From: Marsupella aquatica
Taxonomy: Eukaryota > Plantae > Marchantiophyta
Assembly: GCA_973895155.1 (NCBI GenBank)
Contig: OZ316893.1
Span: 16,522,645 to 16,586,644, forward strand
Length of the DNA: 64,000 nucleotides
Direction: 5' to 3'
Shown here: one piece after another, positions 1 to 64,000 of the stretch
Numbering within the stretch: position 1 is the first letter of the stretch
Layout of the letters: each line of letters starts with the position of its first letter
Made by a program: the position numbers and the translations under genes
The notes under the pieces: model-generated
What the model saw: the letters and a program-made list of their open reading frames with translations, nothing else
What the model was told of the DNA's origin: nothing
The model's database searches: none

Positions 1-231
1 TGGTGCATTTTCAGCACTTAACTCCTCCTCCTTGCTTGAATGCTGGTCTTCATGAGTCTCATCCTCCTCTAAGTTTTCAGCCCCCAATTGGTCCTCCAGC
101 TCCTTTATCTTGAGCTTCAACAAGGCCAAGTGTTTAGCCTTCACCCTCTGGTCATGAGTCCCCTTCTTAATCTCAACTTGGGGAGCACCCTTGCTGGTCT
201 GATCAGCCTCCTGAGCCACTGTGACAGTGTC
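1..231 (-). pseudogene. Downstream continuation of the Ty3/gypsy gag-protease region (acidic, frameshifted), separated from 2213-3660 by the 232-2212 insertion
   Basis: Removing 232-2212 plus one GTGTC joins minus-strand sequence reading ...TKDTVTVAQEADQ... and, after a frameshift, KLKIKELEDQLGAENLEEDE. Composition is Glu/Lys-rich like the end of ORF 2219-3856. Confidence 0.5.
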
Positions 232-2212
232 TGTAATAAAGTAGATTGGTTAGAAATGATAGAAAATTTATAAATTTTGAACTTTTTCTAACTCAAAAGC
301 GCAGTATAGTTACCTTTTGTAGCAATTTAGATCAACTGAACACTTTACCTAATGCTATCCTTCATTGGAGGCTATTGTATTGGACAAGGATCGATAATAT
401 AAATCCTTGCTCTTTACATGCTACCAAAAAAGAAGATTGGACATCATTGGAGAAGCAATGCAGGCTAGAAGATTCAAGAACCGGACTCCAAAACACTTCT
501 TCAACAAGAATGAGCTCTGTATATAATTATCACAATCAGCCAATCTCTGCTATTTTAGTTAAATAGTTCTCACGGTCAGAAAAGTCTCATACTTTTTCAG
601 GAGGTAGTAGTTGCATAGTAGAATCATCCCTTAAAGTTTCATCTCAAACCGACATGTGGTTTGAAAGTTAAAATTATTTTAGTTTAGCTATTTTTTGCAT
701 AGCCACGACTTCGCCGACGCTTTGAGAAGCGTCCCTTGTATTTTTGGACGCTTTGAAAAGCGTCCACCCAAGACCACGACGCTTTGAGAAGCGTCCACAT
801 GAGAAGCGACGCTTTCGGAAGTGTCCACCAAGTTTCGACGCTTTCTGAAGCATCCGCCACTCCAAAGGCGACATCGACACTGACGCTGACTGAAGCGTCG
901 CACCCGAAGCCCAGAAGCCAGATGCTGCGACCAAAACCTCGAAATTCAGCCGACGCTTTCTGAAGCGTCCACAAAAGTCCTTTGTAGTTTTGGACGCTTT
1001 CTGAAGCGTCCACTATGTTCTCGACACTTAGAAATATTTTCATTTTTCGCACTTTTATAACACCACGCTGCTTTTATCGATTTATTTGAGGCACTTAGAG
1101 ATCTCAGAAAAGTCTGAAACTTTGTCAGCATAGAGATTATATGTAGTAGAGTACCCTTAGTTTAGAAGTTAAAATTAGATTAAGATCACTGTTTATTAAT
1201 TTTACTACAAACACCGACGCTTTGCAAAGCGTTCGCTCAAACCTCGACGCTTTGAGAAGCGTCCCCTACATTTTTGACACTTTCAGCAGTGTCCATTCAC
1301 TTTTCAAGGATGACCGTCATTAAGTTTATTCAAGACCCTTTAGATATGAAAGGGCATGTCCTTTTAGTCTCTCAGTCTCCTTGCGTTCCAGCTAGCCTAT
1401 ATGAAGTAGAATTTGTGTCATTTTCAAGTGTGAAGAAATAAAGTAGTGCCTGTGACATGTGCTGCAACATTGGAATCACCTTTGCAAAGCTTTCGTGTGT
1501 TTTCGTGTGGTATGGAGCTTGCAAATGCAAAGGAATTCTTCTCCCTTCCTTGGTCTGAATGATTGAGAGTTTAGATCATTGAAGTAAAATTATTTGTATG
1601 GAGTTGAATCTCAGAAGTATGAGGGAATAGATTCCTTAAGTGGTGACAACCCATCTTCTTGAGTTCTTGATGCATAGTTTTTGGCATGACATTGCTTGTG
1701 CACGGATGCAAAGATTGTTACTCACCAATTACCTGTGACTTCAATTTGATCATGATGGTGTTTATTATTCGTGACTCAGAGTACCGACTGGATATCGAAG
1801 TGATTGATTACTAGTTTCTTCTAAGTACCTTTGGAAGGAAAAGTTGAGACGTGTTGACGGCATTTTAGTAATCATCCTAGTATAGTAATCCCTTCCAGAA
1901 ATGTTCTTACGGATTTACCACCCAAATCACATCAAATAAAGTATTGATGAGAAGTTACCTTGGTGTTTTCCAGACTCCCTCATCATACCTCAAGATTTCA
2001 TTGTGTTTTGTTATTTGTTTCCATTTTATTAATTGCATTTACAATGTTAAGCTAACATTCAAATCTATGCCTTGCTGAGCAATCATAGTAAAAGACTCAA
2101 ACCTGTGTTTTTGTTACCTTAGTCATTCATAAGTGTTAAATGATAGAAAATCATTCCTTTCTTGTTCTTCCATGGGATCGAATACCGAGTTTTGGGCATT
2201 AAATGCTGATTT
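232..2212. mobile_element. ~1.98-kb solo-LTR-like insertion into the gypsy ORF
   Basis: Flanked by 5-bp direct repeat GTGTC (227-231 and 2213-2217). Begins TGTAAT, is AT-rich and non-coding, and has a GGGATCGA motif near the right end. The right end is ...GCTGATTT rather than CA. Confidence 0.6.
715..1295. repeat. Clustered imperfect palindromic repeats GACGCTTT-(n)-AAGCGTC within the solo-LTR-like insertion
   Basis: About 10 recurrences, e.g. gacgctttgagaagcgtc, gacgctttgaaaagcgtc, gacgctttctgaagcgtc, at 715-1010 and 1215-1295. These explain the repetitive KASQS/RFSKR ORFs. Confidence 0.85.
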
Positions 2213-2218
2213 GTGTCC

Positions 2219-3660
2219 TTAGTGCAATACTACAGTGTCTTCTTTGTTGTTCTCCTTGGATGAGGTGGCAGTCTGCTTCACCTCCTCTAGACTGGTCACC
2301 TCACTGATACTGGGCAGAGGTGAATGGCTGGTAAGAGCCGCCTGCTCTAGCTCCTCTCCAAACACTTCTTCTTTGGTCCATTGGCTCACCATGTTCAACA
2401 TGTATACCTCATCCTCATCAGATTCAGATTTGGTACTCAACTCATCGGAAAGCTCATAATCATATTCATCCAACTCATCAGTAGTCTCTCCTTGATGCTT
2501 GTCATGACCCCATGAAACTGAAGTGGTAGGTTTGCCAAACCTAAACTCCTTCTTGCCCCAATCAGTTACCACTTGTGCTCCATACAACCAAGGCCTTCCA
2601 ATCAAGATTGGGTAAGTAGATGGCCTTGCTGGTCTCATCACCAAGTAATTCAACAAGAACTCCTGCCCCCCAATGAGAGTAGGTACTTGAGTAAGAGTCC
2701 CCACCGGTAGCATTCTTGCTCCATTTGCTAGCCTCATTGTCCTTGCTGTTGGCTGAAATTTCTTGAAACCTAGTTGCTGGGCAGTAGCCTCAATCATGAT
2801 ATTCACACCTGAGCCTCCATCAACTGGTACATACGAGAGTACACACCCATTCACTTGAACATCAATCTTAGGTGCTCCAAGGTCTTCACAAACCATCGTC
2901 ACATCAGCTGGGGTCCCAACCTTTGGAAGCTTCCTCCTTCTCCTTCCTACCAACATCTCCTTCAGTTGCCTCCTATACAAAGGGTTGTCTTTGATCAGCT
3001 GCCCCATTGTAGCAGTAACCAAACAATCTTTCACATCCTTCTTGATGTCATAAGAGGGTACCTTGTTGGTCTCCTTCTTCTCGTCCACCTCAGCTTCTTC
3101 CTTCAAAGCTTTAGCAACCTTCAGGTCTTTGTTGATGGCCTCTTGATGCTCCTTAGCCTCCATCTCCTCTAGTTGCCTCTTGACTTCCTCATTCACCTTG
3201 GGATAGAAGAGCTTTGGATGGTCCCTTTTGTAGTCACTATCTTCAGCTGGTGGGACTTGAACTTCTACTCTAACTTCAACTTTGGTTGGTGATTCCGTTG
3301 AGTGCTCCTTTCTTTCCTTCCTCTTCTTCCTCTCTTCTACTCTTTCCTTCTTTCTTGTGGACCTGGTAGACACCTTGTAACACACAGCTTCCTCCTCAGG
3401 TGTCTCCATTCCCGGTAGATCTGGCTGGTACTCCCCATCAGCAACTTGTGTCACTCCATCTTTGGTCTCCTCTTGCCATTCCATACTCAAGAAGTTCACT
3501 ATGGCTTCACCAGGAGTTTTGGCAACCACTGGTTGAGGAGCTTCCACCCTTCCTACCATCATCTTGGCAGCCGATCCAATAGGACAATTGGCTGTGGTAT
3601 GACCCTCTCTTTTGCAAACAGCACAAAGAGGATAGGGAGCTCCTTGTCCTTGTCTCCTTG
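2219..3660 (-). pseudogene. Ty3/gypsy gag zinc knuckle and aspartic protease remnant
   Basis: CX2CX4HX4C knuckle CAVCKREGHTTANC. Retropepsin-like VPVDGGSGVNIM and ILIGRPWL motifs. The 5' part of the ORF (3660-3856) is unrelated sequence. Confidence 0.85.
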
Positions 3661-5647
3661 GTTCGGGGCTATTGGAAGAACTCTCGGTCATGGAAGAACT
3701 GCTCTTGTCATTGATGCCAACCATAGATGTGGATGTGTTGGGAGTAAAACCATTCTCACGAGGACTGATAATTCTCTCCACACCTCTTTGGCAGAGGCGG
3801 GTAACGATAAACCAAATCCAACCAATATGCACATCCGACGCCAATCCACAATCCACAAAGTCTTGTGATAGAAAATTAATTTAGTAAAATGGTAGCGCCA
3901 GGCGCTTACAAAAGTTCAAAGTGATCCGGGGTGTCCACACCGTAAATGGAAGGATTGCAAAATTCAAAAAGCAACGCACATCTTACGCCTCTCGCTTGAT
4001 ACGACCGGATGGTAAACTAGCGTCAAGCACTTGTCAGATCTTCAGACAAGCGATGACAAAAATGGCTAAGACATCTATCAATTAATCTGTAAGAGATAGA
4101 TCAATTAAGTTGTAGCTATACGCAAGATCCGATTGAACTCATCAACATATTCTGCAAACTACGCGAATAGTGTCTATTGTGAAGGTGACCATACTAGCGC
4201 CGGGCGCTAGTTCGTTCATTCATAGATGAGCCACAATTGTCATTGATTCCAATTGTAGATCGGACTGTATTTGGAACAAAACCATGCTCTCGGGTCCCGA
4301 TGTAAGCCAAAGATGGACTTTGCTCATCATCGCTTCGGGGAAACACGCCAGGAACGGTGGTGTTTTGGAAATCAACACGGCCAAGTTTTTCCTGTTTCCT
4401 CATTTCATCCTCCCGAGTTGGACTATGGGGAGGAGGTGGCCAGTGGCCAGTAAACCTTTCCGCAAACCTCCTTGGCGGAGAATCCCTCAGCCACAGGATC
4501 AGCGTTTCACCAGGACTAATCGCTTCGTCTTGCGAAAGGTTGAAGCGGTTGCGGAAGGCACTTGTTTCCGACCATTCGGGCTGTTCAATCACGGGAACCG
4601 AAATCTCTTCCAAAATGATTGTAGTGTGTCTTTGAAAGTAGGCCGCGGAGATTCTCCTTGGATTATCCATGGCAGGTCAGCAAAAGAGCTTGAACAAAAT
4701 CGAAAGTGGGAAAGCACTAAAAGACGATAATTAATGAAGGTTCACCCAAAAAGTTGATGCAATACTGGGCATTCAAGACTTAATCGCATAAACATTATAG
4801 GGATTAGGGTGTAACCTCGTGGCGACCTTAACCGCCCACTCCATCCGAAAATGGCCGTTGCATCCTCAAACTCCCGTTGTGGTCTAAAACGACACTTTCA
4901 ACATCAAACGGGCATTTTCACCTCACATGATTGTCGCGATAGACCAGACAAAAGATTAACTGGAAAATTCCACTAAAGTCATCCAGAAAGTACGGGAGTA
5001 TCAATGTACCAGCGTCGTGACCGTTATACAATTATAGTAGCGTCGGGTGCTACTATAACAGAAATGTGTATTACGAGTGGACACACCATGGTTGCAACTG
5101 ACATATATAATATCTTTTATTATACAAGATTCCTGCATACATTTGGGTAGCGCCCGGCGCTAGCATAGTTCCACTAAAAAATACACCCAAAATACACAAT
5201 AGAGATCCAAGTTAATCTGAGCACTCCAATTCACTTGATTCGGACCTGTCGGTGGATTTTGCCTCGATGTCTAAAAATTTTCTCTTGGCCATATCATCCA
5301 CAAATCGGTTCCGCATAAATTTTCTATCAGACCCCCTCCTTAATCTCAAACCTTTATTCTCCCAGTGCAGGGTCCGCACACTGTCAACTCGTCTAGCAAC
5401 ATTTTCAGCATAGGAAGGTAAGACAAATGGTTTCTTGGGAGTTTCAATATATCGCCTAGCTATTTTTCGTCTGAGTTGGAAACGCCAACAAAGATTCCAG
5501 TCTGACCTGAGGAGGAGAATATTGGATTTTATGTCAACGGCCACAATATTTGCAAAAAAGGAAATAAAAAATGCGACATCAAAGAAGAAGAAGGGAATCG
5601 ACCGTAATAAAAAATTGGGTTAGCTTATGAGCTTACTCAGTAGTTTC

Positions 5648-8600
5648 TTACTCAGAAGAGTCTCCGCTGTCACTCCCTCCATTAGATTCCAGATCTTCTC
5701 CGGTTAGAGACACTCTGGGAATGTTGGGATCCTCCTCTTCTTCTTCCCCCTCTTCTGCCTCATTCTCATCTTCGGAGTCAAAATTTAATCCTAATTTAAG
5801 TTTATCTCTCTTTCGTTTTGCAAGCATAGGCTTCGGAGGGGCTTTTGACTCAGATACTTTGGGAGTTAGAAGGTCCAGAAATATTTTTGAAGCGGTTTCA
5901 ATGAACTCCTTTCTATTCTCGAGCCCAATTACAAATTGACCACAATTATCATTTGCCACAAATGTACTCCCGGAACCTACAGCCCAATCCAGAACAATAT
6001 CTCCGGGACACGTGATTAGTTCTAGAATAGATTGCATAAACCCTGCATGTAGTCTGGCATTCCCGGAAAAATCAAGCTCGTGAGTTGTATCCACTTTCGC
6101 AAACGAAAGTTCAATCAGATTTGTGATACAGGGATCCTTTGTTCTTGAAAGAGGTTTGAACTTAGGATCCTTTGGAACTTTAACCTTGGATGATAGCCAA
6201 TAAAATATATCCAAACGTAAAGTGAATACCTGAAAAGGCCGGGAACATCAACAAGTAAGGACCTAAGAATTATAATAGTGTCGGGCGCTAGCAAATAATC
6301 AAGAGTATGATTAGTATTGTACCTGGGAAAAGATTAAAATTTCTAATCGAGCACCAGATAATTTGAACAGTGCTTGGCGCTAGCAAAACTTTGAAATTGT
6401 GATCAATAGATTTACCTGTAAATCAGACTTGGCCTTGTACATGGGGAACCCCATGACAACATTATGTGTACACAAACACTGGAATTTCTTAGACTCTTGA
6501 CATGCTGAGATGACCTGTGAAATCTGATCATACTCCCCCGTATGGAGTATCGCAATAATTCCGTCATCCGACAAAAAGGGATCCATTGCCCAGAAAAAAC
6601 ATCGGGCTAGCGTACAATCGGGAACGTTCCATTTAGGGACCTTCCTATCAAGCAAAGTTGGTTTAAGCCCAGTTGGCAAATAAATAAAACCAGCGTCAAC
6701 ACCAAAAGGCCTTTCCTTCCCACCCCTCACCACTCCTTTCAGTCGGCATCCAGATTTGATTAAGTCCTTCCCCCATTTTTTGGCATTTTTAACCCATTCT
6801 GGCTTCTCCTCCTTGTTAAACACACTGTCCACTAATTCATTGACACTGGTCTCAACGAAACAATGACGAGATGCCTTGGATTTAAACTTCCCAACATCAT
6901 GTTGGAGCCCGGTGTCAGAGAATCCCTTTCTGATTGCCTAGCATCGCCAGTCCTCCTGCTTTTCTTCTTCGTACTCGTTGCATTGACTGGTACAACTGAG
7001 TTTCCAGAATTAACTGGTGTAAGTGGATCTGGCAAAGCGCCAGTATTTGCTTCTGAAGCTTCCGGGGTAACCTTCGTATCATCAGTGGCGTCTGCATCCA
7101 ACTTCTTTTGACCTATTCACACAATGCAAAGAATGTGGGATTAGTGTTAGAAAGCAAAAATGGATTAAGGTTGAAGTACGGGAATAGTAGCGCCAGGCGC
7201 TAGCAAAGAACTAAACTGGGTTAGAATGAAAACGTATGTTTCTTCCCGGATCACGTTGATGCACTTGGTAGTGCAGTGTCTACTTTCACTTTTCCTCTTG
7301 GCTTGCGGCTCCTATCTACATGAACAACTATTGTCTCGCAGATTGTTTGTAACTCAGTAGAAGATTTGTCGACGTCGCTCAGGAGCCCTTGCTTCATCTC
7401 AGAAACTATGTTGGGTAGAATCTGCAACTTGGCTAGTTTAAGAAACCAATCCTTCTCCACTTTGTCAAATGGTGAATCCCACTTGTCTCTGTCAAGGTAC
7501 CACGGGCAGTGAATTCTTTCCCACTCGGAAATTTCCTGTGGTGGTAGTTTACCCTCGGCAGGATGCATCGAATACAAGTTAGCAACATGATCTCCCTCCT
7601 TTGCAACAATCCACTTGTGAAATGCGGCTGGATACGCCCAAAGCGCATCCGGGGAATGTATTTCCATCCATATGTAAAAACGATACAAATACCTCTTGGC
7701 CCTCTTCTGATTTTTCTCTGTATATACCTCTTTATCAGGGTATTTTGATGGCCACATGGTGTTGAAGAACTTTGCCTTCACAAGATCCCCATACCTTCTG
7801 AACTCACTTGAAATAATTTCAATCAGACACTCTACTGAGTCACACCCTGACTGGGCAAGCCTATCAACTGGGAGTGTTTCAATGGTTGGGGAAATTGCAG
7901 ATTATAACATCCCAATTGCGATTCTCTCGACGGTATTCCAGGTCTGCCATGTGTGACACCACTGCTTCACTGGATCATCATTCACACTGGCAGGGTGGAA
8001 GAATTGTTTTCTCAACTCTAGAGTATAGTGAGCAACGAGCAAAGTGCACCTCAATTTTGGATCGAGAGCAGAAACTGTTGTGAATAGTCTGGCACGGTCC
8101 ATGGTACAAACAACCAAATCGGGTTTTTTCTCTCGCTTGTTCTTCTTCGTCAATACGTACATCTCTGCACAAGTACCTAGAAAATCTTCAAACTTAGGAC
8201 TAAGAAGAGGAGTGATTTTGGATGTTTTTGTAGACCAATCTTTGGTGGCCTCTTTCAACATGAGTGACTGCCGCTTGGCGACCTCATCAGCCGACCAAGG
8301 ATTGCCTTGACTTGCTGCCAATGCCATGTCCATCTTGAACTGGTTAGTGTAAGCTTTCCTTGGAATGGGACCATTTTTATAATTTTTGGTTCCCCCACGA
8401 AAAGCCCCACGGGGAGGGCAAACAGACAGGCCAAAAGGCCAGACCAAGCGACCAAAACAAAACCAAAAACACCGCGCACAGGCACACGCAACCAGCGCAA
8501 AAAACGCAACCCCCCGCCCACAAAATAGTGGGAGAGGGAACACCAATCACCAACACAAGCCAAAGCGCATCATAAGAGGGCCTCGTTCATTCAGATCAGC

Positions 8601-10719
8601 CCGGAGCCGCGGTCACCATGCTCAAGCAAAAGAGTTGACAGTAGTGCTGCCACTGCCCAGCCATTCCCTACGCAGGTCATCAATCCATGCCTTGGCCCGA
8701 ATCAGGCGGGTGCACTTCCTGCCTGGGGGGCAGCGCCGACTAACAGCAAACGCATTCTCCGCTGCCTCATTCAGCACCAGCCCAAAGTCAAACACACATC
8801 CCCCCCTGGCTGAAACATGTGGGTGTTCCTTCCCATCCAGAGTCGCCATAGAATTTGATGCAAGACAAAGATCCGAGCCACTTGAACATGCTCCTTCCCG
8901 CAGGCCGCCTCTAAAAGAGCCATCAATCCTTGTCCAATTGGAAAACCCAGACTCCTCAACGCAGCCTGACAGAGGCACCAGCAGCGGACAACATGTGTAC
9001 AGTGGAAAAACAGGTGGGGGATTGTTTCAAGCCAGCCATTACAAAGCTTGCAATCTCCATTACTAACCTCCATTCTGAGCGCACGAGCCCCAGTGAACAG
9101 GCCCCCAACAATGATCCTCCAAAAAAAGGTCTTGCCTCTAATTGGAAGATCAGACCCCCAAAGCTTGGCCCAGCACACATTCCAGCGCATCTCAGGCCAG
9201 GACAACGACCAGATCCTATTGAGGCGGTCATGGGAAGAACTCTTAGGCCTTAAGAAGTCATACACTCTACAATTCTTGATTCTGAAGTCCTTCAGCGGCT
9301 CCGATCGATCTGTCCATCTCCATTGCTTGGCATACAAGTAGTACTCAGATTGGTAGTTATTAGCACGCCAAAGGCAATCCAAGAACGAGCGTGCCATCGT
9401 TCGATGCTCCTCAGAGAAGCCATGCATGTTGTGCCAACGTAACGGGAGGTCCTTCCAACATCCATCCTCCGTCGACCATCCATCACCAATAGACCTCAAT
9501 CCCAGCCTGCCACAAATTGCAGCAATCTCTATGATTTAGGGTTAGTGTAAGCTTTGATTTTGTTTTTGCACAAAATATAAACAAGAGCTTCCAGAGGCAT
9601 TTTCCGTGTGTACCAAGAATGTTTGCGAGTCTTTTGTTTGATATACTCAAACTTTGCATAATTGGCGCTGGCAATTATTGACTTATAGTACTCTAGATTG
9701 TGAGAGAGAATCCTTCGGATTCTGTCTGCGTCAAGGATCCACGATGGTTCAACAACGGCCTGCCCTAACCTGCAATAGGTCATGTTTGAAATTAGTAGCG
9801 CCAGGCGCTAGCTTAAACACAAACACTCTCTTTAGTATTTATTTAACAACCATAGATTGCGGAAATCTTTAATTACAAGGTTGGGCCAAATTACTTACTG
9901 GTTGATAGTGTGCATAGCCGCCTCAATCTGACTTTCTGAAGCTTTATCACCCTTGAAAATGGTGCAGAGAACTTTGGGATGATACTTGACATTGTCTGGA
10001 TTTTCCTTTGTGACCATAGTCCACGAGTAAAGTTGGTGATTCCCATCAAACACTGAGAACATTTTGTCTTTCAAGATCCTAAAAGCTGGATTTGCCTCGC
10101 ATTCTATTTCAAATTTCTCATTCTCAGCAACCCAAATAGCATCCCAAGTCTCCCTGATCTCCTCACTGCAGATTTGCTCCACACCATCGGAATTGGTCGG
10201 TTGCACAAAAAACCGCATTCCAATCCTTGGATTGTAGCCACTACTTCGGAAGGAGCCTTTCAATTTCTCAATTGACGCACTCTCCTTCTGAAGCGTCCGG
10301 ACTACCTCCATGTGGATCAACCGACAAAGCGGAATCCTAGGCGGTTCCTTCTCGTTTCCCCATAAATCTTTTCCAAATGACATTATGTGTTGCAAAATGA
10401 CTTCATCCATCCCTAATCCAACCTTGTTGCCCTCTCCCAACGTGTAATCGGTCATGCTATCCGTGTCCATTCGGACCCTTCTTGACTTCTGGAGTGGTAG
10501 TGTTGCGTTCAACGAAGGGATTGCTCTGCTCGACCTTGTAACTCGACGCGAGTAAAATGCCCCAGAGAACAAAGATTGTGTAGACTCGCAATGACCGTGA
10601 TCTCCCTCTGGAACTGTGGTATACCCTCTTGGAGAGCTTGGGGCGCTTGAAGGTTGCATTGTGGAGCATGTCAATACGTGAAGGTCTCTGTACAACACAG
10701 AGCCAGTCTCTACCCTCAC
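5648..10719 (-). pseudogene. Multi-exon gene: ParB/Srx-like N-terminal domain, helical middle region, beta-class N4/N6 DNA-methyltransferase-like domain, acidic tail. Disrupted by a LINE and premature stops
   Basis: ParB-like segment IPLCRLIHMEVVR...IEKLKGSFRSSGY...FSVFDGNHQL. MTase motif-IV-like VDAGFIYLPTG, then FLSDDGIIAILH, then motif-I-like LELITCPGDIVLDWAVGSGSTFVA...VIGLENRKEF. GT-AG introns at about 9770-9898 and 6230-6415, and a third at about 7113-7237 with an apparently mutated donor. Stops at 7902, 7251 and 6832. Confidence 0.72.
8358..9539 (-). mobile_element. 5'-truncated L1-type LINE (ORF2 C-terminus with zf-RVT, plus 3' UTR)
   Basis: 16-bp TSD GGTTAGTGTAAGCTTT at 8342-8357 and 9540-9555. 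ORF 8771-9499 has WAKLW...KTFFWRI...CKLC...ETIPHLFFHC. Excision restores host reading ILCKNKIKAYTNQFKMDMALA, matching copy 2 ILCVDKIKSYSNQFKSDMALA. Confidence 0.92.
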
Positions 10720-11555
10720 GCTCCGAACAAATTACCGTACACAAAGAACTACATTAAACCTTTAAAACTTTTCCATCATAGTGCGGTTGACATCATGTGA
10801 GGAAGAACGACAAGGATTGAAAGAATCTCACTGACCAATCCAAACAAAGATAAGTGGTCGGGACTGTTTGGAATGAGTAGAATTAACGTCTATTTTCAAG
10901 TCATCTGTGGACGCAGCGATCAACGGGAGTGTATTGTTAAACAATTCAACGGAAAACAACACAAAGTAATCAATTCGTTGATACACGTTATCGTTAGATA
11001 TAACCGTTGGGCAAACCAAAGTCATCTCCATCGATACTAGCGCCTGGTGCTAGTATCCAAAAACCAATAAAAATACTATCATCCATGACGATGGCATGGA
11101 GGAGAATATGTCAGCGTCGGGCGCTAGCTATGTATTCCCCGTGTATTTTCCCAAGAAGTGACGATTCCAAAACAAAATGAAACTTTTGTTGACATTTTCA
11201 GTAATTCCATCAAATTCAATACAATGTTTCACTTTGACTTGACAATCCTCTAATGATAGCACTTGGCGCTAGCACGTTCAGTCTGGTTTCTAAGTTGTAA
11301 TCCGAGTACTTCTTTATGGTAGCATCAGGCGCTAATAATTATCTGATCGTGTTTTGTACACGTTACCGGTAAGTAGTGTTGTTGGCAAAACGACAAACTA
11401 CCTTTATGTGTCTACATCTAACGACTAGTACCCATTTTGTCATTTATAAACGATAATCTTTTGATGTTCGTAATGTGTTTACTTAACTTAAGTCGAGTAA
11501 TGTTCTCCTATTTTCTCAGTTCCTTTGTTTGTCAAATTAAGATCATTCTCCCGCA

Positions 11556-14500
11556 ATGTCTAATTCAGTTGTGCTTCTTCGTCCTGATATTGGGGAGATT
11601 GTACGCATCCCTGTAGGTTCATCCGACATGTACAAACAGGTTAGTGAGAACTATCTTTGTGGAAGATTTGACATTGCCATCAATGACATCCATTCCATAA
11701 AACCTGACCATGCATTTGGAGAGGAGACAGATGACGCACTGTTTGATATCGACGATGGATTCAGATTTTGGCACCTCAACGTTGGAAAGAGATACATTAT
11801 CAATCTCCGGCAAAATTCCGTTCTGAATGAAATACATCCGGTTCCATTCATTGACCTTTCTGAGAGTGATGAGGAGGAGGTAGCCATAGATTTGCAGACA
11901 TCGGCCAATCCAGGGTCTTCTATCAAGATAGAAAGTCACTCTCCTTCCAAGCCAATTTTTGGGGGTGTTGTGTACCGTCAAAGCGCGATGGATGCCATTC
12001 TCAAATCAACTGGCCATAGTGAACTAACGCGGTTCATCCAAACAAGTGATTTCAGGCATGAGCAGGTGAATTGTCTACCAAGTAAATACAATGGAAATGT
12101 TGTGTTTGAATTGCCTCCCGCAGAAGGTCTGCTATCAAAAGGTTTGAGGCTCCGTGACATGGATTGGCCTAAAGACTGCTACTTCTGGACACAGATATTT
12201 CCAACTTTTGCGAATGTCCAACCTTAAAAGTTTTGGGAATTTGGTAAAGTGACGTGTACCGGAGCACTCAAATGTCAAAATCAGAAGTGTGATTATCTAT
12301 CGCGGAAGAAAAGAAGAAATTCAAAAGCTTGGGATGGGACACCCAAACTTGTGGGGCCACATACCGTGGGAAAGATTATTGAGGAGGGTGGGGTAGTTTG
12401 TCACTACTGCCAACAATTGCCCTTTTGTACTGAAGCTTGTCCGACAATGCTTTTTTATATGTACCCGCAATTACTTTTCGACGCGGATACATGTAAACAT
12501 ATGTCGCGTCTTGCTGTGCATGTCGGAACTCATGCGCATCCCAGTCGTAAAGTTTTTTCTTGTGGTGCAAAAAATATTGCTCATGAGTTCATAAAGAAGC
12601 AACATGAAGCTACACCATGTGCCACACCATCGGGTATGAAGAATGCCATAACTGGATCTTTAAGGAAGGCTCTTTGTGTGTCCAACAATGACATCGGAGA
12701 ATCAGAGGAAAGAGAAATTTGGGAGTCGTTAATGGTTGTTTTGACCCCTCAAAAGTTTGCATCTCTTTTTTGGAGTGTTCGGCAAGACCAAAAAGGTAAA
12801 GGTGAGTTAGAGTTTCTTGTGGAAATGCATAAATGCATAAAGTTTCCCTTTCTACAACGTTACATGCTCCCGGGTCAAGGCTGTAAGGAGGAGAGACCAC
12901 ATATTTTCAAAATGACAGTAAAAGGGCACAGATCTGGAATTGATTGTTGCGCCAAATGCAACCTGGAGGTCGACTAGAAGGCACGTGGGTTAGTTTTGAT
13001 GTGAATGAGGAGAATGACCAAGGATTGGATAACTTTTAGCACTCGCGTTTATGATCACAATTACCGTGCTCTTTGCACAATCTTCACATGTGAGTTGAAA
13101 GCTGAAGATTCTGAGTCGTTAGAAAAATCTTGGAAATTGATGATTGAGGTTTGCCATGAAAATGGGTTAGACAACGTAGTAATCCATGGATTCATGGCTG
13201 ACAATGCTCAAGCTGGATGGAATGTTGTTTGGAACATGTTTTTTGGTGGACATCCTAACCCGGAAAAGGAGCAATCGGATGCATTTCATTTCTATCAATC
13301 GTTTCATCGTCATTCAATTGAAGGAGTATTGGAAGAAAAATGAGACAAGCACCAGAAGATGTGGGACTCTTTAAGGAACGTGTCAACATTTCTTGGAGCC
13401 TACAGAATTTCCAGGGAAATTGATGTGTGGTGGAGATCAGGGAATTGTGTTCCAGGAAAGCTTCGGATGCTCCAAGGTTGGCTTGCGTGGTGGGTGGTCC
13501 GATGGCGTCAATGGGGAAATTTCATTCATTTGGTGAGTTTCAACATCCGTAAACAAGTAACACTCAAAATCAACATTTTAAAAGAAGTAATCAAACAAAG
13601 TCATACTAGCGCTTGGCGCTATCATTATTTCCAGTGACTTTCGTGTCCTAGGTTCACTCCAATATTTGCCAAGTTTTGATATTAGCGCCCGACGCTAGTT
13701 TCCATTAACCACTTATTTCTCATATTTGTCCACATTCTAGTGTGAATGGTGGTTCAAACATTTATTTATTGAATGCAGTGACTAAGTCATATTTCCTAAA
13801 TTGTGCTCCAAATGTTTGATGCAGAACAAAAGCGTAAAGGAAAGCGCTATGATTCCTAACTGTACTACTTCAGAGGCGGCACATTCCATAATGAAGGCTG
13901 GTCTATTTGAAGCATGTGAGATGGATCAAAACACGGCTCTCTCACAAGTTGCGGCATATATGGCGTATAAGAGAGGTCTTAATCGAGGAACCGGACCTAC
14001 AAATTGGGACTTGGCATTCCGTTCGGCAAACCAGGCAGGTTCTTCAAAACTTTTCCAAGATGCTTCCAATATGCTTCTTTCCGGTGCGGCTGAATTCGAC
14101 CTGGAAAGGAGTAGCCCTCTCAATGGGGATGTTACCACAAAGTCTATGAAGAGGAAAGGTCAAGCCTCTCGGGACATCTCGGCACAAGACTCCCATCGGC
14201 ATGACACTATTCTTGTAACATCACCAAATACTCAAGGCATGAAAAGGAAAAACTTAAACAAGACTGAATTCTCCCCGGTTGCATCGGGTCCTGTTCAGCA
14301 TGACATTGGCGTTGTGGACCTGTCGGAAAGTGAAATTGAAGAAGGCAGTCATTGGAGTACTCCGCCCTGGAGGAGGTCAACAAGGTTGTCTGCAACCCCG
14401 CAAAGTGCACCTCCCAACCTCCAAAAGGTTGTCCATGACTCAATTGTGTTGGAGACAGATGTGCGACCAGGGGCGTGGCACCTACGAAGAGTGACGAAAC

Positions 14501-15321
14501 ATGGTGCAGGGCCTCAGTGTAATGGATCTCTTGGTGGAAAATTGGATCGAGATGACTGTCGCAATCGTCTGAAAAAGGTTGGTTACCCATCAACGGATGG
14601 TGTAGTTGGCATTGTTGTCAAAGGATATCGCGTGTTCAGGGGAGAACCACATCCTAAGATGATTTGGTTTTGTCCCAACAATGCATGCTATAAGAGCCGG
14701 CCCCGTCGTAATGTGGTGAATCTTCCCCCATTTCCTCATAGCCTGCCTATTTTGAAAGGAAATAATCTTTCTGAAGCTGAGGTCCAATTCCTGACTCAGC
14801 AAGGGATTGCGATCAATCCAGAGGCCGGACGTCAGGCTGCTCCATCTCCATTTGACTTGCGAATCAATGTGAACCTTTTCCCGGAGAAAATCAATCTCCT
14901 TGAGCCAAATATCCACCTTTGGAGTAGGAATGGTAAAAATACAATCCCACGTTCAAATGTTTTGCAAGGGCACAACAAAAGAATTGAATCCGCAAACAAG
15001 GAGTCGATGACCCTCATTCAACAATTTGATGTTTTTGTCGGGAACTCTTGGGGCAAACAATTTCAGATCCAAACCCAAGAGAGACTTTGCACGACAAACA
15101 CTTATTGGGTAGAAATTTGCATTTTCCCATGTTGTTCTTGTGAGGACTTCTATCGTCGCCATTCTCATGGCAAACCCTTCATGCCTTGCAAGCATCTCTA
15201 TTGGGTGTATACCAACATCCTCAAACTAGATGTGGTGGATTCAACTTTGGCTAGTCAGCCAATTCTGACTGTAGGTGAGGTGAGACTCATTCTAGCTAGG
15301 CAGAATTCTCTGGACTTATAG
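11556..15321 (+). pseudogene. Mutator-like transposase (GCM-like Cys/His DNA-binding region, DDE-type core, C-terminal SWIM zinc finger), two exons, with stops and a frameshift
   Basis: CTGALKCQNQKC...CHYC...C...HVGTHAHP. Putative catalytic residues at SFDV, GFMADNAQA, AFHF and TTSEAAH. SWIM CSCEDF...PCKHLYWVY. Intron 13533-13824 (GTGAGT...GCAG). Stops at 12225 and 13341, frameshift near 12945. Confidence 0.82.
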
Positions 15322-18300
15322 ACTAGAGATTTAGTAATGTTCAACGGCTCCAAACTGATTTGTCGCATTGGAACTTTTCACTTCTTTTCAATGATACCAA
15401 ATCAGATAATCATTTTCAGTACACATGTTGTTACTACATATGGCTAGCATCGGGCGCTAGCTTCAATTTGTCCCGTTATGAGTGAATCTGTTTGATTATG
15501 GTCCGAATGCTTTCCAGTGTTAATCTTTTCGAACGGAATTTCCGTTTCTGAACTTTCCTATATTTGAGTTCGGGATAAAAATCTACCCCTTCTAGTTCAT
15601 ACTTCATTGAAGTGTACTTAATTATGGATTTATGAGCATCGTTCAATCGATTTGCATGGTCTCATCTACAACTCTTTGTTTTTTTGTTAGCGCCTAGAGC
15701 TATTACATAGTACCGTTCCGATCCCGATGATATTTTTAGAATTGTTATTTTTTTGAGTGTGCCTCGCCTCAATAGCCTGTGTATGGTGGGACCCACTCTA
15801 TGGTTTACGCATATATGGTGGACAAGTAATTCAGTTACAGAGACAGCATGTGACTTTTGTTGTTGCAAGGAACCCGATCAAGTCTTACCTTTCCATAAAA
15901 AATGGGCAGAAAACTTCATATATTTACAGGTATCAGTTCTTGTTTTCCTGTTAACAGGAATCCTATTTTCCTGTTTCTTGTGTCGGTGGTGATGCCTGCT
16001 TCAACATCCTGTGATTCTGCCAACTTGCCCACACAAAGGTTTGTCCAAATTGGGTTCATAGAGGCAATCTGAACTGCCTCTGACAATGTAAAAGACTGAG
16101 GAAGCTTTGTTTGACAACGTGCATCCCCCCTCTATGGATCTAGCTCCACTACTACTCCTTGAGGCTCAAGAGCTTTGGCTGCCCCACATGTCAAAGTTGT
16201 TGATGCATCAATATGCGTAGTGCCACACATGAATCCCATGGTGGCAAGGTCTCCATAAGACCCATACAATGTGGAAGCTCCATGAGATGAGTCGCGGAAC
16301 TCGACTACCTTAACACTTAGCTCCGGCGTCGCTGACTCCAACGCCAAGCTCCCTTATGGTCCAGGCCCGGATAGGCCATCCGGGGAGGACTTAGCATGGG
16401 GAGACTAGTGGGCAATGCGACGTGGCACTAGCGAAGGCAAGGAGCCAAGGGTGACACACACTAAGGACTTAGGTGAGCTAAGAGCTGGTTGGGTCAAGGG
16501 GAAAGGGGCCGGACTCAAGGTCAACCATCCGGGCCCCTGGACGGACTTTGAGTTCTGAGGGCTTGAGTGTGAGCTCCTCTTGGGCCCAAGGCCAATGGAG
16601 TTGACGCCATGGGCAACGGATGCGTGGGGCGTGAGTTATGGCCCGATCCGGGTTTGGCCAATCGGAGACCCCGAGCAGAGATGAGACCTGAGGGCCTAGG
16701 CATGAGCACTGGGTTGGCCACTTGCGGACGCCTAACGAGAAAGTTATGGGCGTTGCCAGTTGGTGGCACGCCCACTATGCGCGATAGGATCCGGATTGGA
16801 GGCCAAATTTTTGGGGACCAAAGTTGGTCCGGGGGTGGCAGGTCTCTAGAAACATATATGAGGGGAGTGGTGTCTCCCTGGTGCGAGCCAAAATCGTGAG
16901 CCGCGGCGGTCGCGACACTAAGGGAAAGCGCCAAACGGAAACGACGAAACGAAGCATCGGGAGGACCTATCGCTGACCTATTTACCAATGTCTGTTGAGC
17001 TTGAGTTAGGATGCTAGACTTGGCGAGTTCTAGATCCTGAAGGTTACTTATCGAGGTGCTTGGTTGCTTGCGCAGACAATGAGGACCATTGAGGGGTATA
17101 ACCACCGTGATAGCAAATAGATATGCTCATACGAGCAAATTTTGCCTCGTACACTAGAAGAAACCGGCCCTATCTGAGACCCTCCCTTACATGACTTACT
17201 TGAGACCTTTGGAAATTAGTGACTCCAAGGTTATTGGTGTCATCTTTGTTACACCTTCTCAACTAAGTTTTGGTGAATTTTTGGAGAGTCATATCTATAA
17301 CTATTTGGAGTGTTGCAATTGTAACTTAGTGTAGGCAATTATTTTGAAGTTTTATAAGTGACTCAGCACAATTATAATAGCGCTTTCTGCCATATTTATC
17401 ACCATGGTTGCACATATATAAGAACAATATAACTTTGGCTCTTATTAAATAATAATGCCGACCCACATCCCAAATCCAACCCATACATATATACTTTATA
17501 TGTATGATTGACAAAATGATTATAGGTATATGTACCGGAGGTCGGTGCTATTGCAAGTCGCGCGCCATGATGCAGGCCACTGGTTACTCCATCATACAAA
17601 GAGAAAGACACACACTGAACCCACTAACATCATTTGGCAGCATTCTGTCTCCAAATATACCCCTTGGCCAATTTCAAATGGTTGCAACTCCCTTCATCTA
17701 GGAATATTGAACAACCCAATATTAGGGACTCTTTTTGTTAAGGGTACAATGCAATGCCTTTGCCGCAAGACCACTTCTACCTACTCTTCCTTGTAATGCG
17801 TGTTGCCCTCAATTGGCTTCATGAACCCCTTCACCTAATGGACCATGCCACAAGTTTCCACGTGTTACATGGTAATGCCTTTGCCCATTGACTGTTTTTC
17901 CCAAACCCCTTGTGCCAAAACCCTTGGGAGAAACGACGAGTGCCTTCGCGCGCACAGAGTGTCAGCATTTGGCGAGCGAGAAGGAAGAGCCGAACATCGT
18001 CAGGCTTGGGCCCTAGGTTTCCTGAGTGAATCCTATCGAGCTTCTTTGAGTGTCTTGTCTCCGCTGTGCGCTTGCAGTCAAAGGCTTGGATTCTCGCTAC
18101 TATTGGGAGCTCGGGGTTGGAATGAGGGTTGAGTCATTGGCATTTTGTTGGCAGTGGAAGGAGCTGTGGGTTTAGGAGGCTGCTTATTGCAAGCACAAAA
18201 CATTGCAGCGGTGACATTGCTAGGTTTTGCTACTGTGCTGAGTGAGGTTGAGGCTGGGTCCAGAGTTTACAAAGGTTGTCGGGAGGTTTATCGCGGATGA

Positions 18301-21300
18301 CTGGCGATTGGTGAGGCCTATTTGCATTCATCTCCACTATCATTGGGTACCCGAGATACAACGATCGACCTTCTATACAGAGGCGAGGAAGTGACGAGAA
18401 CCTACAACTCTTTGCGGGAATGCGTGGTCTTCTGCTTACCTGATTGCCCTCATGCTTGACTGTAAATACATTAGTAAAGTTTTGCTTTGGCTCAACTTTG
18501 GTCTTTTTTGGCCTTGCGTGACTGCGCTCACTTCTCTCGGTTTCCAGTGTGCAATTGGCTAAAGACCTGGATGTCATGCTGTGAGCGCAAGCTGCTAGTA
18601 GTTGTCCATAGCTTGGGGAAAGCGGTGGGGACTGAGGCCACAAAGGAGTTTGACCTGCACTTTTTTTTCTTTGCAGCAAGAGCGAGAGTGAGACGAGTTG
18701 CAAATTGAGTTTCATTGAGCTACTGCCCTGGGCTTGGCGGAGGTCCTACACTCTTGTGTCGCTCACTTGTTCAGCTGCGGTGGGAGCGGGCTTTTGGTAG
18801 TGACCTGTTCAGTTGCAGTGGGAGCTGACAACTTTGGTGGCTGTGGTGTTGAGCTTCTGAGGAGGGCAAGCAACTGCGTGATGTGCCCTTGAGTGAATGT
18901 CTCTTGGAGGAGCTGCGAAGTGGTGAAAGGGGAAGGAGGTGAGCTCGGGCCTGGAAGCAATGTGCTTCTCCAACATTTTTGCACAATGCAATGCTGCTCA
19001 ATCGTTTATCCTTCCTCTAAAGCTGAGTGTGACGCATCGACCTTTGACGGGAGTATCTGCATTACAGTTTGCTACATACGGATGCTCTCTGTGTGGCAAT
19101 CGCCAATAGCTAGCGCAATGGAGGGTTCGACGTCAACTTTGAGTCATTGATCAGTGCACACTACATCGCTCTCCCTTTGCTAAACCCTTTCTTTTGGCTT
19201 GGTTCTTGGTGCCTTTGGCATAGGAGCGACGTTATTGCTAATCAACTCCCAAATCAACTTTGGAGGTGCGGGTTAGAAGGGGTTGGAGAGAGGAGGTCCA
19301 AACCGAGAATGCCCTTCACCGTCAACGGTTTCTACTAGTCCCGGCCATGCAGCTGAAAGTGCGCTTCTTTCAGGTGTCGTAGCATTCTGCCAGCCGGGTG
19401 CTTGGACTGCAGAGAAGAGCAGCCACAGTCATTCAGTTCTTCTCCTAGCTCAGCTGTGCATTGTCAACCATCGAGCGCTGCTGCGCGCTAGCTGTGAACC
19501 CCAAGAGGAGCTGCGACAAGGAGGAGATGCAACCAAGAGGAGATGCGACGAAGAGGAGATGCGACCAAGAGAAGCTGCTGCATCCCACATTGAGTTGGAC
19601 ATTGAGGTAGGGACGTGAGCTACGCACTTTCAACCATCAAGCAACCACCAAGCTCGGCAGCGCTCTGGGATTTGTTGGCCACAACAGACAAAGCGGAAGA
19701 CAAAGGTGAGTGTTCGTGCACCGTTAGAGTAACCGCAAGTACTCTATTACATGCCTCGTTGTTCTCTATTACATGCCTTGTTCTCCCGCCCACTGTTTCC
19801 TGCGATTTTCTTTCTTCCATAAGAGAATGGTGATTTCTTCTTCTATCAAACAAAACCCCACCCAACCACCACACAAGAACGTGGGGTGCGCGCTTCTTAA
19901 TCCTCCTCAAACTGGCCCATTGTTCATTGAAACCCCACATATTACCCACCGGCACCAAGGGTCCAGTCCCAACCCGTCTTCCGCTCCCCACCATCTTCAC
20001 TCTCTCGCGCATCTATCTCCTGAACGGCGTCGCTCTCCCTTAGACGCAGAATGCTCCGCTGTGATATTGCCTCCAACTTTTCTAGTGCAGTCTAGGCAAT
20101 TAGACTGCTTTTGCGAAAACTGCCCTTCTTAAAAGTGAGCAATACTAATAAGCCCCGGGGGTGGAGCGTTTGTTACGATGGCCGTGGACCTACCGTGGGC
20201 TATGGTAGAACACTCTATTGTCTATGATGATTCTGAATCTGCTTGAACTGCGAGTGGATGTGCTTTAAGACAAACTTGTCGGAGAAATTAGAATGGGGGG
20301 ACGGAGCTGTCAGTGCTTAGGTTGTGGCATTTTTGAGATTGTCAAGAGTAATCTGTGATCTCATTTCTAAATGGTTTGAGCTCCTCTGATGTGCATAGGA
20401 ATCGGGCTGAGGAAAGCTTTTGGGAGCTATCATCGGAACTAGCTTTCGATCTATTTCTGCTACTTTTGAATTGGTACTTGGGAAGGCTTTGTATCGTTAA
20501 GCACTACAAGATTCACAGGCCAGACCTGCTTGCTAGTATGAGGGGCTTTGAAGGAATGTGTGGCCAGGGCTGATTAAGTATGGATTAATTTTGCATTGCC
20601 TGAGATACTGAAACTGCCACCCGCTTTGTTTCAATGCCTTTGATATTAATTGTTAATATCTCAAGAGGGTCGTCAACTAAGCTGAAAGGAGTCAAAGCTA
20701 ACTACAAGCTAGCAAATACAGAGAATGCTCCCAAGTCGAGTCAGGAGGAAGTTACTAAAACTAGACCTTCACAACTCTCGAAACTGGAAAGTGAAATTCA
20801 GCGTGAGACACGTAGCTGAAGGCCACAAGGATAACTATATGGCCACGCTGTCCCCCATTCAAGTCCAAAGTCCTCTTCAGATTGTCTGAACTCCTATTGA
20901 ATGTATTGAATAATTATTTCATCACAGAAATTTTCAGAACAAACACGGAAGCACCAGGGGGCTGAGGATTGGATATTGAGGCTGAAGACATTGAGGTCAT
21001 AAACTAGGTGTGGTTCGGGTGACAATGTTAGCAACTGATGCTTCTTCAGGGGAACTTCCCATGTGCAGTTTATCCACACATGATTGACTTTGGTTCTTGC
21101 TGTTTTTCTTTTGGTGTACTCTTGAGTTTGGTGTCACTCTATCCTTTCCTGTAGCCTCGAAATAGGAACACACCTGCTTAGTGGTCCCCAATCGCCCAAT
21201 GATTTATAATGACTGTGTCTAGGTGATGTATGCATTGCGTGTTCAATCCAGAAGAATGAATATGTACACTTTGCACAAACCTGGACAGATTTTGAATGTT

Positions 21301-21701
21301 ATTTATCTGAGTTTTTGTTTGTGAGCTCTGACTTGGAGCCTTAACATTTGTGTTTCTGTGGGGCTGAGCAGAGTTTGTTCCGTCTAGAAGCTGCTGTACT
21401 GAAGTGATCAGCCTCCGGCTTGGAGGTGAATCTTCAATTTTTTGTGGATCCGAGTGACTTCTGTCTAGCTGAGTTTTGCTTTGTCGGGACGATTGTGTTT
21501 GGCTAAGATGCTAGATTGTGGCTTGTCTTCTTGCTTCCAGCTTGTGTATTTTCAATTAATAGAAGTTGGGAACGAAGTGATAATTGAATTTCCTTATATT
21601 AAGCATCTTCACCTAGAAACTCAATACATAAACTCCAGGATTCCCTCGGGACATAAAATGAGCCAAATTGTCTCAAAATTGGGAACCTGCACCCGCACTA
21701 C

Positions 21702-22044
21702 TCAAACAATTGTGTTGGGCTTGGTGGCCTTGTAAGTCTTCTTTAGCTTTCGCAATGGAGGTTGAATCTTGCAGTACGTCAAGGGGAACTTGATCTTTGA
21801 ATCATGGAACTGCTTGGTACTTTCTCGCTTGCACAGAGAGACAGGGACTGTCGTAGTCTTCATGATCTGGATGCAAGGGAACCGAACTCTATGACAAGAA
21901 GCCATCTCATCATACATCTGCTCTGCAGCTCCGTTTCTTGTGGTATCACAATATTCCTTGTACATGTTGTGATAACCTGTACGACTCTGATACGTGGACC
22001 CAGATACCGAAGTTCTTAATTGTGGTGGGCTTCTTTTCGAAGAT
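21702..22044 (-). pseudogene. RPL18A: Captured terminal exon of 60S ribosomal protein L18a (eL20), frameshifted
   Basis: [15 protein letters not shown] / [46 protein letters not shown]...[18 protein letters not shown]...YKATKPN matches the plant RPL18a C-terminal part. Preceded by acceptor CTACCAG. One-nt frameshift near 21997. Confidence 0.93.
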
Positions 22045-23052
22045 CTGGTAGACACATTATTCAGCATTTGCTAACTTCGAAACTAGAAGGGTAACACATT
22101 AAACAACAGAGAAACTCACAACATCCTCCTTTGGTCCTTCAGAGTCTGTACTTTGATTCTGAAGTTTGACTGAGTTTTTGTTTACTAAAAGAATGTGACT
22201 GTGTAAGAGTTCCGTTTGGCAGTGGATTGGTTGAAGCACTTCATGCTAGTGTGTTGTCCACAGCTGTTCAACCAGCTTTTGTCTTCCTTGTCTTTCACCA
22301 CTTACGATGACATCAATTCAGCTAAGACCATAGAAGGTTCCAAAGCATCTAACTTGTAAAATCGCATTCTGTTACATCAAGGACTAAGGTGTTGGGTGCC
22401 AAAGGAGACAGCACAACAAACACGCTGAAAAGACTTCAGGACTGGGTTCAACAAGGTAGTGAAGGTGCTTAGAGCCATAGTAAGTATGCATTCTGTATCT
22501 TTCTCTGTTGATGTGAGCTTGTGCATAATGGGAGTTGTAGTTGGCAAGAGTTCCAAATATGAATAGATCCAGAAGTATGTGATCATGTACTTGCTCTATA
22601 AAGTTCTGAAGATATAAGCATTTTCTGTTAGACCAGGCAACTTGGGAGTTGGTAAGTGTCACCTGCATCTGAGGGGCTACACCGGGGCATCAGTGGAGGT
22701 TCACTTGCACAACACGACAACCAGTGAATTTTCTCTCTGCTGCAACCTGCAAGGTGAGACTTTTGGTCTTTCTGGATGAAAAAACAGGAGTTTAATATGA
22801 TTGATATACATGTCCGTCGAGAATATGGGTTTATCACCAAGCTCTTTGTCTTAGGAAACTCATAAACTCATAATCAAATATGTACTATGCACGTTTCATG
22901 CTATGTGTATACTATGGCCTGTAGTTGGAACCAAGACAATGAGTGGGAACTGATTAGTTTAGGTGGTTGCTGTTGGCGAGGCAAGTCGACCTCCTGCTCA
23001 CCTTGCTCATCAAAGGACGTGAACAGAGGACATCACAACGAAAGCAACACTT

Positions 23053-23502
23053 ATGGTGAGGACCCGCAACGCTGAACATGTGCGACTTGCACGCAAGGCA
23101 GAGATGTTGCGCCTTGAGTATGTCAGACTTGGGATCCTTCCAGCCCAGTCTGCATGGTACTTTGAGTACCCTGTTGTTTCCAGGAACAACTACAGCCGGC
23201 CTCTACCTGCTTCAGTACCCTTCCCGACATCCTTGGTATTTGTGTCTCTTGTACATGACCCGCCACAAATTAGGTGCCACGGGTGTGTACACAGTTGCCA
23301 ATATGACTGTCCTGCCTGTAGGGCTTCTGGCCCAGAATTGGATGACCGTTCTCTTGGATGCCGATTTTTGCACAGAGCACAATGTATCATCTGGAACCAC
23401 TTGCCATCCTGCAGTGTGCCTGGTGATGTCACTTGTCCTGCCCTCCCAGACCCCACCACCGGTGACTTTGGTGTCTACACATGTTTGGATCACATGCTCT
23501 AG
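23053..23502 (+). CDS. 149-aa Cys/His-rich protein of unknown function (CACTA passenger)
   Basis: ATG-initiated open ORF starting MVRTR. Many Cys/His pairs (CHGC, CPAC, CLDH). Confidence 0.4.
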   Translation: MVRTRNAEHVRLARKAEMLRLEYVRLGILPAQSAWYFEYPVVSRNNYSRPLPASVPFPTSLVFVSLVHDPPQIRCHGCVHSCQYDCPACRASGPELDDRSLGCRFLHRAQCIIWNHLPSCSVPGDVTCPALPDPTTGDFGVYTCLDHML

Positions 23503-24111
23503 AGGACCACTTGTCACACCGCATGCACAGACCAGATACCATTGACCTATAGCTTAACACTCTGACTTCAACACAGAGGATATTTACTTAAAATTTTGAT
23601 GTATGAGCAATTTTGGGTCCAGGGTTTAGGGTCAACAGTACATAACTTATATCCTATTATGCCTGCACTAAGCAAAATATCCTAATTTAAGAGGCTAGCA
23701 AACTCGCATAAAAGTCTCTATTGAAAGACTGCTTTCATGACTGCTTTAACCTGGTGAACATTGCAACGTTGAATGAATTAATGGGCCATGTGATAATATG
23801 CAAAATGATTTATGCCTCACTTATTTGTCTCAGCCACTATCATAACCTATTTAGGATGTATAAATTTCAACCCTTATGACACTGCTTCATACCAATCCTC
23901 TTCGAAGAATGCCTGTTTTACATGTCACGACTATTGTATGTGATTCAAATGCATGAAATGTTGTTGCAGATCTCCTTTGGTGAATCATAGCCACAATTAA
24001 AATTGAGGTGTTGGTGGAGAAATAGGGGATCAGTTTTGTGTGTGGGCTCAACATACCAAAAGTATGTGTGCTCTGCATCCTTGTGTGGCCATTCCAATTC
24101 ATTGCAGTAGC

Positions 24112-24255
24112 AAATGCCTTTGTACCTTAAATGCTAAATATATTTTACTTTCTGTGCAGTCTGCTAAATTGTAGAGTCTATCTAAATGCCTTTGTACCTT
24201 AAATGCTAAATATATTTTACTTTCTGTGCAGTCTGCTAAATTGTAGAGTCTATCT
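24112..24255. repeat. Perfect 72-bp tandem duplication
   Basis: AAATGCCTTTGTACC...GTAGAGTCTATCT at 24112-24183, repeated at 24184-24255. Confidence 0.95.
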
Positions 24256-24388
24256 CATGCGCAGGCATGGCACGGCCTAAAATTCAAGCCAAAAAGCGTG
24301 TGACAGAGGTGAGAAACACAGGTGTACTTGGGGCAGATGCTACTAACTTCTCTGCAAGTCAGATTTTCCAGAAGGCAGCTCATTGTTG

Positions 24389-24845
24389 TGTTGAGCATAG
24401 ACGACGATCGCAACGGCAAGCCCATGAACCATCCAACGCACAATAGTCGACACAAGAGATACGTGGTTCACCTCCTTGAGGCTACGTCCACGGGAACACA
24501 TAAGAGAGCTTTACTGAACTCTAAGCCCGTCGGCTATACCGAGTCTCCACAGTGTAAGTTCTCCCTATCTCTCAAGTGGCTCCATAACAATGAGCCTTGG
24601 TTCTACCTCTCCAAGCACACATGCCTCTTATGATATAGTGTGCAACTTAGTTGTACCTAACCACATAGTTGTACCTAACCACATAGTTGTACCTAACCAC
24701 ATAGTTGTACCTAATCACGTAGTTGTACCTAACCACATAGTTGTACCTAATCACGTAGTTGTACCTAACCACGTAGTTGTACCAACCCACGTTGTTGTAC
24801 CAACCACGTCATACCTAACCTAGACGTAAGAGTAAATACCCAACA
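24389..24845 (-). repeat. 3' LTR of copia element 1 (457 bp; 9 units of an 18-bp repeat)
   Basis: TGTTGAGC...CCCAACA, adjacent to the PPT (ATCTTCCCCTT at 24846-24856 on the + strand). Confidence 0.95.
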
Positions 24846-25036
24846 ATCTTCCCCTTGACTCTGGTCTAGGGGAGAGTAATACTGTCAATGTATATGATCC
24901 CTCAGCGGGAAGTTCTGGACAGAAACCAAACCGGTTTCCCTCTCTAACTAGAGCAAACCAGAACTAAGCCGTAGCCTAATACATAGGAATGAGGAAGAGC
25001 ATATATCAGTAATTATAATGAATGTTTAAGAAAACT

Positions 25037-28000
25037 CTACTTGTGATGCAATTGCAAAACCTGCAATACGTCACGGTGTCTAGAGAAACTCTCCAAAGGA
25101 ATCACTTTGGTAAATGCGTCAGCCGGGTTGAGTTTACCATCAATCTTGACTAGCTCAAACAAATTATCAGACACAGCCTGCCTGATAAAATGGTACCTGA
25201 CGTCAATGTGCTTCACTCTACTGTTCATCACCTGGTTCACAGCAAGGTGGAGCGCACTTTGACTATCACAATGGAGCTTCACATTCCCCTGTGGCAATCT
25301 CATTTCAGTGATAAGTCTATCCAACCAAATTGCTTCCTTTGTTGCTTCCGCAGCTGCAACATACTCCGCTTCTGTAGTAGACTGAGCAATACACTTCTGC
25401 AAAGTAGACCTCCAACTTATGCATCCACCGCCAAGTGTGAACACGTATCCTGTTGTTGATCTCCTTCGGTCCAAATCTTGTCCATAGTCAGAATCTACAT
25501 AGCCAATCAATGATCTAGCATTCTTTGCATTCGCATCAAATAAAAGACCATGATCCACGGTACCCTTCAAGTACCTGATAATCCACTTCACTGCTTCCCA
25601 GTGTACCTTCCCTGGATTCGACATGTACTGGCTTGCTATTCTCCATGTTGAACCTTGCAATTACCTTCCTCGCATAACTGCTCTGCGTCAACCATAGCTT
25701 GCCAGCCTCCAAGTCCCTAGTGATCTCCATACCCAAAATCCTCTTAGCTGGCCCTAAGTCCTTCATCTTAAACTCTGCACTAAGTAGTGCCTTGAGCTTA
25801 ACAATCTCAGACCTATCCTTGGCTGCAATTAGCATGTTATCCACATAAAGTACTAAAACAATGAACCCAAAGACAACATTCTTCACCGGTTTCAAATACA
25901 CACAAGGGTCAAATACACTTCTGTGAAAACCTTGTGACCGAATCCAATCGTCAAACCGCTTGTTCCACTGTCTTGGTGACTGCTTCAACCCATACAAGGA
26001 TTTCAGCAATCTGCAAACCAATTCCTCCTGTCCTCTCTTCACAAAACCTAGCGGTTGTCTCATGAAGATCACCTCTTCCAATGTGCCATAGAGGAAAGCT
26101 GTGACAACATCCATCTGATCTAGGAGCAGACCAAACATTACAACAAGTACACACAATAGTCGTATTGTAGAGTACTTAGCAACTGGTGAGAAGACCTCAT
26201 TATAATCCACACCTTTCTCTTGTGTGAATCCCTTTGCTACCAATCTAGCCTTGTAGACCTTCGATCCACCTCCTATGGAATTATCCTTCAGCTTGTAAAT
26301 CCACTTGCTGTCCACCACTTGCTGACCCTTAGGCAGCTTAACAAGCTCCCAAGTTTTGTTGTCCTTTAGTGACTGCATCTCCATTTGCATTGCTGCAGTC
26401 CACTTCTGCTTCTCCTTTGAAGCACTTGCCTCATGAAATGAAGAAGGTTCTCCTTCTTCCAAAATTAACGCATCACCCTCATCATCAGCTGTAAAATCAT
26501 CCTCTTGCAGTTGAGATGAATCAACCCACTGTCCATACCTTGATGGAGCGCGTACAGTGCGACCAGATGTTCTTCTAGCCGATGACTCCGGTTGATCTGC
26601 GTGTGCTGGTACAATTTGAAGCTCAACAGCATCCACTTGCTGCTCACCAGCATCAACAAACTCCTCTGGTTCCTCTGGCACAGGAACCAGCTCCATAATT
26701 GGAGCAACTCCTTCTCTCCGGTCATGCACCTCATAACCAATCTCCCCCTCAACGAGATCCGGGATAGGAGATTTTCCTTTGTTAGTACGGGAGACCTGAG
26801 TATTCTCCCCCTCCTTCAATAATCTGGATTCATTGAAGGAAACATCCCTACTGACAACGAGCTTACAGGCAATAGGATCCCATAGCCTATAGGCTTTCAC
26901 ACCACTCTGGTACCCAAGAAAAACACATTTCCTGGAGGTAGGATCCAACTTGGTCCTATTCTGCTTTGGTGTGAGAGCATATGCATCACTTCCAAAAATT
27001 ACCAAGCCATGATAGTCTGCTTGCCGCTTATAGCGCATCTCAAACGGCGTTTTGAAATTGATAGCACTAGAAGGAGAAAGATTTACCAAATAAGCTGTGG
27101 TATTGATAGCTTCTGCCCAAAATTCTTGTGGTAAACCTGATTGGCTCAACATACTCCGTGACCGCTCCAACAGTGTCCGATTGAGCCTCTCAGCGACACC
27201 ATTCTGCTGCGGAGTATAAACTGTGGTGAGATAGCGAGTTATCCCCTGTTCTGAACAGTACTCTTCAAATTCCATTGAAGTGTACTCCCCGCCGTTGTCT
27301 GACCTCAGACTCTTCACCCTTGTATCCAAACACTTGATCGTGTTTCCAGTCTGATTCTCCACCTGGGCCTTTCACTTCTTAAAAATGGACAAGACATCAG
27401 ACTTATGCGTCATGAAATAAATCCACACAAATCTTGAGTAATCATCAATAAATGATACATAGTACAACTTTCCAGAGTGTGAGGGAGTCGGGGATGGACC
27501 CCACACGTCACTATGTATGTACTCAAGAACCGCTTTGGAACGATGAGTTCCAACACCAAAAGCACGACGATGCTGCTTTCCAAGAATGCAATGCTCACAA
27601 AACTCTAATTTACAAGATTGCAAATCAGAAATGAGTCCATTCTTCCGTAAGATAGCCAAACCCTTCTCACTCATGTGGCCTAGCCGTGAATGCCACAGTT
27701 GAGTCATCTCCTCGTGAGACTTGGTTACATTGGCCTCTCCACATACAGTATTGCCCTGTAACACATACAAATTCTTTTGTCTACTCCCCTTCAAAATCAT
27801 TGTCTCTCTCGACCTGACTTGAAGTTCACCATCAATAACGCTCCATTGATGACCATTTGAATCCAACACACCGAGTGAAATCAGATTCTTACGCATGCCA
27901 GGTACATACCTGACTCCGGACACTGTGCGCACAGCGCCATCAAACATTTGAATCTTCACAGACCCAATTCCCTCAATTTGACAGGAGTGATCATTTCCCA

Positions 28001-28136
28001 TCAGAACTGAACCGTTTGAAACAGAGTAAGAACTGAAAAACTCATGAATGTAACAAATATGAAAAGAGCAAGCACAATCAAGAATCCACACATCATCTGC
28101 TCTCCTAGATGACGTGCACAGGGCATACCCCCAACT
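25037..28136 (-). pseudogene. pol: copia pol (PR, GAG-pre-integrase, integrase, RT, RNase H) of element 1
   Basis: WILDCACSFH, LWHSRLGH, IHSDVWGP, LRSDNGGEY, QQNGVAERLNRT, YKARLVAKG, YVDN (catalytic D lost), YVDSDYG, KHIDVRYHFIR. Stop at 27372 and a 173-bp deletion at 25628/25629 relative to element 2. Confidence 0.93.
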
Positions 28137-29171
28137 TCATAAAACATACTCATCATTGAGTAAATCAGCTTCTCCATCAGCCCTAGCCACATTTGCCGAT
28201 GAAGTTTCCGCTGCCTTTCCCTTACAGTCTCGCTTGAAGTGTCCAACTTGGTTGCACTTCCAACATGTCACCTGCCTCCTCTGAGGGGATTTACCCTTGG
28301 ACTTAGATCTGGATTTAGATCTAAACTGGGTTCTACGGTCCCCAGTTGGTCGCTGCATACTCCTCCCACGGTTAACATTGAGGGCAGCACCAGATGATGA
28401 AGGCTGTGACGTGATGTGCATCTTCTGCTGAAGATCATCACTAAGCAGAGAACTTACCACGTCATTGTATGAAATGGTATCCCTATCACGATGCAACAAC
28501 ACTCGTGATAGGGACTGGTAAGATGGAGGCAATGAACTAAGAAGCTGCAGAGCCTTCGTCTCATCATTCAAAGTCTCCCCAAGGTTTTCCAAGTCAACGA
28601 CCATGTCGTTGAAAGCATCCACATGGTCTTGCAACTTCGTACCAGATTCCTTCATCCTGAAACTCATCAGTTTGTAAGAAGTGTAGAGCCGGTTCGACAA
28701 CTCCTTGCGGTGATACTTGCTCTGCAATTCCGCAAACAAGGACATGCAATCCTTATGTGCACCCAACTGCTTGATGATGGGAGGCATGAGATAGAGTGTA
28801 ACACACCACACTCCCTGCTCCTGCATGCGGTCCCATTGTTTCTCATCAACATCGTCTTCACGAGGGCTCAGCAGTTGGCCCATCCCTGACGCATAAAGCA
28901 CTCCCTTCACTTGCTTCTCCCATAGCAAGTAGTCAGAGCGCCCATCATACTTTGTCACTTCATACTTGGGTCCCCCAAGCTTGAAAGTCCCCATCTTCTT
29001 CTTTACCGTGAGCTCCGGTAGTAGTACTGCTTCCTCCACCACACGCCGCACCGGTGATGGTATCGGTGTCACGTGCTCTTCCTCCTGCTCCTCTCTCTGC
29101 CCCTGAAACCTCCGCGGTGATCCTCGTGCTTCAAGTTCCACGTCTTCGAAAAACTCCTCCGAATCACTCAT
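28137..29171 (-). CDS. gag: copia Gag (344 aa, CCHC knuckle) of element 1
   Basis: Open ORF with KYDGRSDYLLW, LLSSLPPSY and CWKCNQVGHFKRDC. Ends in a TGA that is in frame with pol. Confidence 0.9.
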   Translation of the reverse strand: MSDSEEFFEDVELEARGSPRRFQGQREEQEEEHVTPIPSPVRRVVEEAVLLPELTVKKKMGTFKLGGPKYEVTKYDGRSDYLLWEKQVKGVLYASGMGQLLSPREDDVDEKQWDRMQEQGVWCVTLYLMPPIIKQLGAHKDCMSLFAELQSKYHRKELSNRLYTSYKLMSFRMKESGTKLQDHVDAFNDMVVDLENLGETLNDETKALQLLSSLPPSYQSLSRVLLHRDRDTISYNDVVSSLLSDDLQQKMHITSQPSSSGAALNVNRGRSMQRPTGDRRTQFRSKSRSKSKGKSPQRRQVTCWKCNQVGHFKRDCKGKAAETSSANVARADGEADLLNDEYVL

Positions 29172-30312
29172 ATGAGAAAGTCACAAAAAATGTTGTTTTT
29201 CACAACTTCTCAAAAAACTCAAAACTCAACACCGCCGCGTAGCCCACAAAGCTAGGAGTCCAATACTGAAAACCGAAATCAAAATCGAAATTTGACGGAA
29301 AAGTTATTCAAATTTCGGTCGAGGTGGGTAAAACCTTGGGAAACTCCCCCGTTTTGACCACTTCAGGGAATAACCGAAATACCAAGTACAACCCGTTGTC
29401 GGAATTGCGATGTGATTGGTGCGCTGCATTGCCAACTTCAATGGCTACGACCTCGCCGAAAAATAACCAAAAAAGTTACCGTTCGGCGGATGAAATCTTT
29501 GTCGGACGGTCAAAAAATAGCTCTCTGGTTTTTTTGGAATATTCTATGACCCTTGTACAGGCCCTGTGGGAATTTTGGAAGAACAATCGAGGGGCTGACA
29601 TGTGTCCTCGAACCCCCAAAACCCCCTACCACCCTTCGTCGTCGAAATCTGGTCGCGCGCGCAGAAAATACACACGGCAGAATGTACCCCTCGACACCAA
29701 ACGCAAGATATCTCACTCGGGTTTTGACGAAATCAAGATCCGATTTCAGATTTGGAAACTAGACTCCGAGGCGATGAAGATCGATATAAGAAGCACCCAA
29801 AACGAGGAAAGAACGAGGGAGAAAAAAATTGGTAAAGATGACAGATTTCTCTCAATTGCCATAGCCAATTTCGAATCAGTTTTTCAAAGAGAAAAAAATG
29901 GTACCTTGTCAACAACGAATGTTGATCAATTGCACTTGGTGCCGTCACCAAGTCCAACAAGGTAATTGATTTTGCTTAGCCTTCCTCTTTGCATCAAAGA
30001 GCCAATCCCGGACTCAAAAACAATCATCTTGCCTCAATCTCTCCGTTGAGTCAAAACACTTGACGCTTCTCCCTCCGAGTCGATTGCCAACTTTCTTCAC
30101 AAAATCCAGAATGACGAAAACTTAGATCTCTCTGCACCATGAGCTCCGTTCAACGATTTCTTCACACCGTTAGAAAGCTCTTGCCCTGATCTATCCGTTG
30201 AGCCCATAAACTCCAAGTTCCATGCGATGGAACTCTGGAAAATCCACCAACACTCAACGCTGGAAAAACCGTCATGAAATCCCGTCACGAACACACGTCA
30301 CCTCCCAAGCAT

Positions 30313-30324
30313 GCTCTGATACCA
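30313..30324 (-). promoter_or_regulatory. Primer-binding site (tRNA-iMet) of copia element 1
   Basis: TGGTATCAGAGC on the minus strand, 2 nt internal to the 5' LTR. Confidence 0.95.
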
Positions 30325-30326
30325 AT

Positions 30327-30765
30327 TGTTGAGCATAGACGACGATCGCAACGGCAAGCCCATGAACCATCCAACGCACAATAGTCGACACAAGAGATAC
30401 GTGGTTCACCTCCTTGAGGCTACGTCCACGGGAACACACAAGAGAGCTTTACTAAACTCTAAGCCCGTCGGCTATACCGAGTCTCCACAGTGTAAGTTCT
30501 CCCTATCTCTCAAGTGGCTCCATAACAATGAGCCTTGGTTCTACCTCTCCAAGCACACATGCCTCTTATGATATAGTGTGCAACTTAGTTGTACCTAACC
30601 ACATAGTTGTACCTAACCACATAGTTGTACCTAATCACGTAGTTGTACCTAACCACATAGTTGTACCTAATCACGTAGTTGTACCTAACCACGTAGTTGT
30701 ACCAACCCACGTTGTTGTACCAACCACGTCATACCTAACCTAGACGTAAGAGTAAATACCCAACA
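30327..30765 (-). repeat. 5' LTR of copia element 1 (439 bp; 8 repeat units)
   Basis: Direct repeat of 24389-24845 with about 2 substitutions seen and one fewer 18-bp unit. Confidence 0.95.
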
Positions 30766-31916
30766 TGTTGTGCCATTTGTGACGATGGTGGGGGCCTGGT
30801 CATTTGTGAGGGCCCTTGCATAGGCATTTCCACCTCAACCCGGAGTCTGACCTTGCTGCAGAAAACAACTGTCCAGGGGTGGGCCTCCCGTCAACACACC
30901 AGGGAGACTGGATGTGCACTGATTGTTTGGAGAAGCAGGCTAAGTATGCACAGTGTGGGAAGTTGGGGTCCTATGAGGGCTCTGTTGATGCTGCAGCAAA
31001 TGTTAGGAAATGTCCAGACCGTTTTTGTGTGAGATTTTTCTGTTTTGAGTGTTTGCCTGCTCATGCCACAGCTTGCCCACTTCATAGGTGCAAGGCATGT
31101 GGTGAGCATGATGATGACTACTGGACTGACATAGTCCACTGTGCTAGGTGTCCCACTATGTGGCACTATCATTGCCTGAAAGATCATCAAGCAGAGGGTT
31201 ATGCTTGTGACAGAGAAATCTATGATCACTCTGCACATGGTGTTGATCGATGGATATTTTATTGTCCCATGCCATTGATCCTACCTCGCGCACTCCTGTG
31301 AGAGATCACATATCTTGGCTGTGAAGCTGAACATTGTACATGCACAGTGCACCTGATGTGGATGTACTATTTTTTGAGATTGCAGAGATTCCAATTTTGA
31401 AAAGGAGTTGGGTAGGCGAGTTTATATAGGCAGCACTTATCTTGTGCTCTGGCGTCAGTGGCTGGGTACATGCCTATACAAACTTATCCTTACAAGCCTT
31501 CTTGGAAGTATTTAGGCTGAGTGGTCATTTTCATAAACACTTTCATCAGACTGCTAAATTAAAACAGGACTTCTAAGTTGTAAGCGTATAAATTATCAGG
31601 CATGCAATTAATCAAATTGCCCTATAAGTTTGTCATTGAATGTATCCTCCTTTACAACAAAATATGTATGTGCCATGACAAGTTGGTTGCACTTCATTTC
31701 ACCACGGATATGGATTTTGTAGTATATATTCAAACAATGTCCTGCATCCGTGCAGGTGCCTAGTACGTATTGTTCACATATCCCTTGTACCTATCAAAAT
31801 CGGACCTGAGCACCAGTGGGCTAGATCAACTCAAAAAGCAGGAATTTTGTTGTCCTTGTATTGTCAGGTGAACCCATTCTTCCAAAATTCACTGTCATCA
31901 CGTAGAGTGTGTGTAC

Positions 31917-32789
31917 ATGGAGCCTGGTAAACGTAGAAAGTGTGACCACCCAGCAGTGTTTACAGGGGTCAGAGCGATTTTGGTCCATGGCCAGCATGGG
32001 TTGACCAAAGTGCATTGGCCAACTGTACAGAAACGATTCTCTGAGCTCCATGGCACTGTAGTTCAGGACATCACTCCAGAGACTACACATGTTGTTGCAG
32101 GGACATGGCTATCAGTGATAAAGAAGTGGTCATGGTCCTACATGAATTCTGCAATTACTAAGCAAGGCCTAAAAGTAGTTGAGGCCTCTTGGATCACAGA
32201 TTCCATAGCACATAAGATTGTACAGGATACTGAGCAATATGAGTTGTGGGAGGATGAAGAAGCTTCTGCATCAGCTTGGGCTGAACAAGAAGTCTGGGAA
32301 GCAAAGGCACGGCTTGCTGATCTCCAATATGGACCTGTACTCAACAAAGGACAGAGCTCTACAAGGCTGAAGTGTATGTTGGCTGAGGAGATGAAGCAAC
32401 CAACCCCCATTCTGAAAGGGCTGAGCATGGTATTTGTGGAGGCGGGAATTGGAGAGGTTAAGTGCAAAGTGTACAAGTCCATAGTGCTTGACCTAGGTGG
32501 GACAGTGGAGGAGAATATAACAGAGGACACCACTCATGTCATTACTAAGTCATATCCCAAAGCCTGCCGCAAGTTTGGGAAGGGAGACATTCGCTTTTAT
32601 GTCATGTCCCATAATGTGTTTGTGGTTTCATATGCTTGGCTCGTGGAATCAGTAGCAGCTGGGAAGCGTCAAAACCCAATGGACTATGATCTTTTTGAGG
32701 CCTGGCCACGGAAGGGTCAGGATCCTTACAGAGAGGACTATGAGACAACAAGTGAGGAATGGGTCATTAGCGATTCTGAATCAGAGTGA
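31917..32789 (+). CDS. Tandem-BRCT-domain protein (~290 aa), CACTA passenger; BRCTs resemble the Pol lambda/PolX type
   Basis: Repeat 1: FTGVRAILV...HGTVVQDITPETTHVVA...VVEASWITDSI...EQYEL. Repeat 2: LKGLSMVFVEAG...LGGTVEENITEDTTHVIT...VVSYAWLVESV...MDYDL. Both have the BRCT G/GG, THV and WxxxS signatures. The ORF is uninterrupted. Confidence 0.82.
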   Translation: MEPGKRRKCDHPAVFTGVRAILVHGQHGLTKVHWPTVQKRFSELHGTVVQDITPETTHVVAGTWLSVIKKWSWSYMNSAITKQGLKVVEASWITDSIAHKIVQDTEQYELWEDEEASASAWAEQEVWEAKARLADLQYGPVLNKGQSSTRLKCMLAEEMKQPTPILKGLSMVFVEAGIGEVKCKVYKSIVLDLGGTVEENITEDTTHVITKSYPKACRKFGKGDIRFYVMSHNVFVVSYAWLVESVAAGKRQNPMDYDLFEAWPRKGQDPYREDYETTSEEWVISDSESE

Positions 32790-33222
32790 GGAGTAGTAGC
32801 ATCAGTTTGGACACAAGTTTTTTTGTATAAATCAGATCATTGAAATAAATGTGATCTTTGAACTAATGTACCTTGTTATGGTTGGTGGCAGTTGGGCTTA
32901 TTTTACTGTTGGCGGATTGTTGTTTCTTGCTGCCTGGGGGTGTCACTGTAAACGTACATGCAGAGGCGGTACATTTGAGGACAGCGGAGGAGGTGGTGAC
33001 ACCCTCCAACATTTAGGAATTTTGTGTCATTCACTTGACAATAGGTACACTACTTGCGAACCTGTTTTTTTCTTTTGGGGTGGTTTAGGGTTTGTGAGAA
33101 TTTAGTACACATTATGTTAACTCTTTTGGCAGATACAATCAGGGATATATGGAACACAAATACCACCATTAGGCATCCTTGTTCACTGCTGTCCATGACT
33201 GCAGAGCTCCCAGCCTGTTACA

Positions 33223-36200
33223 ATGCACCCTGGTCACCACCCTCCCCAGACCCAGCCCAGGGCACAGGCACTGCCTTTGCATCATCCCACAAGGATATCA
33301 CGCCATGATAATAAGCTTTGGCAGCGTGAAAGGTTACGAACCAGACTTTCAGGAGCCAGTAGGATGAGATGTCCTTGTGCAATCTGCCAAGGATCCCGTA
33401 CCAGGGGTCTGAATGAGGTTTGGCGGCATATCGCGGTTCATGGAAGAGATCCACGACATCGAGTTTGGAATGATCCTGCAGAGGAAGATTCTTCCGACGA
33501 GGAGTGGAGGTTAGAATTTGATGCTGCCAATGCTGCAAGACGGGCAAGTGAGGTTCTGCCTGGTGCATTTGAAAATGTTGTAGCTGGTCTCTGTGGGTTG
33601 TCAGCTCTCCAACGGGATGGTGCTCAGGCAGCACCACGTGACGAAGGAATTCATGTGGAAGAGATGGTGAGAGACATCTTCCAAGACTTGGATGCATTTC
33701 ATGATGGGCTGGACAATGAAGAGGATACGGCTGCAGATGCAAGTGTGCCCCATGTCAAAGAGCCTCTTGATGAGTTTGAGATAGGGCAGGAAACCCCTGG
33801 GCATGATGGGATGTTTGGCTCTCCCCTGCAAATACAGGAAGGCAGGAAGTCTTTGTACCCCGGTAGCAAATGTTCTAAACTGGGATTTGTCATCATGTTC
33901 CTGAACATTTGCGGCAACCACAATGTCCCCAACATTTTGGTTTCTGAGTTGTTGGCATTCTTGCGAACAACTGTGCTACCAGATGGTAATATTTTGCCCA
34001 AGAACATGTACGAGGCAAAAAGATGCATATCTAATCTTGGATTGAACTATGATTCGATCCATGCCTGTCCTGATGGGCATGTTCTTTTCAGAAAGGAGTA
34101 TAAAGAATCGTTGACATGCCCTAAGTGTGGGAAGCACAGGTATCGGAACTCAGGAAAGTCTATGGTTCCCGCCAAGGTACTTCGTCATTTTCCACTCATT
34201 CCCAGACTTCAGCGGATGTTCAGAAGCCGTGCCATCTCGAAGATGATGACTTGGGCAACTGACAAGAAAAGTGATGATGGGCTACAACGACATGCTGCAG
34301 ATTCAAGGCAATGGAAACTCATAGATGAGATGTATCCCGAATTTGCTGCTAAGCCGAGGAATGTCAGACTTGGGCTGTCATTGGATGGGGTAAACCCATT
34401 TGGAGACAAGAACAACAAATTTTCGTGCTGGCCTGTAACTATTTTGAATTATAACCTTCCTCCTTGGATGACTACAAAGCGATTTTTTGTTCTGATGGTC
34501 CTACTGATACCAGGGCCAGACAGTGCTGTATCTGCCAACATAGATGTGTTTCTGGCTCCCCTAGTGGAGGAATTGAGAAAGCTTTGGGAGGAAGGAGTTC
34601 TCACATATGATGTCCTACAGAGGCTTGGGAGGTTAAACCCATTCATCCTTAGAGCCATTGTCATTCTGACTATAGCTGACTACCCAGCCCATGGGATGAT
34701 ATCAGGCCAAACAACAAAAGGATATTGTGCTTGTACTATCTGTGGGCGCAATGTCACCAGTGAGTACTCCAGAGCCCTGCAAAAAGTGATATACATGGGC
34801 CATCGTCGTTTTCTGAAGGCAGATCACCCTTACAGAGAAAGACAGGCACTGATTGCACACTTTGGCAATGAGATTGAGCAACGTGGACCCCCGGCATGAG
34901 TGACCAAAGAGGAGATCAGGCAGTGGGGAGCACTGAGGGATGACTATATCAAACGAGGGGGCAGGGAAGATGGAGTGAGTGATCCAATAAAGCGATAGGG
35001 TGTAAAAAGACTGAGCATATTGGACTTGGAGCTCAAGTACTGGAGGGTAAGCCTCTTGGAGTTGATGCTAATTGGGATACATGTTTTGGTTCAGAGCATG
35101 TGCATTCATTTCGAAGAGAGAGACTAAACTTGAGGCATTTGCTAACGCTTTTGCATTGCAACGGTGCAGGAGTTTGAGCCAAGCAAACATAACATTGATG
35201 TTATGCACATTGAAAAGAATATTTGTGAGAGTCTACTCAGATTCTTGTGTGGAGAGAAAGACACTGGTTCAGTGAGATTGGATCTTGAACAGAGGGGAAT
35301 GAAACCCCATCTTTGGTTGAGGCCACATGCCCACAGAGCTGATGTGCTCTTGAAATACCAAGCGCCCTATGTTCTGACAGACACAGAGTGGGAACTATTT
35401 GTGCAGAGGTTGAGTTCTTTGAAGGTTCCTTCAAACTATGGCAGTGCTTTCAAGAAGCATATCATGACTAGAAAGCTTGGTAGTATGAAAAGCCATGACT
35501 ACCATATGTTGATGCAACAGGTGTTGCCTTTATGCCTGAGGGGCCTGTTGCAGAAGCCTGTTCGTACTGTGATCATGCGACTCAGTGATGTGTTTCGTCG
35601 TATTTGTGTGAAGGTTTGGGATGAAACACACTTCCCACAACTGACAGAAGATGTCGCTCAGGTGCTGTGTGACCTGGAGATTTATTTTCCTCCCGCATTT
35701 TTTGATGTCATGACCCACCTACTTGTCCATGTTGTGGAAGAGCTACACCAATTTGGGCCTGTGAGTGCTCATTGGTTGTACCCTTTGGAACGGTACATGA
35801 AGTTACTCAAAGGTCACGTGAGAACATATTACAAACCTGAAGCAAGCATGGCTAAAGGTTACATCAAGGATGAGACTCTGGGATTTCTGACCGAATACAT
35901 AGCACAATATGAGCATGTGAAGACCAGGGTGTGGAATTCTGATGAGGAGGAAGGGGTGATAGGTGAAGTACTGGAAGGGGCTGCAACCACAAAGAACCTG
36001 ACCATATCTATGAGAGACTTGGCACATGACTTTGTATTGCACAACACTGTGGTGATGGAACCCTGGATACAGTGAGTGCATACATGTGCTATAATCCAGT
36101 TCATGAGCTTAAATGTTGTGTTCGTGTGGTTTTCTCCTTCAGCCTGTTCATGTTTACCCAAGCTAATGCTGTGTGGTTGTTCGTTCAGGGAGTATGAGTC

Positions 36201-36954
36201 ATTGAAGGCGGCCCATCCCACTGCAGGAACAACTTTTCCAGGTTTCATGGAGTGGATCAGAGTGGCAATTAGAGAGCATCACGAGACCCACCCAGACATG
36301 GATGCAGATGTTTACCTACTGTCTAATGCCCCTAGCCTGAAAGTGAAGACTTACAAACGGATGAGAGCATATGGGAATCACTTCCGAGTGAAGGATGGTG
36401 ACAGTGCCTACAGGGTGACGAATGACTGCGGGCTCATCACTGTATTTGAGCAACAGAGCCACAATCACGACAGGGCCTGGATGGAGATGGGATATGTGGG
36501 AGAATTAGTTGACATATGGGCTCTGGACTATGGGGCGGTGTCCAGTCCTGTGATTCTTATGAAAGGTTCATGGGTGCGGCAGGATTGGCTTGGTAACAGG
36601 GCTACCATGAAGAGAGACAACGACGGTTTCTTGCTGGCCAATTTTAGAGGGAAATTGCCCGAATGGTCTGAGCCATTTGTGTTTCCTAGTCAGGTGGAGC
36701 AAGCTTTCTTCCTGGATGTGGAAGACTCCCCAGGTTGGCGTGTAGTGTGTCATAAACAGGCCAGGCAACGTCGGATGGAAGGATCAAACCTTGAGTTTCA
36801 TTTACACTCTCATAGTGCCTTTGATCGTCGGCGTTCAGACCAAGTGCCTGTAGTTCATGATAGCGGGGACTTCATTCCTGTGACAAGGGTAGATGCATTT
36901 GCTGAAGGAGGCGAATTCAGAGATGCAGATGCCAACAGTGTGCCTGTGCCATGA
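33223..36954 (+). pseudogene. tnpD: CACTA TnpD transposase (Transposase_21, DUF4218, DUF4216 regions), multi-exon, with premature stops
   Basis: IHACPDGHVLF, LRHFPLIPRLQRMF, RNVRLGLSLDGVNPF, NYNLPPW, ADYPAHG, IDVMHIEKNICE, MKSHDYH, FPPAFFDVMTHLLVH, EPFVFPSQVEQAFF. TGA at 34897 and TAG near 34996. Confidence 0.93.
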
Positions 36955-37107
36955 GTAATGTGAATTGTTTGCATGGACATTAGTGAGGGGAAGGATGTGT
37001 AATAAAGTAATTCTGAAGCAACACAGATGTATGGATGGATGCCTGGTGATTGTGGTTGCATTGTGTTATACGGGGTGACCATAGATGACATGTTTTTGTG
37101 GTCCAGT

Positions 37108-40100
37108 AGGATGGAACAGAGTGACACAGAGATGTGTGAGTATGAAAGGAAAGCTATGGAACAACGAGCATACGTGAAAGCCAAAATCGCAGAACTGGAT
37201 CTGGAAAAGGATGTGGCTGAATTGTAAGGGAACGATTCTCAACTACACCCCTCCGCTGAGTTTGTGTGACATGAATAGTTCAATGTGGCACTGAAATTGT
37301 GACTGTATTCTCATATTGGAATGTCGCAGAGCCACAGCATTTTCAAAGAAACAAAAGGAGTACGCAAGAAGGGTGACCAGCACTATCTCTGGGCCTGTGC
37401 GTCGGAGTGACAGGTTGAGCAAGAAGGTCGTACCTACAATGGCAGAATGTGGAGATGACATTGATGCTGCACAGGTGGGTGCAGACACTAGACAAGAAGA
37501 TGCAGATGATGAGTATTTTCCAGAGGAAATGGATGAGGATGGGGGTTATGAAGATGAATACATTGCAAAGCAGCCCCAAAAGAAACATGTAAGTAGTTTT
37601 CCCAACAAGGTTTTGAGTTAAAAACTCTTGTTTAGAGGTTTCATATGTTCAGTACTACACATATGTACCTTGCTTAGTTCCTGACATTGTAGTTGGTGAT
37701 GTGATGCAGCGTCCTGCCAGTTCTGTTTTGCCTTCGAAGCCTGTGCATGCACCATACCAGCAGGGGGGGCTGACCTCTGATCAAGGTTGGCGAGGTGGTA
37801 GTAGTGGTAGATCCCAGGCTGGTGCCCAATACTATGGCAGGGGGCAAGCTCTAGGTTATGCCCGTGGTAGAGGCAGAGCAGGTCCAAACCCATAATCTCG
37901 TGGGTATGGACGTCCACCTCAACCATGGGGATGTGAGTATATATCTATATGCCAGTTCTTTGTGAAGGCATGGCACTCCTGAATTTCAGACTGCATATCA
38001 ATTTTTGACATTGTTTGGGATGTATTGGATTCAGACAACATGAAATTCTGTCCACCTGCCATTGCATGCAGATTCTGCCCAACCTGATTGGGCAAATGCT
38101 AGTAATGATCAGTTCCAATGTCCACAAGGACAGACATGGGTTGAACCAGGTTGGGAGGATGGTGGTGGGTCGTGGAATGAACAAGGTTGGGAAGGTGGTG
38201 AAGGTAATTGGCAGGGATATCAAAATTCAGTACCTACAAACGCTGGAAGAGGAGCAGGTAATGTCTGATCTTGTCAGCAATGGAAGAACTCATTATATGT
38301 GGAGTCCATTCACGTGGGGGGGACTCTGCACATGTATAATGATAGAAAATGTATGTGTGCAGGTTGGACAGTCGAACCATCGACTCAAGTATTCACTAAT
38401 GCCCCTATGCAGATGCAGCACGGAAGGGGGACAGGTATGTCGGTGAATGTTCAGTTGTTTTCCTACAGTTTGTACTTAGTTTTCAGTACATATGTTTGCA
38501 CACACATACCTAGAAAGTGACATCATCCGGCCCCTGTACTAGGCTGTGACAGGTGGTCCAGGGTCGCAACAATTTCAGAGTGCAGTCCCTGCACAGGCAT
38601 CTACAGGCAGAGCTACAGGTATGTATGTTTGAAGAATTTTTCTTGAAGTGAAGCATTGAATGTTGCCGTCATCCATTCTGCTATATGTAGTTCTCAAGCA
38701 TGAATGGCATTGTATTTTCCCAGGTGGCTTCAGAACCCCAGGTAGGGTGAATGAAGGGGTGGCCAATACAACGCCCAGTACTACCGAGAGCAGTGCACGA
38801 GGGGAGGTGACAAAGAAAGGGAACGTAAAGTTGAATGAGAGACAATGGGTGGATGCTGAGTGTCCTCGCAAGAACCGATGGCATGCTGATTTGAAAGCTG
38901 AAGTATTGCGTTGGTTAGATGTGAGTGTTATTAATTTTAAAAAACAGCATCCAAAAGATTGGAAGACTGTATGTGAAAATGTTGCTGCCAAATGGAATTA
39001 TGTGGGCAGTGATGATGGCGTGGACATAGGTTGCCTAGAGAGTACAGCAGGTAAAATTATCAAGCAAGAGAGGTGGAGAATGCATAAGGCTTGGAAGGAA
39101 GGTGGGGAGAAGCCAGATATGCCTCCACCAGCCAGTTGTGATGATAAAGTGTGGGCAAGGTTAGTAGCTTATTTTGTAACAGATGCTTCAAAAAAGAAGA
39201 GTTCACAGATGACCGAGGCCAGGTTGAGTGTTCAGAACCCTAATCTGACAGGAAGGACCGGCACTGCACCGACAGCTAAACGTTTGGTAAGAATGAATGG
39301 CCTAGCTATGTAATTTATGCTCCACTATGTACTATTTTTTAGTGTAAACCCATACATGTAAACTTTGTTTTTTAGTGTACGTTCCCTGAATATTGATCGA
39401 TAACTTGTGTTTGCCATGCATGTGCAGAAAGCCCAATTGGGGCAAAGCCCTTCAAAAGAAGAGTTGAGGGCTGAAATTGTGAACACCCGGGCTCAAGAGG
39501 GTGCATCTGAATCCTCCAAGCATGTAAGTTATATGAGTTCTGATTGGTAATTGAATGACCTGCGTTGAATTTCAGGTGTACACTGTATATAACATTGATT
39601 GTGCATATATTGCCCAACATTTCATATGGAGTGATTGAACCTATACCCCTGTGTCATGTAGGGAGGTGGATCTTCACTTACAGAGATAAGTGGTCGTTTG
39701 AAGGCTGTCGAAACATGTCTTCCAGAGATCAATGAACGTTTGAATTCATTGACTGACTTGTTCCATGTGAACTTCAAGACATTAATGGAAGCTGTTGTGT
39801 CGGTGAGAGATAAAATTGATTCCAATTCTGCAGGAGTTCCACCATCACCACTTGAGGTGGCAAAGTCGATGCACTCTTCTGGCATGCCAACGACATGTAG
39901 GCTTGAAGGTAAGGCCTTTACAACTGTGTGGGATATGATTATTAAATGTATAGTTTGAATTGACATTGTTTGTTGAATGTGTTATTTTCAGTAACATATA
40001 TTGTGGTTGTTGTGTCCATAGAGAATAAGACAGGTGCTACAGAGAAGAAGTATGAGAACCTGGCAAATACTCGCTGTAATTTAGAGGCAACAAAGTTGCA

Positions 40101-40817
40101 GTCTGTACAAGCAACTTGTTTGACAGAGGCAGTCAACCATGTTTGGATGAGGATGACATTGGCAAGGGAGTGGATGATATCAATGTTGGGGCAAATGAGG
40201 ATATCAGCAAGCATGACAATGATACCATTGAGCCAGATTCATGCTATGTAGATCTTGACTCCATTGCAGAGATAAATGATTTGCAGAATGTATCATTCTC
40301 AATGACAGGTGTGCCTCTTGTTGAGATAAATCCAACCAAAGAGTTAGTTGGTATGACACTCTCAGGTGATGAACCTGCTACTGTGACAGTCCTAACAGAG
40401 GAACCTACTGAGCCTAGCTTCACTACTGTGAAGAGAGGAAGCATGCGCACACGAAGCAAGTCTGCTGGTGGGAGCAGAGCCACGTCAAAGGTTTCATACA
40501 AACCTCCAAGAAAAGTGTTGGCAGAAAGATCTAAGGTGGAAGTGGGGAAAGCACCTAATGCTGAGGGACAAAGTGGCTTGTTAGCTGTTGATGAGAGTGG
40601 AACACGAGTAGGATTTGCCAGAGTGCAGGTTGGTTCCACAACGTTCCATGGCAAGAGGATTCCCCCAGGTTATTCAGTAGTGTTAGTCACATTACTAGTG
40701 AAACCTAAAGCTGTCCTTCCCATTCCAAACACAAATGATGATCCTCCTCAAAAGACACTTGGAGATGCTGCAGGTTCTTTGGTATTATGGCCAAGCAAGT
40801 TCATAGAGGATCCATAA
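37108..40817 (+). CDS. CACTA TnpA-like accessory gene, multi-exon (exon structure approximate)
   Basis: Exon-like ORFs at 37316-37621, 38660-39313 (VWARLVAYF...KKKSSQMTEAR...TGRTG, Ptta/Transposase_24-like) and 40116-40817 (FHGKRIPPGYSVV...LPIP...TLGDAAGSLVLWP). Located downstream of TnpD with GT-AG introns. Confidence 0.65.
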
Positions 40818-43539
40818 CAATGTCATGCCATTATTTGTTTGTAGTGTGAGTCATGTTATGTAGATTTTAGATGTCAAGAAGCAGTACAAGAATCATGTCC
40901 TCTTGGAGATTCATAGTATCATGCATGTGCTTTCAGTTATCTCATCCTACAGTCATCAATTATGAGTTCCTGTTTTGTCTAAATTACATTGATCACATTG
41001 TAAACTATTCCATTGGAATTCAAATGATCTTCATTTTTTAGCAAGATTGTGATTGTGTTTAATTCTTATGAATGTTTTATGTAGGATCTGCTTATATGAT
41101 GCTTTGTTTCATGTGGATGTCATTCATGCTATGTTCATTTCTTGTATTCAATGTGTTATATTTCTAAAGTTAGAACATCAGGTTTCTATGTATTGTAATG
41201 TCGAGTGCTCTCTCTCCTTATGAACTGTCCCTCTGTGTTCATTAGTCATGGTTATAACTTGCATGTGAACCTTATTAGTTATAAACATGAGTATATAGAG
41301 TCCCAAATGGTTCTGTTGTGTGACGCGGGCCAGGGTCTCCATTGGTCTCTCCAGTGACACTAAATAGTCACACGCTAGTCGTTGTTGAATGCGGGTAAGT
41401 CATGTATGTGACTTACGATGTGACTCGCTGAAGTCATATTGCAGTCACGTCGAAACAAGGCTAGACTCCACAATAAAGTCACAGATCAGTCACAAATGGG
41501 TATCAAGCAAGTTGCAAAGCCCAGTATCAATAGTGACTTCCATTTTTTGGTCTCAACTTTTGCAACTCCAAGGGTCACAGCGTGGGTCAAGTCACGTTGA
41601 GTCACAATGAAGTCACATGAGCCAAAATGAGTCATATATTGCGGTCTCAGTTCACCTCGGATTCTTCTAGTGGTACAAGCAAAATTTTGTCTCGTACGAG
41701 TAAACAAGTTACTTGTATGAGCATATCTATTTACTTGTGCGAGTTTATGTTTTCTTGTATGAGTTTCTGTTTTCTCGTATGAGTATTTCTTTTCTTGTAT
41801 GCATTTTAGTTTCTTCTCTTAAGGGTATTTAGCGTCCATATATGCAATAATTGAGCGGACAACATTGTGGTGGGACCCACCATTATACAACATCAGAGGA
41901 ATATTTTTGACGATTTCACACAAGGACTCCAATATATTGCAACAAATTATGAAGTTGAAACACAAGTCATACAATACTAGCACCCGGTGCTAGTATTGTA
42001 TTATGCTAAAAAAATAGCACTTAAAAAACTCACACTTATGCCTGTTAGAAAAGACAAACCACAATTCTAGTTGTTCAACGTTAAAGCAACAGTCTAAATT
42101 CTTGTTCCCAACTGTCTATCAAGTATGTAACGGACTTCTCCCAACGTTAGAATTGGCTGGCTAGATAATGTCAAATCGTGCACATCCAATTTGAACACAT
42201 TCTTGAACACCCAATACACATGTTTGCAAGGCATGTAAGGCTTTCAATAAGTATGCCAACAGTAGAAATCCTCGCAGGAGTAACATGGGAAACAACATAT
42301 CTGAACCCAATAAGAGGCGACTGATCTCTCATGTTCATGGGTCCAAATACAAAACTGTTTCCCCGACGCATTTCCACTTGTGATCTCTCTCTCTCCAATG
42401 ACACTCATGACTTCTTTTTCAGAGGCTTCAATTCTCTTCAAATGGGTTTGGGTAAGATGCACTCTTTGCAAGCATTTCTTCCCGTTCCTTGAAGTGCACC
42501 TCATAGATGGGTCAGTTAGGTTGATCCTCTTTGGGAAAAGATTGACATCAATCCGTAACGCAGATGACAACGGTGTTTCTATTTCATCTCCACGGCCTTC
42601 GGAGAGAATAAGTCCTCGTTCTTTCAAAAATTGAATCTCTGCTCCAAAAAGATTGGTCCCTCTAGCAATTGGGAGATGTGAAGGAAGAGTGGGAATGTTC
42701 GAGACTCCTCTCCTTGTTGTGCTTTGGTGATAGTGGTTGTTGGGGCAAAACCATATCTGATCGCTATAAGGTTGTCCCTTGAACATTTTGCATCCCCTCA
42801 CGGAAATTGCAACAACACCATCTGGATTTGGAAGACCTACCTTCTTTACTCAATTTTGACATTCATCACGACTCCCTCCCCGGCCAAGGGTTCCATTACA
42901 CACTGGACCCGCACCCGGTTTGGAGGTCCGACACAACTGCTAGGCACCGGGAGGTACTTCTCTTTCCATTGGGGAAACTGAATGACAATATGCAGTCTCA
43001 ACAATTCTTGCAGGGGTCATTGGTGGGATAGAGGATCTCGTTGCTTGATGTGAATGTGTGTCAATGACTACAACTTCCTCAGAAGCATCGCTTTTGGACA
43101 AATTATGGACCCCATCAATTCCACCGACTGAAGGCGTGGAAGGCATTTTCTCAAAATCAGTGGAATGCAAGTTTCTCCTTTTCAAACCTTTTGTATTTGG
43201 TGAAGTAACAAGGATGGTATCATGCCTATGCGAGTCTTCTGTCGAGACATTCTGTGATGCCTTGCCAGGATCACGAAGTAATAACTAAGCCTAAAAAAAT
43301 TGGCTAAATAAGGATAGATAGAGAGTATAAGGTAACAATAAAGACTGATGCCAATTTCTACGTGTAGATGATAAAGGAAAGGATCCAACGGTTGAGATCC
43401 AGTGGATTGGAGTTATGACCTAGTCCATGCTTGATCACAAGGACCCCTAAGTGGCGGCTTCGAAGTAAGGTGACCAATACTTTGCCATTTCGCATTCTCG
43501 TGTACACGGTTTCGACATTGAGGAGCGACTATCAATCGA

Positions 43540-43986
43540 GTGCTAAGGTGGATTGGGAGATTGCGCAAGTTCTTGGCATTCGGTGGAATGAACATGGTGA
43601 ATCAGGCAGGGAAGTTTTGGGACTGTTTGCTTGAAGAAGCAAGGCAGTTGATACCTACGTATGAAGACGTTGAGCCGGAGCGCGCAGCCAGAGAACGAGC
43701 GGAGCTTGTGCGATTGTGGGGAATTCACAAAACAACATTCCTAGATACGGAGGAGGTGTTGGAAAAGTTCTCATGGACACCCACCAGTGCAGAGCTTGAC
43801 GAATTGCTGATCCGAGAGAATAAGGTCATGGAGATTAGGGAGGCAATCAAGAATGCAGGGCAACCACTTTGGAAATTGAAGGGTCACACTGCGAAGTGGA
43901 CGAAGGAAGCCATTCTTGGGGAGTATTCAGGCGCTCAAGAGATGAAGCGCAAGGGAGGTTTGGCATCCGCCACTCCAGCAAAGTGA
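43540..43986 (+). CDS. Short ORF (~130-148 aa) of unknown function in the TG...CA element
   Basis: Open frame with protein-like charged/helical composition, ending just upstream of the long ORF that starts at 44011. Confidence 0.35.
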   Translation: MLRWIGRLRKFLAFGGMNMVNQAGKFWDCLLEEARQLIPTYEDVEPERAARERAELVRLWGIHKTTFLDTEEVLEKFSWTPTSAELDELLIRENKVMEIREAIKNAGQPLWKLKGHTAKWTKEAILGEYSGAQEMKRKGGLASATPAK

Positions 43987-44178
43987 ACTAGGTCGGAGAG
44001 ACCAATCAAGATGGAATCTGGGCCAGTTAGAGATCGGGCTGTAGAGGATAAAACCATGATAGGGTGGGCGAATAGGTTACTTGTCAATTTACAATTACAG
44101 TTCGAAAGAGATGAGGATGAGGTCTTTAGTGCCGTTCAGGATAATAAATATGCAGGATATATGAATGACACTGGGTTG

Positions 44179-44653
44179 TGTTGAGCATAGACGACGATCG
44201 CAACGGCAAGCCCATGAACCATCCAACGCACAATAGTCGACACAAGAGATACGTGGTTCACCTCCTTGAGGCTACGTCCATGGGAACACACAAGAGAGCT
44301 TTACTGAACTCTAAGCCCGTCGGCTATACCGAGTCTCCACAGTGTAAGCTCTCCCTATCTCTCAAGTGGCTCCATAACAATGAGCCTTGGTTCTACCTCT
44401 CCAAGCACACATGCCTCTTATGATATAGTGTGCAACTTAGTTGTACCTAACCACATAGTTGTACCTAACCACATAGTTGTACCTAATCACGTAGTTGTAC
44501 CTAACCACATAGTTGTACCTAATCACGTAGTTGTACCTAACCACATAGTTGTACCTAATCACGTAGTTGTACCTAACCACGTAGTTGTACCAACCCACGT
44601 TGTTGTACCAACCACGTCATACCTAACCTAGACGTAAGAGTAAATACCCAACA
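44179..44653 (-). repeat. 3' LTR of copia element 2 (10 units of the 18-bp repeat)
   Basis: TGTTGAGC...CCCAACA, followed by the PPT complement. Confidence 0.95.
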
Positions 44654-44844
44654 ATCTTCCCCTTGACTCTGGTCTAGGGGAGAGTAATACTGCCAATGTA
44701 TATGATCCCTCAGCGGGAAGTTCTGGACAGAAACCAAACCGGTTTCCCTCTCTAACTAGAGCAAACCAGAACTAAGCCGTAGCCTAATACATAGGAATGA
44801 GGAAGAGCATATATCAGTAATTACAATGAATGTTTAAGAAAACT

Positions 44845-47800
44845 CTACTTGTGATACAATTGCAAAACCTGCAATATGTCACGGTGTCTAGAGAAACTCT
44901 CCAAAGGAATCACTTTGGTAAATGCGTCAGCCGGGTTGAGTTTACCATCAATCTTGACTAGCTCAAACAAATTATCAGACACAGCCTGCCTGATAAAATG
45001 GTACCTGACGTCAATGTGCTTCACTCTGCTGTCCATCACCTGGTTCACAGCAAGGTGGAGCGCACTTTGACTATCACAATGGAGCTTCACATTCCCCTGT
45101 GGCAATCCCATTTCAGTGATAAGTCTATCCAACCAAATCGCTTCCTTTGCTGCTTCCGCAGCTGCAACATACTCCGCTTCTGTAGTAGACTGAGCAATAC
45201 ACTTCTGCAAAGTAGACCTCCAACTTATGCATCCACCGCCAAGTGTGAACACGTATCCTGTTGTTGATCTCCTTCGGTCCAAATCTTGTCCATAGTCAGA
45301 ATCTACATAGCCAATCAATGATCTAGCATTCTTTGCATTCGCATCAAATAAAAGACCATGATCCATGGTACCCTTCAAGTACCTGATAATCCACTTCACT
45401 GCTTCCCAGTGTACCTTCCCTGGATTCGACATGTACCTGCTCACCTTGCCCATAGCCATGGCAAGATCAGGTCTAGTGCAAGTCATCAAATACATGAGAC
45501 TCCCCACTGCCTTGTCATATGGAACCTTTGACATCAACCCCTTCTCTGTGTCATCCGTAGGACAGAACGCTGATGATAACTTGAAGTGTGGAGCCAACGG
45601 GGTACTTACTGGCTTGCTATTCTCCATGTTGAACCTTGCAATTACCTTCCTCGCATAACTGCTCTGCGTCAACCATAGCTTGCCAGCCTCCAAGTCCCTA
45701 GTGATCTCCATACCCAAAATCCTCTTAGCTGGCCCTAAGTCCTTCATCTTAAACTCTGCACTAAGCAGTGCCTTGAGCTTAACAATCTCAGACCTATCCT
45801 TGGCTGCAATTAGCATGTCATCCACATAAAGTACTAAAACAATGAACCCAAAGACAACATTCTTCACCGGTTTCAAATACACACAAGGGTCAAATACACT
45901 TCTGTGAAAACCTTGTGACCGAATCCAATCGTCAAACCGCTTGTTCCACTGTCTTGGTGACTGCTTCAACCCATACAAGGATTTCAGCAATCTGCAAACC
46001 AATTCCTCCTGTCCTCTCTTCACAAAACCTAGCGGTTGTCTCATGAAGATCACCTCTTCCAATGTGCCATAGAGGAAAGCTGTGACAACATCCATCTGAT
46101 CTAGGAGCAGACCAAACATTATAACAAGTACACACAATAGTCGTATTGTAGAGTACTTAGCAACTGGTGAGAAGACCTCATTGTAATCCACACCTTTCTC
46201 TTGTGTGAATCCCTTTGCTACCAATCTAGCCTTGTAGACCTTCGATCCACCTCCTATGGAATTATCCTTCAGCTTGTAAATCCACTTGCTGTCCACCACT
46301 TGCTGACCCTTAGGCAGCTTAACAAGCTCCCAAGTTTTGTTGTCCTTTAGTGACTGCATCTCCGTTTGCATTGCTGCAGTCCACTTCTGCTTCTCCTTTG
46401 AAGCACTTGCCTCATGAAATGAAGAAGGTTCTCCTTCTTCCAAAATTAACGCATCACCCTCATCATCAGCTGTAAAATCATCCTCTTGCAGTTGAGATGA
46501 ATCAACCCACTGTCCATACCTTGATGGAGCGCGTACAGTGCGACCAGATGTTCTTCTAGCCGATGACTCCGGTTGATCTGCGTGTGCTGGTACAATTTGA
46601 AGCTCAACAACATCCACTTGCTGCTCACCAGCATCAACAAACTCCTCTGGTTCCTCTGGCACAGGAACCACCTCCATAATTGGAGCAACTCCTTCTCTCC
46701 GGTATGCACCTCATAACCAATCTCCCCCTCAACGAGATCCGGGATAGGAGATTTTCCTTTGTCAGTACGGGAGACCTGAGTATTCTCCCCCTCCTTCAAT
46801 AATCTGGATTCATTGAAGGAAACATCCCTACTGACAACGAGCTTATAGGCAATAGGATCCCATAGCCTATAGGCTTTCACACCACTCTGGTACCCAAGAA
46901 AAACACATTTCCTGGAGGTAGGATCCAACTTGGTCCTATTCTGCTTTGGTGTGAGAGCATATGCATCACTTCCAAAAATTACCAAGCCATGATAGTTTGC
47001 TTGCCGCTTATAGCGCATCTCAAACGGCGTTTTGAAATTGATAGCACTAGAAGGAGAAAGATTTACCAAATAAGCTGCGGTATTGACAGCTTCTGCCCAA
47101 AATTCTTGTGGTAAACCTGATTGGCTCAACATACTCCGTGACCGCTCCAACAGTGTCCGATTGAGCCTCTCAGCGACACCATTCTGCTGCGGAGTATAAA
47201 CTGTGGTGAGATGGCGAGTTATCCCCTGTTCTGAACAGTACTCTTCAAATTCCATTGAAGTGTACTCCCCGCCGTTGTCTGACCTCAGACTCTTCACCCT
47301 TGTATCCAAACACTTGATCGTGTTTCCAGTCTGATTCTCCACCTGGGCCTTCCACTTCTTAAAAATGGACAAGACATCAGACTTATGCGTCATGAAATAA
47401 ATCCACACAAATCTTGAGTAATCATCAATAAATGATACATAGTACAACTTTCCAGAGTGTGAGGGAGTCGGGGATGGACCCCACACGTCACTATGTATGT
47501 ACTCAAGAACCGCTTTGGAACGATGAGTTCCAACACCAAAAGCACGACGATGCTGCTTTCCAAGAATGCAATGCTCACAAAACTCTAATTTACAAGATTG
47601 CAAATCAGAAATGAGTCCATTCTTCCGTAAGATAGCCAAACCCTTCTCACTCATGTGGCCTAGCCGTGAATGCCACAGTTGAGTCATCTCCTCGTGAGAC
47701 TTGGTTACATTGGCCTCTCCACATACAGTATTGCCCTATAACACATACAAATTTTTTTGTCTACTCCCCTTCAAAATCACTGTCTCTCCCGACCTGACTT

Positions 47801-49146
47801 GAAGTTCACCATCAATAACGCTCCATTGATGACCATTTGAATCCAACACACCGAGTGAAATCAGATTCTTACGCATGCCAGGTACATACCTGACTCCGGA
47901 CATTGTGCGCACAGCGCCATCAAACATTTGAATCTTCACAGACCCAATTCCCTCAATTTGACAGGAGTGATCATTTCCCATCAGAACTGAACCGTTTGAA
48001 ATAGAGTAAGAACTGAAAAACTCACGAATGTAACAAATATGAAAAGAGCAAGCACAATCAAGAATCCACACATCATCTGCTCTCCTAGATGACGTGCACA
48101 GGGCATACCCCCGGCTTCATAAAACATACTCATCATTGAGTAAATCAACTTCTCCATCAGCCCTAGCCACATTTGCCGATGAAGTTTCCGCTGCCTTTCC
48201 CTTACAGTCTCGCTTGAAGTGTCCAACTTGGTTGCACTTCCAACATGTCACCTGCCTCCTCTGAGGGGATTTACCCTTGGACTTAGATCTGGATTTAGAT
48301 CTAAACTGGGTTCTACGGTCCCCAGTTGGTCGCTGCATACTCCTCCCACGGTTAACATTGAGGGCAGCACCAGATGATGAAGGCTGTGACGTGATGTGCA
48401 TCTTCTGCTGAAGATCATCACTAAGCAAAGAACTTACCACGTCATTGTATGAAATGGTATCCCTATCACGATGCAACAACACTCGTGATAGGGACTGGTA
48501 AGATGGAGGCAATGAACTAAGAAGTTGCAGAGCCTTCGTCTCATCATTCAAAGTCTCCCCAAGGTTTTCCAAGTCAACGACCATGTCGTTGAAAGCATCC
48601 ACATGGTCTTGCAACTTCGTACCAGATTCCTTCATCCTGAAACTCATCAGTTTGTAGGAAGTGTAGAGCCGGTTCGACAACTCCTTGCGGTGATACTTGC
48701 TCTGCAATTCCGCAAATAAGGACATGCAATCCTTATGTGCACCCAACTGCTTGATGATGGGAGGCATGAGATAGAGTGTAACACACCACACTCCCTGCTC
48801 CTGCATGCGGTCCCATTGTTTCTCATCAACATCGTCTTCACGAGGGCTCAGCAGTTGGCCCATCCCTGACGCATAAAGCACTCCCTTCACCTGCTTCTCC
48901 CATAGCAAGTAGTCAGAGCGCCCATCATACTTTGTCATACTTGGGTCCCCCAAGCTTGAAAGTCCCCATCTTCTTCTTTACCATGAGCTCCGGTAGTAGT
49001 ACTGCTTCCTCCACCACACGCCGCACCGGTGATGGTATCGGTGTCACGTGCTCTTCCTCCTGCTCCTCTCTCTGCCCCTGAAACCTCCGCGGTGACCCTC
49101 GTGCTTCAAGTTCCACGTCTTCGAAAAACTCCTCCGAATCACTCAT
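44845..49146 (-). pseudogene. pol: copia gag-pol of element 2 (RT YVDD intact; frameshifts and stops elsewhere)
   Basis: Near-identical to element 1. 5-nt deletion in gag near 48937, stop at 47736, 1-nt frameshift near 46703. RT-RH is open from 44845 to 46677. Confidence 0.93.
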
Positions 49147-50300
49147 ATGAGAAAGTCACAAAAAATGTTGTTTTTCACAACTTCTCAAAAAACTCAAAAC
49201 TCAACACCGCCGCGTAGCCCACAAAGCTAGGAGTCCAATACTGAAAACCGAAATCAAAATCAAAATTTGACGGAAAAGTTATTCAAATTTCGGTCGAGGT
49301 GGGTAAAACCTTGGGAAACTCCCCCGTTTTGACCACCTCAGGGAATAACCGAAATACCAAGTACAACCCGTTGTCGGAATTGCGATGTGATTGGTGCGCT
49401 GCATTGCCAACTTCAATGGCTACGACCTCGCCGAAAAATAACCAAAACAGTTACCGTTCGGCGGATGAAATCTTTGTCGGACGGTCAAAAAATAGCTCTC
49501 TGGTTTTTTGGAATATTCTATGACCCTTGTACAGGCCCTGTGGGAATTTTGGAAGAACAATCGAGGGGCTGACATGTGTCCTCGAACCCCCAAAACCCCC
49601 TACCACCCTTCGTCGTCGAAATCTGGTCGCGCGCGCAGAAAATACACACGGCAGAATGTACCCCTCGACACCAAACGCAAGATATCTCACTCGGGTTTTG
49701 ACTAAATCAAGATCCGATTTCAGATTTGGAAACTAGACTCCGAGGTGATGAAGATCGATATAAGAAGCACCCAAAACGAGGAAAGAACGAGGGAGAAAAA
49801 AATTGGTAAAGATGACAGATTTCTCTCAATTGCCATAGCCAATTTCGAATCAATTTTTCAAAGAGAAAAAAATGGTACCTTGTTAACAACGAATGTTGAT
49901 CAATTGCACTTGGTGCCGTCACCAAGTCCAACAAGGTAATTGATTTTGCTTAGCCTTCCTCTTTGCATCAAAGAGCCAATCCCGGACTCAAAAACAATCG
50001 TCTTGCCTCAATCTCTCCGTTGAGTCAAAACACTTGACGCTTCTCCCTCTGAGTCGATTGCCAACTTTCTTCACAAAATCCAGAACGACGAAAACTTAGA
50101 TCTCTCTGCACCACGAGCTCCGTTCAACGATTTCTTCACACCGTTAGAAAGCTCTTGCCCTGATCTATCCGTTGAGCCCATAAACTCCAAGTTCCATGCG
50201 ATGGAACTCTGGAAAATCCACCAACACTCAACGCTGGAAAAACCGTCATGAAATCCCGTCACGAACACACGTCACCTCCCAAGCATGCTCTGATACCAAT

Positions 50301-50775
50301 TGTTGAGCATAGACGACGATCGCAACGGCAAGCCCATGAACCATCCAACGCACAATAGTCGACACAAGAGATACGTGGTTCACCTCCTTGAGGCTACGTC
50401 CATGGGAACACACAAGAGAGCTTTACTGAACTCTAAGCCCGTCGGCTATACCGAGTCTCCACAGTGTAAGTTCTCCCTATCTCTCAAGTGGCTCCATAAC
50501 AATGAGCCTTGGTTCTACCTCTCCAAGCACACATGCCTCTTATGATATAGTGTGCAACTTAGTTGTACCTAACCACATAGTTGTACCTAACCACATAGTT
50601 GTACCTAATCACGTAGTTGTACCTAACCACATAGTTGTACCTAATCACGTAGTTGTACCTAACCACATAGTTGTACCTAATCACGTAGTTGTACCTAACC
50701 ACGTAGTTGTACCAACCCACGTTGTTGTACCAACCATGTCATACCTAACCTAGACGTAAGAGTAAATACCCAACA
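50301..50775 (-). repeat. 5' LTR of copia element 2
   Basis: Direct repeat of 44179-44653 with about 2 substitutions seen. PBS complement GCTCTGATACCA at 50287-50298. Confidence 0.95.
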
Positions 50776-53700
50776 GGTTGGAGGGCTTTGTCAGGTTGTC
50801 CTGGAGGATGGTAGACATACCCGATGAGGATCTATTGGACTTTGTGGGATGCTGGGAGGCTTCTTCCAACACGACACTACTGTATGGAAAGGTGTTCGAA
50901 CTAACACCTACGCTTATCGAAGCCGTCTTCGCTTTACCAACAGGAAAGAAGACTAAGGTGGAGCAGAGGAAGACGTTGTCGGATGACCAGTTCAGGTCAT
51001 TTCCAGGGCCTTCCACTAAGAATGGGTTTTTTAGGAATCAATGTACCAACCCGCATATAGGGCAGCTGATTGATTTCCTGAGAGTCACGTTGCATTGTAC
51101 CTTGCCGAGAGCAGAAATCGGCAAAGCCCAGGTATTTTTGGTGGAGAATATCGATGGAAGCCGAGACTACAACGGCTATCTCTTAATGCAATTGAAGAAG
51201 ATATTAAATGAAGAGAAGTAGAGCATTGGGGAGGGAACGGTATCCAGACTAGGGTACCATCTGCAATTACTTTGCCGATATGCAAGAAGCCAGTCTTTTG
51301 CACTGGTGTTGCCTATACAGGAGCGGATGCCGATCACTGCACCACTTGAGGAGGTGGAGGAGGACGAGGAGCCTCTAAGCAAACGCCCGAGCAAACGATG
51401 CCACGGGAGGAGGTCGGCAACACCGGCAACACAAGAACGGGAGCATTCCCCTATCAAGGAGCCAGAGGTAGTAACATATGATGTAGTGAGAAATCCGTTG
51501 CGCCGGCCTACTCGTAATAATCCATATGCAGGCATCCAATTGGTCGAAAGGAAGATGACTGCCAAAGAGATCAAGAAATATGACGAGCGAATGGATTCGG
51601 AGACAGATGAGGAGGTAAGCCAAAGCCAGGAGAGGCCGGGATTAAGAGCTTCTAATAGAGCCCAAGTGGAGGGACCTGTGGAGGAAAGTCAACCAGCAGC
51701 AGCCCAACAATATTCAAAGGAAGAGATTGGGGGCTTTGGAGGAGAGGCCAGTATGCTAGGTAGTCAGGTTAATGTGGATGATTACGACGATGACGATGTC
51801 GATCACGGGGAGAGGCCGGTACCAGGAGTTAGAACGATGGGAAGGTTTTGTAGAAGACTTCCCGCAGTCTTCTATGGCAAGCCGGAGGACCAGAAAACAC
51901 CAGAATCTCCTCCACCAGATGTGGCGCCATTGGAATTTGACAAGATGAAGGAAGCTGAAGCCGGGCTACAAGAGAGGATTAAGGAGTGGGGGGCCCGGAA
52001 TGCAGAACAGGAATGCCAGCTACCAGGAGGAGAGTGGCCGGAAAAAATAAGACGGCTTAGTGAGAGGCAGGCCGAACCTCTCACTAACTTCGTCAATTAT
52101 GGGCAGAGGCTTGGGAGAGACGACCTCAATGGCAGATGCCAGTATCACCTGGGAGGTCAAACTACGCAAGAAATCGGGCTAAGGAGTATGGAGACATGTG
52201 TGGACTCTTAGCCTTAGAAATCTTCGGTAACGAGTTGGAATCCGGGCCATTTCTTAGAAAAGAAGTGGCTGATCAAACAAGACTGGAGGAGGCAATGACA
52301 TTGGAGCGGTTAAAGAAAGAGGAGGTAATCGCTCGGCTTCGCTCCATGGAAGCCAAAGTTGCTAAGACAAAGTCTGGTCAACCAACTCAACAGGATCTCT
52401 TGGCTAAGCAGCAGGAATTGGAGGTGGCGAACAACCAATTGGAAACTACCAATTGGATAACCAGCAGATCAAGGAAAAATTGACGAAGGTAGAGCTAGAG
52501 TTAGCCGATTCAAAAGCAGAAGTACAGGGTCTAAATTGCCAAGTCGAGAGGCTCAGAAAGACGGCTAAGGATCAGGCCACCTAGAGCGAGAAGGCCTTGA
52601 CAGAAGCCCAAAGGAAGTATGACAAGTTACTCGACCGGTTGGAGGCCATGCGTGAGAAGCATGATGACGCCATGTGCACAGCGGCCAATGATCACCTAAA
52701 CCGGGTTCAACAGATACGCAAGGAGCTTCAGGAGGAGCTAACCAGGACAAAGCAGGCATGGACGGACGAGGTCACAAAACTGGAAGGCATCAACGACTCC
52801 TTGAAAGCAGTCGTAGATAAGCAAGAGTTGGAGATCGTGCAGATCTTAAATGAGGAGCTGAAGATGGCCAGGTCCGAGATACAACGGCTTAACAATGAAG
52901 TTGAAGACGTATCTCAGGAATTGGAGGAGGCCAGGGATAAGATGCTCGGGTTGCAAAAGCGTGCCGACAATCAAACGGAGAAATTGAAGAAGTATGCCGA
53001 AGCGGGATATGGGTCACCAACTAAAAGGCTTCCCATCAGTAGTATGGTAGGCGGAAATACAGTGAAGCCGAAGCCGAAGCCGAGCTCACTATTGTCAAGC
53101 GTGACTGGGGGCAAAGCCATGCAGTTGGTAGCAGATTTGGCAGAGACGTTCATAGGGCCAGGCGATAATAAAGTTAAGCCCCTTAAAGCCACTCCGGAGG
53201 AAGTCGAGAGCATGGCCGCTCACATTTGTGGTATTGTGGCTCTGAAGGCAGCTGTGGTAGAGGTAAGTACTGCGGATCAACTTGGAGCTGCGGTAATAGG
53301 TTCAGACGATGGTACTGCTTCTATGGACGCCCAGAACGTGAAGCCATGGGTTATCGAGACCGAGCGCATCGGGGAGCAGGCTTGGATTGAGGAAGTTAAG
53401 GCAAAAGCTCTCCAAGCCGTTTCCCAGGAGGATGTTGATGCAGCAGCCGATGCCGGGGTCGACAAACCAGAACCCGAAATCGAGGAAGCCGAAGGGGTTA
53501 AGCCGGAGCCGATGGCAGGAGAAGGTGCAGAGTCGGAAGATTCAAACTTACCCTGGTCATCTGTCAATTAAGGAGGGCCAGTCATCGGTTGGAAGGAGGA
53601 CGTGGCGGCAGGAGAAGGGCTTGGGCCAGAAGGGCGCGGCCGTTGTAGGATGGGACAGGGCAAGTAGCACCCTGTTGGCTTAGGTAGTATTAGATGCTTG

Positions 53701-56661
53701 GTTCACACAGGGTTCCGGGCTAGTCAAGTTTTTTAGGTGATAGTTTTTTAGTAGGATTATCGCGGTGGAAGGCTGTGAGTTGTGGTTAGGATTTCCGCCT
53801 TTTCCCCTGAACGCGCTGCAAGGATAAAAACCTGGGCAGCGTGGCTCGGGGGGGCTTTTTCTTAGTCAAGGCTTTAGTGTAAATCTGTATTGTTGTGAGC
53901 ACAGGAAGCTCTCGGCTAAATCTAGACCGCAGGATATCAGTAAACCACCAGTTCCCTTGGATTTTTGAGCAATTGTTTGAATTGAGTTGGCCTCGTTGCA
54001 TAGTTTGCAGATTCTTGCCATCCAAGAAGTTGAGTGTTATGATATTTGTTGCTTGATCGATTTAAGTCAAATAGGGTGAACTGTTGAGCAAAATACAATC
54101 GCATTGTCTTGATTGGAGACTGCCCAATCAAACTCTGAGAGAAAAGTGAGGATTGAGAGTGTTTAGTCGGTGAAGTGTGGGTTGAGTCAGTCTGAAAAAG
54201 ACCTTCAGCCGGCTTAAGAAATTAAGCCGTAGGGGTACATTCCGGGGGCGGAATACAAATATACCTGAAGAAGTTAAAGAGGAATTAGGTGTCTCAGTTG
54301 TGCACAATTCACAAGCCCAGTGAAAGAATCGGTCCAGTAAGTGTGGATCAAAGGAGAGGCTCGCGTTTCCAAACCAAATAGCTGCCAAAGGGCAAGAGGA
54401 CGGACATAAACGAGTGGTTTATGATCGACTGAGGGTAGTTCTTGGGGTTAGAGGTCTTGGAAAATGCGCCACACATTCCAAGTTGCATGTCCTTTTTGTT
54501 TCACCGATTGAGTTACAACATCCCCATTCAATGGAACGCTTCTTTCCAAATCAAACTCAGCAGCATTTGACAGGAGAAGATTGGTGGCTTCCTCAAAGAG
54601 ACACGGTGATCCCGCCAGGTCCGCCGATCTGAAGGCAAGCTCAAAAATAGTTGGGCCAGTTCCTCTGTTCAATCCCCTTTGTATGCAGTACAAGCAGCAA
54701 TTTGAGCAACAACTCTATTTTGGTCCGTTTTGCATCCTTCAAAGAGACCAACCTTCTTTTTCTGTTGCCATGCTTTCATTCCAGCATGCCTAGATTCCGA
54801 TCCAATACAGTTTGGAATCATACCAGCTTCTTCGGCACTCTTGCTCTAAAACATTGCACGCAAGTGTTTAGTACATATAAGAAATTGCACTCACAAGTGG
54901 AAATACAATGGATATAATAGCACCAGGCGCTAGTATACCATACTTGATGACTATGTTTCCATGCAAAATACAGTTGAACACAAAATAAACGTAGTCCTTA
55001 TATCACTCATAGTCCGAATGGATTATTAGTGCTTGGCGCTACTCTTGCGAGTAAGGAACTATGCACCAAGACAACCACCCTTGGAGCATCCGAAGTTTGC
55101 CTGAGTGACAATTGCCAGACCTCCATCAGTCATCGATTTCCCTCAAGATTTGATATGCTTTCAAGAAATTTGATGCATTCTGAAGACGATCCCACACCTC
55201 CTTGTGCTCTCCGTGCTTTCCATCTTTCACACCTTCTTGGGAATGACGATGAAAAGATAGGAAAAAATGAAAGACATCTGATCTTTCTTGCTCTGGGTCA
55301 GGGAGGCCATCAAAGAACACGTTTTGAATAGCATTCCAGCCAGTCTGAGCATTGTCCGCCATGAATCCCCGAATTGTAACATCTTATAAGCCATTTTCAT
55401 TGGCAACCTCAAGCATCAAATGCCAGGCTCTCTCCAGAGATTTTGCATCTTTGGCCTTTAGCTCACAAGTGAATATGGTGCAAAAATGCCCGGTAATGAT
55501 GATCATATACATGGGCACTAAAAGTAAGCCAATCTGCCATGCTTCGATGCATCATGCATGTTAAAACTTACCCATGAGCCCTCTAACGTCTCGCCACGTT
55601 TCATTCTTTGGAGCAGGTCCAGACCACACCCGTCACCTTTTACGGTCATTTTGAAGATATGAGCATTCTCGTCCCGGTAGCCTTGACCAGGGAGTAAGAA
55701 CCTTTGAAGAAAAGGCAATTGGATACACTCTTGCATCTTGACAAGAAATTCCAGTTCCCCTTTCCCCTTCTGATCTTGACGGAAACTCCTTAACACGGAT
55801 GCAAACTTCTGAGGAGATGCAACGACCATCAGGGACTCCCAAATTTCCTTCTCTTCTTCAAGAGAGATTTCTTCAACAAAGGCCTTGAAAAATGTATTTG
55901 TCGATGTCTCAGTCGCAGAGTGTTTTATCCCTGCTGGGGTTGCCATGGGATTTGCACTGAATCCCGTCTCCAAATGCGACTTTGCTACCTTTTCTGCCTC
56001 CCTCGACCACACCCATCTACTGGGATGATTGTGAAATCCCATATGAATAGCAAGTCGCGACATGTGGGCCAAAGACTTTACATCAACTTTTGCAGATGGA
56101 TACATGTAGAACATTAGAGCAGGGCATGCCTCAACGCACATTGGAGGTTTAGAGCAATGGTGACAAACCACTCCACCTTCGGAGATCAATTCCCCAACTT
56201 GGAACAGGTCCAAAAGTTTTGGGGTTCTTGCCCACACCTCATTATTTCTTAACTTGTTGTCTTTCCACCATGGACAAGCATTATTGCGACATTGCAGCGA
56301 TCCCGTACACTAAACTTTCCTGAAATCCCACATTTTCTTCAAGAGAACATTTGAAGATGTTTTCACAATCCGAGTCCAGTAATAACAATCCTTACCACAA
56401 TCCATATCTTTCAAACGTTCCCCTTTCGCGTTCACACAGTCTACCGGGGGTAACTCAAAAACCACATTCCCATTGTAAGATGTGGGAAGACTAGGAACTA
56501 CGTGATGAACAAAATCACTCCCCCTTATAAACCGAGATAATTCACTATGCCCTTTGGATTTTAGGATTGTATCCATTGCACTCTGCCGGTACACAGTCAA
56601 AGGCACGATCTTTTCTCGATCAGCATTATACTCCTTTTCAACCTCGGATAGGTAAATTGGA

Positions 56662-57028
56662 GGTGTTTACAAAAGACAGCAAACAGGAAACAGGATTTAA
56701 TAACAGAAACTGGTAACAGGAAAAAAAACTGGTAACTGGAAAATGGGTGGAATTTTTTTTTGAATTAAAAGTTGTTTTTTTCCGGTCGACCAGTTTTTTT
56801 TGCTAGCGCCCGGCGCTGCTAATAGTAGCGCCCAAAGCTAGCCAAAAATGTTGCATTGTTAATTTTTTTTGGAAATAACATGTTTTAGGAGACATTTTTA
56901 AATTGTCATTTTTCCTGGTAACAGTGACTTTTTCCTGGTAACAGCATATTAAAAACAGTGACTTTTTCCTAGTAACAGTGACTTTTTCCTGGTAACAGTG
57001 ATTGTTTCCTGTCTCCGTCGCTATACCC
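56662..57028. mobile_element. 367-bp MITE-like non-autonomous relative of the Mutator-like family
   Basis: 11-bp TSD GGTAAATTGGA (56651-56661, 57029-57039). G...C termini (GGTGTTTAC...GCTATACCC). GGTAACAG/TTCCTG subterminal repeats. Two family palindromes (56804, 56826). Excision restores the frame GKIPIYLSEVEKEYNADREKIVPLTVYRQSAM. Confidence 0.88.
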
Positions 57029-59711
57029 GGTAAATTGGAATCTTCCCTACAAAAGTAGTTGTCACTTGCTTATCATCTCCAGAACTTTCCAAGAGTTTGA
57101 TGACATCGAGTTTACCCGCCATGGGAGCACGATCATTGGAGGTCCCAGAATCTCTCAAAGCAAAGACCTCGTATTCCTTCTGGGCAGCCATATTCCAATA
57201 TCTTTGACCATGAACAACATCGTAGAAAACTAGAGTCTCCCCTGAACAAACGGACACCAATGAGATTGCTAAAATAGACTCCTTGGCGACATCAAATCTC
57301 ACTCCCAAATATTCCTCTAAAACTCGCTTTGATTTAGATGATTTGGGGATGGGAATTGTGATTACATCCCGAGTGTCCTTCCTCGTGACAACGATATTTT
57401 GAGCTATGGCTTCAAAACATGATAATGGACTTGCCCCGCGCGAAATGAAATATGTTTATCATGAGATTTGAGTACGATAAGTAAACGTTCCATTATCACT
57501 ATAGAGTCGTTATAGTTTTGGACGCACTGCATCAATGACGTTTTGTCGTCTTACCAACGGCAGGATTTGGGCTAGAAGTTACTAGCGCCTGGTGCTACCT
57601 CTGGGTACAATATGATAACACTCTTGGGGTGAGGAGTGCAAAGGTCAATAATAATAGCGCCTGGCGCTACCTATTTCAATCCAAATGAAAACAAAATGCA
57701 CTTACTAGAAAAGTACGATAATGGTATTAACACAGTAGAGCCGACGCGGTACTGTACGAGTCATTAAGTTGGCATGCTTGAAGATCTCCCCTGTATCTCT
57801 GCGAATTCAAACCGTCCGGGTACCAAAGTGTGATAAAGGAAGCATCTCCGAAAGTGATCTAAAAAAACTCTTCAAACAGGAAGCCCGGGACTATCTCTGC
57901 ATTCTCCTTATATCTTGTCGTTCTCCTCCTATGTCCTCATTCTTGAGTCCTTCTTCAATGACATCAACTTCTCGCTCCCAAGTCTCACCTTAGGACTCTC
58001 ATATTCCAGGCAAAGACGGCGTCAAGATCTGGTTGTGCATTGTCGGCGTTGGGTCAGCAATGGTTCTTGCTGAGCTTCTGGGGGCATTCTTGTTGAGAGG
58101 TCCTTGCTTTCAGTCCTACTGTATCTTGATCCGATTCAGTGGCACCTCCACGAGGGAAGGCTAAGGAGGAGGCAGTTGTCCCGAGCAACACCGATTGGGA
58201 GACCCCCACATCGAATAGCTTGCCGCCGCTGCCGACTACACGGAGGATCACGTTTCCAATCTTGGGGAAGGGCAAGACAATCTTGAAGACTAAGATAGCC
58301 CCACCTGCGGGCCGTGGAGAAGGTTCCAGTTGGCCAAATCCAAGCTGCACGCTTCTATTCCCCCTGGGGATATCGCCCCTACTATAGTTGGTCTTTCAAG
58401 AGTTGCCACTCTTTGCACTGATCTCTTTGATGTAGAATCATCCACGGAGAGTGATCCTTCTTCGAGCAGAGACTCATCATCGAGCAGGCAAGGATTTGTG
58501 TGGTATGGATCGAGCGACTCCAACGATGACTCCGATGCATACAAGCCAAGTTGGTGGGAAGACTGATTTCCCATTGTCATAGCGTATTGTTCGAGTGCTG
58601 GACCTACTTGGAGGATGTATCAAAGTTGATGGTAGATGTTTCCATATGTATTTTCCGATAGGAAACGTTTACCGGTAGTTCAGTGCATGTTGGATTACTA
58701 GAGTTTTGAAACATTTTGTATCTGAATGGCAGATCCGTTTGTTTTGATATCGGTGTCAATGCGTTTGAATTGAGAAGACCAAGAGTTAATTTCTGCTTCT
58801 AATCTCATGGTTGTATTGTAGTTATGAATGTGAACTGGATCAATTTTTTAAAATTGTTGGAAACACTTGTTGTTTGTTGATCTTTTTGATAGCGCTTGGC
58901 GCTATTATGAGAAACGAAGAGTTGCTAACAGTTTTGTGACCTGTCCTATCTTTAAATTGATTTTGATAGTGCTTGGCGCTATTAATCCAAAGACCCAGAA
59001 TTCAAACCCTTTGGGTGTTAATTTTACCTTTATTTGAACAAATGCTTTTCCATTCATTTACAAATTAATAGCGCCAGGCGCTATTATAAGTTATTGGACA
59101 ATTCCATCCATGAATTGGTTAATGCTGATATGTTTATTGTGAGTGGAGTCCAATTTGATGATTTATTTCAATACTAGCGCCGAGCGCTACTAAAGTTTAC
59201 TGGTCGACACCTTCGCAAAATTTGAAAATTCAGATATAGGAACTCAATACTACCGTTGATCGCTACTAAAATTATGTATTTTCAAATTCAGTTGAGTGTA
59301 TGTTTTATAATAGCGCTTGGCGCTAGCGTGAATTATCGACACTGTTCTGGTTCCAACGGTCACTTTCTAACAGTAATATTATAGTAGATTGAGGTTCACG
59401 GAACCCTTTTTCCTTTTGTCTCGGATGAAAGGCCAATCAAAGAATGCCATCTGTCCTTGGGACCATTGTAATCGATTGGCTGGGTCCATTGTATCGGTGT
59501 CTTAATACAAGGTTGGGATCACTCTTTGTAGATAATTTAGTCCATTTAAGTGCACAAACCTTGGACTGTACAAGTTTGTCAAGTGTGTATGTGGGTCCTT
59601 TATTGCTCCCGTACATTTTGAGACGTGATTGTCACAAGAACTGCACGGTGTGTACGACACTGTCGGATGATCGAGTCCCTCTCCTCAACATCTTTTGGCT
59701 AGGTGATACGA

Positions 59712-61895
59712 GAATGGGGGAAGCTGATGGTGGTCATTTTGAGTCCTCTTAGTCTTTGTTCTCTGGTTCAGTATACACCCGTCGCGTCACCCGATCGACT
59801 ATGTCCCTGTCAACTTCCAAAGCTGAATCTACACAGCCCTTCTCGAGGTCAATAAGAGGAAGAATGGACCCTAAGGAGGTCTCCATGGGTGAAGTCAATG
59901 ACGTAGGCTTATCCAAGGACGAGGTAATATCAAAGCATGCATTGTCATTCGGGAAGGATTTCCGAGGATTCGATAAGGAGCCACCTCAAATTCCTCTTTG
60001 TAGATTGCTCCCCATGGAGGTTGTTTGAACATTATAGAAAGAGAGCGTGTCGATCGATAAGTTGAAAGAATCATTCCGGGTCACAGGGTACAACTCGCGC
60101 ATTGGGATGCCTTTCTACCTTCAGCTTGCAAATGCCAATGGGGTTCCTCAAAGCTGCACTAGCAAGATTCGGGACTCTTGGGATCCAATCTGGGTCGCAG
60201 AGAATGAGAAGTTTAAGGAAGAGTGTGATGCGGATCCAGCGTTCCACATTCTAAAAGATAAAATGTTTTGTGTGTTTGGCAAAAATCATCGATTGTACTC
60301 CTGGTCAATTGTCACTAGGGAGAATCCGGACAACTTGAAGTATCATCCTCGTGTGATTTGCATCATTTTCAATGGTGACAGAGGTTCTCTGGTTGAGCTC
60401 GAGGCGGACATGCACACCGTGAACCAATAAGTTATATTCGTTAACTATTTTTACCGTTCTCATTCATTTTGGACCAAACATGTTGTACGATAGTGTTCAT
60501 TCCCCAATCTTTGCTAGTGCCCGGCGCTGCTAATTCCTTTTCATTTCATCCAGGCTTGGACAAGCAGTCGTCGAGCCTTCCTGGATTCTTGACGCGGACA
60601 GAATTTCCCAAATTCTGTCGCGTGATCTTGATCACTACAAACCACTGATTGACAGCGCAAACATGGTAAAGTTTGAGGCAATCCAAAAGAAGACAAGAAA
60701 GGGGTCTTGGTTCACACACAAAATGCCACAGGATGCTCTCATCTATATTTTGTGTGTGGACAAAATCAAGTCTTACTCAAATCAATTTAAGTCGGATATG
60801 GCTTTAGCCAAAGCTCAAGGGGCGCCTTGGTCAGAAGAGGAGACCACAAAGAGGCATGAGGCAATGATGAAGGAGGCAACCAAAGATTGGTCGATCAAAG
60901 TGACCAAGATCACCCCTTTACTTCATCCGGATTTTGGAGATTATTTGGGAACCTGTGCTGAGATGTATCCTGTAACTGAGAAGAACAAACGGGAGAAGAA
61001 GCCAGAGATAGTCGTATGCACCATGGATCAAGCCCGGTTGTTTACTGTTGTGTCATACCTGGATCCAAAATTGAGGTGCACCCTTCTAGTAGCCCACTGC
61101 ACTCCTGAGATTTGGAAACAATTTTTCCATCCTGCAAGTGTCAACGACAAGCCTGTGAAGCAGTGGTGCCATACATGGGATACTTGGAATTCTGTTGAGG
61201 GAATTGCAATTGGAATGCTTCACACTTCCTTCAAACAGATTTATGACCGGATGCCGGTTGGCCGTCTCACAAAGTCTGGATGTGAGTCAATGGATGCCAT
61301 GCTGAAGATCATTCTTGATGAATTCAAGAATTTTGGGGATCTTGTAAAGGCAAAATTCTTTAACAACTTGTGGCCTTCCAAGTATGCGGACAAGGAAGAT
61401 TACACAGAGTGGAACCGCAAAAGAGCCAAACAATATCTATACCGGTTTTACATGTGGATGGAGCTTAGATCTCCTGACACTCTATGGGCATAACCTGCTG
61501 CATTTCAGAAATGGGTGTCTATTCAAGAGGGAGACCCTCTTGCCAACCTCTATTTGATGTACCCAGCGGAGGGAAAGTTTCCACCACGTTCATTGTCGGA
61601 GTGGGAGAGACTTCACTGTCCGTGGTACCTCAACACAGACAAATGGGATTTTCCGTTCGACAAAGCTGAGAAGGATGCGTTCATGAAGTTGCAGAAGTCC
61701 CAGATCCCTGCAAACTATGTGTTTGCAATGAAGCAAGGTCTACAATCTGATGTTGATGAATCTGCATCTGAGTTACAGAAGAATTGTGAGACTCTTGTCA
61801 TGCACGTTGACCAAAACTATAAGCCAAGAGCAAAGGCAAAGAATGAGTCAGCTGCACCAAGTGAATCCACAAGGTCCTTCAAGAAAAGTGAGTAG
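59712..61895 (+). pseudogene. ParB/Srx-like gene of copy 2 (N-terminal and middle regions; the MTase-like exons are lost by truncation)
   Basis: KEPPQIPLCRLLPMEVV...IDKLKESFRVTGYNSRIG...MFCVFGKNHRLYSW. Middle region closely matches copy 1 (EATKDWS, VVCTMD, QFFHPASVND, KAKFFN, YPAEGK). Intron ~60427-60553 with a mutated donor. Stops at 60026 and 61491. Confidence 0.8.
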
Positions 61896-64000
61896 TCTAT
61901 GCATTTTTTGGTTACTTGTTGGTGCTGGTTATGCTGGAATTTCAATTGGAAATTCCTTACATTAATAGCTATGGTGCGTCCCATGGCTCCCTAAACCCAA
62001 GAAACCCCCCTGCACAAGCCGATTCCCGCAGGTTTTGCTCTTGGCAAGGCCGGTTCCGCGGCTTAGCGGCATGGGACGCTGCTAACTCTCTACTAACATT
62101 TTACACACATATACTGGACAGATCCTTCATCGGGTCATGAGATACGTAGCCAACCTATTCTATGCCTTCCCTTATCTTCCTCTCGTGGTCTTCCTTTAGG
62201 TATGTTTGGATTCCACCGCCGGAATGATCCCCAACTAGCTTGGGTAAGCCGCTAAGACCTCTCTCAGCTTGACACATCCAACTCTTACTACCTTGCTTAC
62301 TCCCTTCTCTTGGTTGATGTGGGCAATCTTCAAACAAGTTAATGCGGCACACAAATAGCAAAATGACTCCTTCTGATTGAGTTATACCATGCACTTGCCA
62401 TACAAACAGTACTTCTCATACACAAGATCTGCAAACTAAGCCGTGAGGCCCACTCTATTCATCTCTTAGGCATGAACAAGAAGCCTTAAAGGGTGAGTAA
62501 CAAGCCCAAACTCTAAGCACTCTCGTAAAAAAATTGCAGAAACAAAGAAAATGGCAAAAAAGTGGCCAAAAATACTACCTGTTTTTTGACAAAATTATAA
62601 AACAAACTGAAAGTATGAAAATGACACACTTTTTTCACCATCTCCTAATTACAAAATGATCTCAACTTACTTTTGATAAAATTACTACCTATAATTTTAC
62701 TATGCCATTTTAGCAATTTTTACCAAAACATGATTTGTATTTTTAACAAACAATCAAATTACCTCCATAATTCATTAGACTTGGGAAAAATTCAAATTCA
62801 TAAAATATGATCTCTTTTTGACTCTCCAACATGCGCCCCTTCACTCTTTGAGGAAGACTTTTCAATGGAAGATGATATCTCCACAAATTCACCACCTACG
62901 CTTCCAGATGTACCCGTTCTGATCCAAATCAGATCACTCAATGGCTCCTCTTTTACTCTCAACCTGGCTCTCAACATGCCTGAGTTTGATTTGTTAGGCA
63001 ACATCTGAATTTCACAAACATATTGACCCAACTGGGCTCCCCCAACCTCTTCTTGGGGACCTCTTCCAAATTCTTATTCTTCCCCTTCAAGTTAATTTCT
63101 TGATATTGATTGGCTTCCAATCTCAGCCAAATGATGCAAGTGTGCCCGGGTGACCTTCTTGTGATGATCCTTTCCTTGCCGGAATTATTTGCAGCCTCAG
63201 TAGGTCTTCTTGTGTCCCCGCTTGTGTCAGCGCTCTTACACCTTCCTGGAATTTGAGAGATGTCAGACGACCATATTCACTCTCTCCCCTTGGTGCTTGT
63301 TGCAACGCTTGACCTTTCCAAAATGCACAACAATCTGGTTTTGAGACAGGACTTAGTGTTTTTAGAAACTTGTTACAATCGGTCTTCATGAATTCATGAG
63401 TCCGCTTTCTCAACTGTCCACTATCTTGAAGACCCTTGAGTCGGACACCCAAATTAACACTAGTCTCAACCACATGGGATAGAACTTAACGCCCGGGGAG
63501 GCTAATGCTCTCAAATGAGTGAGAAGAACTTAATGTAGACAAAACACACAAAAGAGCAAAAACCCTTTAACTTGAAACAAATGAAATAACATGTTTTCAT
63601 GAATAGAGGATGCCTATTTGAACTTAATTGGTCCTTTCTCTAATTTAAATGAATAAGAAATGCTTAAATCGTTTTTCAATAATTAAGCCAATCCTTTCAT
63701 GACATAGACGAACAAGTCAAGGAAAAAGTTGAAAAAATTATATTTCCAAATTTTTTTTATGACACAACACTTTATTAATTAGTCTTCTTGGCTACTAGGT
63801 GGTATCTTAGTCCTTTGACTTTTTGGCTTGTTGGGCAACTTAGGGCTTCTTTGGGCCTTTTCCCTTCCCCATACCTCCCTTTACTAGATTGCTCAATTAT
63901 TAATCTCACAATATTGTTTGGACTACGCAATCCAGTTTACTTGGAGAAATAAATCATTTTTAGGTTTGCATTCCCACGTTTTCATGAGGATAAACATTGG

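Follow-up and report, generated by a model that had tools for sequence, protein, structure and literature searches.

A dispersed palindrome in the non-coding DNA of a liverwort transposon that encodes a candidate ParB-like accessory protein

Results

Two inverted copies of a two-gene transposon

The window, a 64-kb stretch of the Marsupella aquatica genome (contig OZ316893.1), contains two decayed, inverted copies (A and B) of one DNA transposon, in which a transposase gene and an accessory gene are divergently oriented (Table 1). Exon limits of the accessory gene were inferred from splice signals and homology, and its fifth exon matches the end of a Riccia relative at a pairwise E of 0.001. 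In copy A, this gene carries stop codons and a frameshift; in copy B, its methyltransferase part is lost after about 61900, and retroelements occupy 43261-54477 within the transposase gene. A small ORF probably belongs to copy A. The window holds one end each of A and B, and the first 30 nt of the copy A end resemble the copy B end and both ends of a miniature relative.

We take the transposase to be Mutator-like from motifs read by eye, namely a GCM-like zinc finger, an acidic core and a SWIM-like end. It had no Pfam or NCBIfam match above cut-off, and its best Atlas score of 0.80 is a lead at most; weak Pfam matches (ToxA_barrel, E 0.003, and ferredoxin-like) fell below cut-off and were rejected. 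Mutator-like elements (MULEs) have target duplications of 9-11 nt, and the miniature relative shows one of 10-11 nt together with subterminal repeats of 20-nt period.

Table 1. Features of the transposon copies, their palindromic sites and the insertions in the window
Feature	Position	Strand	Details
Palindromes of copy A (n = 16)	3893..15702	.	3893, 4195, 5038, 5148, 6276, 6368, 7188, 9796, 11038, 11112, 11257, 11320, 13607, 13683, 15445, 15688
Small ORF, kind unassigned	4194..4676	-	3' part repeated at 3688-3769
Accessory gene of copy A, pseudogene	5212..10658	-	exons about 10658-9899, 9769-7239, 7112-6416, 6229-5652, 5506-5212
LINE 3' fragment (zf-RVT)	8358..9539	-	in accessory exon 2 (9769-7239); 16-nt target duplication; palindrome absent
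Transposase gene of copy A, pseudogene	11556..15321	+	exons 11556-13533, 13825-15321
Right end of copy A	15920..15997	-	short subterminal repeats
Terminus of copy B	17094..17151	+	in public contigs, adjoining high-copy repeat stops at 17093
CACTA element	17152..41672	+	58 nt inside copy B end; 3-nt target duplication; nested copia; palindrome absent
Palindromes of copy B (n = 11)	41978..60529	.	41978, 54918, 55027, 57583, 57655, 58890, 58967, 59069, 59175, 59311, 60515
Transposase gene of copy B, pseudogene	42110..57440	-	pieces 57440-57040, 56650-55064, 54845-54478, 43260-42110
Miniature non-autonomous relative, 367 nt	56662..57028	.	inside transposase exon; sites 56804, 56826
Accessory gene of copy B, pseudogene	59717..61888	+	ParB-like exon and middle exon

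Domains of the accessory protein

The accessory protein comprises a ParB-like N-terminal domain, a helical middle domain, a beta-order amino-methyltransferase-like domain and an acidic tail. Its named relatives are liverwort proteins, with full-length gene models in Riccia sorocarpa. ParB identity is suggested by a GxxR-type motif, present in 25 of 134 relatives' proteins (24 with R; DGNHQ in copy A, GKNHR in copy B), and by two Atlas neighbours, DUF3723 at a score of 0.95 (31% of members) and ParB_N at 0.92 (11% of members, with only 136 features in common). The domain matched nothing in Pfam, NCBIfam or PDB sequences, and the single-sequence model of its exon was unusable (pLDDT 35.9). Whole-protein fold searches of a 1,191-residue relative were dominated by the methyltransferase domain, with no ParB or helix-turn-helix protein among the matches listed. 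In canonical ParB, as described in PMC12704722, the central helix-turn-helix rather than the N-terminal fold reads parS, and the nucleotide preference of ParB-type proteins is not predictable from sequence. The model of the Riccia relative has a confident all-helical domain after the ParB-like part.

The methyltransferase-like part matched Pfam N6_N4_Mtase (E 4.8e-08); in the alignment its catalytic motif precedes the AdoMet motif, and the Foldseek rows M1.HpyAVI, CcrM and MboIIA had weak E values of 0.37-1.0. A gene joining ParB-like and methyltransferase-like parts, as the original prediction had it, is present. None of the 134 family proteins has the canonical catalytic motif [DNS]PP[YFW]; at the motif IV position, 19 pattern-matched relatives have D[MLI]P[ST]G and copy A has YLPT. 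No ATPase gene that might serve as a parA partner was seen among 39 ORFs scanned, the neighbour being the transposase. Word-based protein searches with single exons returned nothing among longer proteins, and no pattern match in 17 metagenome and 40 viral stretches was confirmed as a related locus.

A 21-23-nt palindromic word

Scanning the window for the 15-bp core TAGCGCC-N-GGCGCTA gave 28 matches with at most two mismatches, compared with a mean of 0.02 and a largest count of 1 in 100 dinucleotide shuffles. At three mismatches or fewer there were 30, among them all nine sites that the original prediction had located. We count 29 clear sites, in line with the predicted number of about 29, lying in and around the accessory gene. 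The conserved word is longer than the 15 bp first described: its full consensus is WTRN-TAGCGCC-N-GGCGCTA-NYAW (21-23 nt), and the second position outward from the core is a purine in all 58 half-sites. A weight matrix scored the sites at 20.7-33.9 bits, a range that is circular in that the matrix was built from these same 29 matches. The next-best scores were those of 4018 (15.0), 59251 (11.7) and 53153 (11.5); the first two, in copies A and B respectively, are probably decayed sites, and the last lies in an unrelated retroelement ORF, its score falling within the maxima of 20 simulated windows (3.5-14.9).

In 596 billion bases of prokaryote genomes, the 23-nt pattern occurred just five times, each time singly, and a borrowed bacterial parS was rejected as the origin of the word. 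Because the word is nearly absent from prokaryote genomes, "parS-like" describes a functional analogy only. Elsewhere, there were five metagenome matches and one viral match, the viral contig being one of the metagenome ones, and no relative of the element's proteins was found at these six loci. A resemblance to host E2F-type sites was set aside, the word being without the T-rich flank; a CTCF-type resemblance was set aside, as we know of no plant counterpart.

Placement of the sites

All 29 sites fall within the spans of the two copies or the miniature element, with the left edge of copy A drawn to include site 3893. No clear site was found in the other 45,095 bases of the window, which agrees with the predicted absence of the word from other transposons. 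Of these sites, 27 belong to the two main copies, and 56804 and 56826 lie in the miniature element inserted in the transposase exon. Avoidance of exons, also predicted, held for 28 of the 29 sites, although 70% of the span length is exonic (binomial 6e-14). The exceptional site, 4195, overlaps the stop codon of the small ORF, and the exon end of copy B at site 55027 is uncertain because copy A is similar only up to a point 23 nt earlier.

The word is found in six of the seven introns open to examination rather than in every intron, as had been claimed; the accessory gene intron of copy A before the fifth exon (5651-5507) has none. Eleven sites lie between the divergent genes, further ones lie beyond the 3' ends, and copies A and B each have one site 310-360 nt inside the end. 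Compartments match between the copies, with one site each in accessory intron 1 and two each in the transposase intron. Thirteen short inter-site spacings showed no helical phasing (p 0.41), and a cluster of spacings at 72-77 nt was not significant (p 0.12).

Conservation and decay

The word is the only non-coding sequence common to A and B above chance. The two copies shared 35 non-coding 11-mers (null 6.0), and only 8 when the word was masked (null 6.0); four orthologous non-coding pairs aligned at z 0.2-1.6, and exons were 59-68% identical. The motif is thus retained while its surroundings do not align, as the original prediction had noted. Direct repeats flanking the 29 sites averaged 1.93 nt, against 1.93 in shuffled pairings. 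Core changes comprised 36 single changes and one compensatory pair. The flanking W-T-R is conserved, but its positions pair in 8, 14, 17 and 11 of 29 sites, compared with 8.2, 14.7, 17.2 and 12.6 in shuffled partners.

Mismatches were mostly C>T or G>A (31 of 38), also as predicted. By context within the word, C>T affected 15 of 58 CHG, 15 of 128 CG and 1 of 104 CHH positions, and the mismatches look like plant-type 5mC decay from perfect sites. The earlier idea that CCNGG or GCGC is the modification target is unsupported: the family has D[LMI]P[TS] in place of the canonical catalytic motif, and within the word it is the CHG cytosines that decay fastest. CpG depletion in the element was 0.53-0.61 in exons and 0.77-0.83 in non-coding DNA; it was weaker than in CACTA (0.29-0.36), whereas no such difference was seen from the neighbouring copia, LINE and gypsy-like sequences (0.50, 0.57 and 0.70, respectively).

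Public contigs were compared over a stretch with seven deviations, four of them without a listed contig row. At site 11257, both deviating positions read as consensus at all depth in three sequencing runs (3, 2 and 3 contigs), and site 11038 is perfect in one loose contig end. The match of a 930-nt contig to the window is confined to the surroundings of sites 11038 and 11320; the intervening letters are unlike and number 205 in the contig, versus 207 in the window.

Discussion

The word behaves as the site of a dimeric DNA-binding protein because it is the sole shared non-coding sequence, lacks target duplications and hairpin-type covariation, and shows 5mC-type decay; a protein dimer very probably reads the palindrome. 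The reader is probably encoded by the element, and it could well be the element's own ParB-like accessory protein, an assignment on which we are evenly poised. Seated on the palindromes, this protein would act on the surrounding element DNA, probably countering host silencing. We suggest such anti-silencing only tentatively as its purpose. The ParB-like domain would then clamp the dimer shut on DNA or make it spread outwards from the site, while the methyltransferase-like domain would place a base mark or, because its catalytic motif is odd, perhaps only bind or flip bases. More doubtful is the fuller picture of a land-plant transposon with its own ParB/parS-type system, in which a nucleotide-gated clamp would load at family-specific palindromes in introns and gaps, spread, and use a repurposed bacterial methyltransferase fold to shield or re-mark the element, while miniature elements would keep the site to parasitise this protection.

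As the main rival, the sites may be bound by the N-terminal GCM-like zinc finger of the transposase, in autoregulation or in assembly of the transposition complex, with the ParB-like gene as unrelated cargo. Mutator-type transposases do bear WRKY-GCM1 DNA-binding domains (PMC1702500), yet ParB-like genes and inverted repeats are also reported on a different transposase superfamily (10.1101/2025.02.11.637652). The miniature element, which needs cis signals only, keeps two sites, and the site near each end would suit a transposase, but the majority are intronic and kilobases away from the ends. Moreover, the transposase has candidate sites of its own in the shared termini and the subterminal repeats, which differ between A and B where the palindrome does not, and we regard transposase binding as unlikely. 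A-versus-B protein identity (ParB core 63%, middle 67%, GCM-like 57%, acidic core 66%) does not separate the accessory protein from the transposase as binder.

Transposons amplify host factor sites, and a separate short word common to the subterminal regions of A and B resembles a plant TCP site, so the element may use host sites. That the element exploits some host transcription or chromatin factor as the binder of the palindrome itself is nevertheless improbable, given its absence from 45 kb of other window DNA and a 14-base core with conserved outer positions, which is long for a plant factor site. We consider it very improbable that the word is an RNA or single-strand hairpin, for example a splicing aid in short introns: it is self-complementary and frequent in introns, but its core changes are almost all single, its flanks pair no better than shuffled ones, many sites lie between the divergent genes or past 3' ends, and Rfam has no match within the window. 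It is scarcely credible that the sites arose one by one as tiny insertions, or as excision footprints biased to the element. Although the miniature element that holds two of them has a target duplication, the flanking repeats at the sites are no longer than in shuffled pairings, and the same compartments hold sites in A and B.

The concept of a self-binding ParB-like accessory protein is already in print for algal transposons, as a proposal. The Ectocarpus Sola1-1_Ec32 accessory protein joins ParB-like and N4C/N6A methyltransferase domains, and self-binding was proposed for it (PMC12477816, which cites Iyer et al. 2011 for green algae). The Marsupella protein is similar in length (about 1,100-1,200 residues), in the order of its ParB-like and amino-methyltransferase-like parts and in its gene lying on the strand opposite the transposase. 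It differs in transposase superfamily and host; the likeness is one of domain layout, and the available text of that report names no binding sites. Red-algal Plavaka elements (Bostrychia) carry the ParB-like PAG3 beside inverted-repeat arrays, and a self-marking hypothesis is stated for them (10.1101/2025.02.11.637652). Like Plavaka PAG3/PAG2, the Marsupella element combines a ParB-like accessory gene with inverted repeats. In Plavaka, however, the repeats form tandem arrays next to PAG3 and the fusion partner of ParB is a 2OG oxygenase, whereas Marsupella has single dispersed sites with unrelated flanks and a fusion to a methyltransferase-like domain. As in the algal accessory proteins, a candidate ParB-like domain is fused to a DNA-modifying-type domain on a DNA transposon.

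In Arabidopsis, the 9-nt motif to which VANC21 binds is located in the introns and in the intergenic and terminal DNA of VANDAL21 (PMC5735166). VANDAL21 is a Mutator-type element, as ours is taken to be, and both have an accessory gene and a short non-coding motif that also occurs in non-autonomous relatives. The original prediction of VANC21-like placing in introns, intergenic and subterminal DNA is upheld by a family-specific dispersed palindrome there. In contrast, VANC motifs measure 8-9 nt, are described as lacking palindromic symmetry and were amplified through tandem repeats (PMC5735166); no tandem-repeat amplification of our word was seen, its flanks being unrelated beyond 3-4 nt, and Pfam scans of the element proteins revealed no VANC homology. 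A GxxR-type N-terminal motif and palindromic sites recall bacterial ParB/parS, KorB/OB and VirB, and these systems provide precedents for the control of genes at a distance, anti-silencing among them. VirB, a member of the ParB family, relieves silencing and is loaded at a palindromic site (PMC10653881), and the KorB site has TAGC and GCTA arms as in our word, at shorter spacing (PMC11790492). Unlike these clamps, the element has no parA partner among the ORFs scanned, and its palindrome does not correspond to a prokaryotic site. Marchantia MpDN4MT1 and bdelloid N4CMT share the bacterial-type N6_N4 methyltransferase domain with its catalytic motif ahead of the AdoMet motif; they are host genes with SPPY and shown activity (10.1101/2021.02.12.428880, PMC8885841), whereas the Marsupella domain is transposon-borne and its family has D[LMI]P[TS] instead.

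The literature searched yielded no land plant in which dispersed sites of this sort have been defined. Similar sites may be shown in the supplements on Bostrychia (Fig. 13A, Table 6). For the algal ParB-like accessory genes, the same role was proposed without a defined site, whereas here the consensus is exact to 21-23 nt. Together with the full-length Riccia sorocarpa gene models, it makes a direct binding and methylation experiment possible. Such work would touch the long-open questions of by what means large transposons evade silencing and whether clamps of the ParB type function on eukaryotic chromatin. If the proposal is true, the accessory protein would be a sequence-targeted, spreading epigenome modifier. 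As a side observation, the miniature element retains two sites, and binding by the transposase predicts the same.

A dispersed palindrome confined to one transposon family

The 15-bp parS-like palindrome, TAGCGCC-N-GGCGCTA, is a real, dispersed feature of the two-gene DNA transposon present in the window as copies A and B. Across the whole window, 28 matches carry at most two mismatches, against 0.02 expected, and 30 are found when up to three are allowed. A weight-matrix scan set 29 sites apart (at least 20.7 bits; next best 15.0), and a candidate at 53153 was excluded (11.5 bits, in a retroelement ORF, inside the range of simulated maxima). The original prediction that about 29 copies are confined to the ParB-encoding transposon holds: all 29 clear sites lie inside the element spans, whose limits we set ourselves with an uncertain left edge for copy A, and none lies in the other 45,095 bases. 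Although exons make up 70% of these spans, 28 of the 29 sites are non-exonic (p 6e-14). Accessory intron 1 holds one site in each copy, the transposase intron two in each, the intergenic region four in A and seven in B, and the DNA 3' of the transposase two in A and one in B; introns 2, 3 and 4 of the copy A accessory gene hold one, two and none. The symmetrised consensus of the 29 sites is WTRN-TAGCGCC-N-GGCGCTA-NYAW. Among its half-sites, the second and third positions of the core never vary (58/58), nor does the outer purine; that purine follows a T in 45 of 58, and neither the centre nor the bases adjoining the core are constrained.

The surroundings are repeat-rich plant DNA with copia, CACTA, LINE and gypsy-type pieces. 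Copies A and B are mutually inverted and similar only in their exons (59-68% nucleotide identity); in both, a transposase gene is paired with an accessory gene that diverges from it, and stops, frameshifts and insertions interrupt all of them. At the ends of A, B and a miniature element, the outermost 30 nt are more similar to one another than were 2,000 random stretches of the window (p 0 to 0.007). We provisionally read the transposase as Mutator-like from its motifs and from the Mutator-type layout in PMC1702500; no profile match supported this assignment.

Boundaries of the elements in the window
Feature	Position	Remarks
Copy A end	about 15997	
Copy B start	17094	public contigs of adjoining repeat stop there
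CACTA element	17152-41672	3-nt duplication; 58 nt inside copy B
Miniature element	56662-57028	367 nt; 10-11-nt duplication

Nature of the signal

Flanking direct repeats average 1.93 nt, equal to shuffled pairings, which argues strongly against the possibility, raised in the original prediction, that the copies are independent tiny insertions with their own TSD. A hairpin is likewise made very unlikely by one compensatory pair against 36 single changes, and excess pairing at the four positions flanking the palindrome was absent from the 29 sites. Masking the palindrome reduces the 11-mers common to A and B outside exons from 35 to 8 (null 6.0), bearing out the earlier observation that it is kept in both copies despite dissimilar non-coding surroundings. 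The mismatches are decay: their rate is 9% per site position in A and B alike, C>T changes affect 15/58 cytosines in CHG, 15/128 in CG and 1/104 in CHH contexts, and position 6 is altered in 6/12 CCG contexts versus 1/46 others.

Contigs from four public runs, one of which may be the window's own source, were aligned to 11020-11350. At site 11257, the consensus base stands at both deviant positions, at all depth, in three runs (3, 2 and 3 contigs), and a perfect site at 11038 occurs in one loose contig end; the aligned rows cover part of the seven deviations in this stretch, four being without a row. A 930-nt contig aligns at two places alone, near the first site and near the last, with the distance between them conserved. 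Taken together, non-insertion, non-hairpin, conservation between A and B, decay-type mismatches and the public-contig readings lead us to infer that a symmetric dimer binds the palindrome as double-stranded DNA and that selection preserved the site while the transposon family was active.

At palindrome centres, the inner cytosine has become T on 7/17 CTG strands versus 1/17 CAG strands (about p 0.07), an asymmetry that might reflect protection of one strand or a variant that the site tolerates.

The accessory protein

The accessory protein has 102 relatives at E <= 0.001, and the 20 looked up include seven from Riccia sorocarpa and two from Calypogeia fissa; all 23 matches in a full-length search are Riccia proteins. 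A tree built on 22 middle-domain rows places both window copies in a supported group with one Calypogeia and seven other rows (99/99). These relationships make a bryophyte host likely. In Riccia gene model P0052, the accessory middle domain is fused with a piece resembling the transposase N terminus (39%, 87 residues, E 1.7e-12); since the model unites pieces of both, the two genes are probably neighbours in Riccia as well.

No ParB match was returned by Pfam, NCBIfam or PDB profile searches. Atlas neighbours include a DUF3723 cluster (0.95, 31% of members) and a ParB_N cluster (0.92, 11% of members, 136 shared features). Of the 134 stored proteins, 25 bear a GxxR-type motif in their N-terminal domain, and 24 of these have the R. 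The model of a Riccia relative places a helical domain after the ParB-like part (pLDDT >89 over most of residues 311-710). In canonical ParB, the central domain reads parS (PMC12704722); it is absent from certain phage ParB-like proteins that act as partners of DNA-modifying enzymes (PMC13229309).

At the C terminus lies an N6_N4_Mtase-like domain (E 4.8e-08, beta order). At the catalytic position, 19 relatives have D[MLI]P[ST]G and copy A has YLPT, so the protein does not qualify as a canonical amino-methyltransferase; 4mC enzymes of demonstrated activity carry SPPY (10.1101/2021.02.12.428880 and PMC8885841). With the canonical catalytic motif in 0 of the 134 stored proteins, the suggestion that CCNGG or GCGC is the modification target found no support. 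The last exon of the accessory gene ends, at 5212-5320, with two F-x-D-x-x-A acidic motifs, similar to one kept in Riccia relatives, possibly a short partner-binding motif.

Which protein may read the palindrome

We favour the accessory protein as reader, giving it roughly even chances, and consider the transposase, the main rival, clearly less likely. The element has termini and subterminal repeats, separate from the palindrome, that fit the needs of a transposase; these have diverged between A and B, whereas the palindrome is unchanged. Most sites are also distant from the ends, in compartments that VANC21, the anti-silencing protein of Arabidopsis VANDAL21, occupies (PMC5735166), and ParB-like genes accompany inverted repeats on another transposase superfamily (10.1101/2025.02.11.637652). 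Against the accessory protein, and in keeping with the transposase, the miniature element retains two sites (56804 and 56826); protein identities between A and B fail to discriminate the two candidates, and a CpG test for past hypomethylation had a mixed outcome.

Relation to known systems

Accessory genes of the ParB-like plus methyltransferase type have been published for brown and red algae, as has the proposal of self-marking (PMC12477816 and 10.1101/2025.02.11.637652). Our paper searches, Iyer et al. 2011 and the supplements on Bostrychia aside, turned up neither a land-plant case nor an account of single palindromes scattered among introns. The element is like VANDAL/VANC in layout and may be like KorB or VirB in its proposed chemistry; lacking parA, it does not qualify as a partition system. 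The palindrome is not a borrowed bacterial site: a search of 596 billion bases of prokaryote genomes gave five occurrences of the 23-nt pattern, and the metagenome set another five, never more than one per locus.

Other features of the window

Between the ends of A and B lies a repeat (15998-17093) whose depth is very high and greatly exceeds that of its neighbours in each of the four runs. The CACTA element went into the middle of an imperfect hairpin within the subterminal region of copy B (17105-17151 and 41676-41735), and a CACTA ORF with two BRCT domains (31872-32789, E 5.5e-14) lies directly upstream of the CACTA transposase. Between the two genes of copy B, a serine- and acid-rich, site-free open stretch (57960-58640, minus strand), not in copy A, had no match in a Pfam search. 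A small ORF at 4676-4194, whose 3' part is repeated at 3769-3688, where it runs into an ORF with a gag knuckle and a protease (3880-2219), tracks copy A rather than the gag region in read depth (one run) and is possibly the transposon's third gene, cut by a retroelement. The word GTGGGACCCAC, with one change in A, is common to the subterminal regions of A (15770-15830) and B (41835-41900); it resembles a binding site of plant TCP factors. Another palindrome-like word, of the GACGCTT-N4-AAGCGTC type, is present nine times at 716-1263 in a repeated LTR-like region of a different element.
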